Shown piece after piece: positions 1-64,000 of a DNA stretch of 64,000 bases. How positions within the stretch are numbered: position 1 is the first letter of the stretch; the number at the start of each line of letters is the position of its first letter. A program made the translations under genes and the position numbers. Below the pieces are notes generated by a model. That model worked only from the letters and a program-made list of their open reading frames with translations. It was not told the origin of the DNA and did no database searches. The stretch comes from Cardiobacteriaceae bacterium (GTDB lineage: Bacteria > Pseudomonadota > Gammaproteobacteria > Cardiobacteriales > Cardiobacteriaceae), in assembly GCA_030525785.1 (NCBI GenBank), contig JAUNEA010000004.1, positions 69,359 to 133,358 on the forward strand, given 5' to 3'.

Positions 1-1454
1 ATGGCTGAACTCAGCGCTTTAATCGCCTCTTCCTGCCCAAAGACTAACTGATTCAATTCAAATTCCAAACTTCGTAACACATTGCGCTCATTTTGATTCA
101 CATTCTGCTCAGGCACACGCGCTACATCAGCAACCATCTTCTCAATCAAGCGCACATCAATTTCTTGGCTACGTTCTTCTTCACTCAACAAACGCTGACG
201 AGCTCCAGCTTCATCTAATAAATCAATAGCTTTATCAGGGAGATGGCGATCGTTGATGTAACGATCTGATAAACGCACCGCCGCTTCAATCGCCTCATCG
301 CTGTATTTAATCTCGTGGAATTGCTCATAATAGGATTTTAAGCCTTGCAAAATAGCGATGCTGTCTTCAACACTTGGCTCACGAACCACCACTTGATGAA
401 ATCTTCGCGCTAAAGCATGATTTTTTTCAAAAACTTGACGATATTCTTTTTCTGTCGTTGCGCCAATGGTTCGCAGTTTGCCACTGGATAAAGCAGGCTT
501 TAAAAGCTCGGATACGTCCATTTTGTTATCACTAGAGCCACCTGAGCCAATGATGGTATGAATTTCATCAATGAACAAAATAGCTTTAGGCTTTTTCTCA
601 ATCTCATCTAAAAGCGCTTTGACTCGATTCTCCAAATCTCCACGATATTTTGTGCCAGCAATCAATGCGCCAGAATCCAAGCTGTAAATCACATTATCTT
701 GCAACAAGGGTGGCACGCGTTTTTCCACAATTGCCTTCGCCAAGCCTTCTACAATTGCTGTTTTACCAACGCCTGCTTCACCCACCAAAATGGGGTTATT
801 TTTACGGCGACGGCAAAGGGTTTGCATCATGCGTTCTAATTCCTTTTCCCGACCAATCAGCTGATCAATCTCGCCCTTAAGCGCTTTGGCGTTCAAATCG
901 CTGGTGTACTCTGCTAATGCCGATTTTTTGGCACTTTTGGCTTCTTCTTTGAAATCTTTTTTGCCCGATTTATCCTCACGCTCCTCTTCTTTCATGACTT
1001 CTTCTGCTTCGCGTACAGGTGGCAAAACCTCTTCATGATGAATTTTTTCCACCAAGTCAGCACGACTAACGCCATGTGTTTTCAAATAATAAGCTGCGTA
1101 AGAATCTTCTTCGCTAATAATTGCCACTAAGGCATAAAGCACCGATACCTCTTTCTTACCCATATTACGCATATGCAACAAGGCTCGTTGAATCATACGC
1201 TGGAAAGTCGTTGTTGGCTGAGGAGAAAAACGTTCACGTTCCACAACCGTGCAATGCTCCTGCAAATAACGCTCTAAATCTCCACGCAAAGCCTCAATAT
1301 TGACTTTTAAATCCATCAACATCTGAGAAACTATTTGATTTTCTAACAAAGAAATCAAAAGATGCTCGAGTGTGAGATATTCATGGCGGGCTTTTTGAGC
1401 GTTGATGTACGCTCGATCAATGGCTTGCTCTAAAGGCTTGGACAATGCCGTCAT
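1..1454 (-). CDS. clpA: ATP-dependent Clp protease ATP-binding subunit ClpA (N-terminal ~485 aa; C-terminus lies beyond window start)
   Basis: Reverse-strand translation starting from the ATG at 1454..1452 gives [37 protein letters not shown]..., with the two ClpA N-domain repeats and the first AAA+ Walker A ([10 protein letters not shown]). It runs continuously to coordinate 1. Confidence 0.9.
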
Positions 1455-1506
1455 TCTGTTTGCTCCTAACAGTTAATCTTGTTCTTCAAATAATGCTCAC
1501 AGCTAT

Positions 1507-1812
1507 TTATGAGCGCGAAATGGGTTGTAATTGGCAACGAAGTGGAAAACCAGCCTCTCGCGCCAAATGATGTACTTGCTCGGCTTTGGTCTCAGCAATT
1601 TCTTTACAGTAAATGCCACAAACAGCAGAACCTTGTTCATGTATGCGATACATCACACGCTCCGCCTGAACGTAATCCATCTGGAAAATATCCATGAGGA
1701 TATCAATCACAAAATCCATCGTGGTCACATCATCATTTAACATCACCACCTGATAATGGGGCGGTGGAGCCAATTTAGGTGGGGCAACCACTGCCTCAAC
1801 ACTTCCAGACAT
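1507..1812 (-). CDS. clpS: ATP-dependent Clp protease adaptor ClpS
   Basis: Tracked ORF 1507..1830; the ClpS-like sequence (MSGSVEAVVAPPKLAPPPHYQVVMLNDDVTTMDFVIDIL...) starts at the second ATG, preceded by a GAGGAGAAGGAA RBS. It lies immediately upstream of clpA as in the conserved clpS-clpA arrangement. Confidence 0.88.
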   Translation of the reverse strand: MSGSVEAVVAPPKLAPPPHYQVVMLNDDVTTMDFVIDILMDIFQMDYVQAERVMYRIHEQGSAVCGIYCKEIAETKAEQVHHLAREAGFPLRCQLQPISRS

Positions 1813-1959
1813 TTCCTTCTCCTCACACAAAGCGCTTTGCTTTCTCTCTTAACTATATGGGGGCAATCTAGCCAAAGACAAGATGCCCCCATCGATTTTT
1901 ATGCCCGCACGACACCCACTTAGCTACGCCCGATGAGCCATGTTGACAAAGCGCTTTCT

Positions 1960-2325
1960 TTAATCATTCAAAATTTCCTCCAACGCCTCCGTCAGTTCAT
2001 CATCGGTAAAGGGCTTGTATAAAAAGCCCTGTGCTCCCAATTTGATGGCTCGAATACCTGTGGCTTTATCGGATAACGCTGAAATCACCAAAATTTTTGC
2101 CTGCGCATCAAATTGACAAATAGCTGAAATACACGCTAATCCGTCCATTTGTGGCATGGTTAAATCCATCGTGACCATATCTGGCTTATGCTTTTTATAC
2201 AAATCTAAAGCCTCTGCACCGTTGCTTGCTACGGCAACGACCGCTAAATTCACTTGTTTCACATTACGCTCAATGCGACTGCGAATAATCTGTGAATCAT
2301 CAACAATCATGATTGTTTTCTTCAT
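1960..2325 (-). CDS. single-domain CheY-like response regulator (receiver only)
   Basis: 121 aa: MKKTIMIVDDSQIIR...DMVTMDLTMPQMDGL...KILVISALSD has the receiver-domain acidic pocket and the conserved D and K. RBS AGGTGGGAAG. It starts 15 nt after the stop of the upstream kinase. Confidence 0.8.
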   Translation of the reverse strand: MKKTIMIVDDSQIIRSRIERNVKQVNLAVVAVASNGAEALDLYKKHKPDMVTMDLTMPQMDGLACISAICQFDAQAKILVISALSDKATGIRAIKLGAQGFLYKPFTDDELTEALEEILND

Positions 2326-2340
2326 GGCTTCCCACCTAAA

Positions 2341-4368
2341 TTAACCAGCATTTTCTTGCGGAAAGACAAACGTAAATCGCGTATAACGACCAGCTTGTGT
2401 ACTCACTTTCAACTGCCCACCATGTTGTTGCACCGTATGTTTCACCATATCCAAGCCAACACCACGACCCGCATCACCATCTTGTTTCTCTGCGGTCGAT
2501 AATTGTGAACGGAACATAATGCCCAAAAGCGCTTTGCTATCTAGCTGTTGCGCTTGTTCTGGTGTATACCAACCCAGCTCAACGGCCTTCTTGCGAATCG
2601 CCCCGTAATCCAAACCGCGACCATCGTCTTCAATATCCAAACAAAGCGCTTTGTTTTGTTGGCTGATGCGAATGTTTACCACGCCTGTTTCTCGTTTGCC
2701 CAAAGCGCTTCGCTCTGTGGGAGATTCAATACCATGCACCACTGCATTACGCACAATTTGTACCGCAATAGAGCGAATAATAGAGCGCCATTCTTCAGAC
2801 ACAAGCTGTATCCCATCAACATGGCAAACCACATTTTTACCTTGCCGTTCTGCCAAATCATGAACAAACTCTTGGTAATAAGCGCTTTGTGAATCGCTTT
2901 TTTCAGAGATTGCTTGTTTGGCTTGGCTCGCTGTCTCGGCTGGTTGCTTAACATGAGGATTGCACAACAAACTCGACATCACTTGCGTCAAGTTAATCAA
3001 TTCCTCTAAAAGCACCACCAGCCCCAAGAAATGTTCGCCCTGTAGATTTTTTTGTTGTTGCTTAGCCTTTAATTCCTCTTCAAATTTCTCACAAAGCTCT
3101 TGGAAAACACTCAACTTCAAAGCGCTTGCCTCTCCTTTCAAGCTATGTACCAAACGCCAAATTTGTTCTGTTTTGATGCGTAAAGTATGTTGTTCATAAG
3201 CTTGCTCACGCAGCAACTCATTGATTTGAACACAGCTCTTCTGAGAATTGAGCAAGAAATCTTGCACGGTTACTCTATCGCCTACTTGAATAGCTTTCAA
3301 CATAGGCAAATAGCTGCCTCCTGAAGAACGCTCAGATTTTAACTGTTCAGCCAATAAAACATCACTGGTAATATCGCTAATATTGACCAACACTTTCGAA
3401 ATCTCAGATTGTTCGTAAACACGTTTAAAATCAAATCTCAAATAACGCTGACGCTTATTGAGCATGACCTCTACTTGATCTAATGGATTCAACGATTCAA
3501 TCAATTTAGCTTTGACTTTGGGATTATAAAGCTGCTCGATAAATTCTTCTGTACTAAGAATCAAATCTCTATCACGAATAATGGTTTGCAAAACATCTAC
3601 TAGCCCTAAGCCTTCCAGATGCTCATCACCTAAAAATTCATACAATCGATGCGAACGCAATTGTCCGATACTTAAATCCCTTTCCAACAAGAATAAACCT
3701 GTATTCACTGTTGCCATAATATCACTCATCTCACGCTGAGCCACCGCCAATTCCGCATCAACGCGAATAAAGCGCTTTACATAGACCAAGAGTAAGAAAA
3801 TGAAATAAATGACGGAAAACAGCGCTAAACCAGCCTGCAAATAATTAGATTTGCGAATAATATTTTGCGATTCTTCGTAATAGCCATAATAAATGGGACC
3901 CACCAAATCATAATAGTTAATGGAAAGACGCTCATAAATATAATTTGCCAAATCCAATTCATCTTCACGTTTTTTTGATTTGATACGCTCTAATTTTTCT
4001 CTGAACGTTTTCCATTGGCTAGATAATTCATTGATTTTTCCATCTAAACCCAGTTCAGCCATCATCTCGGTATGCTCAAACATATATTTGAGGTTATCGT
4101 CCACTTCAACAATATATTTATCAATCTCTTCAATCAACTTATTTTTTCTTTCACTATCTTCGCTTTCAAGAGCCAATAAGTTGTTAGAATGCACACCAAT
4201 ATGTAACATCGCATCGCTAATATCACCAATATAGTCCACATTTTCCAAAGCCCTAATGTTCTTTTGTGACCATTGATAAGTTGCCAAAAAGCCAAAAGAC
4301 AAAATGACCAACCAAATAATCAATGCCACGATTAATCCAAAATATCGATTTTGTTTTAATTGCCCCAT
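2341..4368 (-). CDS. membrane-anchored CheA-family histidine kinase (HPt domain + HATPase_c, no CheW-like domain)
   Basis: 675 aa. Two hydrophobic segments (res ~10-33 and ~180-203) flank a ~145 aa extracytoplasmic region. HPt-type phosphorylation motif HSLKGEASALKL. C-terminal catalytic boxes: N box IVRNAVVHGIE, G1 DDGRGLD, G2 GRGVGLDMV. Confidence 0.7.
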   Translation of the reverse strand: MGQLKQNRYFGLIVALIIWLVILSFGFLATYQWSQKNIRALENVDYIGDISDAMLHIGVHSNNLLALESEDSERKNKLIEEIDKYIVEVDDNLKYMFEHTEMMAELGLDGKINELSSQWKTFREKLERIKSKKREDELDLANYIYERLSINYYDLVGPIYYGYYEESQNIIRKSNYLQAGLALFSVIYFIFLLLVYVKRFIRVDAELAVAQREMSDIMATVNTGLFLLERDLSIGQLRSHRLYEFLGDEHLEGLGLVDVLQTIIRDRDLILSTEEFIEQLYNPKVKAKLIESLNPLDQVEVMLNKRQRYLRFDFKRVYEQSEISKVLVNISDITSDVLLAEQLKSERSSGGSYLPMLKAIQVGDRVTVQDFLLNSQKSCVQINELLREQAYEQHTLRIKTEQIWRLVHSLKGEASALKLSVFQELCEKFEEELKAKQQQKNLQGEHFLGLVVLLEELINLTQVMSSLLCNPHVKQPAETASQAKQAISEKSDSQSAYYQEFVHDLAERQGKNVVCHVDGIQLVSEEWRSIIRSIAVQIVRNAVVHGIESPTERSALGKRETGVVNIRISQQNKALCLDIEDDGRGLDYGAIRKKAVELGWYTPEQAQQLDSKALLGIMFRSQLSTAEKQDGDAGRGVGLDMVKHTVQQHGGQLKVSTQAGRYTRFTFVFPQENAG

Positions 4369-4446
4369 GATATTCTATTTATCCTTTCTATGGATTTAAA
4401 AAACCCTAATTCAATTTTTTAAGCCATAATTTCATTTTCATTTGTT

Positions 4447-5706
4447 CTATGCGCGAACCGCATATTTCCCTTCCACAATCCATTTATAGGTTGTAAGCGC
4501 CTCTAAGCCCATAGGCCCACGCGCATGAAGTTTCTGCGTACTAACAGCTACCTCAGCGCCTAAACCAAATTGTGCGCCATCAGTAAAACGCGTACTCGCA
4601 TTCACATAAACTGCTGCAGCATCAACACGCTGCACGAACTCGCGTGCCAATTGTGGATTTTGCGTCAAAATTGCCTCCGAATGCGCAGTTCCGTACGTTG
4701 CAATATGCTCCAAAGCGCTTTGGAAATTCTTCACCACAACCACATTCAAATCGTAAGAAAGCCATTCATGACTAAGCTGTTCTTCACTCAAATGCTGCAC
4801 ACGACCCTTTTTACCTTCCAGATATTTATAAGCTTTTTTATCCACGTGCAAACAAACTTCATCGCCTAAATATTTAGCAAGCTTAGGCAAAAAGCTTTTA
4901 GCAATAGATTTTTGCACCAGTAGCGTTTCAACAGTATTGCAAGTGCTGGGTCTTTGGGTTTTTGCATTTTTGATAACCTCCAAACTCTCTGCCACCAAAG
5001 CGCTTTCCTCTACAAAAATATGGCAAACCCCAATACCCCCCGTCATCACAGGAACCCGAGCATGCTCGCGACAAAATGCCTGCAATGCCTCGCCTCCTCG
5101 TGGAATAATCACATCAACATAACGCTCTAGCTGCAATAATTCACGTATAGAATCGCGTTCAAAATTAGGCAACATCTGTACGCTATCACTCTCAACGCCC
5201 TCCTCCGACAAAGCGCTTTGAATAAGAGATAAAAGCGCTTTGTTGGTCTCGCGCGTTTCTTTACCACCACGCAAAATCACAGCATTGCCTGTTTTCAAAC
5301 ACAAACTCGCCACATCAATGGTGACATTAGGGCGAGATTCATAAATAACCCCAACAACCCCCAGTGGCACGCATTCACGGCGAATCAAAAGCCCACTGTC
5401 TAACCGACCACCATCAATTACGCGCCCAATAGGATCAGGCAATTGCATCACTTTGCGCACTTCTTGTGCCATATTCTGTAAACGTTCAGGGGTCAAGGTT
5501 AAACGGTCAATCATCGCTGCACTTAAACCTTGCTCTTCTGCTTTTTTCACATCATCAGCATTAGCTTGCAAAATGCTCTCTTGCTGCTGCTCCAAGCCTT
5601 CTGCAATTTTTTGCAACACCGCATTTTTCTTCACGTTTGATAATAAAGCTAAACTTGATGCTGCTCGTTTAGCTTGTTTCCCCAATTCCAACACACTCAT
5701 CATCAT
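4447..5706 (-). CDS. proA: gamma-glutamyl phosphate reductase (glutamate-5-semialdehyde dehydrogenase)
   Basis: 419 aa with a full-length ProA-like aldehyde dehydrogenase fold sequence. It lies directly downstream of proB in proBA order. Confidence 0.9.
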
Positions 5707-5734
5707 TCCTTTCTCAAAACCCTATTCAACAATC

Positions 5735-6835
5735 CTACAACACCACCATATCATCACGATGTACCACTACCGAACCGTAAGCATAGCCTAAAAGTTTTTC
5801 AATATCAGATGATTGCGCCCCTGAAATCCGCTGCAATGCTTCACTACCGTAACGAACCATAGCGCGCGCCAACACACGCCCTTTTTCATCTTCAATACTC
5901 AAAACCTCACCACGCGAAAATGTTCCCACAACTTGCTTCACACCAGCAGGCAATAGGGATTTTTGTTGCTCCAAAAGCGCTTTAACAGCCCCCTCATCAA
6001 TCACCAATTTGCCTGCCACAGGCGCTGCAAATAGCCATTGCTTCCGCCCATCAAGCAAATGCTTCGGCACCAAAAACTTCGTTCCAATTGCTACACCTTG
6101 CGCCAAATCCACCAGTACATTGGCTCGCATGCCATCAGCAATAATGGTCTCAATGCCCGAACGAGTGGCAACATCAGCGGCAATGATTTTGGTCATCATA
6201 CCCCCCGTTCCCAAACCAGAAACACTGCCACCTGCCATTTGCCGAATGGAAAGCGTGATTTCAGGAACCTCTGCAATTAGCTGCGCCTCTGGATTAGAGC
6301 GTGGGTCAGCGTTAAATAAGCCTTGTTGGTCGGTCAGTAGATAAAGCTGTTTTGCCCCTGCCAAAATGGCAATGAGCGCTGAGAGATTGTCGTTATCGCC
6401 CACTTTAATCTCCGCTGCTGCCACAGCATCGTTTTCATTGACAATCGGCACAATGCCTTGCTCAAGCAAAGCGCTTAGAGTATCTCGCGCATACAAAAAC
6501 CGCTCTCTATCTTCCATATCAGCGCGAGAAACCAGCATCTGTCCCACTTTAACACCATAAATATCAAACAATTGAGACCATATATTCATCAACTGCGTTT
6601 GCCCAACTGATGCTAGCATTTGCTTGGAGGCAATGGTTTTGGGCAAGTCGGGGTGATGCAGATAATCACGTCCTGCTGCAATAGCTCCTGAGGTTACCAG
6701 CACAACGGTATGCCCTAAATTGCGCAAATGCACCATCTGTTGTACCAGCGAAAGCATATGAGCTCGATTAAGTGAACGACTACCTGCTGTAAGAACACTA
6801 GTTCCCAGCTTAACCACCACCATTTTTCCCATCAT
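5735..6835 (-). CDS. proB: glutamate 5-kinase (with C-terminal PUA domain)
   Basis: 366 aa: [16 protein letters not shown]... amino-acid kinase fold, C-terminal PUA-like region ([21 protein letters not shown]). Confidence 0.9.
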
Positions 6836-7271
6836 TCAAACTCCTTTTCAAAACTTAGCCCATATTAACGCGCCAACTTTTTCAGCGCATTTGGATAGCC
6901 CTAATAAAAAATGAACAAATACTCATTTTTCATTCATGAAACCTATCAAAATCTTGTTCTATATTCCTCTAAATCGCAGGATAGATAAAGTTAATCAGAT
7001 GGTGGCAAGTGCTTTAAGGCTTCCGTTGGGTAACTTCTGGCTTGCGCCCTTGTTTAATTTTCGGTTTCGTCACAGATTGGGGAATGAGGGCGTTTGACCA
7101 CATCACACCCCAACCCCTCCTCCCTTGCCTCATTGATTGATTGTTTCCCTTTCGGTTTACCCCTGCTCTCAAAAAACGGCTAAGCCAAAAGCAAACGCCG
7201 CCGATAAAAAGAGCTTCCGTCTGAAGCAATCACCACGCGCCAAAGCGCTTTGATTGACTTCCCCTGCGTGA

Positions 7272-8645
<1,374 letters not shown>

Positions 8646-8670
8646 TAATTTCTATCTTCATACTTTAAAT

Positions 8671-8705
8671 CCTAACCCCAAAGCGCTTTGCTTTGGGGTT
8701 TACTC
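8671..8705 (+). terminator. putative rho-independent terminator after gdhA
   Basis: CCCCAAAG / CTTTGGGG 8-bp stem with a 7-nt loop, followed by a T-rich tract. It is built around one copy of the AAAGCGCTTT motif. Confidence 0.4.
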
Positions 8706-8771
8706 TATCTTCCTTTTATTCATCAGATACTGATACCATTTGAAAGCCCCTAATGATGGGCTTATACTTAG

Positions 8772-9812
<1,041 letters not shown>

Positions 9813-9838
9813 AGCTTAAAGGTTTATTTTTATCCAAA

Positions 9839-9900
9839 TCAAAGCGCTTTGAATATTCCATTTTGATGGGAATTCATTCAAAGCGCTTTTTTTCTTTTTT
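9839..9900 (+). terminator. hairpin + T-run between dctP and dctQ (intra-operon attenuator/terminator)
   Basis: The inverted pair TCAAAGCGCTTTGAATATTCC ... GGAATTCATTCAAAGCGCTTT forms a ~20-bp imperfect stem, followed by TTTTTTTCTTTTTT. Confidence 0.45.
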
Positions 9901-9909
9901 GGAGGATTC

Positions 9910-10560
9910 ATGAAGACAATAACACCTTTATCTTGGCTAAATCATTTTTGGTCACGCCTAGAGGAAATTATGGTCGCCTTTTTGTTGGCTGCCATGACCT
10001 TCATTACTTTTATTTATGTTGTTTTCAACAACCTATACAACGTTTTTTTTGAATTAGCAGAACACTTTCCCAGCACCGCCTCTTTCGCTGATCCTATTGG
10101 CGAATTCATCATGGAACAAGCGCAAAATATGACATGGAGCGTTGCCATGACCAAAGCCTGCTTTGGGTGGCTCATTTTCTTTGGCGCATCTTATGGTGTA
10201 CGCACTGCAGGGCATATTGGCATTGATGCGCTGGTTAAGCGCTTTAGCAATCTTTGGCAACGGAGGATTGCTTTATTTGCATGCTTTTTATGCATTGTTT
10301 ACAGCATCTTTATTGGTATCGCCAGTTATGAATGGATTAAAGTTATTTATGTGGCAGATATTGGCGCTGATGATTTGCATCAATTCCATCTGAAATTGTG
10401 GCATATTGGCTTTATCATGCCCTTTGGCTTTGCTCTCATTGCTCTGCGTTTTTTAGAAATGTTCTGCCATATTTATCAAGGCAAACAATTAGGCTTAGGC
10501 TTAGCTGATGAAAGTGAAGACGCACTCAAACTGAGTGAACACGAAGGAGCAAGCTCATGA
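9910..10560 (+). CDS. dctQ: TRAP transporter small permease (DctQ family)
   Basis: 216 aa hydrophobic protein with 4 predicted TM segments, positioned between dctP and dctM. Its stop overlaps the dctM start. Confidence 0.75.
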   Translation: MKTITPLSWLNHFWSRLEEIMVAFLLAAMTFITFIYVVFNNLYNVFFELAEHFPSTASFADPIGEFIMEQAQNMTWSVAMTKACFGWLIFFGASYGVRTAGHIGIDALVKRFSNLWQRRIALFACFLCIVYSIFIGIASYEWIKVIYVADIGADDLHQFHLKLWHIGFIMPFGFALIALRFLEMFCHIYQGKQLGLGLADESEDALKLSEHEGASS

Positions 10561-11837
10561 CCATCGCTATTTTATTTTCTCTACTCTTTTTGTTGATGTT
10601 TTTGGGCGTTCCCATTGCCATTTCTCTGGGCTTATCAGGCGCAATAACCATTATGTTATTCAGCCAAGACAGCTTAAGCTCCTTGGCAATTAAACTCTTT
10701 GAAACCTCTGAACACTATACTCTACTCGCCATTCCTTTCTTCCTTTTAGCAGGCGCGTTCATGACCACAGGTGGCGTAGCTCGGCGATTGATTGATTTTG
10801 CCAACGCTTGCGTTGGGCATATTCGCGGAGGTTTGGCAATTGCCGCTGTACTCTCATGTATGCTCTTTGCTGCCCTTTCAGGCTCTAGCCCTGCAACCGT
10901 TGCAGCCGTTGGCTCCATTGCCATTGCTGGTATGGTTCGCTCAGGCTACCCAACTGAGTTTGGTACGGGCATCATTTGCAACGCTGGCACTTTAGGCATT
11001 TTGATTCCACCCTCTGTGGTGATGGTCGTTTATGCAGCTGCAACCGAAACCTCAGTCGGGCGTTTGTTTATGGCAGGGGTTATTCCTGGAACCTTGTTAG
11101 GTGTTGCCTTGATGGTGGCAATCTACATCGTTGCGCGAGTCAAAAATCTACCTGCTCAACCACGCGCAAGCCTAAAAGAATGGCTAAGTGCTGCACGCAA
11201 AGCGCTTTGGGGGTTATTGCTGATGGGCATTATTTTGGGTGGTATTTATTCAGGCATCTTTACGCCCACAGAAGCAGCAGCTGTTGCAGCAGTTTATTCC
11301 TTTTTTGTTGCCGTTTTTGTGTACAAAGATATTAAACTCAAAGATTGCCCACGCGTCTTTTTAGAGTCAGGCAAATTAACCATCATGCTGATGTTTATCA
11401 TTGCCAATGCGATGTTATTTGCTCATGTATTAACAACAGAACAAATTCCGCAAGCTATTACACACTTTGTTACAGAAAAACAATTGCCACCTTGGGCATT
11501 TTTGATTGCTGTTAATATCGTGCTATTGATAGCAGGTGCATTCATGGAACCTTCCGCCATCATTTTAATCCTTGCTCCTATTTTCTTCCCTATTGCGGTA
11601 GAATTAGGGATTGACCCAATCCATTTGGGCATTATCATGGTGGTTAATATGGAGATTGGCTTAATCACACCACCCATTGGTTTGAATTTGTTTGTTGCCT
11701 CAGCTGTTTCAGGCTTACCTGTCACACGCGTCATCAAAGCTGCTATGCCTTGGCTTTTGATTCTGCTTTTCTTCTTAATGCTGATAACCTACATTCCTGC
11801 TATTTCACTAGCATTACCCAACTGGCTAGGCGTGTAA
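10557..11837 (+). CDS. dctM: TRAP transporter large permease (DctM family)
   Basis: 426 aa polytopic membrane protein with DctM-like sequence throughout. ATGA overlap with dctQ. Confidence 0.88.
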   Translation: MTIAILFSLLFLLMFLGVPIAISLGLSGAITIMLFSQDSLSSLAIKLFETSEHYTLLAIPFFLLAGAFMTTGGVARRLIDFANACVGHIRGGLAIAAVLSCMLFAALSGSSPATVAAVGSIAIAGMVRSGYPTEFGTGIICNAGTLGILIPPSVVMVVYAAATETSVGRLFMAGVIPGTLLGVALMVAIYIVARVKNLPAQPRASLKEWLSAARKALWGLLLMGIILGGIYSGIFTPTEAAAVAAVYSFFVAVFVYKDIKLKDCPRVFLESGKLTIMLMFIIANAMLFAHVLTTEQIPQAITHFVTEKQLPPWAFLIAVNIVLLIAGAFMEPSAIILILAPIFFPIAVELGIDPIHLGIIMVVNMEIGLITPPIGLNLFVASAVSGLPVTRVIKAAMPWLLILLFFLMLITYIPAISLALPNWLGV

Positions 11838-11860
11838 TTCCTAAACCCCAACCTAAAAAT

Positions 11861-11905
11861 AAAGCGCTTTGGATTCTTATAAAACCCAAAGCGCTTTGTT
11901 ATTTT
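11861..11905. terminator. bidirectional terminator between convergent dctM and purF
   Basis: AAAGCGCTTTGG ... CCAAAGCGCTTT inverted pair with a ~13-nt loop, flanked by A-run and T-run. Confidence 0.45.
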
Positions 11906-11920
11906 GAGACGCTTAAATAC

Positions 11921-13384
11921 TTAGCAACGAGCCTTACTTAATTGCTGCAAGTAAGCCTCATCAATATCTCCTGTTGGATAAATGCCATCAAAAACAGAAC
12001 AATCAAAAGTTTCCGTTAAACGGTATTTGGTTTGAACACACGATTGAATCAAATCTTCTAACGATTGATAAATCACTTTATCCGCGCCAATCAATGCCGC
12101 AATTTCGGATTCTTCTCGCTGATACGCCACCAATTCCTCGCGCGTTGGCATATCAATACCATAAACATTTGGATAGCGTACTGCTGGCGCTGCTGATGCC
12201 AAATAAACTTTATTGGCTCCCGAATCCCTCGCCATTTGAATGATTTGCTGACTGGTCGTACCACGCACAATCGAATCATCAACCAGCAAAACATTTTTAC
12301 GGCGAAACTCATGTGTTAGTGGATTAAGCTTCTGGCGCACCGATTTGGCGCGTAAGGTTTGACCTGGCATGATAAATGTCCGACCAATGTAACGATTTTT
12401 GATAAACCCTTCGCGAAACTTCACCCCCAACACTTCCGCCAATTCCAAAGCGCTTTGGCGACTGGTGTCAGGAATGGGAATGACCACATCAATATCATGG
12501 TCTGACCACTCACGCAAAATCTTTCTCGCTAACATCTCGCCCATGCGTTTGCGTGCTTTGTAAACGCTGATGCCATCAATAATGGAATCAGGGCGGGCAA
12601 AGTAAACGTATTCAAAAATGCAAGGCATACGGCGCGTATTCTCGGCGCACAAAGCGCTTTGTACCACGCCTTGTTCCGTGATAATCAAAGTCTCTGCTGG
12701 TAAAATATCGGCAATAATTTCATAGCCCTGAGCAATCAAGGCTACGGATTCGCTCGCAACCATGTACTCCTTGCCCAATTCTGTTTCGCGAACCCCATAA
12801 ATGAGTGGGCGAATGCCATTAGGGTCTCGGAATGCCACCAAACCATAACCACTCAACAAGCACACCACCGCATACGCCCCGCGCACACGCTGATGAACAC
12901 GAGAAACAGCGTGGTAAATCATCTCCGCATTCAGCTGCAAACGACCTTGCTTTTGCACTTCTTGCTGCAATTCGTGCGCAAAAATATTCAACAATACTTC
13001 GCTATCAGATTGCGTGTTCACATGGCGCAAATCCACATCGCGAATCTCACGCATCAAATCTGGTGTGTTGGTTAAATTGCCATTGTGAGCAAGCGCAATG
13101 CCATAGGGTGAATTCACATAAAGTGGCTGCGCCTCATGGCAAGAGCTAGTGCCTGCAGTGGGATAACGAACATGACCAATGCCAATATTGCCTTGCAATT
13201 GCTCCATGTGGGATTGTTTGAAAATATCACGCACCAAGCCATTACCCTTCTCAATCATCACTCGACCACCGCTTGAAGTCGCAATGCCTGCGGCATCTTG
13301 CCCACGATGTTGTAGTGATAACAACGCATCATAAATTCCCTGATTGACAGGCTCACGCCCAACAACGCCCACAATTCCGCACAT
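11921..13384 (-). CDS. purF: amidophosphoribosyltransferase
   Basis: 487 aa beginning MCGIVGVVG (N-terminal nucleophile Cys), with glutamine amidotransferase class-II and PRTase domains. Confidence 0.92.
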
Positions 13385-13477
13385 ATTTATTCCTCAATCA
13401 CTCAATGATGTTACACAATTGTCATAATCAACAATTGTCCCACTATTGTACCCAAAAAACCAAAGCGCTTTGGGCTA

Positions 13478-13511
13478 TCGCTCCCAAAAAAATCCCCTCA
13501 TCAAAGAGGGG
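13478..13511 (-). terminator. rho-independent terminator downstream of pyrD
   Basis: Minus strand reads ATCCCCTC TTTGAT GAGGGGAT followed by TTTTTTT (plus strand AAAAAAATCCCCTCATCAAAGAGGGGAT). Confidence 0.5.
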
Positions 13512-13517
13512 ATATTC

Positions 13518-14531
13518 TTATTTCAAACCATAACAAGCTTTGAGCAAATCTACGCCGTGATAAACGAAACCTGTATAGACTTGCACCAAATCCGCGCCAG
13601 CCTCAAGTTTTTCATGATAATCTTCAGCCGACATCGTGCCACCTGCACCAATCAAGGTAATCTTTGGCAATGCTTGACGAGCTTTTGCCAGCAATGCTGT
13701 CGAGCGAGCAGTTAAAGGCTTCCCTGATAACCCCCCTTCTTCGGCTCCATACAGATGATGCGAAACAAGGGTTTTATCAATGGTGGTATTGCTGACAATC
13801 AAGCCTTCCACGCCACTCTCACCAATGCTGTCCCACAGTGCAGACAAAGCGCTTTCCTCTTGGTCAGGCGCGACTTTAACCACCAATGGCACAAAGCGCT
13901 TGGCTTCTCGCTGTTCATGCTTCATCGCCTCCAACAAATCACGCAACGATTGCCCATGCTGCAAAGCACGGAGATTTTGCGTATTGGGCGAGGAAATATT
14001 GATGGTGATGTAATCAGCGATTTCAGCTGCCTGACGAAAAGCGCTTTGGTAATCCTGTATGGCTTCTTCATTCGGCGTATCTTTGTTTTTGCCAATGTTG
14101 ATGCCAATGATAGCGCGTAAGGTTTTTTGGGCTTTAGCGTGTTTAACGCGTTCTACCAAAGCGCTTACACCTTCATTGTTAAAGCCCATGCGGTTGATAA
14201 TCGCTTGTTCCGAAGATAAGCGAAACAAACGCGGCTTGGGATTGCCTGCTTGTGGACGAGGGGTCACCGTGCCAACTTCAAGATGTGAAAATCCCAAACG
14301 GTCAAATGCCTCAATCGCCACCGCATTTTTATCCAGCCCCGCCGCCAAGCCTAAACGATGACGAAAAGAAAGCCCCATCAATTCGAGCTTTTCCACAGGA
14401 GGCTCTAGATAAGGCACTGCACAAGGCATCTTCGAAAGCGCTTTGAGGCTCAAATCGTGGGCGGTTTCAGGGTCAAGTCGCAACAAAGCTTGGTGGGCGA
14501 TTTTCTGCCCAAGAGTTTGCAAAAACATCAT
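13518..14531 (-). CDS. pyrD: dihydroorotate dehydrogenase (quinone), type 2
   Basis: 337 aa, MMFLQTLGQKIAHQALLRLDPETAHDLSL... is the typical membrane-associated class 2 DHODH N-terminus, with a TIM-barrel body. Confidence 0.9.
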   Translation of the reverse strand: MMFLQTLGQKIAHQALLRLDPETAHDLSLKALSKMPCAVPYLEPPVEKLELMGLSFRHRLGLAAGLDKNAVAIEAFDRLGFSHLEVGTVTPRPQAGNPKPRLFRLSSEQAIINRMGFNNEGVSALVERVKHAKAQKTLRAIIGINIGKNKDTPNEEAIQDYQSAFRQAAEIADYITINISSPNTQNLRALQHGQSLRDLLEAMKHEQREAKRFVPLVVKVAPDQEESALSALWDSIGESGVEGLIVSNTTIDKTLVSHHLYGAEEGGLSGKPLTARSTALLAKARQALPKITLIGAGGTMSAEDYHEKLEAGADLVQVYTGFVYHGVDLLKACYGLK

Positions 14532-15608
14532 TTACCCTCGCACACGTTCAAATTCTGCCATAAACGCCAAAAGCGCTTTGAGGCTTTCCTCAGGCAAGCC
14601 ATTGTACAAACTGGCACGCAAACCGCCCACAATCTTATGCCCTTTCAAGCCATTAATACCTTCTTTTTCAGCACTCTGCCAGAATAAGGTATCCAATTCA
14701 TCGCTTGGGGTTCGAAACACGACATTGGTTCTGGAGCGATATTTAGGCTCAATGGCGTTATGGTAAAAAGCGCTTTGGTCAATAGCTTGATACAGGGCTT
14801 GTGAACGGCGAATAGATTGGGCTTCCATTGCCTCAACACCACCTTGTTTCTCTATCCATTTCAACATTTTACCCAGCATATAGATTTGGAACGTTGGCGG
14901 TGTGTTGTACAAACTATCAGCATCAGCATGGGCTTTGTAGGTGAAGAATTTAGGCAAATGGGGGTGGTCTTCTAGCAAAGACTCATGCACAAAAACCAGC
15001 GCCAAGCCTGATGGTGCAAGGTTTTTCTGCACACCACCATAAGCCAATAAAACCTTATCCCAATCCACAGGACGCGCGTAATAATCAGAGGAATAATCCA
15101 CCACCAATGGCGCATCAATTGTGGGCAAATCATGGAATTGAACGCCGTTTACTGTCTCATTGCTGCAAACATAGGCATAACGCGTATGGGCTTCAACCGA
15201 CAAAGCGCTTTGAGGCAAGCTCGTGAAGCCATCACTCTCACCGCTCCAAAGCTCGTAAGCATCGCCAATGCGCTTGGCTTCTTGGTATGCCTTTTTCGCC
15301 CAAACCCCTGAATTGACGAAAGCTGCTCGCCCTCCCTTTGCCAGCAAATTTTGCGCCGTCATCGCAAATTGTTGATGCGCACCGCCTTGCAACAAAAGCG
15401 CTTTGAAATGTTGAGGCGCACCGAGTAAACGGCTCGCCAAATCTAACGTTTCAAAATGCACAGCTTCAAAGCGCTTTGAACGGTGGCTAATCTCCATCAC
15501 CGACATACCACAGCCTTGAAAATCCAGCAGCTCTGCTTGGGCTTCTTGCAAAAGTTCTGTAGGCAGGGTGCAAGGTCCTGCGCAAAAATTATGAATGCGT
15601 TCGCTCAT
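14532..15608 (-). CDS. serC: phosphoserine aminotransferase
   Basis: SerC-like MSERIHNFCAGPCTLP... The start was chosen at the ATG preceded by GAGGAG; the tracked ORF extends 6 codons further to 15626. Confidence 0.9.
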   Translation of the reverse strand: MSERIHNFCAGPCTLPTELLQEAQAELLDFQGCGMSVMEISHRSKRFEAVHFETLDLASRLLGAPQHFKALLLQGGAHQQFAMTAQNLLAKGGRAAFVNSGVWAKKAYQEAKRIGDAYELWSGESDGFTSLPQSALSVEAHTRYAYVCSNETVNGVQFHDLPTIDAPLVVDYSSDYYARPVDWDKVLLAYGGVQKNLAPSGLALVFVHESLLEDHPHLPKFFTYKAHADADSLYNTPPTFQIYMLGKMLKWIEKQGGVEAMEAQSIRRSQALYQAIDQSAFYHNAIEPKYRSRTNVVFRTPSDELDTLFWQSAEKEGINGLKGHKIVGGLRASLYNGLPEESLKALLAFMAEFERVRG

Positions 15609-15728
15609 GATGTTCTCCTCAGCCACTTGAATAAAAGTAGGATTATACCCTTGCTACAAAGCGCTTTGTGTGGCTCTTTTGGGCATAAAAAAAGCACGCA
15701 AGGCGTGCTGATAAACGAGGAAATTTAT

Positions 15729-15805
15729 TGGTAGGCCCAGAGGGACTTGAACCCCCGACCAAGCGATTATGAGTCGCCTGCTCTAACCGACTGAGCTATA
15801 GGCCC
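15729..15805 (-). tRNA. tRNA-Ile2 (anticodon CAT, lysidine-type; formally indistinguishable from tRNA-Met by anticodon alone)
   Basis: Reverse complement GGGCCTATAGCTCAGTCGGTTAGAGCAGGCGACTCATAATCGCTTGGTCGGGGGTTCAAGTCCCTCTGGGCCTACCA. The anticodon stem-loop GGCGACTCATAATCGCTTGG matches the E. coli ileX-type tRNA-Ile(LAU) rather than initiator or elongator Met. A CCA end is encoded. Confidence 0.85.
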
Positions 15806-15948
15806 TAAAAGGCTGGCAATTATAACAAAGCGCTTTGCGCCATGCTAGTTTCCTAAACAATCTTACCCAAATCCTAAGCTTTTAAGCAGAAACTCCAGTT
15901 TACTCATCATCTTTTTTATAATGCTCGCTTTGTTTTTCGGATTACGTT

Positions 15949-16902
15949 ATGAGTGAACAACAACGCGGTGTCCACTATCTCACCATCACCGCCAAAGAAG
16001 CTGGGCAACGACTGGATAATTTCCTCTTCAAAACCTACCCCAGTATCCCCAAAAGCCGCATTTATCAGATGTTGCGCAAAGGCGAGGTACGGCGAAACAA
16101 AAAGCGCATTGAGGCCAGCGATAAGCTTGTGCTGGGTGATGAAATCCGTATGCCTCCTGTGCGGTTTGAGGAAAAAAATCGCGCCAGCGTGCCGCCTTAT
16201 TGGTGTGAACGGATACAAAATGCTGTGGTGTTCGAAGATGAGCGCTTTTTGGTACTGAATAAACCTGCAGGCATCGCCGTTCATCAAGGCAGTGCCAATC
16301 CTTATGGCGTGATTGATGTGGTTTATGCGCTGTGGGGAGAAGGTTATGCAGAACTGGCACACCGCATTGACCGTGAAACCTCAGGGCTACTCATTCTCGG
16401 CAAAACCCATGAATCTCTCGCCGATATTCAAGCTCAAATACAAGCTGGAACAGTGGAGAAGAAATATTGGTGTTTGGTGCGTGGAGGATGGGCGAAAATG
16501 AAAACTGTGCGTTTAAATGTACGCAAAATTCAAGCCGAAGATGGCGAACGCATGATGAATGGCGAAGAGGGCAAAGAAGCCATTACCCATTTCAAACGCC
16601 TCTCTGAATTCAAAGCGCTTTCTACCCCAGAAACCATGAGCCTTTTAGAAGCTACCATCGAAACAGGGCGGACACATCAAATCCGATTGTCTGTTCAACA
16701 CTGTGGCAGCGCGATTGCTGGCGATGATAAATACGGCGACCGTGAATTTAACAAAGCGCTTAAACGTTTAGGCTATCGTGATATGTTTTTACACGCCCAT
16801 ACCATCGCCTTTGACCTCAATCCTGAAACACGCCTTGTGCTGGAAGCTCCCTTGCCCCAAAGCGCTTTGCAGCTCCTCGATACTCTCATACCCCAATCTT
16901 AA
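15949..16902 (+). CDS. rluC: 23S rRNA pseudouridine synthase, RluC/RluA family with S4 domain
   Basis: 317 aa with an N-terminal S4-like RNA-binding region and the RluA-family catalytic motif (HRIDRETSGLLIL). Confidence 0.8.
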   Translation: MSEQQRGVHYLTITAKEAGQRLDNFLFKTYPSIPKSRIYQMLRKGEVRRNKKRIEASDKLVLGDEIRMPPVRFEEKNRASVPPYWCERIQNAVVFEDERFLVLNKPAGIAVHQGSANPYGVIDVVYALWGEGYAELAHRIDRETSGLLILGKTHESLADIQAQIQAGTVEKKYWCLVRGGWAKMKTVRLNVRKIQAEDGERMMNGEEGKEAITHFKRLSEFKALSTPETMSLLEATIETGRTHQIRLSVQHCGSAIAGDDKYGDREFNKALKRLGYRDMFLHAHTIAFDLNPETRLVLEAPLPQSALQLLDTLIPQS

Positions 16903-16925
16903 TGATCTACTTAAAGGAGATGCTT

Positions 16926-17747
16926 ATGCCTCACCAACATCTTGCCATGCAGGAACATCATTTCCTCATTCCTTACTTCAATCATCAGCGCCGTGTGCGT
17001 GTCTTATTACCCTCTAACTACCAACATGAGCCTCACCAGCGTTATCCCGTGCTTTATATGCATGATGGACAAAATGTTTTCTACAGCAAAGAGTCATACT
17101 CTGGACATTCGTGGAAAGTCATTCCCACGTTAAAACGTCAGCAGGATTTGCCCAAATTGATGATTGTCGGCATTGACCATGCCAGCGAAAAGCGCCTTGA
17201 TGAGTATGGGCCTTGGAAAACGGATCGCGCACAAGGGCATCAAATGGGGCATAGTGGTGGATTAGGGATTGCCTATGGCAATTGGTTGGTACACACACTC
17301 AAGCCCTTTATTGACCAACACTACCGCACCCTACCCGAACGCCAACATACCTTAACCGCAGGCAGCTCGATGGGTGGCATCATCACCGCGTATCTAGGCG
17401 CTGCTTATCCTGAAGTTTTCGGACATTTGGGCGTGTTTTCACTGGCTTCATGGTTCAGCGAAAGCGCTTTTTTGGATTATTTAAATCATCACCCCTTAAA
17501 GCCTGATAGCCGTGTTTTTATTCAAGTGGGAACCAATGAAGGCGATGAAGTTGATGCTTTGTTTATTCAAAATATGAGTCAAACGTATATTGATTGCACG
17601 TTACGATACTACCAAAGCCTATTAAAGCATCAGCACCCACTTCAGAATATTCGGCTTCATATCACCGCCCATGCCATTCATCATGAAAAACATTGGGCAG
17701 ATCATTTTGCCGATTTTATTCGATTCTCTTTAGCCCATCAGGGATAA
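16926..17747 (+). CDS. putative esterase (esterase D / enterochelin-esterase-like, PF00756-type alpha/beta hydrolase)
   Basis: Start at MPHQHL after AAGGAG RBS; GSSMGG nucleophile elbow; PVLYMHDGQNVF motif typical of the family. Confidence 0.7.
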   Translation: MPHQHLAMQEHHFLIPYFNHQRRVRVLLPSNYQHEPHQRYPVLYMHDGQNVFYSKESYSGHSWKVIPTLKRQQDLPKLMIVGIDHASEKRLDEYGPWKTDRAQGHQMGHSGGLGIAYGNWLVHTLKPFIDQHYRTLPERQHTLTAGSSMGGIITAYLGAAYPEVFGHLGVFSLASWFSESAFLDYLNHHPLKPDSRVFIQVGTNEGDEVDALFIQNMSQTYIDCTLRYYQSLLKHQHPLQNIRLHITAHAIHHEKHWADHFADFIRFSLAHQG

Positions 17748-17752
17748 TGGAT

Positions 17753-17800
17753 TCCCACAAAAAAAGCGCTTTGAGATACCAACCCAAAGCGCTTTTTCTC
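17753..17800. terminator. bidirectional terminator between convergent esterase genes
   Basis: AAAAAAAGCGCTTTGAG ... CCCAAAGCGCTTTTTCTC inverted pair with flanking A and T runs. Confidence 0.4.
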
Positions 17801-17815
17801 GCCATCAATCAAGAA

Positions 17816-18568
17816 TCAAATGAAACCCTGTTCTTCTAATTTGGTTAAGAAATAAGGCATTTGAACTTTCCACCATGGCCAATCATGGTCAACATCATGT
17901 CCCCAATAATCAAACCATGCTGGAATACTTTTTGCTTCAAAAGCGCTTTGTAATTTCTGGGTCGCTGCAATATGCTCTTCTTCCCAAGCACCTTGCCCAA
18001 CGGCAATAATGTAATGATTACGGCGATATTGTTGCAAAGTCGCATCATCATGCTGATGCCATAAATAATCAGCAGGCGAATGATAATAAACAGCTTGATC
18101 GCCATGATATTCTTGGGTAAAGAATCGCGCATCATAAACACCACTTAAAGCAATCGCAATATCAAAAATAAAGGGGTGGCGAAGGGCAAAATTGATGGTA
18201 TGAAAAGCGCCCATACTGCAACCTGTTGCTATAATGCCTTGCTTTTCTGGCGATTCATGACGAATTAAAGGAACCAATTCATTCACAATATAGCGATCAT
18301 AAGCCGCATGAGCTTGCGCCATATCATGGGCTAATTTATGTTTGGATAACCAAGATTGTTGGTCATAAGAATCAGGACAATAAAAGGTTAATAACCCCCT
18401 ATCAATCCAAGAACGGCAGGCTTCAATCATGCCAAAAGCGCCATATTCATATTGATTACCGCCTGATGATGGGAAAACCAAAACGGCTTTACCTCCATGA
18501 CCATAAACATTAAACGGCATTTCCTGCCCTAATTCACCACTCCAATGGCTACGCTGTTGAGTATTCAT
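17816..18568 (-). CDS. putative esterase (PF00756-type), second copy
   Basis: 250 aa with GCSMGA nucleophile elbow and LVFPSSGGNQYEY motif. It is co-directional with and 15 nt downstream of the ATP-grasp gene. Confidence 0.7.
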   Translation of the reverse strand: MNTQQRSHWSGELGQEMPFNVYGHGGKAVLVFPSSGGNQYEYGAFGMIEACRSWIDRGLLTFYCPDSYDQQSWLSKHKLAHDMAQAHAAYDRYIVNELVPLIRHESPEKQGIIATGCSMGAFHTINFALRHPFIFDIAIALSGVYDARFFTQEYHGDQAVYYHSPADYLWHQHDDATLQQYRRNHYIIAVGQGAWEEEHIAATQKLQSAFEAKSIPAWFDYWGHDVDHDWPWWKVQMPYFLTKLEEQGFI

Positions 18569-18583
18569 TGCTTTATCTTTCCT

Positions 18584-19762
18584 TTATTGCTTTGCTTGTG
18601 CAAAATTTGCCAATTCAATCATTTGTTCACGGGTTTCTGTTCTGGCCACAATACCCCATTCGCCCATAATCTTTGAAAAGACACCTGGAACTTGTTCTAC
18701 ACTAACAATCTTCTCTCCAAAGTGCTTTTGCACATCTTCAATACTATGGGCATAGGTCTTATTAGCTTTTCTTGCAATGTAGATCACATAATAACGATGG
18801 GAAATATCTGCATGGAATTGATTGTGTTTAACCACAGAGGCATACTCACGGAAAACATCAAAATCGTCAGCATAATTCCACATATCAATGGTTAAACCAC
18901 CAGGTGGACGGCAATTAATTTCCAAAGGCATAAATTCTCCCGTTTTCTTTTTACGGAAAAATTCAAAATGGAAGAATCGTTCACGGATATTAAACCCTTT
19001 CACGCATTGCTCACCCATTTTGACCAAATCAGGGGAAATATCACGCGTCACATAATAATACATATCGCTATCTTGGCTTACCGTATCCAAAACAGCTTCT
19101 GAATATTCTAAACTTGAATAGAAAACAATCTTGCCTTCTTTATCAACTAAGCCATCAAAAGTTACAATATCGCCATCGATATATTCTTCCAAAATATAAG
19201 AGACTTGGGGATTCAACAAGGCTAAAAAAGATTCCAATTGATCTTTGTTTTGAATTTTGTAAGTATCACTTGAGCCAACACCAGAATTAGGCTTAATCAC
19301 CACCGAATAATCAAAGCGCTTTGCCAATGCTCTAGCCTCATCAGCCGTTTTAAAGGTTTGACCCTGCGCCACCTTTAACCCAATCTTCTGGAAAATCTCC
19401 TTCATTTTAGATTTGGTTTTAATCGATGCCATATCATCATTTTTATAGCCAAACACATTAAAATCTGTACGCAATTTTGCATCTAATTCCAGCCAATGTT
19501 CATTATGTGATTCAATACGATCAATTCTGCCATATTTATGCGCAAAGTAACCCACCGCGCGATAAACCTGCTCATAATCATTCATATCATCAACACGATA
19601 ATACTCTGTCAAAGCGCTTTTCAATCCCTCACTTAATTGCTCATAGGGTGTATCAGCAATGCCTAAAGTATGAAAACCTGCCTCACGCAAACGATGGGCG
19701 AAGGTTTCAAAGTTGGGGGGAAAATGGGGGGAAATCATCACAAAATTTTTGGGTTCTGACAT
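18584..19762 (-). CDS. ATP-grasp domain protein (carboxylate-amine ligase of unknown specificity)
   Basis: 392 aa; the ATP-grasp fold is recognisable (KPNSGVGSSDTYKI... EYIDGDIVTFDGLV... LEINCRPPGG). Confidence 0.7.
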   Translation of the reverse strand: MSEPKNFVMISPHFPPNFETFAHRLREAGFHTLGIADTPYEQLSEGLKSALTEYYRVDDMNDYEQVYRAVGYFAHKYGRIDRIESHNEHWLELDAKLRTDFNVFGYKNDDMASIKTKSKMKEIFQKIGLKVAQGQTFKTADEARALAKRFDYSVVIKPNSGVGSSDTYKIQNKDQLESFLALLNPQVSYILEEYIDGDIVTFDGLVDKEGKIVFYSSLEYSEAVLDTVSQDSDMYYYVTRDISPDLVKMGEQCVKGFNIRERFFHFEFFRKKKTGEFMPLEINCRPPGGLTIDMWNYADDFDVFREYASVVKHNQFHADISHRYYVIYIARKANKTYAHSIEDVQKHFGEKIVSVEQVPGVFSKIMGEWGIVARTETREQMIELANFAQAKQ

Positions 19763-19913
19763 AATGCCTCTCCTTAGCGAATAAAAGCCACCAATGGCTT
19801 AAGCTGATTATAGCCTTATAACCCTTTGATGGTGCAACTGTATCATGCGCTAATTAACTAAATATCAACAACCGATGCTCTTGTGTTAAGGTGTTCAATT
19901 TTTGGGGAAGATT

Positions 19914-20780
19914 ATGCTGTATCAAATTATTGCGCTGCTTATCTGGAGTAGCTCTTTTGTGGCGGCGAAATATGCTTACACGCTGCTAGACCCTGTGCTA
20001 ACTGTTCAAGCACGGCTCATCATTGCAGGGCTTATTATTTTGCCGACTTCATTTCCTCTTTTAAAACTCGTACCACGCCATGAATGGAAAACCCTGCTTT
20101 GGCTTTCTTTTGCCAATTATGTAGCTGTTTTATTGTTACAATTCATTGGCTTAAAATACACTTCCGCCGCCTCAGCCGTTACGCTCATTGGCTTAGAGCC
20201 TCTGCTGATGGTGTTTGTAGGGCATTATTTTTTCGGCGACAAAGCCGCTCCGTTTCATTGGATTTGTGGGGCGGTCGCATTTGTGGGAGTAGCCTTGTTG
20301 ATGTTCGGTGGTCATGGTGAAGGTTCACCCAAAACCATCGACCCCTTCGGCTGTTTGCTGGTCTTGCTGGCTGGTATTGTCTTTTGCTTTACTCTGCGCC
20401 CCACCCAAGCCATGATTAAGCGCATTGGTGCTCATGTTTACACCCAAACCTCTCTACTACTCGCTGCGCCTTTATGTTTACCGTTCACCCTGATGCTGAC
20501 CGAAAACTATGCCATTCATTGGGATTGGCGAGGCTTTTGGGCATTGTTGTATTTGGCGGTGGCTTGCAGCTGGCTGGCGTATTGGCTATGGAATCAAGGC
20601 ATGAACCAAGTGCCTGCCAATTTGATGGGGCTTTTAACCGCATTGGAGCCTATTTTTGGGGTCATTCTGGCCGTGATTTTGCTACGCGAACCCACAAGCG
20701 CTTTGTCATGGTTAGGGATTGCTTTGGTCATTATGGCCACAACAAGTGCTGCCTTTTTAGAACGTCAGCGTAAAACCTAA
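19914..20780 (+). CDS. EamA/DMT-family transporter
   Basis: Ten predicted TM helices with two EamA-like repeats. Start placed at the ATG after a GGGGAAG RBS; the tracked ORF uses an upstream TTG. Confidence 0.75.
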   Translation: MLYQIIALLIWSSSFVAAKYAYTLLDPVLTVQARLIIAGLIILPTSFPLLKLVPRHEWKTLLWLSFANYVAVLLLQFIGLKYTSAASAVTLIGLEPLLMVFVGHYFFGDKAAPFHWICGAVAFVGVALLMFGGHGEGSPKTIDPFGCLLVLLAGIVFCFTLRPTQAMIKRIGAHVYTQTSLLLAAPLCLPFTLMLTENYAIHWDWRGFWALLYLAVACSWLAYWLWNQGMNQVPANLMGLLTALEPIFGVILAVILLREPTSALSWLGIALVIMATTSAAFLERQRKT

Positions 20781-20864
20781 AAGATTTATCCGAACCTTCA
20801 GCTTCAAAAGCGCTTTGTGCGCCAAGCTACGGGGTTCTTCTTTTTCACCATGCTATAAGGAACT

Positions 20865-21830
20865 TTGATGACAGAACAAGAAAAAAGCGCTTTAGCCAGC
20901 GCACTCGTTGAACTACGCAAAGAATTAAAAGCTTATCGCAACCGCCATTGGCTACGGAATTTGCTCATCATCGGCGTTTTGGTGTTGATGGTGTTCAATG
21001 TGATGGGGCGAGGTATGTATAACCCAACACAAGAACAGGTAGCGATTATTGATGTACAAGGCGTGATTGCTGATGACCAGCTCGCCAACAGCGCCGATAT
21101 TATTCGGGGATTGAAACAAGCATCTGACAATCCGCAAGTGGTCGCAATTGTGTTAAACATCAATTCACCTGGTGGCTCACCCGTACAATCCGCGCAAGTG
21201 TATCGCGCCATCAAAGCGCTTAAGAAAGAGCGTGGCAACTTGCCCATTTATGCGGTTATCCAAGACATTGGCGCATCAGGCGCGTATTTCATTGCCGCCG
21301 CCACCGATGATATTTATGCTGACCCAGCCAGTTTGGTAGGCTCCATTGGTGTGATTAGTCAACAATTTGGCTACCAGCAATTGTTGGAAAAGCTAGGCTT
21401 AGATTCTCGCACCTTTACCGCAGGCGAACATAAAAATTTCCTCTCAGGCGCAAAACCTTTAAATGAAAAGGAAGTGGCTCATATGCAAACGCTTTTAGAC
21501 ACCATTCATCAGCAATTCATCGATGCTGTAAAACAAGGTCGTGGCGAACGATTAGCGGACAATCCTGAGATTTTCAGTGGCTTATTCTGGACGGGTGAAC
21601 AAGCCAAAGCGCTTGGCTTAATTGATGGTTTCGCCTCCCCCTCCGAACTCAAACAACAACGCTTTCCCAATGCGGAATGGGTTGATTACAGCCCTGCAGG
21701 TCACCCACTTGAACAAGCATTGCGTAACATGGGTATGGAAATGGGCAGTGGCGTAGGTCAAGGAGCGCTCAAAACGTTAAACAGCGCTTTGGGTTTGGAA
21801 CAACAAGTCCACCCCGTACTCTCTAAATAA
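20865..21830 (+). CDS. sppA: S49-family signal peptide peptidase (SppA 36K type / SohB-like)
   Basis: 321 aa with an N-terminal TM segment and S49 motifs (VVAIVLNINSPGGSPVQSAQ; catalytic Ser in the GASGAY region). Confidence 0.8.
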   Translation: MMTEQEKSALASALVELRKELKAYRNRHWLRNLLIIGVLVLMVFNVMGRGMYNPTQEQVAIIDVQGVIADDQLANSADIIRGLKQASDNPQVVAIVLNINSPGGSPVQSAQVYRAIKALKKERGNLPIYAVIQDIGASGAYFIAAATDDIYADPASLVGSIGVISQQFGYQQLLEKLGLDSRTFTAGEHKNFLSGAKPLNEKEVAHMQTLLDTIHQQFIDAVKQGRGERLADNPEIFSGLFWTGEQAKALGLIDGFASPSELKQQRFPNAEWVDYSPAGHPLEQALRNMGMEMGSGVGQGALKTLNSALGLEQQVHPVLSK

Positions 21831-22373
21831 CTCTCCCAACCCCATCACGGGCAGACCCATAAGCGTATTGAGGTCGCGCCCGTGAAGCGCTTTGAACAAA
21901 TGAATGGCAAATCCCTCGCATTTGATGCTGCCAGCACATTCCAAAGGCTTTTCCAATTCCAAGTAAAACACAATTTCCTCGCGCGAAAGCTCACGAAAAA
22001 CAACATCAAACGTTTCTACCAATTCACGAACTTCCTCACCACGCCGCAAGCATAAGCCTGTGTAAAATCGTACAGTTTTTCCTGAAAACTTGCTCAACTG
22101 CTCAATAGCTCGTTCCATTGTATGTGGTTTGCCTAAAATCTCTCCCTCCAAACAGGCAACTTGGTCACAACCAATCACAAAAGTTTCCTCATCAGCTGAC
22201 ACGGCAAAAGCCTTTAATTTTGCCAATCTTGCCACCAATGCCTCTGCGCCTTCATTTGCCAAAGCGCTTTCATCAGAATCCGTGCGTACGGCTTTAAACG
22301 GAATATTGAGTTTTTGCAAAATGCCTGCGCGTGTAGGAGATTGCGAGGCAAGAATAAGATTAAAAGATTTCAT
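21777..22373 (-). CDS. maf: Maf-like nucleoside triphosphate pyrophosphatase
   Basis: MKSFNLILASQSPTRAGILQKLNIPF... is a typical Maf N-terminus, about 198 aa. Its 3-prime end overlaps the convergent sppA by ~54 bp. Confidence 0.8.
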   Translation of the reverse strand: MKSFNLILASQSPTRAGILQKLNIPFKAVRTDSDESALANEGAEALVARLAKLKAFAVSADEETFVIGCDQVACLEGEILGKPHTMERAIEQLSKFSGKTVRFYTGLCLRRGEEVRELVETFDVVFRELSREEIVFYLELEKPLECAGSIKCEGFAIHLFKALHGRDLNTLMGLPVMGLGELFREYGVDLLFQTQSAV

Positions 22374-22402
22374 TTTTATCCTTCTTATCAAAATACTATC
22401 GA

Positions 22403-24103
22403 CTAATCAAAACGCTTTTTCAGATAACTCAACAAAGCTGAGCGTATCATCTCTTTACCATGAATGGCGTAATAAAGCTGGCTTTCGTCAAATAAGGTAT
22501 AACGCAAACGCCGATCCAAAGCGCTTTGCCCATAAGCAATTAAGATTTTATCGCCTTTTTGTAAAACTGTAGCAGGCGATGGCAGTAGGGTTTCTTGCCC
22601 ATTGCGTAGCAGTAACAATGGCAACACATCATGCACACTTTCAGGCTGATGAGGGTGTGTCCATAAGGTTTGCATACGCAATAAACGCCCTGAATGCAAT
22701 TCCGCCAACACAGCAGGAGCATAATTATCCTCGATACGAATCAAGGCATGGTAGGGATTACGATCAGGACAAAGCACATTGAGGCTGGCAAGCAAGCGCT
22801 TTCCCCAGCCCTCATCTTGATGAGCGACTAAAGTTAAAAATCTCCACAAAAGAGGGCGTGCAATGTAGGGAAATGCTTGGCTAACAATCAGCTCATCCTC
22901 TTCCATCACGCGATCAAAGCCTGCTACCGCAAACAATTGCCGATTAGCACTGCGATTTTGTTTTCCAACCACAAACAGCGAAGGATCCATATTTTTGGCC
23001 ATCATAGCGATACTGAGATTATCTGTATCAGAGCTTTGTGCCGCGACAATGGCTTGAGCGCGATCAATACGTGCTTGGCGCAAAGTTACAGCTTCTGTTC
23101 CCATACCTTGCACAGTGGTGCTGGTATTTTCCAAGCGTGGATCTACCACGATATGATCTACACCTTCATAATCCAGAAAGCGCTTTAACGTTCTCCCCAG
23201 TGAATCGTTACCACAAATAATCCAACGCCCTAATGGAGGCTTAGGTGGCACTTCCACCACCTCACCTCTCTGACCATGAAATCGCATCAAAACATCTGCC
23301 AATGAAGGTCGTCGCAACGCCATAATCAACCGTTCAGTAAAAATGCGGTTGGTATTAATCACCATCACATGATTGCCAAGCGCTTTGGCAGTAGCACTGC
23401 CTGCTCGGGTGCTGGTACGGCATAAAATTTTAAACTGATGGTGACTAGAGGAAAGCAAATTGGCAGTCAATGCCACTTTCAAATTTACCTTCTCATCACT
23501 GGTTATCGCCACAACAGCCCGACAATAAGGCGAACGAACTCCCGCACGTTCTAATGTTTGCACATCTTCTGCGTCAGCTTCCAATGCCAACACGCGATCC
23601 AGCAAAGGGTCAAGGCTCATTTTGCGCACACGACTTGCATCTTTTTCAATCACCACGCATTGGAATCCTTCATTACGCAATTGATGCACCAATCTCTGAC
23701 CTGATTCGCCAAAGCCGCAAATAATGCAAAATTTTTCCTTTAATTTTTCCACATCTGCGGTAAAACGCCCTTCACGCAACGCCTGTTGGAAGGTTGTATC
23801 TTGCAACAGCGCTACAATTTTACCAATGGCGTAAAACCACGCTGGCACAGTGTAATAAATGCTAAACGTAACCCAAAGCCGTTGCCATTCTGAATAAGCT
23901 TGTGGCAATTCGCCATAGCCAATCGTGGTTGCGGTATAGCTGACCCAGTAAAATGCTTGTGCAAAGCTTAAGCGCATTGGCTCACCTTGTTCATCAAGCC
24001 CTGGTAGAGAAACCATACCCAAAATGGCGATTGTATAAGCCCCTAACAACAATAAGGCAGGTCTCCGTGCTTCGCGCAAAATGAGATAAATCACTTCATT
24101 CAT
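22403..24103 (-). CDS. potassium channel protein with two RCK/TrkA-N domains
   Basis: TM helices flank the selectivity filter TTIGYGE. Two Rossmann RCK domains follow (IICGFGESGQRL; VICGNDSLGRTL). Confidence 0.75.
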   Translation of the reverse strand: MNEVIYLILREARRPALLLLGAYTIAILGMVSLPGLDEQGEPMRLSFAQAFYWVSYTATTIGYGELPQAYSEWQRLWVTFSIYYTVPAWFYAIGKIVALLQDTTFQQALREGRFTADVEKLKEKFCIICGFGESGQRLVHQLRNEGFQCVVIEKDASRVRKMSLDPLLDRVLALEADAEDVQTLERAGVRSPYCRAVVAITSDEKVNLKVALTANLLSSSHHQFKILCRTSTRAGSATAKALGNHVMVINTNRIFTERLIMALRRPSLADVLMRFHGQRGEVVEVPPKPPLGRWIICGNDSLGRTLKRFLDYEGVDHIVVDPRLENTSTTVQGMGTEAVTLRQARIDRAQAIVAAQSSDTDNLSIAMMAKNMDPSLFVVGKQNRSANRQLFAVAGFDRVMEEDELIVSQAFPYIARPLLWRFLTLVAHQDEGWGKRLLASLNVLCPDRNPYHALIRIEDNYAPAVLAELHSGRLLRMQTLWTHPHQPESVHDVLPLLLLRNGQETLLPSPATVLQKGDKILIAYGQSALDRRLRYTLFDESQLYYAIHGKEMIRSALLSYLKKRFD

Positions 24104-24152
24104 CAGCTCTCCTCACACCAAAGCGCTTCACTTAATTTCAGCATCAACCATT

Positions 24153-24530
24153 TCAACGCCAAAAACTTGCAGATTCAATCATCAACAATACCACCGAAAT
24201 AGCATTGGCAATCATGGCTCCTGCCGCAAAAGAAACAACGGTAGACATGCTGGTAGGTTCAATTGCCCCCGAATGAAATGCCCAAACCATAATTGCTACC
24301 AATAATTGCACATCAGCCACCAAGCTGGTTGCCAATAACAATGCACCTAAAGGTGAACGATCGCCGAATTTTAAAATCGTACACACAATACTCACCACAA
24401 AAGCAGCAAATAATTCCAAAGCATCATGATGGGCAGGATTATCAATATCGCCATAGACAAAACCAAAATTTAAGGTCAGCGCTAAAATAACAAAAAAACC
24501 AAACCATATTCTCTCATTACGCATCATCAA
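24153..24530 (-). CDS. small hydrophobic membrane protein, unknown function
   Basis: 125 aa with ~4 TM segments. No recognisable motif. Confidence 0.4.
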   Translation of the reverse strand: MMMRNERIWFGFFVILALTLNFGFVYGDIDNPAHHDALELFAAFVVSIVCTILKFGDRSPLGALLLATSLVADVQLLVAIMVWAFHSGAIEPTSMSTVVSFAAGAMIANAISVVLLMIESASFWR

Positions 24531-24738
24531 CTCCTGTTAAGCCAAGCCATGACTTGCCTTGCTATGGCTTTATAAATCCCAAAAGTAAAAATTATCGCAC
24601 AAAGCGCTTTGGCAAAACATCAAAGCAAAGCGCTTTGGCGGTATAAACTCTATTCAGTATCAGGTATAATTTTCACAATTTTTGCCCAATACATTCAGGG
24701 CAATGCCTTCCCATCAAACATCATAAAGGGGCGTTAAG

Positions 24739-25572
24739 ATGACAAAAATTATTGTGGTTACCTCAGGAAAAGGCGGCGTGGGAAAAACCACCACCAGCGT
24801 TAATATCGCGGTGGGTTTTGCGAAACGTGGCAAGAAAACTTGCGTGGTTGATTTTGACGTGGGTTTACGCAATGTGGATTTATTACTCGGTTTGGAGAGG
24901 AGAGTTATTTACGACTCAATCCAAGTGATTGAGAAAAAAGCTAGACTCAACCAAGCTCTCATTCATTATAACCGTGAAGGGCTAGGCAATGATTTGCTTA
25001 CAATGTTGGCAACTTCTCAAACCAGCGATAAAAATGCCTTAACCAAAGAAGGCATTGAAGAAATTTTCAATGAACTCAAAGAAATGGGTTATGAATACAT
25101 CATTTGCGATAGCCCAGCAGGCATTGAACATGGCGCTGAAATGGCAATGTATTTTGCTGATGAGGCGGTGATTGTCGTCAATCCTGAGATTTCTTCCATT
25201 CGTGATTCTGATCGCATTGTGGGCATCATTGACAGCAAAACCAAGCGTTCCGAAATGGGTTTACCACCTATGCCAAAACATTTGGTGATTACGCGTTATC
25301 ACCCTGAGCGCGTTGAAGCAGGCGAGTTGATGGGAACGGATCAAATTTTGCGTGTTTTGGCTCTTAAATTACAAGGCATTATTCCTGAAAGCCCCGATGC
25401 AGTTGTTTCTTCCAATCAGGGTATTCCGATGGCGTTAAATCCAAGCAGCGAAGCAGGTCAAGCTTATTTGGATTTTGTTGATCGCTTGATGGGCGATGAT
25501 AACCTCCCTTTCCGTTTTATTGAGCCTCAGCCGTTATCTATTTGGAAACGCCTATTAGGTCTTGGAAAATAA
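24739..25572 (+). CDS. minD: septum site-determining ATPase MinD
   Basis: MTKIIVVTSGKGGVGKTTTS deviant Walker A, and a C-terminal amphipathic membrane-targeting tail (IWKRLLGLGK). Confidence 0.9.
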   Translation: MTKIIVVTSGKGGVGKTTTSVNIAVGFAKRGKKTCVVDFDVGLRNVDLLLGLERRVIYDSIQVIEKKARLNQALIHYNREGLGNDLLTMLATSQTSDKNALTKEGIEEIFNELKEMGYEYIICDSPAGIEHGAEMAMYFADEAVIVVNPEISSIRDSDRIVGIIDSKTKRSEMGLPPMPKHLVITRYHPERVEAGELMGTDQILRVLALKLQGIIPESPDAVVSSNQGIPMALNPSSEAGQAYLDFVDRLMGDDNLPFRFIEPQPLSIWKRLLGLGK

Positions 25573-25608
25573 TGAGCAAATGCCTAAACAATTCTAAGGA
25601 GGTTTTAT

Positions 25609-25893
25609 ATGAGTTTTTTATCCAGTTTAAGTGAGCGCTTTGCCAACAAACCCAAAAGCAACAGCGCCCAAGAAGCGACTAATCGCTTAACGCAAATGAC
25701 ACTTCAAGTGCGTGGCGAAATTGATTACAACACACGTAAGAGCATTGAAGATGCGGTGTATCAAATTTTGGTTGGACGAGGTTATCGTATTGAACGCAAT
25801 GATGTTCATATGGAAATCAAACGACAACATGATAATGCCACCATTGATGTCGCGGTGAATGTGAACAATCTCAATTCACAAGGAACGCCCTAA
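25609..25893 (+). CDS. minE: cell division topological specificity factor MinE
   Basis: 94 aa, MSFLSSLSERFANKPK... N-terminus and an overall MinE-like pattern. Immediately downstream of minD. Confidence 0.7.
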   Translation: MSFLSSLSERFANKPKSNSAQEATNRLTQMTLQVRGEIDYNTRKSIEDAVYQILVGRGYRIERNDVHMEIKRQHDNATIDVAVNVNNLNSQGTP

Positions 25894-26441
25894 TGTTGGA
25901 TACACTGTTAAGCCGCCGTTCGGTTCGCAAATTTACCCACAAAGCTCCTAGCGATTTTGAAATCGAGCTGATGTTACAGGCAGCCAGCCAAGTGCCTGAC
26001 CATGGCAATTTAATGCCTTATCGTTTTGTAGTGATCACACGACACCAAAATCGCAAACGTTTTCAAGAACTTTTGGAACAAAGCGCTGGCGATGACAGTG
26101 CATTACAACAAAAAGCAAAGCGCTTAGCAGAGATGTCGCCTTTGGTGATTGTGGTGGTCTCTAAGCCTGTGTTGCAAGGGGAAGTGGTCAAGCCCAAATG
26201 GGAACAAGAGCTGACCGCAGGCTTAGCTGCTTTTAGCGTGCAATTGGCAGCCAAAGCTCAAGGCTATGATAGCATTTGGCTTTCTCCACGCTGGGCGATT
26301 GAGGGTTCGCTGATGCGCGAAAGTCTAGGCTGTGGCAATGATGATCGCATCATTGCGCTGTTGATGATTGGTGAGGCAGAAACGGCTGTCTCTGGTGCGA
26401 AAAATACCGATGTCAGCGCTTTAACACTCTCATTCCAATAA
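25893..26441 (+). CDS. nitroreductase-family protein
   Basis: 182 aa, LSRRSVRKF motif at N-terminus typical of the NADH oxidase/nitroreductase fold. Confidence 0.75.
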   Translation: MLDTLLSRRSVRKFTHKAPSDFEIELMLQAASQVPDHGNLMPYRFVVITRHQNRKRFQELLEQSAGDDSALQQKAKRLAEMSPLVIVVVSKPVLQGEVVKPKWEQELTAGLAAFSVQLAAKAQGYDSIWLSPRWAIEGSLMRESLGCGNDDRIIALLMIGEAETAVSGAKNTDVSALTLSFQ

Positions 26442-26463
26442 GCACTCACACTCAGCTCCATCT

Positions 26464-26500
26464 AAAAAGCGCTTTGTGAAAGTAGCAAAGCGCTTTTTAC
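26464..26500. terminator. bidirectional terminator (AAAAAGCGCTTTG ... CAAAGCGCTTTTT)
   Basis: Inverted pair of the 12-mer with a 9-nt loop, flanked by A-run and T-run, between convergent genes. Confidence 0.4.
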
Positions 26501-26534
26501 TTATCCACAATTTCTGTGGACAACTTTTCCTCTA

Positions 26535-27284
26535 TCATTCAGGCAAGGGGCGACTCAAAAATCGTCGTACTTCCTCCGCAAATGCCGCCGCACGCCAAGT
26601 ATTGCTTGCGGTAATATGGCTGGCAGCAGGCATTACCCACAACTCCGCATGTGGAATGACTCGATACATCGCCAACACATCATCAAGCGGCGCAACTGGA
26701 TCACGATCGCCTGTAATCAACAAGACAGGCATCTTCAAACGTTCCAAAGCGCTTAGCTCATGGTCGTGAGCGCTGGTTTCAGGATCAAGAGATTCACTCA
26801 CACGTTGAATAACCATTTTCCATGCCTCTGCCCCACCCTGTGGCTCATGGATTTTAGACAACCAACTTTGCAAACCAAATTGTTGCCAGTAAGCAGGGTC
26901 TGCCATTTGCCGCGTTTGGGCATAGGTCGCAGGGTTTTTGTGGTAGCTGATGCGATAAATAATGGCACGTTTGACGCGTTCAGGGTGATGCACTGCAAGC
27001 CACAAAGCCGTTGCCCCCCCCATCGAAGAGCCACACACATTGACCTTCTCAATCCCCAGCTCATCTAACATCGCCAACACAGCACGACCCAAGCCATCAA
27101 TACTCAATTTTTCACCCGCAGGCAAAGCGCTTTGTCCATGCCCAAGTAAATCAGGCACAATCACATAGTAACGCTCCTGCCATAAGGGAATCTGCGGTTG
27201 CCATTCCACGCCAGCCATACCGCCACTATGCAACAGCAACAACGGCTGATGCTCACGCGAGCCAAAAGTTTGATAATAAAGCAT
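26535..27284 (-). CDS. alpha/beta hydrolase-fold protein
   Basis: LLLLHSGGMAG...GHGQS, GSSMGG nucleophile elbow. Start placed at the ATG that overlaps the prmB stop (TAATG). Confidence 0.75.
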   Translation of the reverse strand: MLYYQTFGSREHQPLLLLHSGGMAGVEWQPQIPLWQERYYVIVPDLLGHGQSALPAGEKLSIDGLGRAVLAMLDELGIEKVNVCGSSMGGATALWLAVHHPERVKRAIIYRISYHKNPATYAQTRQMADPAYWQQFGLQSWLSKIHEPQGGAEAWKMVIQRVSESLDPETSAHDHELSALERLKMPVLLITGDRDPVAPLDDVLAMYRVIPHAELWVMPAASHITASNTWRAAAFAEEVRRFLSRPLPE

Positions 27285-28180
27285 TAGTCTAACCACCCTG
27301 CCAAATTCCATGCATGCAATTCATCAGCACGAATCACACAAACCCCAACACCGCCACGCTCAAAGCTGACCCAATCAAAGTCACACTCAGGAAAAGCCTC
27401 TTCCAACAGTTGCCCTGTCATGCCCACTTCTAAAATCAAAATGCCATCATCCTGCAAATAATGGGCAGCTTCTCGCAACAAACGGCGCGTAAAATCTAAG
27501 CCATCAGCCCCTGAAACCAAAGCATGGCGTGGCTCATGATGATACTCCTCCGCAATCTCCTCCATTTCCTCTTCCTCCACATAAGGAGGATTGCACAAAA
27601 TCACATCAAATTTGCCCTCAACAGCGCTTAAACCATCGCCTTGCACAATCTCTACCCAATCTTCCACGCCAAAGCGCTTTGCATTGATAGCCGCCACTTC
27701 CAAAGCATCAGCATCAATATCGGATAAAACCAAAGATGCCTCTGGCTGATGCGATAACGCCACCAAACCAATACAACCACTCCCACAGCATAAATCCAAA
27801 ATCCGATGCACTTCGCCCTGATGATAGGGGGCATAATTTTTCTCAATCAATTCAACGATAGGAGAACGAGGGATTAACACACGCTCATCAACATAAAATT
27901 CCAAACCGCCGTAAAGTGTGCGATTGGTGAGATAAGGAACGGGGATTTTATCTACCACGCGCTTTTGCATCGCCTCGATAAGGCTTTGTTTTTCCTCATC
28001 TGTTAATCGTGTATGCCAAGCGCTTTGTGGCCAATCATAAGGCAAATGCAACAAGCCCAAGACCAAAGCCACTGCCTCATCAAAAGCATTATCCGTTCCA
28101 TGACCATAATAAAGCTCATGCCGCTGAAACTGTGAGGTAAAAAAACGAATCCAATCAAAAAGTGTTTGTAAATTTTGCAT
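27284..28180 (-). CDS. prmB: ribosomal protein L3 N5-glutamine methyltransferase
   Basis: 298 aa; SAM motif LDLCCGSGCIG and the NPPY catalytic motif. Confidence 0.85.
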   Translation of the reverse strand: MQNLQTLFDWIRFFTSQFQRHELYYGHGTDNAFDEAVALVLGLLHLPYDWPQSAWHTRLTDEEKQSLIEAMQKRVVDKIPVPYLTNRTLYGGLEFYVDERVLIPRSPIVELIEKNYAPYHQGEVHRILDLCCGSGCIGLVALSHQPEASLVLSDIDADALEVAAINAKRFGVEDWVEIVQGDGLSAVEGKFDVILCNPPYVEEEEMEEIAEEYHHEPRHALVSGADGLDFTRRLLREAAHYLQDDGILILEVGMTGQLLEEAFPECDFDWVSFERGGVGVCVIRADELHAWNLAGWLD

Positions 28181-28301
28181 CGCAATGGCGCTCCGCTCTG
28201 TTAAAATTTTCGGGTTTTGTAAAAATGGAAGTCATTGTAGCGAAACTCTTCCATCTTCGGCTATTTTTCATCAAATTAAATCTCTTATCTTTAGGATTCA
28301 T

Positions 28302-29378
28302 ATGCATCAAAAAAATCTACAGCCTGCTTATTTTTTTATGTATTTGGTTATCGCCTTACTCGTGCTGATGCTGATTCATGGATTAAGCTCTGTGATGATG
28401 CCCTTTATTTGGGCTTTTGTTTTGGCTTACTTAGGAAGCCCAATGGTTAGGAAATTAGAATCCACAAAGCGCTTTGGGCGAACTCGTGCAGTAATTGTGG
28501 TATTTTCCATGATTTTTCTTTTATTTTGGTTTGCCTTATTGATTATTCTTCCTTTAATCGGTGGGCAATTCTCAGCTTTGATGGCAAAATTACCCAATTA
28601 TTTACAATGGTTTGATTCGCATCTTTTACAACCTATTGCCAAACTCTTTAACCTTGAAAACGATTATTGGAAAGGCGAGAATCTCGCTCTTTTCCTCCAG
28701 CAACATATTGGCTCATCTAGCAAAATTATCAGCTCACTAGGCAGCCATTTAATTGGCTCAGCAGGAACAATCATCAGCTTTTTCAGCTATGCTATTCTGA
28801 TCCCTGTAATTACCTTTTATTTGATGTGCGATTGGGAGAAACTGCTGTTTAAAATTAGCGAGATGATTCCTAGAAAATACGAAATAACTTTTCGCCATTT
28901 AGCCCAACAATCGGATTATGTTTTGGGCGAATTTTTTCGTGGTCAATTGATGGTCATGCTTGCCTTAGCTATTCTCTATGCTTTAGGGTTAAGCGCTTTG
29001 GGGTTGGACATGGCAATTGCTTTAGGATTCTTTGCAGGATTGATTAGTTTTGTACCCTATTTAGGCTTAATTATTGGTATTACTTTTGCAGGTATTTTAG
29101 CAATTTTACAATTCCAAGATATTTGGCACCCTTTAGGCGTAGTATTAGTTTTCACCATAGCTCAAACCATCGAGGCTACGGTTCTCACGCCAAAACTGGT
29201 GGGGGATCGCACAGGGCTACACCCTGTCACCGTGATGTTTGCCTTGCTGGCAGGCGGTCAATGGTTTGGCTTTACAGGCATTTTGGTCGCCCTCCCTGTA
29301 GCCGCTGTTTTGAATGTCATTCTTTCTTACTACAAACAACGCTATCTCGCTAGCGATTTCTATCTTTCCCAACCTTAA
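28302..29378 (+). CDS. AI-2E family transporter (PerM/YdiK-like)
   Basis: 8 TM helices with AI-2E family layout. Start placed at ATG 28302 (MHQKNLQ...); the tracked ORF begins upstream at a non-ATG codon. Confidence 0.8.
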   Translation: MHQKNLQPAYFFMYLVIALLVLMLIHGLSSVMMPFIWAFVLAYLGSPMVRKLESTKRFGRTRAVIVVFSMIFLLFWFALLIILPLIGGQFSALMAKLPNYLQWFDSHLLQPIAKLFNLENDYWKGENLALFLQQHIGSSSKIISSLGSHLIGSAGTIISFFSYAILIPVITFYLMCDWEKLLFKISEMIPRKYEITFRHLAQQSDYVLGEFFRGQLMVMLALAILYALGLSALGLDMAIALGFFAGLISFVPYLGLIIGITFAGILAILQFQDIWHPLGVVLVFTIAQTIEATVLTPKLVGDRTGLHPVTVMFALLAGGQWFGFTGILVALPVAAVLNVILSYYKQRYLASDFYLSQP

Positions 29379-29382
29379 CATT

Positions 29383-30132
29383 ATGATGACTCTGAAATCT
29401 CTCTCTCTCTCACTCTGCGCCTCGCTATTGCTTGGCTGCCAAAGCGCTTTGGATAAAGAAGGCTATGCTTATGACCCCTTCGAACCTACCAATCGCGCCA
29501 TTTTTGCCTTCAATCAACAGCTGGATAATATCGTCCTCCAACCTATTGCCACAGGCTATCAAACGATTATGCCTGATGTGGCTCAGACAGGTGTGCGCAA
29601 TGTCGTCAGCAATCTTGATGATGTCTCCAGCCTTGCCAACAGCTTGTTACAAGGCAAATTTCATCAAAGCTTACGTATTGCCACACGCATTGTCAGCAAT
29701 AGCGTTTTCGGCTTAGGCGGCTTGATTGATGTGGCAAGCCATATGAATAATCCCAAAATCAAAACCGATTTTGGCGCAACGCTCGCCCATTACGGTGTTG
29801 AATCTGGCGCATTCATCATGATTCCAATACTAGGGCCCAGCACTTTGCGTGATGGTTTTGGCAATGGAGTTGATGCCTTGACTACCTCTCCCCTTGCTTA
29901 CAGCTCCGATGTCGGCATGCGTGTTGGTGTTACAGCTGCTGGCAAAATACAACAACGCGCAGATTTATTGGGCAAAGAAAGCTTGTTGGAAACCAGCCCC
30001 GATCCCTATGCCACCATGCGTGATGTTTGGCTGCAACACCGTTTTGGTCAGCTAGGATTTGTCGTTGAAGAGCCTGAATTTGATGATGAACCCACGCAAA
30101 GCGCTTTGCCCACCACAGGACATGAGCCATGA
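29383..30132 (+). CDS. mlaA: MlaA/VacJ-family outer-membrane lipoprotein
   Basis: Lipobox LLLGC after signal peptide, with a MlaA-like body (PFEPTNRAIFAFNQQLD...). Confidence 0.8.
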   Translation: MMTLKSLSLSLCASLLLGCQSALDKEGYAYDPFEPTNRAIFAFNQQLDNIVLQPIATGYQTIMPDVAQTGVRNVVSNLDDVSSLANSLLQGKFHQSLRIATRIVSNSVFGLGGLIDVASHMNNPKIKTDFGATLAHYGVESGAFIMIPILGPSTLRDGFGNGVDALTTSPLAYSSDVGMRVGVTAAGKIQQRADLLGKESLLETSPDPYATMRDVWLQHRFGQLGFVVEEPEFDDEPTQSALPTTGHEP

Positions 30133-31064
30133 GCAAACTCAGCCACCATCAACAGCGCCGCATTTCCCAAAAGCAACAGCATAAACTGCTCGATGGCGAA
30201 ACAGCCATTGTGGTTACCCATCTTGGCTTCCACTATCTTCTTGATGTATCAGGAGAAGTTGTGATAGCAACGGCGCGTAAACATTTAGATGCTATTGCTT
30301 GCAATGATAAAGTGGTTATCAGTCGTACGGGGCAAGATGTGGTGATTGAGGCAATTGCGCCTCGCAACAATGTATTATCCAAATGGCAAGGGAGGCGCGA
30401 ACGCCCTATTGCTGCTAATGCTGAGCAGCTTTTGATTGTGGTTGCAATTGAACCTGAACCACAAACCACGCTGATTGACCGCTATCTCATTGCTGCCGAA
30501 CGCTCTGGTTTACAAAGCGCTTTGGTGGTGAATAAAATTGATTTAAATCCTAATGCACTCAAAGATTTACTAGCACCCTATCAGGCGTTAAATTTACCTA
30601 TTTTCCCCATTAGCTTAAAACATCAAATAGGCTTAAGCGCTTTGACAACTTGGCTTTCTGGCAAAACAACTCTGATTTGTGGTCAATCAGGCGTTGGCAA
30701 ATCAAGCCTTATTCAACATTACCAACCTGAAGTCGATATTTGGACACAAGCCATCTCCGAAATCAACAAACTTGGCAAACACACAACCACCAATATGCGC
30801 CGTTATCCTATCAACTCAGAAACCATTTTGATTGATACACCTGGTGTGCGCGGTTACTCGGTTAGCCATTTGACAGCAAAAGAAATTCTCTCTGGCTTTC
30901 CTGATGTACTGGCGCATCAACCTTGTCGTTTCAACGATTGCCGTCATCAAAATGAGCCAGATTGCGCTATCCTAAGCGCTTTGGAGCAAGGGCTAATTTT
31001 CCAAAGCCGCTACCAAAGCCTGATGCAAATGCTTAGCGAATGCGAACCAAAGCTTAAAGGATAA
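30129..31064 (+). CDS. rsgA: ribosome small-subunit-dependent GTPase A
   Basis: Circularly permuted GTPase with N-terminal OB region, G4-G1-G3 order (VNKIDL...GQSGVGKSSL...DTPG) and C-terminal Cys/His zinc cluster. Confidence 0.88.
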   Translation: MSKLSHHQQRRISQKQQHKLLDGETAIVVTHLGFHYLLDVSGEVVIATARKHLDAIACNDKVVISRTGQDVVIEAIAPRNNVLSKWQGRRERPIAANAEQLLIVVAIEPEPQTTLIDRYLIAAERSGLQSALVVNKIDLNPNALKDLLAPYQALNLPIFPISLKHQIGLSALTTWLSGKTTLICGQSGVGKSSLIQHYQPEVDIWTQAISEINKLGKHTTTNMRRYPINSETILIDTPGVRGYSVSHLTAKEILSGFPDVLAHQPCRFNDCRHQNEPDCAILSALEQGLIFQSRYQSLMQMLSECEPKLKG

Positions 31065-31068
31065 CCTC

Positions 31069-31377
31069 ATGAATTATGAACACAATCTCCGCCAACTCGA
31101 ACACATCATTGCCCAACTAGAACGTGGCGAATTGCCTTTGGAAGAGGCACTACAAACCTATGAGCAAGGCATTGCTTTGCTTCGCTCTTGCCAAAGTCAA
31201 TTAAAACAAGCCGAACAACGGATTTTGGTGTTACAAAATGCATCGTTAGAGCCCTATCCTCAAAGCGCTTTGAGCCAAAATCCAACCTCTAACCCTGAAC
31301 CAACTACCAAAAAATCCAGAAGCAAATCGCCACCTACGCCTTCTTTACTATCCACCGATGATCATCTCCCTTTCTAA
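31069..31377 (+). CDS. xseB: exodeoxyribonuclease VII small subunit
   Basis: 102 aa coiled-coil protein with XseB-like N-terminus (LRQLEHIIAQLERGELPLEEAL). Confidence 0.85.
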   Translation: MNYEHNLRQLEHIIAQLERGELPLEEALQTYEQGIALLRSCQSQLKQAEQRILVLQNASLEPYPQSALSQNPTSNPEPTTKKSRSKSPPTPSLLSTDDHLPF

Positions 31378-31400
31378 CCTCAAAATCATAAGGAACCATC

Positions 31401-32249
31401 ATGCACGATTATGCCGAACGTATTGAATCCGTTCTTATCCAAGCATTACACGGACGTGGGCGTGTATTTGAGGCAATGCGCTACAGCACGCTGGGCGGTG
31501 GTAAACGCTTACGCGCAGCATTGGTCTATCGAACAGGAGAATCTTTTGGGCTTTCTTTGAACGATTTAGACCATAGTGCTGCCGCCGTTGAATTGGTTCA
31601 TGCCTATTCCTTGATTCACGATGATTTGCCCGCTATGGATAACGATGATTTTCGGCGTGGCAAACCCAGTAACCATAAAGCTTTTGATGAACCAACTGCC
31701 ATTTTAGCAGGCGATGCACTCAATACCCTCGCCTTTGAAATTCTTGCAAAAAGCGCTTTGCCAGACTCGGTCAAAATCCAACATATCCAAACGCTGGCTC
31801 ATGCCATTGGGGCTATGGGCATGGTAGGTGGGCAAATGCTTGATATGCAATCTACAACAAACGAATTGAATGAAGCTCAACTTACTCAACTTCACCAAAT
31901 GAAAACTGGCGCACTGATTCAAGCCTCTCTCTTACTTGGCGCACAATACTCCCCACTCTACCCCCAACATCAAGCAACCTTAAGCGCTTTGGGTCAAGGC
32001 TTGGGGCTGTTGTATCAGGTTCAAGATGATGTATTAGACTGCATATCCGATAAAAAAACACTTGGAAAAACAGTTGGTAAAGACAAAGAACAAGGCAAAA
32101 ATACGTTTGTTCGTTTGTGGGGGCTATCGGAATGTGAACGCTGGCTGGGGCAGCAATTGCTCTATCTCAAAGCGCTTTGCGCTACCCTCCCTCAAAATGG
32201 CGTGCCTTTGTGGAGTTTGATTGAATACATCGGTAAACGTAAGTTCTAA
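31401..32249 (+). CDS. ispA: (2E,6E)-farnesyl diphosphate synthase
   Basis: Two aspartate-rich motifs (LIHDDLPAMDNDDFRRGK; QVQDDVLD) in a trans-prenyltransferase fold. Follows xseB. Confidence 0.9.
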   Translation: MHDYAERIESVLIQALHGRGRVFEAMRYSTLGGGKRLRAALVYRTGESFGLSLNDLDHSAAAVELVHAYSLIHDDLPAMDNDDFRRGKPSNHKAFDEPTAILAGDALNTLAFEILAKSALPDSVKIQHIQTLAHAIGAMGMVGGQMLDMQSTTNELNEAQLTQLHQMKTGALIQASLLLGAQYSPLYPQHQATLSALGQGLGLLYQVQDDVLDCISDKKTLGKTVGKDKEQGKNTFVRLWGLSECERWLGQQLLYLKALCATLPQNGVPLWSLIEYIGKRKF

Positions 32250-32323
32250 TCTCCCAAAACTGCTCTGTGCCATATTTTTGCCATAAAGCTGGAGGTGGTA
32301 GATCTCCTGTGATTTTTTTGGGG

Positions 32324-32350
32324 AAGTGTAACCGAGTTACACTTTTATTT
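32324..32350 (+). terminator. perfect 9-bp inverted repeat hairpin + T-rich tail downstream of ispA
   Basis: AAGTGTAAC CGA GTTACACTT followed by TTATTTT. Confidence 0.4.
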
Positions 32351-32439
32351 TAGGGAGTAGTTACACTTCTCCAATCCCCCTTACTGATAAGAATAATGCT
32401 CATCAAACCACTGAACATTATCAAAGCGATTGGGGGCTG

Positions 32440-32907
32440 ATGGTTTATCAATCCTTTGGGGCTTTAGGGCTGGTGGCGTGCGTTTATTGGTTTGGTTCTT
32501 TATTTGCTGAGCAAATTAGAGCGGAGCAATCCTCTTTTCCGTTTTTAGAAATCATTGGCGAATCAGGCGCTGGCAAAACCACGCTAATTGAATTTTTATG
32601 GAAACTATTTGGGCGAGAAGATGAAGAAGGATTTGATCCTAATAAATGGTCAAGCGTTGGTAATTGGCGTAAATTAGCGCAATGGAGTAATCAGCCATCG
32701 GTTTTTATTGAGGCAGATAGAGATGACAGTAATCATCAAAAGCGCTTTGATTGGGAAAGCATTAAATCCTTTTATAACGGACGTGGATTGCGCGGAACAG
32801 GTCAAAAGAGCCATGATAACAATACGCAAGAAGCGGATTTTAGAGGTGCTTTAGTACTTGCCCAAAATGCGCCTGTGAATGCGAGTGAAGCAGACCTATT
32901 TTTATAA
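32440..32907 (+). pseudogene. truncated ATPase-core fragment of a phage/plasmid primase-helicase (P4-alpha / D5 superfamily-3 helicase type)
   Basis: 155 aa ORF. It has Walker A GESGAGKTT, a candidate Walker B VFIEAD, and a C-terminal segment IKSFYNGRGL...FRGALVLAQNAPV whose pattern matches the [IL]KSLTGGD ... helicase motif C (conserved N) region of D5/P4-type helicases. No primase domain is present and only ~190 bp separate it from ispA, so it can only be a remnant. Confidence 0.4.
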
Positions 32908-33026
32908 GCCCATAAAAATATCTCTTGTATTCAAATGTTTAAATTCAACAGCTTTTGGATTGGTTATTTATAGAAAATCCTTGCTAACTCTAGATAGCTC
33001 CAACAATTTCTCTCTGCTATAATCCT
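32908..33026 (+). promoter_or_regulatory. putative CRISPR leader (AT-rich)
   Basis: AT-rich ~120 bp immediately upstream of repeat 1, in the repeat orientation that matches canonical I-F direction. The degenerate repeats are at the distal end. Confidence 0.4.
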
Positions 33027-33474
33027 GTTACACACCGCATAGGTGGCTTAGAAAAGAAAATTTAGAAATAAAATTTGGCATAGTTAGTTACACACCGCAT
33101 AGGTGGCTTAGAAAAAGCGCTTTGCGATAAGCGTTATACACTCGTTGTTACACACCGCATAGGTGGCTTAGAAATTTCCATGCAAATTTGCCATTGCTGT
33201 TTTCACGTTACACACCGCATAGGTGGCTTAGAAATGATTAGATAACTGCTGATTCATCTTTTATTTGTTACACACCGCATAGGTGGCTTAGAAAGCGTAA
33301 TCTTCGAGTTTTGCCACGCTTTGCTCGTTACACACCGCATAGGTGGCTTAGAAAAAAGGCACAGGTTCTTCAACACGCTGATAAGTGTTACACACCGCAC
33401 AGGTGGCTTAGAAAAAAGGCACAGGTTCTTCAACACGCTGATAAGTGTTACACACCGCACAGGTGGCTTAGAAA
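33027..33474 (+). CRISPR. CRISPR array, type I-F-like: 8 x 28-nt repeats GTTACACACCGCATAGGTGGCTTAGAAA with 7 x 32-nt spacers
   Basis: Exact 60-bp periodicity. The repeat has a CACC-GCATA-GGTG hairpin and the conserved CTTAGAAA 3-prime end of I-F repeats. Repeats 7-8 carry a T-to-C change in the loop, and spacers 6 and 7 are identical (duplicated terminal unit). No cas gene occurs anywhere in the window. Confidence 0.9.
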
Positions 33475-33507
33475 ACAAAGCGCTTACCTCGTTTACGAAT
33501 TGCCATA

Positions 33508-33559
33508 AAACTGCCCCCAGAATTGCCGTAAATTTGAGGGCAGTTTAGCGTTATTTTTC
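33508..33559 (+). terminator. hairpin (AAACTGCCC ... GGGCAGTTT) with T-rich tail after the array
   Basis: 9-bp stem with a 21-nt loop, followed by AGCGTTATTTTTC. It could end the array transcript and/or serve the convergent binding-protein gene. Confidence 0.35.
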
Positions 33560-33621
33560 ATTTAACGCGATACGGTAAAAGAATAGGTCATTGAATATCA
33601 AAATATTTCATCAAACACCAA

Positions 33622-35157
33622 TCACTCCTTAACCTGCAAGAGGTCCCATTTAGGAATATTTTCACTATTCACCACTTCAGGGAAGTTGCTAAAGCGTTTG
33701 GTGTATGCCCAATGGAGATTTTGCCAATGCATTTGAATTAAAGGAGCATCTTCGTATTGAATACGGCTAATCTCTTGCAAAAGCGCTTTGCGTTTATCTT
33801 CATCTAATTCAGAAATCGCCTGTTCAATTAAAGCATCTAATTCAGGATTTTTATAGCTGCAATTGTATTGACCCAATCCTTTTTCTGCATCTTTGCTATG
33901 AACAATATAAGTTGCATAATCAATCGAATCACTGGTAATTGGCGCAATGCCTAACATATTCACCGCTGCTTTACATTCATCACGATACACAAAATACTGA
34001 GCGCGTGGCATAGTGGTTAAATTTGCCTTGACATTAATTTTCGCCAATTGAGCTGCCACTGCTTCGGCAATTTTTGCATCGTTCACATAACGATCATTTG
34101 GCGCAATCAAATCTACTTCAAATCCATCAGCAAAGCCAGCTTCCTTCATAAGCGCTTTGGCTTTGTCTAAATCATAACGAGGAGTAAGCTCAGGCACATG
34201 TCCCAAATAACCAGGAGGCGAACTCTGCCCTGCTGCTGTTGCTCCTTCTTTCATGATTTTATCGACAATACCTTGATTATTCACCGCATAGTTAAAAGCT
34301 AAACGCACACGTTTATCTTTAAAGGCTGGCTGAAGATTTTCGTCCATATAGAAGAAAATGATGCGACTGCTTGGCATAGTATGCAAATTCAAACGCTTAT
34401 CTTCTTTCACACGCGCAATATCATTCGGTGGCACAGGGAAAATAAAATCCACATCGCCTGAGAGCAAAGCGCTTATTCTCGTGGCATTTTCTTTAATAGC
34501 ACTGAGTTCAATGCGATCCACATTGCCTGTTTTTTCATAGAAATCAGGGTTTTTCACAAACACCACTTTAATCCCCTGCTCGCGACTTTCAATTTTAAAT
34601 GCTCCCGTTCCTGAGGGATTATTTTCTGCAAAAGACCCTCCTTTAAGCGCGATTTGGTCTTTAGGCTGACCTTTATCATCGTTTCCTGAGTAGAATTTGC
34701 TGTCCATGATAAAAAGATTGGTGAGCATATTGAGCGTGAGCGGATAAGGCTTTTTCTCGACAATATCCACTGTAAAATCATCAATTTTTTCAATTTTTTC
34801 AAACGGTGCAATGACACTTTTAAAATTTGGTGCACTCATTGCTCGATTAAAACTAAAGACTACATCATCAGCTGTGAAAGGATTACCGCTGTGGAATTTC
34901 ACGCCTTGGCGCAGATAAAAGCGCGTGGTGGTTTCGTTCACACGCTCCCAGCGCTCTGCCAAACGCGGTAAGATTTTGTTTTCATGGTCATAACGAACCA
35001 AACCATCAAACACCAAATTCGCCATTTGAATGGTATCAGCAGAAAGCTGCTGCATGGGGTCAAGCGAGACAGGGTCTGCATCGTAGGCGATTTTGATGGT
35101 CGCAGCCTGCGCCAAAGCGCTTAATAGGCTTAAGGTTAATAAGGTTTTTTTCAACAT
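33622..35157 (-). CDS. ABC transporter substrate-binding protein, family 5 (oligopeptide/dipeptide/nickel type)
   Basis: 511 aa with signal peptide and SBP_bac_5-like sequence. No cognate permease or ATPase genes are adjacent. Confidence 0.8.
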   Translation of the reverse strand: MLKKTLLTLSLLSALAQAATIKIAYDADPVSLDPMQQLSADTIQMANLVFDGLVRYDHENKILPRLAERWERVNETTTRFYLRQGVKFHSGNPFTADDVVFSFNRAMSAPNFKSVIAPFEKIEKIDDFTVDIVEKKPYPLTLNMLTNLFIMDSKFYSGNDDKGQPKDQIALKGGSFAENNPSGTGAFKIESREQGIKVVFVKNPDFYEKTGNVDRIELSAIKENATRISALLSGDVDFIFPVPPNDIARVKEDKRLNLHTMPSSRIIFFYMDENLQPAFKDKRVRLAFNYAVNNQGIVDKIMKEGATAAGQSSPPGYLGHVPELTPRYDLDKAKALMKEAGFADGFEVDLIAPNDRYVNDAKIAEAVAAQLAKINVKANLTTMPRAQYFVYRDECKAAVNMLGIAPITSDSIDYATYIVHSKDAEKGLGQYNCSYKNPELDALIEQAISELDEDKRKALLQEISRIQYEDAPLIQMHWQNLHWAYTKRFSNFPEVVNSENIPKWDLLQVKE

Positions 35158-35177
35158 AAAGGCTCCTTAGAAAAGAA

Positions 35178-36437
35178 TCAAAGCGCTTTGCCTGATTGAG
35201 CAACCAAGCGGCAAAGCGTGATAAAAGTTTGGCAAGATAAGACGAATGAACGCACGGGTAAGAATTCACAGTTTGAATGGAAATTGTGAGCGCCCGTGAA
35301 AAAATTGGGCGTAAACAAGCCTCGCGCGGATAAACTCGAACCATCGGTTCCACCGCGCATATCAAAGCGCTTTGGCTCAATTTCAAGAGCCTGCATAGCT
35401 TGGAGCAGATAATCCACGGCACAGGCATTCTCAGGGGTCATAGCATCAGCGATGTTGGCATAAGTGTCGGAAATAGTGAGGTTAAATTGGGCGCGTGGAT
35501 AACGCAAACGCAAAAATGCCACCAGCTGTTCCACATAAGCCTTACGCGACTCAAAGCGCTTTTTGTCATGATCACGGATAGAAATATCCAAAATAGCAAA
35601 ACTTTGGTTGCTTTCAATACCATTAACCCACCAGTATCCCTCTGTTCCTTCTGTATTTTCAGGAGTTTGCAGGCGGTCTAACTGATTGATGAAATCCACC
35701 GCCACCAACGCAGGATTCACCATCACGCCCTTCGCGGACATCGGGTGCGCTGATACGCCATCAATACGCAAACGTGCATGGGCAGCATTAAAGGTATCAA
35801 TATTGTATTGCCCCAACTCGCAGCAATCGATGGTATAGGCAAAATCAACAGGCAAACGCGACAAATCCATCGCCTTTGCGCCACGCAGACCAATTTCCTC
35901 ATCTGGCACAAAAGCCACATGAATTTCAGGGTGAGGCAGATTTTGGCGAATCATAGCCTCCAGCCCAACCATAATGCTAGTCACTGCTGCTTTGTTATCC
36001 GCCCCCAAAACGCTTGTGCCGTCAGAAAGCAGAATATCATCGCCTTTATAGCGTTCAATTTCTGGATAATCTGCCACGCGCAGCCAAATATCCTCCGCCT
36101 GATTCAAGCAAATATCGCCCCCTGAATAATCCTTCAGCACCCATGCCTTAATTTCAGGCTTTAAGTTCACATCAACAGTATCCAAATGCGCGACAAAGCC
36201 AATTTTGGGGGCATGTTCATAGCCTTTGGTAGCAGGCAACCTCGCGGTTAGTATCGACTGTTCATCTAACACAATCTCCACCAAGCCCAAATGCTCCAGC
36301 TCACTTTTCAAAAGTCTTGCCAAATTCATTTGTCCCACGCTCGAGGGCAAAGCGCTTTGGCTGGCATTGCTTTGGCTTTCGATGGCGGTGTAACGTAAAA
36401 ATTGCTCGATAAGAGCAGGGGCTAAAGTTGATGGCAT
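35178..36437 (-). CDS. pepT: peptidase T (tripeptide aminopeptidase, M20B)
   Basis: 419 aa, M20 metal ligands (HLDTV; DNKAAV; EEIG) and PepT-like overall sequence. Confidence 0.85.
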   Translation of the reverse strand: MPSTLAPALIEQFLRYTAIESQSNASQSALPSSVGQMNLARLLKSELEHLGLVEIVLDEQSILTARLPATKGYEHAPKIGFVAHLDTVDVNLKPEIKAWVLKDYSGGDICLNQAEDIWLRVADYPEIERYKGDDILLSDGTSVLGADNKAAVTSIMVGLEAMIRQNLPHPEIHVAFVPDEEIGLRGAKAMDLSRLPVDFAYTIDCCELGQYNIDTFNAAHARLRIDGVSAHPMSAKGVMVNPALVAVDFINQLDRLQTPENTEGTEGYWWVNGIESNQSFAILDISIRDHDKKRFESRKAYVEQLVAFLRLRYPRAQFNLTISDTYANIADAMTPENACAVDYLLQAMQALEIEPKRFDMRGGTDGSSLSARGLFTPNFFTGAHNFHSNCEFLPVRSFVLSCQTFITLCRLVAQSGKAL

Positions 36438-36531
36438 ACGAGGTCTCCTAAATTTTTTGTTACCTTCAGGTTACCACAAAGCGCTTTTTGCCGTATCATG
36501 CGCCCAATCTGAATTCTTAAGAGCTGGTTTT

Positions 36532-37083
36532 ATGTCCATTTTTTTCACCGCTGATACACATTTTTTCCACCACAACATCATCAAATACTGCAAACGCCCC
36601 TTTTCTGCTGCGCGTATGAATGAAGAATTGATTAGGCGCTGGAATAATGTGGTGGGGAAGGAAGATGTGGTGTATCACTTGGGCGATGTGTCTTTTGGTG
36701 GTTTATCCGAAACCTTTCGTGTGTTGGCGGAATTGAACGGAAAATTGCATTTAATCACAGGCAATCATGATGATGAACTCATTCAAGACCCCTATCTTGC
36801 AAAGCGCTTTGTCTCCATTTCGCCGTATCAAGAGTTGATGCTGGAGGGGCGGAGAATCGTGCTGTTTCACTATCCGATTCAAGAGTGGCGCGAGGCACAA
36901 CGTGGCAGCTGGCATTTGTATGGTCATACACACGGCGCAATCCAACTTAAAGGTGCAGCGATGGACGTTGGCATTGATACTCACCCTGAGTATCGCCCCT
37001 ATCATCTCTCTGAAATTATCACGAGGTTACAAACCATCGCCCCCTTGCCCTACCCCAAAAAGCCCAAAGCGCTTTGCCTTTAA
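36532..37083 (+). CDS. metallophosphoesterase (calcineurin-like)
   Basis: MSIFFTADTHFFH, GDVSFGG, GNHD, GHTHG motifs. Confidence 0.7.
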   Translation: MSIFFTADTHFFHHNIIKYCKRPFSAARMNEELIRRWNNVVGKEDVVYHLGDVSFGGLSETFRVLAELNGKLHLITGNHDDELIQDPYLAKRFVSISPYQELMLEGRRIVLFHYPIQEWREAQRGSWHLYGHTHGAIQLKGAAMDVGIDTHPEYRPYHLSEIITRLQTIAPLPYPKKPKALCL

Positions 37084-37595
37084 GGCTTTGGCTCCAATGC
37101 CCCCAAGCTGTAAGCACCATCTTTGATAAAAAGTTGCAAATGAAATAGGGTTTCTTCCTGCAACGAACGCTCACGCTCAATGTCTTGCGCCCTGTTTTCA
37201 TTCATATAATAACGCTGAAACGGTAACTCAATTGGCCAAGTATCATCGCCTTGACAATAGCGATGCTCAGGTATGACGGTCAAAAATAATCCCTCAGGCT
37301 TTTCATCGCTTAACTCGGTAAACATCGCCTGACCCTGTACATCTTTTTTCAACACAAGATATGCCTTTTTCGGCATCTTGCCATATTCGCACCAACTCGG
37401 CATAAGCTTCAAAGCGCTTTGCGCACTGCTGATACGAAGATAATGACCGCGCAGCATATCTCGTGGGTCATATAACCTCATCTCGAGCCAAACCTCTTCG
37501 CCAAAAGAACGTAAATAAGCATCGTACGCTAGTGGAAAAAAAATCACCATCATCTGCAACACACAGGCACCAACCAAATAACGAAATGAACGCAT
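37080..37595 (-). CDS. GDYXXLXY-domain protein
   Basis: 171 aa with N-terminal TM segment and the motif region YDPRDMLRGHYLRI. Confidence 0.6.
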   Translation of the reverse strand: MRSFRYLVGACVLQMMVIFFPLAYDAYLRSFGEEVWLEMRLYDPRDMLRGHYLRISSAQSALKLMPSWCEYGKMPKKAYLVLKKDVQGQAMFTELSDEKPEGLFLTVIPEHRYCQGDDTWPIELPFQRYYMNENRAQDIERERSLQEETLFHLQLFIKDGAYSLGALEPKP

Positions 37596-37596
37596 C

Positions 37597-38889
37597 TTAC
37601 CCCTCCTGAGTCTCTAAATCGCTCACCAAAAGCTTTTTTGATGCCACGATCAACACGCCAGAAAGTATGAAAATAAAAGCGTTTTCAAGCAAATGCGCAG
37701 AAAACATTCTCTCAACCACCAACATCACAAACCCTAAAAAGCAGCCAATCGCAAGCCCACGCTGTTTTTTCTCCAAAGCGCTTAAGCCAAGCAAAGCCAA
37801 CAAGGAAAAGCTCCATACCATCGTCAGCATTTCATGCCATCTCCCTTCAAGCCACCACCGAGAAAGGTAAATCAAAATCGGCGTGCAAGCAAAAGCCAAC
37901 GATAAAAAATGCCCTCGCAACATCACGCTACTTGCCACAAACAATAAGCCAAAGCCCCCTATCTGCAGTCCTCCAATATCTACGTGATAGTTGTAACTAT
38001 TGATAGATAAAACAATAATCGCCAGCGCCCCATAAGCTCTATCAAGCCAGCTTAAGTGCTGTCGTATCTCAAAGCGCTTGGATAAAGGGTATAAAAGTGC
38101 CAGCAAAGACAAAACCAAAAGCCACCAGCCCTGATGGCTCCAATAATCTCCACTAGCCCAATAAGCATCACCCGTTAAGCCCAGCGAAATGAATATCAAA
38201 GGGAAAAGCGTGATGCTCCATTTTCTTTGCCACACAGAAACACACACCACCACCATCGTCACGCCCATCAATATCCCCGAAATCTCATGACCATGATGCC
38301 ACCCCTGAGTTGCCAACCAAGCAAAACCCAACAAACCATGCCCCAAATGAAAGGCAAAAGCGCTTTGTGACCACGCCCAAATCGGCACAAACAACATCGC
38401 CCATTGCAGCAAAAACCCCGATAAACTACCTTGCAATTGAAAGACTTGAGACACAATCACCATACTTAATCCCAATGTTGCCACATGAATCACCAAGCCC
38501 AAGCTGTGCCATCGTTCCTTCAATCGCCACAAAGCGCTTACACCTGAGAGCAACAACAAAAATGCCAATACCAAACGCAAAGTCGGCGAGGATTCGTCCC
38601 AGTGATGGGCAACCCATTGTCCCAAGCCCAATAAACACAAGCTCACACCAAGCAACACCAAAAAGATATTGCCTGATAACTGAGTTTCGCGAATGGCATA
38701 AAAATCTCGCAAAATGGCTGCCTGTTCTGGGGAAATGATTTGCTTCTCCTCAAAATCATGCAAAGCGCTTTGCAAAAAATGATGCTGTTTAGGCGTGATG
38801 GTAGGCTTGGAAGACATCGTCAAATCCTTATCGAACATATCAGAAAGCGCAATACTATCACACAACAATTTATCTCCTGCCAAAGCCAC
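37597..38889 (-). CDS. polytopic membrane protein (DUF2157/DUF4401-like partner of GDYXXLXY proteins)
   Basis: 430 aa with a ~70 aa soluble N-terminal region followed by >10 TM helices. Lies immediately upstream of the GDYXXLXY gene with a 1-nt gap. Confidence 0.5.
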   Translation of the reverse strand: MALAGDKLLCDSIALSDMFDKDLTMSSKPTITPKQHHFLQSALHDFEEKQIISPEQAAILRDFYAIRETQLSGNIFLVLLGVSLCLLGLGQWVAHHWDESSPTLRLVLAFLLLLSGVSALWRLKERWHSLGLVIHVATLGLSMVIVSQVFQLQGSLSGFLLQWAMLFVPIWAWSQSAFAFHLGHGLLGFAWLATQGWHHGHEISGILMGVTMVVVCVSVWQRKWSITLFPLIFISLGLTGDAYWASGDYWSHQGWWLLVLSLLALLYPLSKRFEIRQHLSWLDRAYGALAIIVLSINSYNYHVDIGGLQIGGFGLLFVASSVMLRGHFLSLAFACTPILIYLSRWWLEGRWHEMLTMVWSFSLLALLGLSALEKKQRGLAIGCFLGFVMLVVERMFSAHLLENAFIFILSGVLIVASKKLLVSDLETQEG

Positions 38890-38895
38890 CCAACA

Positions 38896-38925
38896 AAAAA
38901 GCCCCCAACTTGTGGGGGCTCTTCA
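38896..38925 (-). terminator. rho-independent terminator downstream of the OmpA-family gene
   Basis: Minus strand reads AGCCCCCACAAGTTGGGGGCT followed by TTTTTTG. Confidence 0.5.
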
Positions 38926-38939
38926 TCAGATTGATTTTA

Positions 38940-39584
38940 TCAATAAATGGGTTGATACGCTGCTTGGGGATTTTGCTGGTTAATTGCACGAATAAATACT
39001 TCAACACGGCGATCAGCAGCATTGTTCTGCGCACGCGCAAAACGCTCACCATAACCACGAACCACAAAACGCTGTGCTGCGACCCCTTGTTGAATTAAGA
39101 ATTGAGCAGCCGCATTAGCGCGTTGTTCAGAAAGACGTTGGTTATGGTCATCATTACCGCTACCATCTGTAAAGCCGTAAACATGCACAACTGTGTCAGG
39201 ATATTGACGCAAAACGTTGGCAATTTGCATCAAAGTGGGGTGGAAGCCTGCTTTGATGTCTGCACGGTTCACATCAAACAAAACCTCGCTTTGAATATTG
39301 AGCTGAATGGTGCTTTCATCAACGCGCGAAACGCCAACATTTTGCCCTGCAACTTGTTGTGCCAAAGCTTGCTGTTGATTATCCATGTAATTGTTAATAG
39401 CAGCTCCTGCTAACGCACCTGCTGCTGCGCCAATGTAACGACCGTAATCATCATTCACTTGATGACCAACCACGCCACCAACGGCAGCACCAATGACAGG
39501 AGCTAAAATTGCGCTGGTATTTTGCCCTCCACAAGCGGTTAAAACACTTGCCAAAACAGCAGAAAGAAGGAAAGATTTTTTCAT
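38940..39584 (-). CDS. OmpA-family lipoprotein with glycine-zipper N-domain (YiaD-like)
   Basis: Signal peptide with lipobox LTAC, glycine zipper (GAAVGGVVG...GAAAGALAGAA), and C-terminal OmpA_C motifs (GFTDGSGNDDHNQRLSEQRA). Confidence 0.8.
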   Translation of the reverse strand: MKKSFLLSAVLASVLTACGGQNTSAILAPVIGAAVGGVVGHQVNDDYGRYIGAAAGALAGAAINNYMDNQQQALAQQVAGQNVGVSRVDESTIQLNIQSEVLFDVNRADIKAGFHPTLMQIANVLRQYPDTVVHVYGFTDGSGNDDHNQRLSEQRANAAAQFLIQQGVAAQRFVVRGYGERFARAQNNAADRRVEVFIRAINQQNPQAAYQPIY

Positions 39585-39805
39585 AGAGAGACTCCCATTT
39601 GAGTTGATTAGAGCGAACATCATAACAAAGCGCTTTGAGTGAGTCAGATTTTTATGTGTTCATCTTTAGGACAAAAAAATAAGCCCCATCATAAAAAAAT
39701 AAAAATTGTTGCAACGCAACATTGAAAACCTTTTTTCATAAAATCCATGTATTTCAATTTATTGTCACGTTAAAGAATCGGTAATATTTTTTATGCCCAT
39801 TATTC

Positions 39806-39834
39806 TTGACGCAATGCAACATAAACCCTATAAT
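39806..39834 (+). promoter_or_regulatory. near-consensus sigma70 promoter (TTGACG - 17 nt - TATAAT)
   Basis: -35 TTGACG at 39806..39811, 17-nt spacer, -10 TATAAT at 39829..39834. Confidence 0.45.
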
Positions 39835-39840
39835 ACGCCC

Positions 39841-39917
39841 CGACATCATTGATGTTATCTCCTCTATATCCTCCTTTGGTGGTTATTTGGCCGAGCAAAA
39901 AGCTCGGCTTTTTTTTT
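39841..39917 (+). ncRNA. candidate small RNA (~75 nt) bounded by promoter and intrinsic terminator
   Basis: The transcript would run from just after the -10 to the terminator GCCGAGC-AAAAA-GCTCGGC + T9 (39890..39917). It contains a small hairpin ACATCATTGATGT and a C/U-rich single-stranded stretch CUCCUCUAUAUCCUCCUUUGG. Confidence 0.3.
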
Positions 39918-40017
39918 GTCTATTCTTAAGCTCCATACTTGCTATCTTCCTTGCCAAGTCACAGCCCTACTTTGCTACAATGCTCGCGATCATTATCTTC
40001 TCTGCACTGGACACCCC

Positions 40018-40491
40018 ATGAGATTGCTCCCTTTATTACTCGCTTGCATTTCCCTTTTAGGCTGCTCAAGTTCATCTATAGAACAATCCCCTCAGCCCAA
40101 AGTGTTTCAACTCAGCGAACGCGCACAGCAGTTGGTACAAACTTTAATGCAATCTCCTCATAAACTCATGCCTGATATTCATGCTCCCCGTTGTCAAAAA
40201 AATAGCCAACATGTTGACGATTGCTTACGCGCTGGCATCAATACCGCTCACCACGATTTAAATCGCCTACTCTTTGGCTCCCAACAAACCCTCCAATCCC
40301 AAAGCGCTTGGCAACTAAAAACTGCCAAAATTGATTACTCCGATCTTAACCACGCCAAAGCGCTTATCTATGCCAAACACACAGATCTCGACACCATCAG
40401 CGCCATTCGCATCAATCTGATTTACATTGACCAACGCTGGAAACTAGACTTAAGCCACTATATCAATAGCCTACAAGATCCAAGCCCTTAA
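40018..40491 (+). CDS. hypothetical lipoprotein
   Basis: Start at MRLLPLLLACISLLGCSSS (lipobox LLGC). The tracked longer ORF from 39916 lacks a signal-peptide context. Confidence 0.5.
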   Translation: MRLLPLLLACISLLGCSSSSIEQSPQPKVFQLSERAQQLVQTLMQSPHKLMPDIHAPRCQKNSQHVDDCLRAGINTAHHDLNRLLFGSQQTLQSQSAWQLKTAKIDYSDLNHAKALIYAKHTDLDTISAIRINLIYIDQRWKLDLSHYINSLQDPSP

Positions 40492-40516
40492 AAGCCAAAG
40501 CGCTTTGCCCTATGAT

Positions 40517-41425
40517 TTATTCCATTTCTTTCGCCCATGCCAACACTTGTGTTTTGAATTGTTCGGCTTGAGGTGAGAGCAAACGCCCACGCCGTTCAAT
40601 CACACTATACACTCGCTCGGGCGAGAAATCTTCAATGGTACGCAATAACAAATGATGTTCACCACGCACACAAGCCTCTGACAAAATTGCCACCCCCAAT
40701 CCTGCGCTCACAAAGCGCTTTGCCACCTCACTCCCTGATGCCTCAATAGCCACATGAAAAGGTAATTGTCTTTCGCTAAAAACACGCTTTAAGGTTTGCC
40801 AAGTGTAGGAAATTTCAGGAGGCACAATAAGCGAACACTGTGCAATATCTTGCAAATAAATCATGTTCTTCTCTGCCAAAGCATGTTCACATGGCAACAA
40901 TAACATCGGCGAGAAACGATAAAACGGCGTTTGGCGCAAATGCTCTGGCTCACCAATCAATGTCCCTAATGCAAAATCCACCTCATCATTCATCAACAAA
41001 CTAGGAATATCTTTCGCGGAGGCTGCCACAAATTTCAATTGCACACGCGGAAACTGCTCAGCAAAGCGCTTTGCAATGCGTGGCATAAATTGCAACAAAA
41101 TAGTCTCACCTGCTGCAATGCGAATAACCCCCTGATTGATTTCTCCTTTATGCAGCCAAAATCTATCAGGCAATTGTTCTAAACCTTCGACAATAGGTCT
41201 TGCCAATAACAACAGAGATTCGCCATCGGGCGTAAGTCGCAAATGCGGGCGACGACGCTCAAAAAGCAAACAATCAAACGTTTGTTCCAAGTGAGCAATA
41301 TGGCTAGAAACTGCTGGCTGACTAACCCCTAACATCTCCGCAGCTTTTGAGATACTTAAACATTGCGCTACTTGACAAAACACCGACAAAGGCTTGATAA
41401 GTGTTGGAGCTAGATTGCCATTCAT
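40517..41425 (-). CDS. LysR-family transcriptional regulator
   Basis: N-terminal HTH (FCQVAQCLSISKAAEMLGVSQPAVSSHIAHLEQ) and LysR substrate-binding domain. Confidence 0.85.
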   Translation of the reverse strand: MNGNLAPTLIKPLSVFCQVAQCLSISKAAEMLGVSQPAVSSHIAHLEQTFDCLLFERRRPHLRLTPDGESLLLLARPIVEGLEQLPDRFWLHKGEINQGVIRIAAGETILLQFMPRIAKRFAEQFPRVQLKFVAASAKDIPSLLMNDEVDFALGTLIGEPEHLRQTPFYRFSPMLLLPCEHALAEKNMIYLQDIAQCSLIVPPEISYTWQTLKRVFSERQLPFHVAIEASGSEVAKRFVSAGLGVAILSEACVRGEHHLLLRTIEDFSPERVYSVIERRGRLLSPQAEQFKTQVLAWAKEME

Positions 41426-43347
41426 ACCTCACCAGCCTCCAACAATAACCACCGCTCCATAGCCTCATCTAAAGCCTGTTGTACTTGCTCCAGCTCCGCA
41501 AACAAAGCGCTTTGCTTTTCCATCGGCTGCTGGTAAAAATCCACATCATTCACCTTAGCGGTCAGTTGTTCTAACAAAGCCTCCAATTGCGCCACTTTCT
41601 CAGGCATTTGCTCAAGCTCTCGTTGGAATTTGTAGGAAAGTTTCGTTTTTTTCTCTCCAGTAGACGCTGGTTTATTTTTATCAGCTGTAACCAATGAAGC
41701 TTGCGCAGCGCTCGATGCAGACGGTTTTTCTGCCTCTATCACGGGGCGTTCCAAATCAGCCACTTTCCCACCCTGACGTTGCCAATCCTCAAAGCCGCCC
41801 ACAATGCGCTCAATCTTCCCTTTGGCTTGATTAAATACCCAAAGCCTTGTGACAACTGCATCTAAGAAGGCTCTATCATGGCTAACCAAAAGTACTGTCC
41901 CCTCATATTCTGCCAGTACTTCTTCCAGCAATTCTAAGGTTTCTACATCTAAATCGTTGGTCGGCTCGTCCAACACCAACACATTAGCAGGCTGGGCAAA
42001 CAATCTCGCCAACAACAATCTTGCTCGCTCACCGCCAGACAAAGCGCTTACAGGCGTATTAAAGCGTTCTGGTGGAAAGAGAAAATCTTGCAAATAGGCT
42101 GCAATATGCTTACGTTTGCCATGAATTTCCACATAATCCTTACCCTGCCCCAAACTCTCGCGCACGGTTTCTTGCGGATTTAACGTGGCGCGTAGCTGGT
42201 CAAAATAGGCAACTTGTAATTGGGTTCCTTGCTTAACCTCACCAGAAGTAGGCTCCAATTCTCCTAATAACAAGCGTAATAAAGTGGTTTTTCCAGCCCC
42301 ATTACTCCCAACCAAACCAATTTTCTCTCCACGCTCCACAATTTCATCAAAATGCTCCACCAGCACCCGACCATCAGGGTAGGCAAAAGAAAGCGCTTTG
42401 GAAACCACAACCTGCTTACCACTTCTCAGCCCTGCATCAAGCTGCACATTAGCTTTGCCCTGCTGACTAATTCGCGCCGCACGCTCTGCACGCATTGCCT
42501 TTAAAGCTCGCACGCGCCCTTCGTTACGCGTCCGCCGCGCTTTAATCCCTTGCCGAATCCAAACTTCTTCTTCTGCCAGCTTTTTATCAAAACGCGCTTC
42601 TTCCATAGCCTGTGCGTGTAGCAATTCATCTCTTGTACACATGAATCGCTCATAATCACAACGCATATCCAGCAATTGCCCTCTATCCAAGTGCCAAATT
42701 CGATTGGAAACGCGTTGCATAAAGGCTCGATCGTGTGTAACAAAAACAACCGCCCCCGCAAAACTCAGCAACAAATCTTCCAACCATACAATCGCCCCCA
42801 TATCGAGATGGTTGGTTGGTTCGTCCAATAAAAGAATATCGGGCTTACTGACCAACACTCGAGCCAACCAAACTCTTCTACGCCAACCACCTGATAATGA
42901 TGCCATCAAATCCGTGCCTGTTAGCTGGAAACGCGTCAAAATGGCATCAATGCGCTCTTCAATACTCCACGCTCCTAAGCGTTGTACCTCATGCTCCAAA
43001 GCGCTTAATTGCTCGGTTTCACCATTTTCCAAAGCGCTTTGGTAGGCTTCTCGCGCCACAATAGCGTCCTGCAAACCTTCCGCTACCACATCAAAAACCT
43101 TTCTCTCATCAGCAGCTGGTGGGTCTTGTGGTAAATACGCTACTTTTACACCATCAGCCAAACGAACTTCGCCATCATCGGCAAATTGTGCGCCACGCAA
43201 AACATGCAATAAAGTCGATTTGCCTTCACCATTACGCCCCAACAAGGCAACCTTATCCCCTTGTTCTAAAGCAAAACTCACACCCGATAATAAAGGGCGA
43301 TAACCAAACGCCAAACTCAGCTGCTGTGCCGTCAATAAAACACCCAT
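41422..43347 (-). CDS. uup: ABC-F family ATPase (Uup-like)
   Basis: Two ABC cassettes (GRNGEGKST; GSNGAGKTT), an inter-domain linker and a C-terminal coiled-coil tail. Start placed at MGVLLTAQQL; the tracked ORF extends 40 codons upstream. Confidence 0.85.
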   Translation of the reverse strand: MGVLLTAQQLSLAFGYRPLLSGVSFALEQGDKVALLGRNGEGKSTLLHVLRGAQFADDGEVRLADGVKVAYLPQDPPAADERKVFDVVAEGLQDAIVAREAYQSALENGETEQLSALEHEVQRLGAWSIEERIDAILTRFQLTGTDLMASLSGGWRRRVWLARVLVSKPDILLLDEPTNHLDMGAIVWLEDLLLSFAGAVVFVTHDRAFMQRVSNRIWHLDRGQLLDMRCDYERFMCTRDELLHAQAMEEARFDKKLAEEEVWIRQGIKARRTRNEGRVRALKAMRAERAARISQQGKANVQLDAGLRSGKQVVVSKALSFAYPDGRVLVEHFDEIVERGEKIGLVGSNGAGKTTLLRLLLGELEPTSGEVKQGTQLQVAYFDQLRATLNPQETVRESLGQGKDYVEIHGKRKHIAAYLQDFLFPPERFNTPVSALSGGERARLLLARLFAQPANVLVLDEPTNDLDVETLELLEEVLAEYEGTVLLVSHDRAFLDAVVTRLWVFNQAKGKIERIVGGFEDWQRQGGKVADLERPVIEAEKPSASSAAQASLVTADKNKPASTGEKKTKLSYKFQRELEQMPEKVAQLEALLEQLTAKVNDVDFYQQPMEKQSALFAELEQVQQALDEAMERWLLLEAGEV

Positions 43348-43474
43348 AACACTCTCATCTCTCAAACCATTTTCAAAAGAAAAGCGCTTTGGGTGACTCA
43401 CCGCAAAGCGCTTTGTTTCCAACAATCCATAACCACTTTTAAGATGCTTACTCCCAAATGTGGTCAAAAATGGA

Positions 43475-43894
43475 TTACTTCACCATTTCATCTAATTTTT
43501 CGCCGATGATGGCTGATAATTTACCCGCACCGTGCAAAATATGCGCCAAAATAGCACTTTGATTTGATTGCAACATTAAAATCAAAGATTTCTGCCCAGC
43601 TTTAATTGAGCTTAAGTAAACTTTACCTTTATCGCTATCGATAGTCACCGATTTGCAACCATTGAGTGAAAATTCATTGACCAGTGATGAGGCTAAAGTA
43701 AACAATGTACTGCTGACTGCGGCCAGTTTGTCACCACTGTATTGCGTATCCAAAGCAGCTGAGCTAACCTCAAATCCATCAACCGTTGCCAAAATAACAC
43801 TCTTAACCACATGGTTATCTTGAAGAAAATCCTTTAACGTTTGGTTACAAAATGCTACAAACGCCTCATTACGATAGCTTTCTAATGTTGCCAT
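43475..43894 (-). CDS. Roadblock/LC7-domain protein (MglB-like)
   Basis: 139 aa with VKSVILATVDGFEVSS ... GKVYLSSI ... LILMLQSN, the characteristic Roadblock pattern. It lies 10 nt downstream of the GTPase gene. Confidence 0.7.
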   Translation of the reverse strand: MATLESYRNEAFVAFCNQTLKDFLQDNHVVKSVILATVDGFEVSSAALDTQYSGDKLAAVSSTLFTLASSLVNEFSLNGCKSVTIDSDKGKVYLSSIKAGQKSLILMLQSNQSAILAHILHGAGKLSAIIGEKLDEMVK

Positions 43895-43903
43895 ACCTTG
43901 TCC

Positions 43904-44437
43904 TTAGTTAATCTCTGCCTCAATGGAAGCAATCAAACTTTCAACCAGTAGCAAGACATCCTCACGTTGTCTCGCATCAATCTCAAACACAGGGAATAAT
44001 AAATTTTGTGCTTGCAAAATCTCTAAGCCTTGAGAAACGGTCAAGTGTGCATCAGGCAAATCGGTATGTGTAATTCCTACCACGATATGCGCCATATTGT
44101 GTTCATTAAAATAGCGCACATAATAACTCAGCTCATCTTTAGCTTTTGCACTGGAGCCGTCAATCAAAATGATGGCACCCAAAGCACCTTCTGTCACAAT
44201 TCGCCACACCAACTCAAAGCGCTCTTGACCAGGAGTTCCATACAAGCCAATTTTGGTATCATTGCCCAAAACTACTTGCCCATAGTCAATACCTACAGTG
44301 GTTAATAATTTACCGTGCGTTTTGGTATCTGTGTTATCGACATCACCACGCACCACATCAACATCAGATAACGCACGAATTGAGGTGGTTTTCCCAGCCC
44401 CCATGCTACCTGCAAAAATGATTTTATACTCTTGCAT
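43904..44437 (-). CDS. MglA-like small Ras-family GTPase
   Basis: 177 aa. G1 is AGSMGAGKTT. G3 is GTPGQ with Thr in place of the usual Asp, as in MglA (TVPGQ). The G4 region ITHTD is degenerate. Confidence 0.7.
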   Translation of the reverse strand: MQEYKIIFAGSMGAGKTTSIRALSDVDVVRGDVDNTDTKTHGKLLTTVGIDYGQVVLGNDTKIGLYGTPGQERFELVWRIVTEGALGAIILIDGSSAKAKDELSYYVRYFNEHNMAHIVVGITHTDLPDAHLTVSQGLEILQAQNLLFPVFEIDARQREDVLLLVESLIASIEAEIN

Positions 44438-44469
44438 TACAATCCCTTACACCATAATCCAAACGGATA

Positions 44470-45447
44470 CTACATGCCAAACTTCTCACGCAGACGGCGT
44501 AATAAGCCACGTTTTTCTTCGATTTTTTGCGTATTCTGAGCAACCGCCGTTGGGTTAACAGATTGCACAGGCGTTACACGCTTGCTCATCTCGTTACTTA
44601 ATTGTAACTGACCAGCTTCCAAAGTTGCAAATAAGAAACGACGAACCAACACTTCAGGATAGGAGGTTTTATCGCGTAACATCTTGATTGTTACTGCCTC
44701 TGTTTGTGCACAAGCTGCTAAACGTAAGGCTTCCGTCCGCCCCTCACGCCCTAAAGGTTGTGGCCAACGAACCAAACGATAATATCCATCTTCTTTGATT
44801 TCCTTGCCACTCATCTGCGATTGCCAGATGGTTTCAAACATCCACAAATCCAAATTAAGTTTACGCGCTGATTCTGGAATATCGTCCAAGTAAGATTCGT
44901 GCCAAGTCCAATTTTCAATATCTGGAATATTTTCACGAGGATAAGTGATATAGACTGAGCTAGTAGCAAAAACAATCCAAGTGATATTTTGCTCATAGTC
45001 TAGACGTAATACAGGGTATTTTTTTGCCCGAATAATCTCCAAAAGCGCTTGAGCATTGTTTTCAGAACCTGTTTTAGTAGATTTCACTTCTTCTACCACT
45101 GCCTGTACAGGTTGCTCGTCAAGAATGTGCGCAAGCCATGCCTGAATATGAGCTTCATCTTTTGAGCGCAAATCCAATGCTTGCAAGCCATATGCCGTCA
45201 GAATCTTCAAAGCGCTATCACTGTTATAAGCGTAAGCCACAATCGCGGTAGTTTGCGATAGATAACGCTTAATTTGAGGAGTAGCTAAGAAAACTGCATT
45301 GACCACCACTACGTTAAGTGTCGTGTGATTAGCAGGAACCCACTGAACTTCATAGCGCTTCTGTTTATTGTTTACAATCTTCTTAATTCTTTCTTCTGAC
45401 TCAGGAGCAAAGCCCAATAAGCATATATTGTATTGTTCTGACATCAT
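44470..45447 (-). CDS. hypothetical protein (325 aa) co-oriented with the GTPase/Roadblock genes
   Basis: No recognisable catalytic motif. The N-terminal ~120 aa has an alternating beta-alpha pattern (pseudo-receiver-like); the C-terminal tail is basic. Start placed at MMSEQYN. Confidence 0.5.
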   Translation of the reverse strand: MMSEQYNICLLGFAPESEERIKKIVNNKQKRYEVQWVPANHTTLNVVVVNAVFLATPQIKRYLSQTTAIVAYAYNSDSALKILTAYGLQALDLRSKDEAHIQAWLAHILDEQPVQAVVEEVKSTKTGSENNAQALLEIIRAKKYPVLRLDYEQNITWIVFATSSVYITYPRENIPDIENWTWHESYLDDIPESARKLNLDLWMFETIWQSQMSGKEIKEDGYYRLVRWPQPLGREGRTEALRLAACAQTEAVTIKMLRDKTSYPEVLVRRFLFATLEAGQLQLSNEMSKRVTPVQSVNPTAVAQNTQKIEEKRGLLRRLREKFGM

Positions 45448-45514
45448 TTTACTCCATCTTAGAAACAAGACTACCCCAACAATGTGGGGTAGATCCAGCA
45501 AAAAACCTTAAATC

Positions 45515-45871
45515 TTATGAAAAATCAAGATCTTTTTCAAATGAACGCAACTGATGACGTGCCATTGCAAGATTGGCGCGCGAACGATCCAAAACCAAAT
45601 ATAAGAATAAGTTATCATTGCGCTCTAATGGGCGAATCAAGTGATAAGCTTTTTCCAAAGAAATCAAGATATCTTCAACTCGCTCTGTTAAACCCAAAGA
45701 ACGAGCAACACGGCGTTTTGCATTCAATACTTCAGAGTTACCTGCAGCAGCAAGTTCTAAATCCATGCCACCACCTTCACTTGCCATCAATAATCCACTT
45801 TCAGCATCTACGAGTGCTGCAGCTTTGAATCCATCAATATCATTCAATGCACCAAGACTTAATTTAGCCAT
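45515..45871 (-). CDS. Roadblock/LC7-domain protein, paralog B
   Basis: 118 aa beginning [30 protein letters not shown]..., about 80% identical to paralog A. RBS GGAGAAAAG. The tracked ORF has a 35-codon N-terminal extension without homology. Confidence 0.65.
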
Positions 45872-46134
45872 TTTCTTTTCTCCATAGAAAAAATGTTTCA
45901 ATTGAAATAGAACTTTGCGAGCCAGTCCTATAAACACCCTCACCTCTCCACGTTGAATCAAATAAATTTTCTCCAAAGCTTTAGCCTTGGTGATCTTGTT
46001 TATTGATGACCCTCAACATCAAGAAGCCAATCCATAAGTTATTTTCGGATTATAACATTTTACTCACCATAAAACAAGCTTTATATTTATAACCCTACTA
46101 TTAAATTACAAGATCATTATCCAATCTTACAATA

Positions 46135-46491
46135 TCAAGAAAAATCCAAATCTCTCTCAAATGCTCTCAGCTGATGGCGCGCCATTGCCAAATTAGCACG
46201 ACCACGCTCCAATACCAGATATAAGAATAAATTATTATTTCGCTCAAGAGGACGAATCAAGTGGTAAGCCTTCTCTAAAGAAATCAAAATATCTTCCACA
46301 TGTTCTACTACACCTAAAGATTTTTCCACGCGGCGAGTAGCATTCAACACTTCAGCATTCCCTGCAGCAGCCAATTCCAAATCCAAACCACTTCCTTCGC
46401 CTGCCATCAATAAACCGCTCTCAGCATCAACCAATGCCGCAGCCTTGAATCCATCGATTTCTACCAAATCAACCAAACTAATTTTTGCCAT
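46135..46491 (-). CDS. Roadblock/LC7-domain protein, paralog A
   Basis: 118 aa beginning [51 protein letters not shown]... RBS AAGGACG. Confidence 0.65.
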
Positions 46492-46672
46492 CGCAATCGT
46501 CCTTTTGTCTTATTCTTAACATCAACACGCCTTGCCAACAAAGCGCTTTACCCGTTAAAAGAGTGGATAACTTCAAAAATCCTCTCTTTCTTTACTTGAG
46601 ATGCTTATTATAATTTTTGGTTATCACAAATGGCAAGTCTTTTTATAGCTTTTGTTTATAAGGAACCGCTTC

Positions 46673-47113
46673 ATGCTTTTTGCTCCCCACAACATCACTC
46701 AAAAATCTCAATTAAAAACCTTCACCAAAGCGCTTTTATCCCAGTATCCACAAGGGGTTTGGTATCTTTATGGCGATTTAGGCGCTGGCAAAACCACCTT
46801 CGCACAAACGCTATTGAAAATGCTTGGTTATGATGGCATCGTACAAAGCCCAACTTACAGCATCATGAACGAATATCAACTTTTTGATGGCTCCATCATT
46901 CTGCACGCCGATTTATACCGTTTGGCTGAGCCAGAAGAATTGCTTTATCTTGACGTACGCGAATGGCAAAATCGCGCTCGTTTTATCCTAATTGAATGGG
47001 CGCAGCAAGGCATTCCTCTGATTCCTGCGGCAAGTTTAGAACTCCATTTCAAGCTCCAATCTTCCCTTCGCACAGTTGAATGTCGCCTTCCCGAAAAAAC
47101 CAAAGCGCTTTGA
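46673..47113 (+). CDS. tsaE: tRNA threonylcarbamoyladenosine biosynthesis protein TsaE
   Basis: YLYGDLGAGKTTF Walker A, SPTYSI and DLYRL motifs. Start at the ATG after AAGGAA. Confidence 0.8.
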   Translation: MLFAPHNITQKSQLKTFTKALLSQYPQGVWYLYGDLGAGKTTFAQTLLKMLGYDGIVQSPTYSIMNEYQLFDGSIILHADLYRLAEPEELLYLDVREWQNRARFILIEWAQQGIPLIPAASLELHFKLQSSLRTVECRLPEKTKAL

Positions 47114-47322
47114 CACCAGCTCACAGAATCATAACTTTTACTCATAACCAAACACTGCCATATCAAACCTACTCAAGCCTTTGCTTTCCGTTACAATAAG
47201 CCACAGCATAAAAACCCATTCTCGCTCCAAAGCGCTTTGTCTCTACTGGCAACCTGCCTCTCACACTCTGACACTACAAAGCTCGCTTATGGAGCTTTTG
47301 TATGATGACACAAGGAATAATC

Positions 47323-48411
47323 ATGAAATTTGTTGATGAAGCAACCATTTACGTTCGCGCTGGCAAAGGTGGCAATGGCGTGGTGAGTTTTCGCCGTGAA
47401 AAATATGTTCCCTTTGGTGGCCCTGATGGTGGCGATGGTGGCAGCATCTTTTTGATTGCCCAAGATGGCATGAATACGCTGGCGGATTTTCGTTACAACC
47501 GCAGCTTTATTGCCCAAAGTGGCGAAGCTGGCGCTGGGCGAAATAAACGAGGAGCCAGTGGCGCAGATTTGTATGTCCCCGTTCCCATTGGAACACAGGT
47601 TTTTGTGGAAGAAACTGATGAGCTGATTGGAGATTTAGTAGAAGAAGGGCAAAGCATTAGGGTGGCGCAAGGAGGGTTTCATGGCATTGGAAACACGCGT
47701 TACAAAAGCTCAACCAACCGCGCTCCCCAACAATGCAAACCAGGCTCCGATGGCGAAGAACGCTATTTACGCTTAGAACTCAAACTCTTGGCTGATGTCG
47801 GCTTGCTCGGCATGCCCAATGCTGGCAAATCCACCTTGATTAGCCAAGTTTCCGCCGCACGTCCTAAAATTGCCGATTACCCCTTTACCACCTTGCACCC
47901 CAATCTAGGTGTTGTGCGTGTGGGGGCATTGCAAAGCTTTGTCATGGCTGATATTCCAGGCTTGATTGAAGGAGCAGCAGAAGGGGCAGGCTTAGGTCAT
48001 CAGTTTTTGAAGCATCTTTCACGCACGCGTTTACTGTTGCATATGCTCGATTGCTCACCTTTGAGTGATAGCCAAAATCCTGTGCAAGACTTTGAACAAG
48101 TGAGTGATGAGCTTTTAAAATACAGTGATGTTTTTGCTGACAAGCCCCGTTGGCTGGTTTTAAACAAAATGGATACCATCGCTGATGATGAGCAACAAGC
48201 ACGCGTTGAAGAAATCACCAAAGCTCTTAATTGGCAAGATAAAGTGTTCGTTATTTCGGGGCAAACAGGGCAAGGTTGCGCTGCCTTGTGTCAAGAAATC
48301 ATGAAATATTTGGAAGAGGTTTGGCAAATGGAACAAGAAGCCAAACAAAAACTCAAACCTGCCCCAAGCTATGAGTTCCCCGAACAACCTCATGAAACCA
48401 AAGCGCTTTAA
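47323..48411 (+). CDS. obg: GTPase Obg/CgtA
   Basis: Obg fold N-terminus ([40 protein letters not shown]), then G domain (GMPNAGKST; DIPGLIEGA; NKMD). Confidence 0.9.
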
Positions 48412-48439
48412 TGCCTTAACACGGGCTATTTTCCAACCC

Positions 48440-48474
48440 AAACCCTCGTTTTAAAAACGAGGGTTTCTTTTTTC
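48440..48474 (+). terminator. rho-independent terminator after obg
   Basis: AAACCCTCGTTTT-TA-AAACGAGGGTTT followed by CTTTTTT. Confidence 0.7.
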
Positions 48475-48580
48475 CAAAGCGCTTTGTGTTATAGCTTGCT
48501 TTGTTTTTGTTATCACGCCAACCATCACACCATGCTACATTCTGAAAAGACACTTAACATTCATCATTGAGGAGAACATC

Positions 48581-49318
48581 ATGTCTGTAAACCCTATTAT
48601 CAACGAACTTCAAAAGCTCCAATGGCTTGATTTATCTCACCCCATTCACGCTGGCATTCCTCATTTCCCAGCATTCAGCCCTCTGCAAACGAAATTATTG
48701 TTCACCGTAGAAAAAGATGGCTTTTATGCCAACGAATACACCATCGCCAGCCAATATGGCACCCATCTTGATGCACCAATTCATTTCGCCCCAAACACTC
48801 GCGCCCTTCACGAGATTCAAGCGCATGAATGGGTTTTGCCTTTGTATGTGATTCACAAAGAACAAGCTGTTCTGGAGAACCCTGACTACCGTTTAACTAT
48901 TGAGGACATTCTTGCCTTCGAAGCTGAGCATGGAAAAATCACAGAAGGTAGCTTTGTGGCTTTTGCCAGTGGTTGGTCAAAGCGCTTTGATAACCCTGAA
49001 GCATTCTACAATCGAGATGATAACGGCGATACGCACACACCTGGCTGGTCGCTCGAGGCTCTTCAATTTTTGCACGAACAACGCCATGTGACAGCTATTG
49101 GTCATGAAACCTTAGATACCGATGCAGCGGTTGATTTTCGTCAGCATGGCGATTTAATCGGTGAACGCTACTGGCTCTCACAAAACAAATACCAAGTCGA
49201 GGTTCTCAATCAGCTGGATAAACTCCCTGCTACAGGCGCCATCATCTTTATCGGCACGCCCAATATTCAAAATGGCTCAGGCTTTAACAGTCGCGTTATC
49301 GCTGCCTTTCCTCAGTAA
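48581..49318 (+). CDS. cyclase-family protein (kynurenine formamidase-like, PF04199)
   Basis: HxGxH-type motif region (LSHPIHAGIPHFP), conserved DAPIHF, GHETLDTD. Confidence 0.75.
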   Translation: MSVNPIINELQKLQWLDLSHPIHAGIPHFPAFSPLQTKLLFTVEKDGFYANEYTIASQYGTHLDAPIHFAPNTRALHEIQAHEWVLPLYVIHKEQAVLENPDYRLTIEDILAFEAEHGKITEGSFVAFASGWSKRFDNPEAFYNRDDNGDTHTPGWSLEALQFLHEQRHVTAIGHETLDTDAAVDFRQHGDLIGERYWLSQNKYQVEVLNQLDKLPATGAIIFIGTPNIQNGSGFNSRVIAAFPQ

Positions 49319-49339
49319 CAAAGCGCTTTGAGGATTGTT

Positions 49340-49993
49340 TTAAGAATCTTCCCCCAAATCAATAGGGACTTCAAAATCCTCAAAATCAATGGTCTTCAAA
49401 TCGGCTATCAGGCGTTTTCGTGACCACACAAAATCACGAAACACGCCACCGCCTGCTTGTCGCCACAACGCAGAGGCTCGCAAGCCCAACAACAGTAACA
49501 CGCGGATTTGCTGGACCCTTTCTTCACGTTGCAACAAATCTACGCGCCCATAAATTTTAATCGCGCCCAAGCGTTCGGTGATGGTGTCTCGATAAAGAGC
49601 GGAGAGGAGCGAGCGTTTAGAAGGATAATCCAAGCCCAAAGCCTCTTGTTGATAACGCACTCTATCCAAGCCAGCACGAAGTTTTTGCAACAGCGGAGGC
49701 TTCTTACTTAGCTGCTTTTCTAAGCGAACAATTAAAGGAAACAAGCGAAAATGATGCATATCTGGGGCATGCTCCAAAACCTTCAACAATCGCTCACGCC
49801 CTTCATTCAAACCTTGCGCATGAGGGTAATATTCTTCAAAGCGCTTTGCTCCGAACTGCTCAATGCTGGGCAAAAGGCTTTGTATCAAACCATTGGCATT
49901 ACTCTCATCTTCAGTTGCCAACTGATGCAGATGAAAGGTGATGACTGACAAAGCGCTTAGGGCGCGTAATTGCTGCTGACGTTTCTCGTCCAT
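49340..49993 (-). CDS. hflD: high-frequency-lysogenization protein HflD homolog
   Basis: C-terminal region LRASALWRQAGGG...SRKRL resembles E. coli HflD (IRAAVLWHQVGGG...SRNRL). Directly downstream of mnmA as in the mnmA-hflD arrangement. Start at MDEKRQ after GGAGGAAG. Confidence 0.7.
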   Translation of the reverse strand: MDEKRQQQLRALSALSVITFHLHQLATEDESNANGLIQSLLPSIEQFGAKRFEEYYPHAQGLNEGRERLLKVLEHAPDMHHFRLFPLIVRLEKQLSKKPPLLQKLRAGLDRVRYQQEALGLDYPSKRSLLSALYRDTITERLGAIKIYGRVDLLQREERVQQIRVLLLLGLRASALWRQAGGGVFRDFVWSRKRLIADLKTIDFEDFEVPIDLGEDS

Positions 49994-50006
49994 CTTTCTT
50001 CCTCCC

Positions 50007-51101
50007 TCAATATCTTGCCTCAATCACGGCGCTTCCCAAGCACCGATCGTCTTCGTAAAACACCACATACTGCCCAAGTGTAATCGCACGTTGTGGCTTA
50101 TCAAAATGCACATGCAAATCCTCGCCGCGCCACTCAATTTGACACGCTTGGTCTTCTTGTCGATAACGCGTTTTTGCGCCATAAACCTTGCCTTCTACAA
50201 GCTTCTCATTGAGAAAAGCGCTTTGTCTGGCAATAAGGTGGCTGTGGTAAAGCGCTTTGTGTTCTCCTTGAGCCACCAACAAACGGTTATGTTCCAAATC
50301 CTTATCCACCACATACCAAGGCTCCTCGCTCGCCCCTGATACTCCACCAATCCCCAAGCCTTGTCGCTGACCGATGGTGTAAAACATCAAGCCCATATGC
50401 TCACCCACCACCTTGCCCTCAGGGGTCATCATCACCCCACGTTCAGGTTGGAAATAGTTTTGCAAAAAGGCGCGGAAAGGTCGCTCGCCAATAAAGCAAA
50501 TGCCTGTACTGTCTTTTTTATCAAACGTAATCAATCCTGCTTGCTCAGCAATCTCACGAACACGATGCTTCTCCAGTTCTCCAATAGGGAAAAGCGCTTT
50601 GGCAAGTTGTTGGGGGGTGATTTGGCTTAAGAAATAGGTTTGGTCTTTTTGGCTATCACGCCCTTTCAATAATACCGCCTGCCCATTCTGCTCTGCTCGC
50701 CGCGCATAATGCCCTGTGGCGAGAAAATCTGCGCCCAGCTGTTCGGCATAAAGGGCAAGCTCTGCGAATTTGATTTCACGGTTACACAAAATATCAGGGT
50801 TGGGCGTTCTCCCAGCACGATACTCCGCCAAAAAATGGGCAAACACGCGCTCATGATAAGCCTTCACAAAATCCACGATATGAAGCTTAATGCCTAAGGT
50901 TTCGCAAACATCTTTCGCATCTTCTATATCTTCTTCTAAGGTGCAATAACCAGAAGAGAAACTCTCTTCCCAGTTTTTCATAAACACCCCAAAAACCTCA
51001 TACCCTGCCTCTTTCAACAACAAAGCGCTTACCGAAGAATCCACTCCACCCGAAATCCCCACCGCAATTTTTGACCCTTTGGGAGGTAAATAAGCCATCA
51101 T
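50007..51101 (-). CDS. mnmA: tRNA-specific 2-thiouridylase
   Basis: 364 aa, PP-loop SGGVDSS, catalytic Cys residues and MnmA-like sequence throughout. Confidence 0.9.
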   Translation of the reverse strand: MMAYLPPKGSKIAVGISGGVDSSVSALLLKEAGYEVFGVFMKNWEESFSSGYCTLEEDIEDAKDVCETLGIKLHIVDFVKAYHERVFAHFLAEYRAGRTPNPDILCNREIKFAELALYAEQLGADFLATGHYARRAEQNGQAVLLKGRDSQKDQTYFLSQITPQQLAKALFPIGELEKHRVREIAEQAGLITFDKKDSTGICFIGERPFRAFLQNYFQPERGVMMTPEGKVVGEHMGLMFYTIGQRQGLGIGGVSGASEEPWYVVDKDLEHNRLLVAQGEHKALYHSHLIARQSAFLNEKLVEGKVYGAKTRYRQEDQACQIEWRGEDLHVHFDKPQRAITLGQYVVFYEDDRCLGSAVIEARY

Positions 51102-51202
51102 ACGTTTATCCTCATCATACCAACATTTACAATCTTAAGGTGGCATTGTAACAAAGCGCTTTATGCCACCCTCTTTTCATCATTATCTATGGGGAATGTT
51201 TT

Positions 51203-51856
51203 ATGAATACCAACCTTTCACTCCTTGATGCCATTCACACACGCCGCTCTGTCAAACAATTTGACCCCGAGCATCGAATCTCTCGTGATACTTTGCGCGA
51301 AATTATCCGCCACACGATTTCTGCACCCTCCAGCATCAATCTTCAACCATGGCGTTTTGTTATCTTGGATAGCCCAGAGAGTAAAGCCAAACTAAGCGCT
51401 TTGGTCAAAACCAACACCCGACAACTCGAAACCTGCTCCGCAATGATTGCCGTTATCGGCGATAACCACCATCTCCATTACGACCACCACATCTTGAACC
51501 AAAGCCTTCAAGAAGGGCATATGCCAGCTGATGTTGCCGAACATTATCTTGCCCATATTGACCACTACCGACAAACCCTAAGCCCCGCGCAAATCCAAAA
51601 CCGCAGCCTCATTGATGCTTCCCTCGCCGCCATGCAATTGATGCTCATCGCCAAAGCTTATGGTTACGATACTAACGCCATCGGTGGCTTTGAACGTGAA
51701 CAAACCTTAAAAGCGCTTTGCCTTGACCCCAGCCGTTATGTAGCTGTGATGCTGATAGCCATCGGCAAAGCAGCAAAAGCAGGCAGAAGCAGCAGCCGCA
51801 TGAGCTTGGATTATGTGCTTTCCTTTGATGATGGCTTAGGGCTGGCGCAACCATAG
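51203..51856 (+). CDS. nitroreductase-family protein
   Basis: 217 aa, HTRRSVKQF N-terminal motif, flavin-binding fold pattern. Confidence 0.7.
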   Translation: MNTNLSLLDAIHTRRSVKQFDPEHRISRDTLREIIRHTISAPSSINLQPWRFVILDSPESKAKLSALVKTNTRQLETCSAMIAVIGDNHHLHYDHHILNQSLQEGHMPADVAEHYLAHIDHYRQTLSPAQIQNRSLIDASLAAMQLMLIAKAYGYDTNAIGGFEREQTLKALCLDPSRYVAVMLIAIGKAAKAGRSSSRMSLDYVLSFDDGLGLAQP

Positions 51857-51924
51857 CAAAAAACGTGCCAATCCTCTAAACTATTCCATCTTATTCTATC
51901 CATAACCCAAATAACTGAGGCATT

Positions 51925-52365
51925 ATGTGGTTTCTATCCTTCAAAGCGTTACATTTGATTTTTATGGTGTGTTGGTTTGCAGCCCTTTTCTATCTACCGC
52001 GTTTGTTCGTCTACCACGCTATCGCGCAAAGTGAGCAAGATATAGCCAGCCAAAAGCGCTTTGAAGTGATGGAAAGAAGGCTTTATCTCTTGGGCTTGAT
52101 TGGTATGAAGCTAACTTTCATCTTTGGCATTGCCATGCTGTTCTTCCCTGTTGGCAAAACGTATTTAACCCAGCAAGGTTGGTTGCACGCCAAACTTTTG
52201 TTGGTGGTGGGGCTGGTGGTTTATTACGTTCACAGTGGAACCCTTGCAAAGCGCTTTGCACAAGGCAAAAACGATAAAAATCACCGCTACTATCGCATCT
52301 ACAACGAAGCCCCCACCCTCGCCCTGATTTTCATCATCTTTTTAGCTGTTCTCAAACCCTTCTGA
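51925..52365 (+). CDS. hemJ: protoporphyrinogen IX oxidase HemJ (UPF0093)
   Basis: 146 aa, 4 TM helices, HLIFMVCWFAALFYLPRLFVYHA signature N-terminus. Confidence 0.75.
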   Translation: MWFLSFKALHLIFMVCWFAALFYLPRLFVYHAIAQSEQDIASQKRFEVMERRLYLLGLIGMKLTFIFGIAMLFFPVGKTYLTQQGWLHAKLLLVVGLVVYYVHSGTLAKRFAQGKNDKNHRYYRIYNEAPTLALIFIIFLAVLKPF

Positions 52366-52373
52366 GGTAAACC

Positions 52374-53054
52374 ATGACTGCCCACATCGAGAGTTTCAAT
52401 CAACACGGCTTAGACTTCTGGAATCCGCATGGCGCTTACCGCACCCTGCACCACATCAACCCTGCTCGCCTACAATGGATTGAGCGTTATATCACGCTGA
52501 AAAACGCCGACATTTTGGATATTGGCTGTGGCGGTGGAATTTTGAGCGAAAGCATGGCGAAAAAGGGAGCGCGAGTCACGGGGATTGATTTGAGCGAATC
52601 GGTTTTGGAGGCAGCGCGTTTGCATCGTGATGCACAGGGGCTTTCTATTGATTACCAACACATCAGCAGCCAGCAATTGGCAGAGCAAGCAAAGCGCTTT
52701 GACCATATCACTTGCCTTGAAATGCTGGAGCATGTCGATAATCCTGCTTCTGTTTTAAAAGATATTTACCAGCTTTTAAAATCAGGTGGCTATGCCTTTT
52801 TCTCTACCTTAAACCGCAATAGCCTTTCTTATCTCGGCGCGATTGTTTTTGCCGAAAAACTGACCTCGCTCGTCCCACAAGGTACTCACCATTACCACGC
52901 CTTCATCAAGCCTGAAGAACTCTGCGCGATGGTTGAACACGCTGGCTTAAAGCCCAAAGCGCTTTGTGGCTTGAGCTATCACCCCCTACTCAAAACCGCC
53001 ACCCTCAGCCGCAATCTCAGCATCAATTATTTGCTCCTTGCCCAAAAACCTTAG
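52374..53054 (+). CDS. ubiG: bifunctional 3-demethylubiquinone / 2-polyprenyl-6-hydroxyphenol O-methyltransferase
   Basis: SAM motif LDIGCGGGILSE and UbiG-like sequence. Confidence 0.88.
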   Translation: MTAHIESFNQHGLDFWNPHGAYRTLHHINPARLQWIERYITLKNADILDIGCGGGILSESMAKKGARVTGIDLSESVLEAARLHRDAQGLSIDYQHISSQQLAEQAKRFDHITCLEMLEHVDNPASVLKDIYQLLKSGGYAFFSTLNRNSLSYLGAIVFAEKLTSLVPQGTHHYHAFIKPEELCAMVEHAGLKPKALCGLSYHPLLKTATLSRNLSINYLLLAQKP

Positions 53055-53063
53055 AGGCATACC

Positions 53064-53561
53064 ATGAACCATACCCAGCTGATTTTGTTTGACTTAGACG
53101 GCACACTCTTAAACACCACGCTACGCAACCAAGCCCTCTTTACCTTCAAGCCACAAGCCTCGCGTGGGCAACTTTATGAAGGCGCGTTGGAGATTTTGTC
53201 GTTGGTGGAAACGCGTTACCGTTGGGGCATTGTGACCAACAAAAGCGCTTTGGGCGCAGAACAAGATTTACGCCATTTTGGACTTTGGGGCAGACAAAGC
53301 GTTTTGGTCGGCGGAGATACATTAGAGGTTTGCAAGCCAGACCCAGCACCCGTCTTACATGCTTGCGAACAAGCTGGCGTTTTGCCACATCGTGCCCTTT
53401 TTGTCGGCGATGGTTATGCCGATTATGAAGCAGCAAAAGGCGCTGGCGTGCGTTTTATTTTCTGCACCTATGGCTACAGCAAAACCCTCCCACCACACGC
53501 CACCCCCTTTGCCCACATTCACCAACTGACCGATTTAGCACATCTTTTGGAGTTATCGTGA
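53064..53561 (+). CDS. HAD-family phosphatase (Gph/MupP-like, short form)
   Basis: DLDGTL motif I at the N-terminus, VTNK motif II region, K...GDGxxD motifs III-IV. Confidence 0.7.
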   Translation: MNHTQLILFDLDGTLLNTTLRNQALFTFKPQASRGQLYEGALEILSLVETRYRWGIVTNKSALGAEQDLRHFGLWGRQSVLVGGDTLEVCKPDPAPVLHACEQAGVLPHRALFVGDGYADYEAAKGAGVRFIFCTYGYSKTLPPHATPFAHIHQLTDLAHLLELS

Positions 53562-54214
53562 TGAAAAAAATCCTAATCACTGGCGCTTGTGGCAGCATTG
53601 GAAGCGCTTTGGCAAAAGCTCTCGCCCCCAGTCATGAACTGCTGTTGCTGGATTTAGACCCCCTCGCGCTCAATCGTTTAGATGATGAGTTGCGTGCATC
53701 AGGCAATGAGCCGACCCTATTACCCTTCGATTTATGGCGCATGAATTATGACCGTTACCAAAAGCTTGCCCATTTAATTGCCGAAGCACACGGTAAACTC
53801 GATGCCCTCATTCATTGCGCCACTTATTTCACCAATCTAACGCCGATGGAACAAGTTAGCCCTGAAGTGTGGTTGCAAAGCTTGCAAGTTAATCTAACTG
53901 CCGTCCAATGGCTGAATCAAAGCCTGTTGCCTTTGTTACAACAAAGCCAACGTGGGCAAATTCTCATCACCACACACCCCAAGCTCTACCACGAACAAAG
54001 CGCTTATTTTCATGGCTTTGGCGTAAGTCAAAGCGCTTTGAAAACCTTGATTCAAGAATGGCAAGCTGTGGAGGGAAGTACACGCGTTCGTGTGCATGAT
54101 ATTGCCCTTGATTGGTTGGATACACCCTTGAGTCGCAATGTTTTCCCTGCTGCCAAAGCGCTTTGGCAACGCCCAGAACAGATTGTGCATCACTATTTGG
54201 AGGCTCTCTCATGA
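53558..54214 (+). CDS. short-chain dehydrogenase/reductase family protein (YciK-like)
   Basis: ITGACGSIGSALA Rossmann motif. ATGA overlaps with flanking genes. Confidence 0.7.
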   Translation: MMKKILITGACGSIGSALAKALAPSHELLLLDLDPLALNRLDDELRASGNEPTLLPFDLWRMNYDRYQKLAHLIAEAHGKLDALIHCATYFTNLTPMEQVSPEVWLQSLQVNLTAVQWLNQSLLPLLQQSQRGQILITTHPKLYHEQSAYFHGFGVSQSALKTLIQEWQAVEGSTRVRVHDIALDWLDTPLSRNVFPAAKALWQRPEQIVHHYLEALS

Positions 54215-55176
54215 CCCTTTCTCCTCGTCTCACACTCGCTCGCAAAACCCTTGAAGCAGAAGCGGAAGCCATTTTGCTCCAACAAAGCGCTTTGAATGAA
54301 GATTTTCTGACTGTGGTCGATTTATTGAAATCTTTGACTGGTAAAGTGATTACCACAGGCATGGGCAAAAGCGGACATATCGCACAAAAAGTTGCCGCAA
54401 CACTTGCCAGCACAGGAACCCCAGCCTTCTTCATGCACCCAGCCGATGCAGGGCATGGCGATTTAGGTATGGCGCATGAGGGCGATGCGGTTTTGGCATT
54501 TTCCAATTCTGGCGTGAGTCAAGAGTTGATGATAATTGCCAATTCTTTGAAAAACAGTCGAGTACCACTGATTGCCTTAACTGCAAACCCTAAATCGCCA
54601 CTCGCCCAAATCGCCAATCATGTGATTCATCTTCACCCTGTGGAAGAGGCTTGCCCCTACAATCTCGCGCCCACCTCCAGCACCAGTGCCGCTCTTGCCA
54701 TTGGCGATGCTCTTGCGCTCACATTGATGCAAGAGCGTGGCTTTAGCCGTGAAGATTTTGCACGCTCACACCCACACGGCAGACTCGGCAAACGCCTAAC
54801 CACCTATGTCAATCACATCATGCGCACAGGCGATGCCATTCCCAAAAATTCGCCTGAGGATTTGGTGGAAAGCGCTTTGTACAACATCAGCGCCAAATCC
54901 ATCGGTGCAACCCTTATCGCCGAACACCATAAACTGCTCGGCATTTTCACCGATGGCGATTTGCGCCGCGCCCTCGCCTCAACGCCTAATCTCTTGTACA
55001 AACCCTTGTATCAATTCATGAGCGTACAACCTCTTTCTATCCAAGCTGACCGCTTGGCTTATGAGGCAGTGATTATGATGGAATCACGCAAGGTTAGCGT
55101 GTTGCCTGTCTTAGAAGGCGAGAAGCTGGTAGGCGTGTTGCATATTCATGATTTGATTCAAGCTGGGTTGGCATGA
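54211..55176 (+). CDS. kdsD: arabinose-5-phosphate isomerase (SIS + tandem CBS)
   Basis: Start at MTLSPRL; SIS motif ITTGMGKSGHIAQK and C-terminal CBS pair. Confidence 0.88.
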   Translation: MTLSPRLTLARKTLEAEAEAILLQQSALNEDFLTVVDLLKSLTGKVITTGMGKSGHIAQKVAATLASTGTPAFFMHPADAGHGDLGMAHEGDAVLAFSNSGVSQELMIIANSLKNSRVPLIALTANPKSPLAQIANHVIHLHPVEEACPYNLAPTSSTSAALAIGDALALTLMQERGFSREDFARSHPHGRLGKRLTTYVNHIMRTGDAIPKNSPEDLVESALYNISAKSIGATLIAEHHKLLGIFTDGDLRRALASTPNLLYKPLYQFMSVQPLSIQADRLAYEAVIMMESRKVSVLPVLEGEKLVGVLHIHDLIQAGLA

Positions 55177-55610
55177 TGCAGTTAGGGCGTTGGGCATTCC
55201 AAAGCGCTTTGGCGTTGGGGATTGTGTGGCTGGGATATCAGTGGTGGCAACAACATGGGGCAGATTCTCTTCGCCCTGCCCCCATAGAACATACTCAACT
55301 CAAGCTCCATAATGCCACGCTAAGCTTCTTTCCTGAAGCTGGCGCACCTCGTGAGCAAATCTACGTCAAACAATTGGAGTATCACAACCCCCAAAGCGCT
55401 TTGGCACACAACATCAACGCCTTCAGCCAATTGCGCCAAATTCAATCCTTAAAGGCAGAGGATTTACGCCTCGATGGCGAGAATATCATCACCCAAAAGC
55501 CCATCACTCTCTCCGCCTCCACCCAATCCCTGAGCGCGCAAGGCGCTCGTTATCATCTGCCTAATCAACAGCTCTTCTTAACTCAACCCGAGATTACCCA
55601 TGTTCCGTAA
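55173..55610 (+). CDS. lptC: LPS export system protein LptC
   Basis: 145 aa with N-terminal TM anchor and beta-jellyroll body. Located between kdsD and lptA. Confidence 0.7.
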   Translation: MMQLGRWAFQSALALGIVWLGYQWWQQHGADSLRPAPIEHTQLKLHNATLSFFPEAGAPREQIYVKQLEYHNPQSALAHNINAFSQLRQIQSLKAEDLRLDGENIITQKPITLSASTQSLSAQGARYHLPNQQLFLTQPEITHVP

Positions 55611-56106
55611 ATTGCTCATCTTCTTGGCTTGCCAAAGCGCTTTGCTTTTGGCTCAATCCAACAATGAATCAAGCTCAGCCAATGCCATCACACTCCGTGC
55701 CGATCAAGGCGAGATTGACTTTAAAAACGGCACTGCGGTTTACACAGGTCATGTGGAAATCGCGCAAGGTGGGCTGAAAGTCACGGGCGATAAAGTCACT
55801 GCCAAAATCAACGCTGATGATAAATTGCAAACCATTGAAGCTTCAGGAAAACCTGCCACCTTCCGCTATCAACCGCCCAAAGAACCCACCATTCTCGGCG
55901 AAGGGCAAAGGCTGCATTATGATGTGGACAAACAACTCCTTACTCTCGAAGGCAACGCCAAAATTCAACAAGGCGACCACCAAACCACCGCCCATAGCTT
56001 AAGTTACGACCTCAAGCGTGAAAAATTGCGTAGCCAAAAGGTTGAAATGATTTACCAAGTCCCCACCAAAAGCCCCTCCCAATCCTCAAAAAAAACCTCC
56101 CCCTAA
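55600..56106 (+). CDS. lptA: LPS transport periplasmic protein LptA
   Basis: 168 aa, signal peptide, OstA-N-like repeats (GDKVTAKINADDKLQTIEASGKPATFRYQ). Confidence 0.8.
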   Translation: MFRKLLIFLACQSALLLAQSNNESSSANAITLRADQGEIDFKNGTAVYTGHVEIAQGGLKVTGDKVTAKINADDKLQTIEASGKPATFRYQPPKEPTILGEGQRLHYDVDKQLLTLEGNAKIQQGDHQTTAHSLSYDLKREKLRSQKVEMIYQVPTKSPSQSSKKTSP

Positions 56107-56133
56107 CCTTTTAACTTTTCCTGAGTACATTTT

Positions 56134-56859
56134 ATGAGCCTGATTGCCCGCCATCTTGCCAAGCGTTACCAACAAAAAACGGTGGTTGAAAACGCCAGTT
56201 TCGAAGTGCCACAAGGGCATGTGGTGGGCTTGTTAGGCCCTAATGGTGCTGGGAAAACCACAAGCTTTTATATGGTTATGGGGTTGGTGGAAGCTGATGG
56301 TGGGGAAGTTTTGCTTGATGGCAACAATATCACTCCATTGCCCATGCACCGCCGCGCTCGGCTTGGTATCACTTATCTTCCACAAGAGGCAAGCATTTTC
56401 AGAAACTTAACCGTGCGCGAAAACATCATTGCCATCTTAGAACTCACCACTTCCCTGAACAAAGCAAAGCGCTTTGAACGCGCTGATGAGCTGATGGCAG
56501 AATTATCCATCACCCACAAAGCCGACACACTGGGCATCGCGCTTTCAGGTGGTGAACGGCGGCGCTGTGAGCTGGCGCGCGCCCTCGCCACCAACCCACG
56601 CTACATCTTACTTGATGAGCCCTTTGCAGGCGTTGACCCACTCGCAGTACACGAAATCCGTTCACTTATTGAACAACTAACTTTAAAAAACATCGGCATT
56701 TTGATTACCGACCACAATGTGCGCGAAACGCTAAAAAGCTGCCATCATGCCTACATTCTCAGCAATGGGCGCGTGATGGCAGAGGGTACTCCTGAACAAA
56801 TTGTCCGCAATCCTCTGGCAATTCAACACTATCTCGGTCATGATTTTTCTCTCCATTGA
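56134..56859 (+). CDS. lptB: LPS export ABC transporter ATP-binding protein LptB
   Basis: GLLGPNGAGKTT Walker A, LSGGERRRCELARAL signature, ILLDEPFAGVDP Walker B. Confidence 0.9.
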   Translation: MSLIARHLAKRYQQKTVVENASFEVPQGHVVGLLGPNGAGKTTSFYMVMGLVEADGGEVLLDGNNITPLPMHRRARLGITYLPQEASIFRNLTVRENIIAILELTTSLNKAKRFERADELMAELSITHKADTLGIALSGGERRRCELARALATNPRYILLDEPFAGVDPLAVHEIRSLIEQLTLKNIGILITDHNVRETLKSCHHAYILSNGRVMAEGTPEQIVRNPLAIQHYLGHDFSLH

Positions 56860-56867
56860 GGCATTCC

Positions 56868-58259
56868 ATGAATTACAGTCAAAAACTTGATTTAGGCTTA
56901 AAACAAACCCTCAGTTTAACCCCACAACTGCAGCAAGCCATTCGTCTTTTAAGCCTCAATGATTTAGAAATTCAGCATGAAATCTCTCAGTTTCTGGAGA
57001 ACAATTTCATGCTGGAGCGCGATATTGAACGCACCGAGCCTGCTGATCTGGACAGCAAAGAACAAACCCAAGAGCTTGATGGGCAGCTAGATTTTGCCAA
57101 TAACGATTGGCAAGAAGAAGATTTCCCAGAGTGGGAACGTGACCCCATGCCAGAAGATGATGATGAAAAATCGCGCCAAATCGAATACCGCCCCTCGCTC
57201 AGCACATATCTTCTCGAACAAATCGAACAAATGCCCATCAGCGATGAGGCGCGTGAAAGCGCTTTGCTCATTTTGTATCACTTGGAAGAAGATGGCTATT
57301 TCCGCACCGAACTAAGCGCTTTAAGCCGACAGTACAAAATCTCACTCAAGCAACTGGAAGATGGCTTGAATTGTGTTCAGCAATGCCTGCCCACAGGCGT
57401 TGGAGCGCGAGATTTGGAAGAATGCATTTTGTTGCAAATGAATGCCCTACCACCAAGAACCCCCTATCTCTACACCCTACGGCGCATCATGAATCGCCAT
57501 TTTGCCTACATCGTTAAAAACCCTCGACTCATCAAGCAAGCTCTCGATTTAAGCGATACCGCCTTTGCAGGCGCGATGGCATTGTTGCGCAGCTTTACCC
57601 CCTATCCAGCTGAAGCCTTCAGCCAAAACACCAATTACCATGTCTCTCCCGAGATTATCGTGCATGAAAAGCATGGCATCAGTTATTTAGAACCCTTGCG
57701 CTTTGACCATCATGGTTTACGTGTTAATCAAACCTATGCTGAATTGGTCAAGAATTCTTCAGGCAACGAACGCTCATTACTACAAGCCCAATTGCAAGAA
57801 GCCCGTTGGTTTTTAAGCGCTTTGGATAAACGCATGGAAACACTTTACCGTGTGGCGGAGCAGATTGTGGCGTATCAACAAGAGTTTTTCCAAGAAGGAG
57901 AAACCGCCATGCGCCCCTTAACGCGTGGCAAAGTGGCAGAAATTTTGGGCATTCATGAGAGTACTGTTTCTCGCGCGGTATTGGGCAAATATTTGCGTTG
58001 TAAACGAGGGGTCTTTGAATTGCGCTATTTCTTCAGCGCCCAGCTGGAAAATGAAGACGGAGAAGACCAATCCGCCACCGCCGTCAAAGCCATGATTAGC
58101 GAAATCATCAGCCAAGAAAATTCAGAAAAGCCCTATTCTGATATTGATATTGCCAACATTTTGAACGAACGTGGCTACAAAATTGCACGGCGCACCATCG
58201 CTAAATATCGTGAAGCCTTAAATATTCCTGCTACCGCCATTCGCCGAAAACGTATCTGA
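56868..58259 (+). CDS. rpoN: RNA polymerase sigma-54 factor
   Basis: N-terminal Gln/Leu-rich region I, an acidic region, and the C-terminal RpoN box ARRTIAKYRE with an HTH. Start at ATG after GAGG; the tracked ORF begins at an upstream TTG. Confidence 0.88.
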   Translation: MNYSQKLDLGLKQTLSLTPQLQQAIRLLSLNDLEIQHEISQFLENNFMLERDIERTEPADLDSKEQTQELDGQLDFANNDWQEEDFPEWERDPMPEDDDEKSRQIEYRPSLSTYLLEQIEQMPISDEARESALLILYHLEEDGYFRTELSALSRQYKISLKQLEDGLNCVQQCLPTGVGARDLEECILLQMNALPPRTPYLYTLRRIMNRHFAYIVKNPRLIKQALDLSDTAFAGAMALLRSFTPYPAEAFSQNTNYHVSPEIIVHEKHGISYLEPLRFDHHGLRVNQTYAELVKNSSGNERSLLQAQLQEARWFLSALDKRMETLYRVAEQIVAYQQEFFQEGETAMRPLTRGKVAEILGIHESTVSRAVLGKYLRCKRGVFELRYFFSAQLENEDGEDQSATAVKAMISEIISQENSEKPYSDIDIANILNERGYKIARRTIAKYREALNIPATAIRRKRI

Positions 58260-58260
58260 T

Positions 58261-61200
58261 ATGACCACACACCATCTCGCCTTCCAAATCCTAAAACAAA
58301 CCCTTGAGCCAAAGCCCCATTTGTTGGTCTTGCCTGACCACAAAAGCGCGGAATACACCTTCCATATGCTCCATTATTGGCTCCATCAGCATCAACCAGC
58401 CCCCAACCCAGCCCAACAAAGCGCTTTGCCAAGCCTCTACTGGTTCTCCGATTGGGAAACCCTCCCCTATGACACCCACAGCCCACACCCTGATTTAATT
58501 GCCCACCGTTTACGCACACTCAGCGATATTCGCCACAGCCAAGCACTCCATCACCAAAGCGCTTTGGTCGTGTGCAGCGTCAAAGCCTTATCTCAACGCT
58601 TAACGCCACCCTCGCATTTTGACCGTCACGGCATTCACATCGCCATTCATGACACCCTTGAACAAAGCGCTTTGTTAAATAGGCTCCAGCAAGCTGGCTA
58701 CCAAAAAACCGTTTTTATCGCTAACAAAGGGGAATACGCCACCAAAGGCTCAGTGGTGGATTTGTTTCCGTTGAATGCTGACTATCCCATTCGGATTGAG
58801 TTTATGGACAATCGTGTGGAGAGTTTGCGTTATGTGGATTTAACCACGCAGCAAACCCTAAACCGTGTGAGCAAAATCTTGTTGTTGCCCAGAAGTGAAC
58901 TGGATTTATCCGATCGTGGACGGATTTGTTATCGGCAGTCTGCACGACATTGGTTTGGTGAAAAAGTGCAACAAAGCGCTTTGTATCAGCAAATCAGCGA
59001 ACACAAGCCCGTACAAGGTTTGGATTATTATCTGCCACTTTTTTTCGATGAAACCTCAAGCCTACTCGATTATCTTCCCCACGATACCAAACTCTGGCTT
59101 TGCGATGATGCTTGGGCGCAAGCTGAGCGTTTTTATCACAGTGTAGAGCGGCGCTACGAACGCTTGAATCCTCACCGTGAACACCCACTCCTACCACCTG
59201 AAGCCGTGTTTCAACCGCCCAAAGCGCTTTGGAGCCAACTTGAAAAACTGCCACCTCTTCATCTCAAAGCGCTTTGTACGCCGATTGTTTTTCAAGGCAA
59301 TGCCAAAGCACGCTTGGAACAGTGGCAAGCATTCCAACTCGACCCACGCCCCATCATCTGCCACAGCCAAAGCGAGGGCAAGCGCGAGTTATTGGAAGAA
59401 AAACGCTATTTACCCAAAGCGCTTTGCCTTGTCTCTCCCTTAAGGCATTCCTTTGAAACCCAAGAGGAAATCCATCTCAGCGAATGGGATTTGAGCGAAC
59501 ACCCCATCTACCACACTCGCCCCCAAACCAATCCCGAACAAGCTCTCCATCATCTAGGGCATCTCCAGCTTCAAGAGCCACTGATTCATCGCGATTATGG
59601 CATTGGGCGTTATGGTGGCTTAACTCAGCTGGAAGATGATGGTGAGGAAATGCTGACATTGCATTACGCCAAAGGCACCACCGTCTACTTACCTCTCACC
59701 GATTTTGACCTCATCAGCAAATATCACGGCGATCCCGAAAGTGCGCCCTTACATGAATTGGGTGGCAAAGTGTGGCAAAAACTCAAATCCAAAATGGAGC
59801 AAAATGTTCACGATACCGCCGCCGAACTCCTCGAACTTTACGCCAAACGCGAACAAGCTCAAGGCTTGCCTATTCCTACGCCTGAAAGCCTAAGCGCTTT
59901 TTCGGCGGAATTTCCCTTTGAGGAAACGGAAGACCAAATGATGGCGATCGATGCCGTGATACAAGACTTAGCCAAATCTCGCCCTATGGATCGCATGGTT
60001 TGTGGCGATGTGGGTTTTGGCAAAACAGAAGTGGCGATTCGCGCAGCTTATATTGCTGCTCAAGCTGGTTTCCAAACTGCCGTCATCGCTCCCACCACCC
60101 TGCTTGCCGAACAACACGCCAGCACCTTCCGTGACCGTTTCTCCAACACCGCCATCACACTCGAAAGCCTCAGCCGTTTCAAAACCAAAAAAGAGCAACA
60201 AAGCGCTTTGGAACGTCTGCAAGATGGCAGACTGGATATCGTGATTGGTACCCATCGCTTGTTGCAAAAAGATGTGCAATTTAAAAATCTTGGCTTGGTT
60301 ATCATTGATGAGGAGCAGCGTTTTGGCGTAAAACACAAAGAAACTCTCAAAGCGCTTCGGGAAAACATCAATCTCTTAACCCTAACCGCCACCCCCATTC
60401 CACGCACCCTCAATCTCGCCCTTTCTGGCTTACGAGATTTAAGCCTTATCACCACCGCGCCAAAAGGTCGCCGCCCCATTCATACCCATTGGATTGGCTT
60501 TGATTGGGACGTGATTGCCGAAGCTTGCGAACGCGAATTGGCGCGTGGCGGGCAAGTGTATTTCTTGCACAACGATATTCAAACCATCGAACGCCAAGCT
60601 CGTATGTTGCAAGAATTATTACCACAAGCGAGGATTGTGTTTGCTCATGGGCAAATGCCTGAGCGAGAACTCGAAACCATCATGCATGATTTCGAAAATC
60701 ATCATTACGATTTACTCCTCACCACAACCATCATCGAAAGCGGCATCGATATTCCCAATGCCAACACCATCATCATCAACCACGCCGATAAATTGGGGCT
60801 TTCGCAATTGCATCAATTGCGTGGGCGCGTTGGGCGTTCGCATCATCAAGCTTATGCCTATTTGATGACCCCTGAGCCTACAACGCTCAACAAAAATGCC
60901 CAACGCCGTTTAGAGGCTTTTGTCGGCATTGAGAGTTTGGGCGCAGGGTTTGTGTTGGCAAGTCAAGATTTGGATATTCGAGGCGCAGGCGAGATTTTAG
61001 GCAGTGAACAAAGTGGCATCAGCGATGGCTTTGGGCTAAGTTACTATCTTGATTTGTTAGAAAGAACCATTGCACGACTGAAAAAAGGCGAGATGACTCT
61101 TGAGTCTCAAAGCGCTTTAGAGCGTTGCCAGTTTGAACATTTTGGACGCGCGATGGTGCCTGAGGATTATGTGTTTGACCCACAAATTCGCCTACAGATG

Positions 61201-61554
61201 TATCACCAATTGGCGCGTACACAAAGCGCTTTGGAACGTGAGCAGCTCAAAGCGCTTTGGATTAACCAATTCGGCAAACTACCTCAAGAGGCGGAAAACC
61301 TCATCTCCAAAACTGCCCTCAAACAACAAGCCGAGCAAATGGGTATCACCAAAATCCATCTCACCCACCAAGCCATCACCCTCACCATCGGCAACAATCC
61401 TCAATTTGACCGCATGAAACTGTTTGTCCTCATGCAACAAATGCCCCAACAGTATCGCCTCCTCAATCCTCATCAAGTGCGTATGCAGCATCAACATCAG
61501 GAGTTGTCGAAAGTTTTGGGGCAATTGGCAACATGGTTACAAGAGATTGGTTAA
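58261..61554 (+). CDS. mfd: transcription-repair coupling factor
   Basis: 1097 aa with UvrB-homology N-terminal modules, an RNAP-interacting domain, and superfamily-2 helicase motifs (GDVGFGKTEVA; DEEQRFG; QLHQLRGRVGR). Confidence 0.92.
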   Translation: MTTHHLAFQILKQTLEPKPHLLVLPDHKSAEYTFHMLHYWLHQHQPAPNPAQQSALPSLYWFSDWETLPYDTHSPHPDLIAHRLRTLSDIRHSQALHHQSALVVCSVKALSQRLTPPSHFDRHGIHIAIHDTLEQSALLNRLQQAGYQKTVFIANKGEYATKGSVVDLFPLNADYPIRIEFMDNRVESLRYVDLTTQQTLNRVSKILLLPRSELDLSDRGRICYRQSARHWFGEKVQQSALYQQISEHKPVQGLDYYLPLFFDETSSLLDYLPHDTKLWLCDDAWAQAERFYHSVERRYERLNPHREHPLLPPEAVFQPPKALWSQLEKLPPLHLKALCTPIVFQGNAKARLEQWQAFQLDPRPIICHSQSEGKRELLEEKRYLPKALCLVSPLRHSFETQEEIHLSEWDLSEHPIYHTRPQTNPEQALHHLGHLQLQEPLIHRDYGIGRYGGLTQLEDDGEEMLTLHYAKGTTVYLPLTDFDLISKYHGDPESAPLHELGGKVWQKLKSKMEQNVHDTAAELLELYAKREQAQGLPIPTPESLSAFSAEFPFEETEDQMMAIDAVIQDLAKSRPMDRMVCGDVGFGKTEVAIRAAYIAAQAGFQTAVIAPTTLLAEQHASTFRDRFSNTAITLESLSRFKTKKEQQSALERLQDGRLDIVIGTHRLLQKDVQFKNLGLVIIDEEQRFGVKHKETLKALRENINLLTLTATPIPRTLNLALSGLRDLSLITTAPKGRRPIHTHWIGFDWDVIAEACERELARGGQVYFLHNDIQTIERQARMLQELLPQARIVFAHGQMPERELETIMHDFENHHYDLLLTTTIIESGIDIPNANTIIINHADKLGLSQLHQLRGRVGRSHHQAYAYLMTPEPTTLNKNAQRRLEAFVGIESLGAGFVLASQDLDIRGAGEILGSEQSGISDGFGLSYYLDLLERTIARLKKGEMTLESQSALERCQFEHFGRAMVPEDYVFDPQIRLQMYHQLARTQSALEREQLKALWINQFGKLPQEAENLISKTALKQQAEQMGITKIHLTHQAITLTIGNNPQFDRMKLFVLMQQMPQQYRLLNPHQVRMQHQHQELSKVLGQLATWLQEIG

Positions 61555-61584
61555 TCAGGCACAAAGCGCTTGGGTGAAAATGAG

Positions 61585-62343
61585 TTAGGCATTTTGGTTT
61601 AAGGTGCGCAAAATATCCAAAAAGAATTGGCTTTCATCATCATCAACCCATGCCAACCCATGATGCCAGCCTAAATTATGGAAAACACGCTGATATTTTG
61701 GCTGCTCACTCAAAAACAAAAAGATTTTTTGAATAGCTTTGGCATAATCAATAGAGCTTTCGTGTATCAAAAAAACATGGTGCAAAACTTCCAAACGGCT
61801 TTCAATGAGTATACGGTATTCCGATTGTCGGCTTGGGCTAAGTCCATAAAAATAATCAGCATAAACAGCACCTACGCCAATATCCAATCCGCCAACTTTT
61901 CTCATTACCGCAGGTAAATGTCCCACATAATGCCAGCAAATATCTTTGGGGCTAAAATCCACAGCTTCTAACAACAATTGGCTGACCAACGTCAATTCCT
62001 TATTGGATAAAGAAACCATATCCAAAGGCTTAGGCAAATCCTCTAATGTTTTAATTTCACTATAAATACTGGAAAACAGAATAATCTCATCACTCACTTC
62101 TTTGGGCTTCATAAAAGCTTCATAATGGTATTTTTCTGTTAATTCAATCACATCAAAAGGATTGGCATACACCAATTCAGGGCGATGCTCCTGAAGAAGG
62201 CTATCAAATTCCTCATGGTTTTCAGGCGTTAATAAAACCACATCACGATTTAATTCATTTTGCAGCATATAAGTCAATAAACGCCAATCAATATAAACTT
62301 CAGGGCTATAATCTGGCGCAACCAATAATTTAATCACTTTCAT
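61585..62343 (-). CDS. PhnD/SsuA-like periplasmic-binding-fold protein lacking a signal peptide
   Basis: 252 aa; type-2 substrate-binding-protein-like sequence but no N-terminal signal sequence. Its start overlaps (ATGA) the stop of the upstream PAS gene. Confidence 0.5.
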   Translation of the reverse strand: MKVIKLLVAPDYSPEVYIDWRLLTYMLQNELNRDVVLLTPENHEEFDSLLQEHRPELVYANPFDVIELTEKYHYEAFMKPKEVSDEIILFSSIYSEIKTLEDLPKPLDMVSLSNKELTLVSQLLLEAVDFSPKDICWHYVGHLPAVMRKVGGLDIGVGAVYADYFYGLSPSRQSEYRILIESRLEVLHHVFLIHESSIDYAKAIQKIFLFLSEQPKYQRVFHNLGWHHGLAWVDDDESQFFLDILRTLNQNA

Positions 62344-62813
62344 GCCTGAGCCTCCTCTTTACGCATTTGTTGATAAAGCGCTTCGTAATGGGCAATTTTT
62401 TCAGCAGAGGCCTGTCTTCGAACAGAAGCATAACCCACAATTTTTCCTTGACGATAACAAGGAACAACGGTCGCATAAACCCAATAATAATCCCCATTTT
62501 TGCGCAAATTTTTCACATAACCTGACCATTTCTTCCCTTTTTTGACCGTTGCCCACAAATCCGCAAAAGCGCTTTGGGGCATATCAGGGTGGCGAATCAA
62601 ATAATGTGGCGCACCAATAAGTTCTTCTTTTTCATAGCCACTTAATAAAACAAAGGCGTCATTACAATGTGTAATCACGCCCTGTAAATCGGTTCGAGAG
62701 ATAATCAATTGCCCTGCTGGGTAGGGAAATGCTTGCTGGCTAACCCAAACAGATTTGCTCGTTCCATCATAGAAGTTTAGCTGATGCTCGGTAAGAGATG
62801 CCTTAGAGTTCAT
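62340..62813 (-). CDS. stand-alone PAS-domain protein
   Basis: About 157 aa, ISRTDLQGVITHCNDAFVLLSGYEKEELIGAPHYLIRHPDMP...GDYYWVYATVVP fits the PAS fold pattern. No output domain. Confidence 0.65.
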   Translation of the reverse strand: MNSKASLTEHQLNFYDGTSKSVWVSQQAFPYPAGQLIISRTDLQGVITHCNDAFVLLSGYEKEELIGAPHYLIRHPDMPQSAFADLWATVKKGKKWSGYVKNLRKNGDYYWVYATVVPCYRQGKIVGYASVRRQASAEKIAHYEALYQQMRKEEAQA

Positions 62814-63068
62814 AGGATTTCCCCCTGATTTAGAAATGTAGAAGATCATTATCAGAAAAAACGATGGAAGAGCCTATCTTTCAGAAATGAACTTTTCTTC
62901 ACCTTATTAAAGTTTTTGGGATTACAACAAGATGCGGCAAGACACAACAAAGCGCTTTTTCTCACTCCCTCAACCCATTTACCACCAGCTCATTTAAGCC
63001 ATTGTAAGCAAGGGGAAAAAGAGGAGAAAAAGCGCTTTGTTTGATAAAAGACTTGTATTATCGAATAC

Positions 63069-64000
63069 TTACGCCAGATGATCTCGAGTAGCTTTAAAGA
63101 CAATCTCAGGGAAACGTTCTTGGGTGAGCTGTAAATTGACCCGAGACGGTGCCACATAAACCAGCTGACCATAATGGTCGTGGGCGAGATTTTGGGCGTT
63201 TTTGTCGGTAAAGGCTTTAAGCGCTTTATCGTCTTTGGCTTCAATCCAACGGGCGGTCGCAACGGAGACGGCTTCAAATTGGCAAGTGACATTGTATTCC
63301 GTTGCCAAGCGCTCTTTGACCACATCAAATTGCAATACCCCTACTGCGCCCAAAATCAAATCATTGCCCAAAAGCGGTTTGAAAAACTGGGTTGCGCCTT
63401 CTTCGCACAATTGTTCCAAGCCTTTCAAAAGCGCTTTCATTTTCAGAGGGTCTTTTAATTGCACACGGCGGAACAATTCAGGGGCAAAATCGGGAATGCC
63501 TGTGAATTGGAGGTTTTCGCCTTCGGTGAAAGTATCGCCAATTCTGATGGTTCCGTGATTGTGAATGCCAATGATGTCGCCAGCCACCGCATCGTCAATG
63601 TGTTCTCGTTCGGCAGCGAGAAAGGTCAGCGCTTCTGGGATTTTCACATCACGATTAATCCGTACTTGGCGTAATTTCATGCCCGCAGAAAATTTGCCCG
63701 AATTGATGCGCATGAAAGCAATGCGGTCACGGTGTTTGGGATCCATATTGGCTTGAATCTTAAAAATAAAACCGCTGAACTTTTCTTCTGCTGGCTCCAC
63801 CATTCTGCCTGTGGTTTGACGGGCACGGGGCGGTGGGGCAAATTGGGCAAAACCGTTTAACATTTCCCGCACCCCAAAATTGCTGATTGCCGAACCAAAA
63901 TAAACAGGGGTCAATTCCCCACGCAAATAGGCATCGTGGTCAAAAGCGTTGCTGGCTTCTTTGATGAGTTCCACTTCATCACGAAAAGCGCTTATTTCAG
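63069..64000 (-). CDS. prfC: peptide chain release factor 3 (C-terminal ~310 aa; N-terminus beyond window end)
   Basis: Reverse-frame translation is open to the window edge, and the sequence ...[30 protein letters not shown]... matches the RF3 C-terminal domains. Confidence 0.88.

Follow-up and report, generated by a model that had tools for sequence, protein, structure and literature searches.

A perfect 12-bp palindrome, CAAAGCGCTTTG, saturates coding and noncoding DNA across a 64,000-nt stretch (the window) of an uncultured “Cardiobacteriaceae” MAG, a deep-branching relative of Cardiobacterium. On the basis of the analyses described below, this motif appears to be a novel palindromic equivalent of the DNA uptake sequences of Neisseria (DUS) and Haemophilus (USS) and of cyanobacterial HIP1. 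A literature search revealed no earlier report of CAAAGCGCTTTG saturation.

Abundance and coding load of the motif

Exact copies of CAAAGCGCTTTG occur 70 times in the 64,000-nt window, compared to 0.04 expected from dinucleotide shuffles. Exact copies of AAAGCGCTTT number 127 (0.24 expected), and the core AAGCGCTT is present 176 times, whereas an order-3 Markov model built on motif-free sequence predicts only 2.3 copies, an excess that the original prediction of over-representation had anticipated. These forms are nested, such that 127 of the 176 cores extend to AAAGCGCTTT and 70 extend to CAAAGCGCTTTG. The core copies are dispersed as follows.

1..64000, unstranded: dispersed palindrome copies, 176 AAGCGCTT (about 139 in ORFs and about 37 intergenic)

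If up to two mismatches to the 12-mer are allowed, the window carries 187 sites, which agrees with a by-eye estimate of 150-250 copies. The motif is spaced at a mean of 362 bp and a median of 302 bp. Core density is approximately 2.75 sites/kb and is even along the whole window. Furthermore, the sites are distributed more regularly than chance (coefficient of variation 0.81, compared to 0.99 +/- 0.07 when sites are placed at random; P = 0.003). The motif is also not local to the window. It continues past the window end, with 25 cores in the next 7.5 kb, and a sister species carries it in two distinct regions (approximately 72 kb of the host genome and 21 kb of the sister species were covered).

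The motif reads identically on both strands, and the flanks beyond the 12-mer carry zero sequence information. Among one-off 12-mers, the mismatch falls at an outer position in 67 of 69 cases, and single mismatches within the inner 8 bp occur at background levels (49 observed versus 46 expected). The inner 8 bp, AAGCGCTT, are therefore all-or-none, and the outer 2+2 positions are graded.

Approximately 79% of the copies lie within ORFs. When at most one mismatch is allowed, 101 of 139 sites are coding. All three frames are used, yielding QSAL at 51 sites, KAL[C/W] at 31 and xKRFx at 19. The commonest frame is the one composed of preferred codons. The encoded peptides are enriched 6-fold for SAL, 4.5-fold for KAL and 13-fold for KRF, and QSAL appears 29 times in the window versus 0.64 expected. 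The exact 12-mer encodes 28 of these 29 QSAL peptides, whereas codon usage alone predicts 2.3%. Because the QSAL excess uses the exact 12-mer so far above this prediction, the constraint acts at the DNA level rather than at the protein level.

In ortholog alignments, the copies are in frame and without indels, and therefore the sites arise by substitution. The motif remodels proteins at some cost. Site density declines with protein conservation (rho = -0.73, P = 2.5e-4); the motif shuns conserved proteins and favors weakly conserved genes. Three features bear on the effect of the motif on proteins.

58261..61554, plus strand: mfd, with 12 motif sites (7 QSAL, 4 KAL[C/W])
61222..61259, plus strand: in-gene pair of exact 12-mers in mfd, kept in the sister species
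43904..45976, minus strand: 2-kb stretch poor in the motif, with a single core

The 12 sites in mfd match an earlier count of “about a dozen,” and the sister species has 8 of them at the same codon. The motif-encoded peptides were all absent from 58 outgroup Mfd proteins, which have different residues at all 12 sites, and the motif sites in Mfd are thus a derived state. The second copy of the in-gene pair overwrites a glutamate that is 95% conserved. In the one motif-poor stretch, the gene products are an MglA-like GTPase, an unknown protein and an MglB/Roadblock-like protein, which share 98%, 84% and 97% identity, respectively, with the sister species. The scarcity of the motif there shows that it is kept out of strongly constrained proteins.

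Paired copies, lineage distribution and palindrome avoidance

Convergent gaps carry 7.6 sites/kb, and a motif pair is present in five of seven such gaps. All six intergenic pairs that had been called as hairpins fold, with stems of 12-22 bp and z-scores from -4.7 to -7.7.

9840..9890, plus strand: motif-pair hairpin followed by a T-run, 3' of dctP (z -4.7)
11860..11898, unstranded: motif pair with a 15-bp stem in the dctM/purF convergent gap (z -6.95)
17762..17796, unstranded: convergent-gap pair AAAAGCGCTTTG...CAAAGCGCTTTT, with A-run and T-run flanks (z -6.0)
24600..24637, unstranded: two exact 12-mers spaced by 26 bp that fold into a hairpin, 5' of a parA-like gene (z -6.9)
26465..26497, unstranded: pair in a convergent gap, with a 15-bp stem and A-run and T-run flanks (z -5.95)
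62948..63039, unstranded: two copies 80 bp apart, forming a 22-pair stem around a 60-nt interior (z -7.7)

The pair at 11860..11898 looks like a bidirectional terminator, and the inverted pairs in general are predicted terminator hairpins, as in DUS. Close pairs hold only about 22 of the 176 copies.

The sister species shares approximately 74% amino-acid identity with the host and 45% identity at 4-fold sites, meaning that synonymous sites are saturated. Regardless, the two species share the exact codon position of 26 out of 37 coding sites. Identity to the sister species is 0.92-1.0 within the 12 bp and falls to background, approximately 0.70, just outside. The conserved footprint is a sharp 12 bp, and motif sites have been held over a very long divergence. 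Selection on each site individually would predict such conservation of position just as well. Among the sister-species SNPs, 14 of 20 fall within one 540-bp mosaic tract, a sign of recombination in that species. Among related genomes, the motif is shared by the sister species, and none of the six additional Cardiobacteriaceae lineages checked is motif-saturated. Motif saturation is therefore limited to one lineage consisting of the window species and its sister.

The motif contains nested GCGC, AGCGCT and RGCGCY methylase-type sites. The expectation that GCGC and AGCGCT would normally be avoided was not borne out, as outside the motif there are 325 GCGC sites (372 expected) and 21 AGCGCT sites (17 expected). 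The strongly avoided palindromes are instead CCGG (0 observed, 53 expected), GGCC (21 observed, 246 expected) and GATC (63 observed, 268 expected). This clade-specific purge indicates strong restriction-modification or methylation pressure that is common to the clade.

Relation to HIP1, DUS and USS

All in-silico-testable genomic signatures of an uptake sequence were recovered, in keeping with the original reading of the motif, but the HIP1 class fits at least as well as DUS/USS because the motif is perfectly two-fold symmetric and contains nested GCGC/AGCGCT sites of the methylase type. HIP1 (GCGATCGC) and the motif are both perfect palindromes with an 8-bp all-or-none core, and both recur every few hundred base pairs with quasi-regular spacing in coding and noncoding DNA and in all frames. 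Likewise, both contain nested methylase-type sites, spread by substitution rather than insertion, and keep their positions between species beyond codon expectation. They differ in sequence and in host, which is cyanobacterial for HIP1 and a Cardiobacteriaceae-related gammaproteobacterium for the motif. Unlike HIP1, the motif would be recognized over 12 bp and its paired copies are predicted terminator hairpins. HIP1 raises transformation in a manner that depends on methylation, and recent work puts it forward as a transformation signal of this kind, although its role is still unsettled.

To our knowledge, the experimentally established uptake sequences (DUS and USS) are all asymmetric, and HIP1 is the only palindromic precedent. 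DUS comprises GCCGTCTGAA and its dialects, and its receptor is the minor pilin ComP. Membership of the motif in the Neisseriaceae DUS is ruled out by sequence, because CAAAGCGCTTTG is a perfect palindrome and is not in the GCCGTCTGAA family. The two are nevertheless alike in that they span 10-12 bp, are strongly over-represented with graded outer positions, are lineage specific, form inverted pairs of the terminator type and keep their positions in core genes. As predicted with regard to DUS, the motif density is above typical values, being two to three times higher. DUS copies are found in ORFs in only approximately 35% of cases (PMC2817400), compared to approximately 79% for the motif.

The Pasteurellaceae USS (AAGTGCGGT / ACAAGCGGT plus AT-rich flanks) is also ruled out, because the motif has another core and no information beyond 12 bp. 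The claim that the motif matches neither DUS nor USS in sequence is thus upheld. We take the half-site CAAAGCGCT to match ACAAGCGGT at 6 of 9 positions, a resemblance that is probably a coincidence. The asymmetric USS also extends into AT-rich flanks, whereas the motif is without flank signal. Both are evenly spaced, form terminator-type pairs and reside mostly in ORFs (65% for the Haemophilus influenzae USS; PMC2817400), and in both cases perfect copies far exceed mismatched copies (PMC1939737 for USS). Findlay and Redfield found that USS and DUS favor the frame with preferred codons and enrich their own peptides (PMC2817400). The motif shares with USS this peptide enrichment and the preference for such frames and for poorly conserved genes, but its effect on peptide frequency is 4.5- to 45-fold versus approximately 2-fold for USS (PMC2817400). 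Position-biased mismatches are known for USS and DUS as well, and one-off forms occur at approximately 3-fold the expected number in H. influenzae and approximately 6-fold in Neisseria gonorrhoeae, with over-representation of 2.0 and 4.8 (PMC1939737). Unlike these cases, one-off forms of the inner core are at background here, and therefore specificity or maintenance is sharper for the motif.

Polar chromosomal motifs such as Chi and KOPS are ruled out, because they are asymmetric and strand biased whereas the motif has the same sequence on either strand. In Campylobacter jejuni, the short palindrome RAATTY (CtsM) is recognized when methylated and governs transforming DNA. RAATTY differs in that it is only 6 bp and neither is hyper-abundant nor remodels coding sequence.

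Candidate explanations for motif accumulation

The strong pair hairpins and T-runs at gene ends, including those in five of seven convergent gaps, are what would be seen if an RNA or DNA hairpin (terminator or attenuator) were the primary function and the coding copies were incidental. We consider this very improbable, as a lone 12-mer yields only a 4-bp stem, the large majority of copies stand singly in ORFs rather than in close pairs, and single in-gene copies are conserved as well as paired ones. High copy number and palindromic structure might also suggest a miniature mobile or REP-like repeat propagating through insertion events. This alternative is effectively refuted, because there is zero information past 12 bp, the in-frame copies without indels have a substitution origin, and REP/MITE elements are longer (20-40+ bp) and intergenic.

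It is unlikely, but worth weighing, that the enrichment is a by-product of biased repair with no role in uptake. In such a ratchet, which Elhai put forward for HIP1, a methyltransferase would mark the palindrome, and a mismatch-correction or nicking system would convert near matches and repair damaged copies. A perfect palindrome that nests GCGC, AGCGCT and RGCGCY, an all-or-none inner 8 bp resembling an enzyme recognition site, and the purge of CCGG, GGCC and GATC in the same clade are all compatible with this idea. However, GCGC and AGCGCT are not enriched outside the AAGCGCTT context, which excludes an ordinary 4- to 6-bp methylase/Vsr pair and would require a specificity of 8-12 bp. In addition, one-off variants occur at neither reduced nor elevated frequency, the 64-kb window revealed no gene for a methyltransferase or a Vsr-like protein, and for HIP1, the model system, the evidence has come to favor transformation. 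Quite unlikely as well is the possibility that the copies are sites for an abundant dimeric DNA-binding protein involved in nucleoid structure, segregation or global architecture, with each site under purifying selection. A perfect 12-bp palindrome is a typical target of a helix-turn-helix dimer, and the regular spacing and sharp footprint would suit such a protein. Moreover, unrelated metagenome contigs of high GC content contain operator-like arrays of the same sequence (TCAAAGCGCTTTGA), and ATAAGCGCTTAT boxes are present at promoter regions of another Cardiobacteriaceae MAG. Against this, most copies are in ORFs where they force replacements, one of them at the 95%-conserved residue in Mfd; copies merely 26 bp apart are both kept; and the several thousand sites extrapolated genome-wide would each need selection. 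We know of no site for a nucleoid or segregation protein, including parS, matS and the SlmA- and Noc-binding sites, that comes within orders of magnitude of the density of the motif.

The likeliest cause, to which we give roughly even chances, is a sequence-specific drive tied to natural transformation, which would explain the motif as follows. A two-fold-symmetric, presumably dimeric component of the transformation pathway would prefer duplex DNA bearing the motif, acting either during uptake at the type IV pilus/competence pore or afterwards, while the DNA is processed or recombined. This component may read a methylated GCGC/AGCGCT center, like HIP1 recognition. The preferred fragments would then replace their homologues by recombination, and mutations that create the motif would therefore be over-transmitted and those that destroy it reversed. 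Through this molecular drive, substitutions would build up the motif at any position that the protein can accommodate, and the motif would then stay. Pairs in convergent gaps would base-pair together and be co-opted as terminator hairpins. Within this explanation, the receptor, any methylation and a bias in uptake or recombination are inferred.

No competence genes, pilin receptor or DNA methyltransferase were found within the 64-kb window, and a PilQ search recovered no sequences from the clade. A neighboring MAG has pilMNOPQ. The host context resembles that of DUS, in that the family uses type IV pili and has transformable species; its members C. hominis and D. nodosus are reported to be naturally transformable via type IV pili. 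For the lineage that carries it, the motif would represent a DUS/USS/HIP1-type clade “watermark” whose sequence belongs to neither class.

Abundance and specificity of the palindrome

By eye, the original prediction had estimated 150-250 copies of a 12-bp palindrome in the window, or one every 250-400 bp. The copy estimate was accurate: the core AAGCGCTT is present 176 times with a mean spacing of 362 bp (median 302 bp), compared to 2.3 copies expected under an order-3 Markov model fitted to those parts of the window that lack the motif. The longer forms are likewise in excess, with 127 exact copies of the 10-mer AAAGCGCTTT (0.24 expected) and 70 of the full 12-mer CAAAGCGCTTTG (0.04 expected from dinucleotide-preserving shuffles), in a window with a G+C content of 44.7%. 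Sites that differ from the 12-mer at one or two positions number 69 and 48, respectively. Among the 127 copies of the 10-mer, the adjacent bases are C at position -1 in 91 and G at position +1 in 100, and a position count over the same copies gave no signal farther out. Therefore, the unit is a perfect 12-bp palindrome rather than the end of some longer repeat.

The cores are spaced more regularly than random (coefficient of variation 0.81 versus 0.99 +/- 0.07, P = 0.003), and gaps of less than 100 bp are fewer than expected (23 versus 42), terminator pairs notwithstanding. Furthermore, the motif is not confined to the window. We covered ~72 kb of this genome and ~21 kb of its sister species, a relative with ~74% amino acid identity. 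The density is unchanged over 7.5 kb past the window end and is equal or higher in the sister species, where one region of 10.6 kb (51.5% G+C) contains 33 cores and another of 10.9 kb (49%) contains 31; this species keeps the same motif although its base composition differs.

Mismatches are distributed unevenly across the motif. In 67 of the 69 one-mismatch sites, the change lies in the outermost two positions of one end or the other, and only 2 sites carry it within the inner eight. For the 8-mer, variants with one mismatch (49 versus 46 expected) or two (381 versus 374) are near expectation, and the ratio (observed - expected)/expected is ~75, 0.06, and 0.02 at 0, 1, and 2 mismatches. For the uptake sequence of Haemophilus influenzae (USS), the same ratio is 183, 2.0, and 0.22, and for that of the gonococcus (DUS) it is 392, 4.8, and 0.65 (Bakkali; PMC1939737). 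The inner core of the motif is sharper than either, whereas its outer four positions behave like the graded positions of USS and DUS. Palindromes at the motif center had been described as sequences that are normally avoided. This view was not supported, as AGCGCT (21 observed, 17 expected) and GCGC (325 observed, 372 expected) occur at expected levels outside the AAGCGCTT context. Therefore, whatever reads the motif reads at least 8 bp.

Other palindromes are scarce in this clade. CCGG is absent both from the window (1-64000; 136 +/- 12 in dinucleotide shuffles) and from the sister-species loci (L011 and L100-L103), and GGCC (21/246), GATC (63/268), GGCGCC (2/21), and GTTAAC (1/10) are strongly depleted. 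No depletion of any of these five sites was found in outgroup Cardiobacteriaceae, and the pattern suggests a long-standing, clade-specific restriction-modification pressure.

Placement in genes and predicted terminators and the imprint on proteins

The gene content of the window is ordinary housekeeping (proAB, gdhA, a TRAP transporter, purF, pyrD, obg, tsaE, mnmA, lptCAB-rpoN, mfd, and others), and ~79% of the cores lie within ORFs. As originally proposed, all three reading frames are used: among 101 coding sites (at most one mismatch), 51 encode Q-S-A-L, 31 encode K-A-L-C/W, and 19 encode x-K-R-F-x. The translations are indeed full of these peptides. Among 18,024 residues we counted QSAL 29 times, compared to 0.64 expected from composition. 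The exact 12-mer encodes it in 28 of the 29 cases, whereas motif-free codon usage predicts 2.3% for that codon string, and the motif likewise encodes all 11 KAL[C/W] and 23 of the 26 KRF peptides. The constraint acts on DNA and not on protein.

Enrichment reaches 6-fold for SAL, 4.5-fold for KAL, and 13-fold for KRF, whereas matching tripeptides are only about doubled in H. influenzae, in Actinobacillus pleuropneumoniae, and in Neisseria meningitidis (PMC2817400). The uptake sequences of those three species favor the frame made of preferred codons (PMC2817400), and the same is true here: in the window, no codon is used more often for the amino acid in question than CAA, AGC, GCT, and TTG, respectively, and together these four form the most-used frame. 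Per 1,000 residues, the combined count of QSAL, KAL[C/W], and KRF is 3.1-10.0 in four clade proteins and at most 1.7 in 356 other homologues (fetched proteins P0001-P0360). The motif is thus a practical barcode with which contigs of this uncultured clade, and even its proteins through their content of these peptides, can be recognized at sight.

Site density is ~4.3 per kb in intergenic DNA versus 2.5 per kb in coding DNA. Convergent gaps are the richest class (7.6 sites per kb), and five of the seven hold a motif pair. Because the unit is a palindrome, any two copies are inverted repeats of each other. The six intergenic pairs originally proposed as hairpins all fold, with stems of 12-22 bp and folding z-scores of -4.7 to -7.7, and several have an A-run before the stem and a T-run after it, which is the predicted shape of a bidirectional intrinsic terminator.

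Some other features of the window are recorded here. Its sole RNA gene, a minus-strand tRNA-Met (CAU) at 15729-15805, is flanked on both sides by exact 12-mers at 15657 and 15826 (15657-15837). GC skew is below zero in all of the 4-kb bins (-0.004 to -0.26) and never switches; the window in its entirety lies on a single replichore, and the given strand carries C-rich DNA. A CRISPR array is also present:

Window 33027-33474: orphan CRISPR array of eight 28-nt repeats, GTTACACACCGCATAGGTGGCTTAGAAA, with 32-nt spacers

We take this repeat to be type I-F-like, and the window lacks cas genes. Two of the spacers, 6 and 7, have the same sequence. The motif core is present as AAGCGCTTTG in spacer 2 (33115-33146), and the source DNA of this spacer is for this reason probably of the same clade. 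No protospacers of the array were found locally or in IMG/VR.

Origin, conservation, and distribution of the sites

Across 20 orthologous genes, the window and the sister species share ~74% protein identity, and 4-fold degenerate sites are 45% identical, which means that divergence at these sites is essentially saturated. Over this distance, 26 of 37 window coding sites occur at the exact same codon position in the sister species. Nucleotide identity averaged over these 26 sites is 0.92-1.0 within the 12 bp and ~0.70 at the first outside base (background 0.73), and the width of the conserved footprint is exactly that of the motif. Sites found in one species only coincide with amino acid differences (e.g., QSALP versus KMDRP). 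When 60 Mfd proteins are aligned, the peptides that the motif encodes at the 12 Mfd sites are absent from all outgroups. Moreover, motif-covered Mfd residues lie in less conserved columns (0.48 versus 0.64), and one site overwrites a glutamate conserved in 95% of outgroups. Therefore, the motif is derived, arises by substitution, and costs protein sequence.

Site density falls with protein conservation among the 20 ortholog pairs (Spearman rho = -0.73, P = 2.5e-4), with 0.9 sites per kb in genes that are at least 90% identical and 2.5 sites per kb in the remaining genes. One module is almost motif-free:

Window 43904-45976 and sister-species locus L100 3952-6352: MglA-like Ras GTPase, 343-aa protein, and Roadblock/LC7 (MglB-like) proteins

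Between species that otherwise share ~74% identity, the MglA-like protein is 98% and the MglB-like protein 97% identical, and their sequences indicate an unusually constrained module of putative polarity/motility type. Given this identity and the overall relation between conservation and density, the only conspicuous motif gap, at 43.4-46.5 kb, is attributed to protein constraint. We rejected a recent island as its origin because the sister species has the stretch in a syntenic position and at 97-98% identity.

Sister-species strains from different runs differ at 20 columns, of which 14 form a mosaic within 540 bp of obg (L100 2101-2638 versus L101/L102). None of the 20 columns falls inside a motif footprint. 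Such a mosaic is the signature of a recombination tract and matches what homologous recombination leaves behind.

The window Mfd is identical to a protein of "MAG: Cardiobacteriaceae bacterium" at NCBI, and its next relative, at 72% identity, belongs to the sister species, whose sequences came from Logan assemblies covering several runs. Mfd proteins of all other Cardiobacteriaceae are ~52% identical to that of the window versus 57-88% among themselves, which makes the window clade a deep branch. Related genomes outside this clade lack the pattern: in 15-23 kb from each of six other lineages (TAE3-ERU3, Suttonella sp. R2A3, a lineage of 61% G+C with homologues that their sources label Cardiobacterium, and three more), we observed neither saturation nor an alternative hyper-abundant k-mer.

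One of these six lineages, MAG GCA_030529365 (L097), carries 12 AAGCGCTT cores, 8 of them intergenic, and 7 of these 8 are (A/C)(T/C)AAGCGCTT(A/T)(T/A) boxes within promoter-region tandem units:

L097 2360-2440, 9900-9990, 13320-13370, and 15020-15100: intergenic tandem units of ~31 bp in promoter regions, of the form AAATTTTCTCACC-ATAAGCGCTTAT

These units may be an operator or a REP-like element. We did not accept ATAAGCGCTTAT as a dialect of the motif, as its copies sit in the ~31-bp intergenic units and the coding DNA is unsaturated.

A metagenome scan for pairs of 12-mers returned 78 loci, none of them saturated, and no further saturated lineage in that collection. The matches comprise satellites of eukaryote-like appearance, tandem repeats of 31 bp, arrays that resemble operators in high-GC bacteria, and isolated hairpins. 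On unrelated high-GC contigs, TCAAAGCGCTTTGA forms triplets or pairs at 21-22-bp spacing (L020 3179-3235, L024 2734-2790, and L084 3135-3190); these arrays look like operators, and the same palindrome appears to be a transcription factor site elsewhere. Three AT-rich contigs (L026, L044, and L046; 28-32% G+C) carry tandem satellites of ~21 bp (CCAAAGCGCTTTTTACACACA) that look eukaryotic and unrelated to the bacterial motif. A genome-collection scan with Mfd matched only distant Lachnospiraceae proteins, which served as negative controls, and viral scans for motif pairs yielded no motif-dense phage.

Relation to known elements and candidate mechanisms

To our knowledge, established uptake sequences come from only two bacterial families, Neisseriaceae and Pasteurellaceae, and for 30 years there has been debate over what the cyanobacterial HIP1 palindrome does. 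The original prediction saw the signature of an uptake sequence in the motif while finding a match to neither DUS nor USS. The resemblance extends to DUS, USS, and HIP1 in every respect tested, but the motif is not a member of DUS or USS because sequence and symmetry both differ, nor is it HIP1, since sequence and host do not agree. It is palindromic with an 8-bp all-or-none core, like HIP1, and shares with DUS and USS the terminator pairs, the proteome remodeling, and a type IV-pilus family with transformable members. The motif joins hallmarks of both classes, at a higher density and with a stronger effect on protein sequence than in either. It is a palindromic 12-bp watermark of a gammaproteobacterial lineage, and no member of its class is denser or has a stronger proteome imprint. 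Full-text literature searches for the exact motif returned only papers on cre/LacI-type operators, and neither these nor searches for uptake sequences in Cardiobacteriaceae gave a prior description.

A DNA-level force, confined to one lineage, overrides codon choice and sometimes protein conservation. Sites are created by point substitution and then held for very long times, in a number that extrapolates to several thousand genome-wide. This behavior matches that described for uptake sequences and HIP1. The mechanism we prefer, to which we assign an even chance, would be a bias in transmission (molecular drive) tied to natural transformation. Motif-carrying fragments would be preferentially taken up or recombined, such that motif-creating alleles would spread and motif-destroying alleles would be reverted. 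The two-fold symmetry suggests that the reader would be a dimeric protein or would recognize a symmetrically methylated GCGC/AGCGCT center. The 540-bp mosaic tract is counted as supporting context, and pilMNOPQ is present in a neighboring lineage. Among the matches listed for a PilQ search with the L097 protein as the query, all are from other lineages and none from the window clade. As further supporting context, the family members D. nodosus (Han et al. 2007) and C. hominis (Tonjum et al. 1985) are reported to be transformable through type IV pili.

A repair or methylation ratchet independent of uptake would also fit a palindrome, as well as the clade's unusual purge of CCGG, GGCC, and GATC. 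Nevertheless, we consider it unlikely, as it requires a specificity of 8-12 bp for which there is no candidate, and a ratchet by a 4-6-bp methylase/Vsr pair is disfavored because neither AGCGCT nor GCGC shows enrichment where it stands apart from the 8-mer. Site-by-site selection for an abundant dimeric DNA-binding protein agrees with the symmetry, spacing, and footprint of the motif but not with its density, its protein-costing occurrence within ORFs, or the fact that sites 26 bp apart are retained, and we consider this explanation quite improbable. Single coding copies in frame predominate, and they originated through substitution; these observations contradict both a primary function as a hairpin, which is very improbable, and a mobile mini-repeat, which has scarcely any chance of being correct.

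We tentatively propose, with somewhat less than even confidence, that the motif could be an independent proteobacterial HIP1-like palindromic signal of self-DNA, read by a two-fold-symmetric and possibly methylation-sensing component of transformation. If true, HIP elements and uptake sequences would be unified as one phenomenon, and the motif clade and its motif-free sister lineages would offer a clean contrast for a receptor search. Because close relatives without the motif exist, a comparison of gene content with and without it could point directly to the recognizing protein or methylase.

Follow-up and report, generated by a model that had tools for sequence, protein, structure and literature searches.

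The window analysed here, a 64,000-nt stretch of the chromosome of a Cardiobacteriaceae bacterium, carries a CRISPR array of type I-F, with repeats of the Moraxella type, in a region where no cas gene was found. The best explanation, to which a probability of about one half is given, is that of a distant array served in trans by cas genes encoded elsewhere. The main alternatives are a relic left behind by a lost I-F system and a passenger of a phage or satellite, and these readings overlap in part. The structure of the array, the repeats of related loci, the genes around it, and a short palindrome that marks the DNA of the host lineage are considered below, before the different explanations are weighed.

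Structure and family of the array

The array extends over positions 33027..33474 of the forward strand, with a predicted left-to-right transcription, and consists of eight repeats of 28 nt (GTTACACACCGCATAGGTGGCTTAGAAA) and seven spacers, six of them unique. The repeats start at 33027, 33087, 33147, 33207, 33267, 33327, 33387, and 33447, a period of exactly 60 nt, and each of the seven spacers measures 32 nt. Not a single match to the repeat appeared in 100 shuffles of the window, and the 60-nt geometry is far beyond chance. Six of the eight repeats are identical, the seventh and the eighth both carrying one T-to-C change in the loop. As spacer 6 is identical to spacer 7, the terminal spacer-repeat unit is a tandem duplication (33355..33474, forward strand), in which the unit of spacer 6 and repeat 7 recurs unchanged as spacer 7 and repeat 8, with a GCACA loop in both repeats. 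An earlier note on this DNA had recognized the duplication, which stands, but had taken the shared loop change for a mutation; it is a common polymorphism, present in 31 of the 97 repeats of one related array (L010) and also seen in the arrays of M. oblonga and Moraxella sp. Pampa. The repeat RNA is predicted to fold into a 4-bp CACC/GGUG stem closed by a 5-nt loop (positions 7-19), followed by CUUAGAAA, and the last 8 nt of the repeat, CTTAGAAA, form the predicted 5' handle of the crRNA. The 28/32 spacing, the hairpin, and the 3' handle reported in the earlier note are all present in the sequence. Downstream of the last repeat (33475-33534), 32 nt containing CAAAGCGCTT are followed by AAAACTGCCCCCAGAATTGCCGTAAATT (33507-33534). 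Other arrays of the Moraxella-type repeat family are closed by a degenerate terminal repeat; as a candidate for a decayed ninth repeat, AAAACTGCCCCCAGAATTGCCGTAAATT matches the repeat at 13 of 28 positions, too weak a resemblance to call.

Comparison with other genomes places this repeat in the Moraxella-type family. The exact 23-nt core of the repeat was searched in one genome per species for 185,579 species (GTDB representatives, a set without the window's lineage), which returned 15 loci, all from Moraxella. Metagenome contigs (JGI/ENA), a set from which the window's lineage is also absent, provided 28 further loci. The array of M. oblonga NBRC 102422 (L002), whose repeat shares the 23-nt core with that of the window and differs from it at 4 bases, adjoins genes encoding Cas1f, Cas2-3f, Cas8f, and Cas5f (E = 1e-46 to 0). 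With the operon of locus L018 as a tblastn query, cas genes were also found to adjoin the arrays of L022, L025, L028, L030, L036, L039, L043, and L046. The exact 28-mer of the window is the repeat of the L028 array, which is placed after a partial cas1, and of L027, a cas-remote array that shares a metagenome contig with the cas2-3/cas8f/cas5f/cas7f/cas6f operon of L043. The own array of that operon has a repeat one base off the window repeat, and the arrays located directly after cas6f in L030, L036, and L043 all have 1-mismatch repeats. Arrays remote from cas are frequent in the cas-bearing genomes of this family (L027 with L043, L035 with L022, and the M. oblonga contigs), and the retrieved flanks are cas-less around the arrays of L001, L006, L007, L009, L027, and L035.

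The hairpin is conserved throughout the family. Among 11 repeat variants, compensatory changes are seen in 3 of the 5 stem pairs, a signal that is abolished when the partner columns are slid against each other, and positions 21-28, which correspond to the 3' handle, are invariant. An A.G mismatch at the base of the stem, leaving 4 bp and not 5, is found in every Moraxella-type variant, including those of cas-adjacent arrays. The stem that the earlier note had singled out as shorter than canonical is thus, as far as these variants tell, a trait of the repeat family and no sign of decay. Judged from its relatives, the array is a genuine type I-F array of the Moraxella-type family, and the I-F assignment already proposed in the note holds: identical or near-identical repeats lie beside cas1, cas2-3, and csy1-4 elsewhere, and the hairpin covaries.

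A tandem repeat unrelated to CRISPR, with a 60-nt periodicity arising by chance, was considered as an alternative. It can invoke the lack of cas genes in cis and the scores obtained with the Rfam CRISPR-DR4 model (RF01317), which all eight repeats match over their full length at 22-23 bits (E = 0.016-0.03), under the gathering score of 35; no match was obtained in the array at that score. The occurrence of the identical repeat beside I-F cas genes elsewhere, the unique spacers fixed at 32 nt, the covariation of the hairpin across variants, and the existence of arrays of up to 97 repeats in the same family effectively refute this reading. The non-CRISPR repeat lacking hairpin conservation, which the earlier note had kept as an option, is likewise contradicted by the compensatory changes among the 11 variants.

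Genomic neighbourhood, leader, and search for cas genes

On its upstream side, the chromosomal neighbour of the array is ispA, encoding a farnesyl diphosphate synthase (31401..32249, forward strand). Next comes an internal piece, 475 nt long, of a gene for a phage primase-helicase (32419..32892, forward strand); it is truncated at both ends and retains an ORF at 32440-32907. According to its tblastn bounds, this fragment corresponds to residues 512-673 of the 895-aa phiCTX primase, and the ORF aligns with positions 513-663 of the 895-position profile of phrog_1139, a DNA primase family (E = 5e-61); amino acid identity to the primase-helicase of phiCTX- and RSY1-type P2-like phages is ~59%. No other piece of the phiCTX primase gene was detected in the window by tblastn. 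The downstream neighbour, on the reverse strand, is a family-5 solute-binding protein gene (SBP_bac_5, 33622..35157) without adjacent permease genes, followed by pepT (35178-36437); a Logan contig carrying the binding-protein gene ends within the last repeat. Since the primase homology is confined to 32419-32892 and no other piece of the gene is present, the array lies within an island of 1.37 kb between ispA and the binding-protein gene, which comprises the phage gene remnant, cut at both ends, the leader of 119 nt, and the array. This island is visibly decayed, and the truncation of the primase gene shows that deletions have occurred in the past. The annotation agrees with the neighbours named in the earlier note, namely ispA, a defunct primase-helicase fragment, a lone binding-protein gene, and pepT. 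None of the related arrays is located between ispA and a binding-protein gene, several of them lying near mnmA instead. The gap between ispA and the primase fragment also harbours a perfect inverted repeat (32324-32369; AAGTGTAAC-cga-GTTACACTT), with a third copy, GTTACACTTC, 15 nt further on. Its half-site starts with GTTACAC, as does the CRISPR repeat; the element may have served the decayed prophage as an operator, or the likeness may be coincidental.

The leader (32908..33026, forward strand) is AT-rich and bears a weak resemblance to the conserved Moraxella I-F leader. In the other leaders of the family, an IHF-like site (AAATCAATnnCTTA) is followed in order by CATTGGTATTTTTGGCAAAAAG, CTTGAT, TAGAAT, 5 nt, and repeat 1. 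The window leader aligns in register with six other leaders and is strongly diverged from them; an nhmmer profile built from 14 leaders matches it at 32938-32991 with E = 0.85 over 64 kb, which is the right place and not significant. A degenerate IHF-like site (AAATTCAACAGCTTT, 32941-32955) and a perfect extended -10 element (TGCTATAAT, 33015-33023), the latter ending 3 nt before repeat 1, can be recognized. A strict sigma-70 scan of the forward strand of the leader found no -35/-10 pair, and the equivalent of the -35 element is degraded, as is the IHF-like site. Transcription from this leader is plausible.

Adjacency to cas genes is typical of I-F arrays, not defining for them, and cas genes were sought in the window by several approaches. 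With the PADLOC models, no Cas family appeared among the best 25 of the 92 families matched by the 65 window ORFs. The six proteins of a Moraxella I-F Cas set (L018), compared by tblastn with the six-frame translation of the window, gave a best E of 0.15, and annotation of the window with Pfam and NCBIfam returned housekeeping functions and no cas. With the help of two Logan contigs identical to the window, the sequence covered reaches from about -0.9 kb to about +71.5 kb (window coordinates), and the added flanks contain housekeeping genes only; neither cas genes nor cas pseudogenes are present. It follows that any cas gene would be at least ~34 kb away on the upstream side and at least ~38 kb away on the downstream side. 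The statement of the earlier note that no cas gene lies within 30 kb is in this way confirmed and carried further outwards, to distances that exceed the 20 kb set as the limit for distant arrays, a class whose definition also requires a cas cluster elsewhere in the genome (PMC7145637).

Host lineage, proposed horizontal transfer, and probable origin of one spacer

The best named relatives of the Mfd protein encoded in the window belong to Suttonella species, with 50-52% identity, and the MnmA proteins of the window and of the contigs bearing Moraxella-type repeats are only ~55% identical. Cardiobacteriales and Moraxellales are different orders. Because a 28-nt repeat is identical in such distant hosts and is otherwise found only in Moraxella genomes, horizontal transfer between orders, involving either the array or an entire I-F system, best explains how it would have reached its Cardiobacteriaceae host. 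A separate observation concerns the Cas2-3f of M. oblonga (L002:1701-5018), which is 98% identical to the Cas3f of Alysiella filiformis (Neisseriaceae) and at most 76% identical to the other Moraxella homologues. This likeness can be taken as a further sign that I-F systems move between families of mucosal bacteria.

The DNA of the host lineage is marked by a 12-nt palindrome, CAAAGCGCTTTG, present in 70 copies in the 64 kb (for example at 32738-32749, 33113-33124, and 33778-33789). Its 10-nt core, AAAGCGCTTT, occurs 127 times in the window, about 2 per kb. The density is 1.7-2.5 per kb for the strain's other contigs and 2.7 per kb for a related species, whose Mfd is 72% identical and whose GC content is 51.5%; the motif was also found in loci L016, L047, L048, and L053. 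In the Moraxella-type loci, the core is absent except for 2 copies in L002, and none is present in the five contigs around the Cas1f candidates discussed below. Whereas only ~9% of the window is intergenic, 15 copies of the palindrome are intergenic and 55 are coding, in all three frames. The coding copies give rise to recurrent QSAL, KAL(C/W), and KRF peptides. Strict signature peptides amount to 2.95 per 1000 residues in the proteome of the window, with 11 in the native Mfd and 9 in that of the 72% relative, and motif-encoded peptides are absent from the Mfd of Suttonella. No mention of CAAAGCGCTTTG was found in the literature searched. The palindrome resembles a DNA uptake sequence or a similar signal spread over the genome, of which none has been described for this clade of Cardiobacteriaceae.

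This motif offers a clue to the origin of one spacer. Of the 12 palindrome bases, 10 are present in spacer 2 (33115..33146, forward strand; AAGCGCTTTGCGATAAGCGTTATACACTCGTT), whose start, AAGCGCTTTG, makes up the window-wide motif together with the last A of the preceding repeat, as the earlier note had pointed out. The 10-mer of spacer 2 is found in 6.0% of the 32-mers of the window, against one occurrence in 351 kb from other lineages. Spacer 2 was thus probably taken from the DNA of this lineage (its chromosome, phages, or plasmids), with odds of roughly 900:1. Because spacer 2 would be lineage-derived and belongs to the second unit behind the leader, the array would have been acted on by adaptation proteins after its entry into the lineage.

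Searches for the targets of the spacers gave no convincing match, whether the whole array was compared by BLAST with 50,697 phage records and 72,556 plasmids, each of the 6 unique spacers with IMG/VR (with N at every sixth position), or the spacers with the window and all the retrieved loci, at a tolerance of 8 or 9 substitutions. The check suggested in the earlier note, a BLAST of the spacers against phage and plasmid databases with attention to a 5'-CC flank, therefore yielded no protospacer for any of them. Two candidates were set aside as consistent with chance: a 24-nt match in an Edwardsiella phage helicase gene (E = 2), and a 24/32 match between the AT-rich spacer 1 and M. oblonga cas1, where the flank is GC and not CC.

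The peptides encoded by the palindrome were also used as a lineage signature in the search for a cas operon elsewhere. Screens for homologues of the Moraxella Cas1f and Cas2-3f gave thousands of matches, the best 120 of which were retained for each protein. Each of these 240 homologues contains at most one site of the signature (QSAL, KALC/W, xKRFx), in a test where a native Cas2-3 would show one site or none ~17% of the time and a recently transferred operon would show none. A long-resident I-F operon of this lineage is accordingly unlikely to be among the 240 Cas proteins listed. Five Cas1f candidates were traced to their samples, and none comes from SRR24915833, all of them originating from other samples.

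Proposed service in trans and rival explanations

If the array is served in trans, its history and function might be as follows. A Moraxella-type I-F array would have been brought by horizontal transfer into a Cardiobacteriaceae chromosome, where it now lies in a small decayed island directly behind what is left of a phiCTX-like prophage primase gene. A precursor transcript would start from the promoter in the leader. Cas6f, supplied by an operon that would be located elsewhere in the genome today, would recognize the CACC/GGUG hairpin of every repeat and cleave at the 3' base of the hairpin, releasing 60-nt crRNAs in which CUUAGAAA, as the handle, precedes a 32-nt spacer and GUUACACACCGCAUAGGUGG. 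Csy/Cascade complexes loaded with these crRNAs would target DNA flanked by CC and recruit Cas2-3. The probable acquisition of a spacer within the lineage and the fact that cas-remote arrays are usual in the same repeat family argue for service in trans. The failure of the searches to find cas genes, the weak similarity of the leader to functional-looking leaders, the decayed state of the island, and the lack of protospacers argue against it. That all eight repeats are intact despite the diverged leader speaks again for service in trans, and fits either continued use or repeat homogenisation. More generally, distant arrays account for ~23% of all CRISPR arrays and orphans for 12%, and a distant array is usually compatible with a cas system present in trans (PMC7145637).

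The closest functional parallel is an isolated, horizontally acquired I-F array of P. aeruginosa that is active 1.3 Mb from cas (PMC13142298). This array, CRISPR3 of strain ATCC 10145, resembles that of the window in its distance from cas, its location in mobile-element DNA, and its horizontal acquisition, and its expression, interference, and spacer acquisition in trans have been demonstrated (PMC13142298). It differs in that a cas operon is present in the genome and that its leader is nearly identical to the cas-adjacent one, whereas the window leader is diverged; moreover, the transfer proposed here would cross orders, from Moraxellales to Cardiobacteriales. The I-F1 loci of Moraxella (L002, L036, L043) share with the window the 23-nt core, the 28/32 geometry, the 4-bp stem with its A.G mismatch, and the CTTAGAAA handle. 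By contrast, their arrays abut cas1 or csy4 and are preceded by a conserved leader of ~130 nt, both of which the window array lacks. Orphan I-F arrays of E. coli, found in genomes devoid of I-F cas genes, reportedly carry spacers targeting cas genes (Almendros et al. 2016 is said to have described them). Unlike these, no spacer of the window matches the retrieved Moraxella I-F cas genes at better than 24/32.

A tentative but serious alternative to service in trans is that the array is a true orphan and a relic, in which case the lineage would once have used its I-F system, acquired spacer 2, and then lost cas, leaving the array without function. The cas genes could even have disappeared in the deletions that left the 475-nt prophage fragment, a gene cut at both ends. 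Such a history agrees with the absence of cas from -0.9 kb to +71.5 kb and with the absence, among the Cas homologues listed, of any that is traceable to this lineage. It also agrees with the divergence of the leader and its lack of a -35 element. In M. oblonga, cas1 abuts the leader, and a deletion ending just upstream of the leader would leave the arrangement seen here. The size of the array, eight repeats, equals the mean reported for orphan arrays, the class that accounts for the 12% of arrays mentioned above (PMC7145637). Long abandonment should, however, degrade repeats, and all eight are intact, their sole variable site being polymorphic in cas-adjacent arrays as well; besides, the absence of cas applies to only ~72 kb of the genome. 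A variant in which the array is a true orphan, but is still read and extended by extrachromosomal I-F Cas proteins (encoded by a plasmid, phage, or transiently acquired operon), spacer 2 targeting conspecific DNA, appears quite improbable. If it were true, spacer 2 would restrict natural transformation or prophage exchange within the species. A restriction of natural transformation has been described for the type II-C systems of Neisseria.

It is unlikely, though less so than that variant, that a phage or satellite carried the array to co-opt the host I-F system against competitors, and that the primase fragment and the array are what remains of it. The leader starts within ~40 nt of the end of the primase homology, and the primase fragment holds the host motif, so the phage would have belonged to this lineage. 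Furthermore, the same repeat family occurs on prophage-like Moraxella contigs (L004, L013, L014, L032) and on three IMG/VR contigs, and one of the spacers found there matches another phage-like contig with a CC motif. Yet every phage-borne example found has only one spacer between two repeats, the second of which is degenerate and ends in TTTAAAAA, and a short leader of its own type (L004:2837-2924, L013:2464-2551, L014:2117-2204, two sites in L032, and L055-L057 from IMG/VR), whereas the window has eight full-consensus repeats. No primase lies beside the array on those phage contigs, and prophages almost never carry CRISPRs (PMC7145637). The window array has seven spacers and a chromosomal setting, its only phage DNA is the 475-nt fragment, and the other flanking genes are chromosomal housekeeping genes. 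The mini-array borne by a mobile element, one of the options of the earlier note, hence fits poorly. RNA anti-CRISPR mini-arrays and solitary repeat units, which have one or two repeats (PMC10651486), are comparable with the window array in that its repeat family is found in Moraxella prophages and IMG/VR contigs, and differ from it in the same respects of size and setting.

The mini-arrays are of interest in their own right. Those of L004, L013, and L014 adjoin terminase genes, and the spacer of L013 matches L032 at position 9645 with 2 mismatches and a 5'-CC flank, providing one clear protospacer for the repeat family. This match suggests phage-against-phage targeting that would borrow the I-F Cas proteins of the host. 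Single repeat-like units were also observed between cas2-3 and cas8f, on the strand opposite to cas, in L018 (14320-14347, GTCATACACCGCATAGGTGGCTTAAAAT) and L017 (7180-7207); they recall the standalone repeat-like regulatory elements that a preprint reports for cas loci (bioRxiv 10.1101/2023.03.03.530964). An unannotated stretch of Pasteurella phage Pmp3 (OR544134.1:10060-10095) contains one sequence resembling an I-F repeat, with ~88% identity to that of the window, which may be a solitary repeat unit.

As an array remote from cas, the locus is largely ordinary, the signs of transfer between orders aside. Arrays remote from cas make up about one third of all CRISPR arrays, and remote and orphan arrays are well known as a class, to which this locus adds an example and no new principle. 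The occurrence of an identical Moraxella repeat in a different order, beside phage debris, points to array-level transfer among animal-associated Gammaproteobacteria. The lineage motif acts as a natural barcode, providing a rare route to dating adaptation from sequence alone. Outside the array itself, the most interesting item is the palindrome, a candidate uptake sequence of this Cardiobacteriaceae clade.
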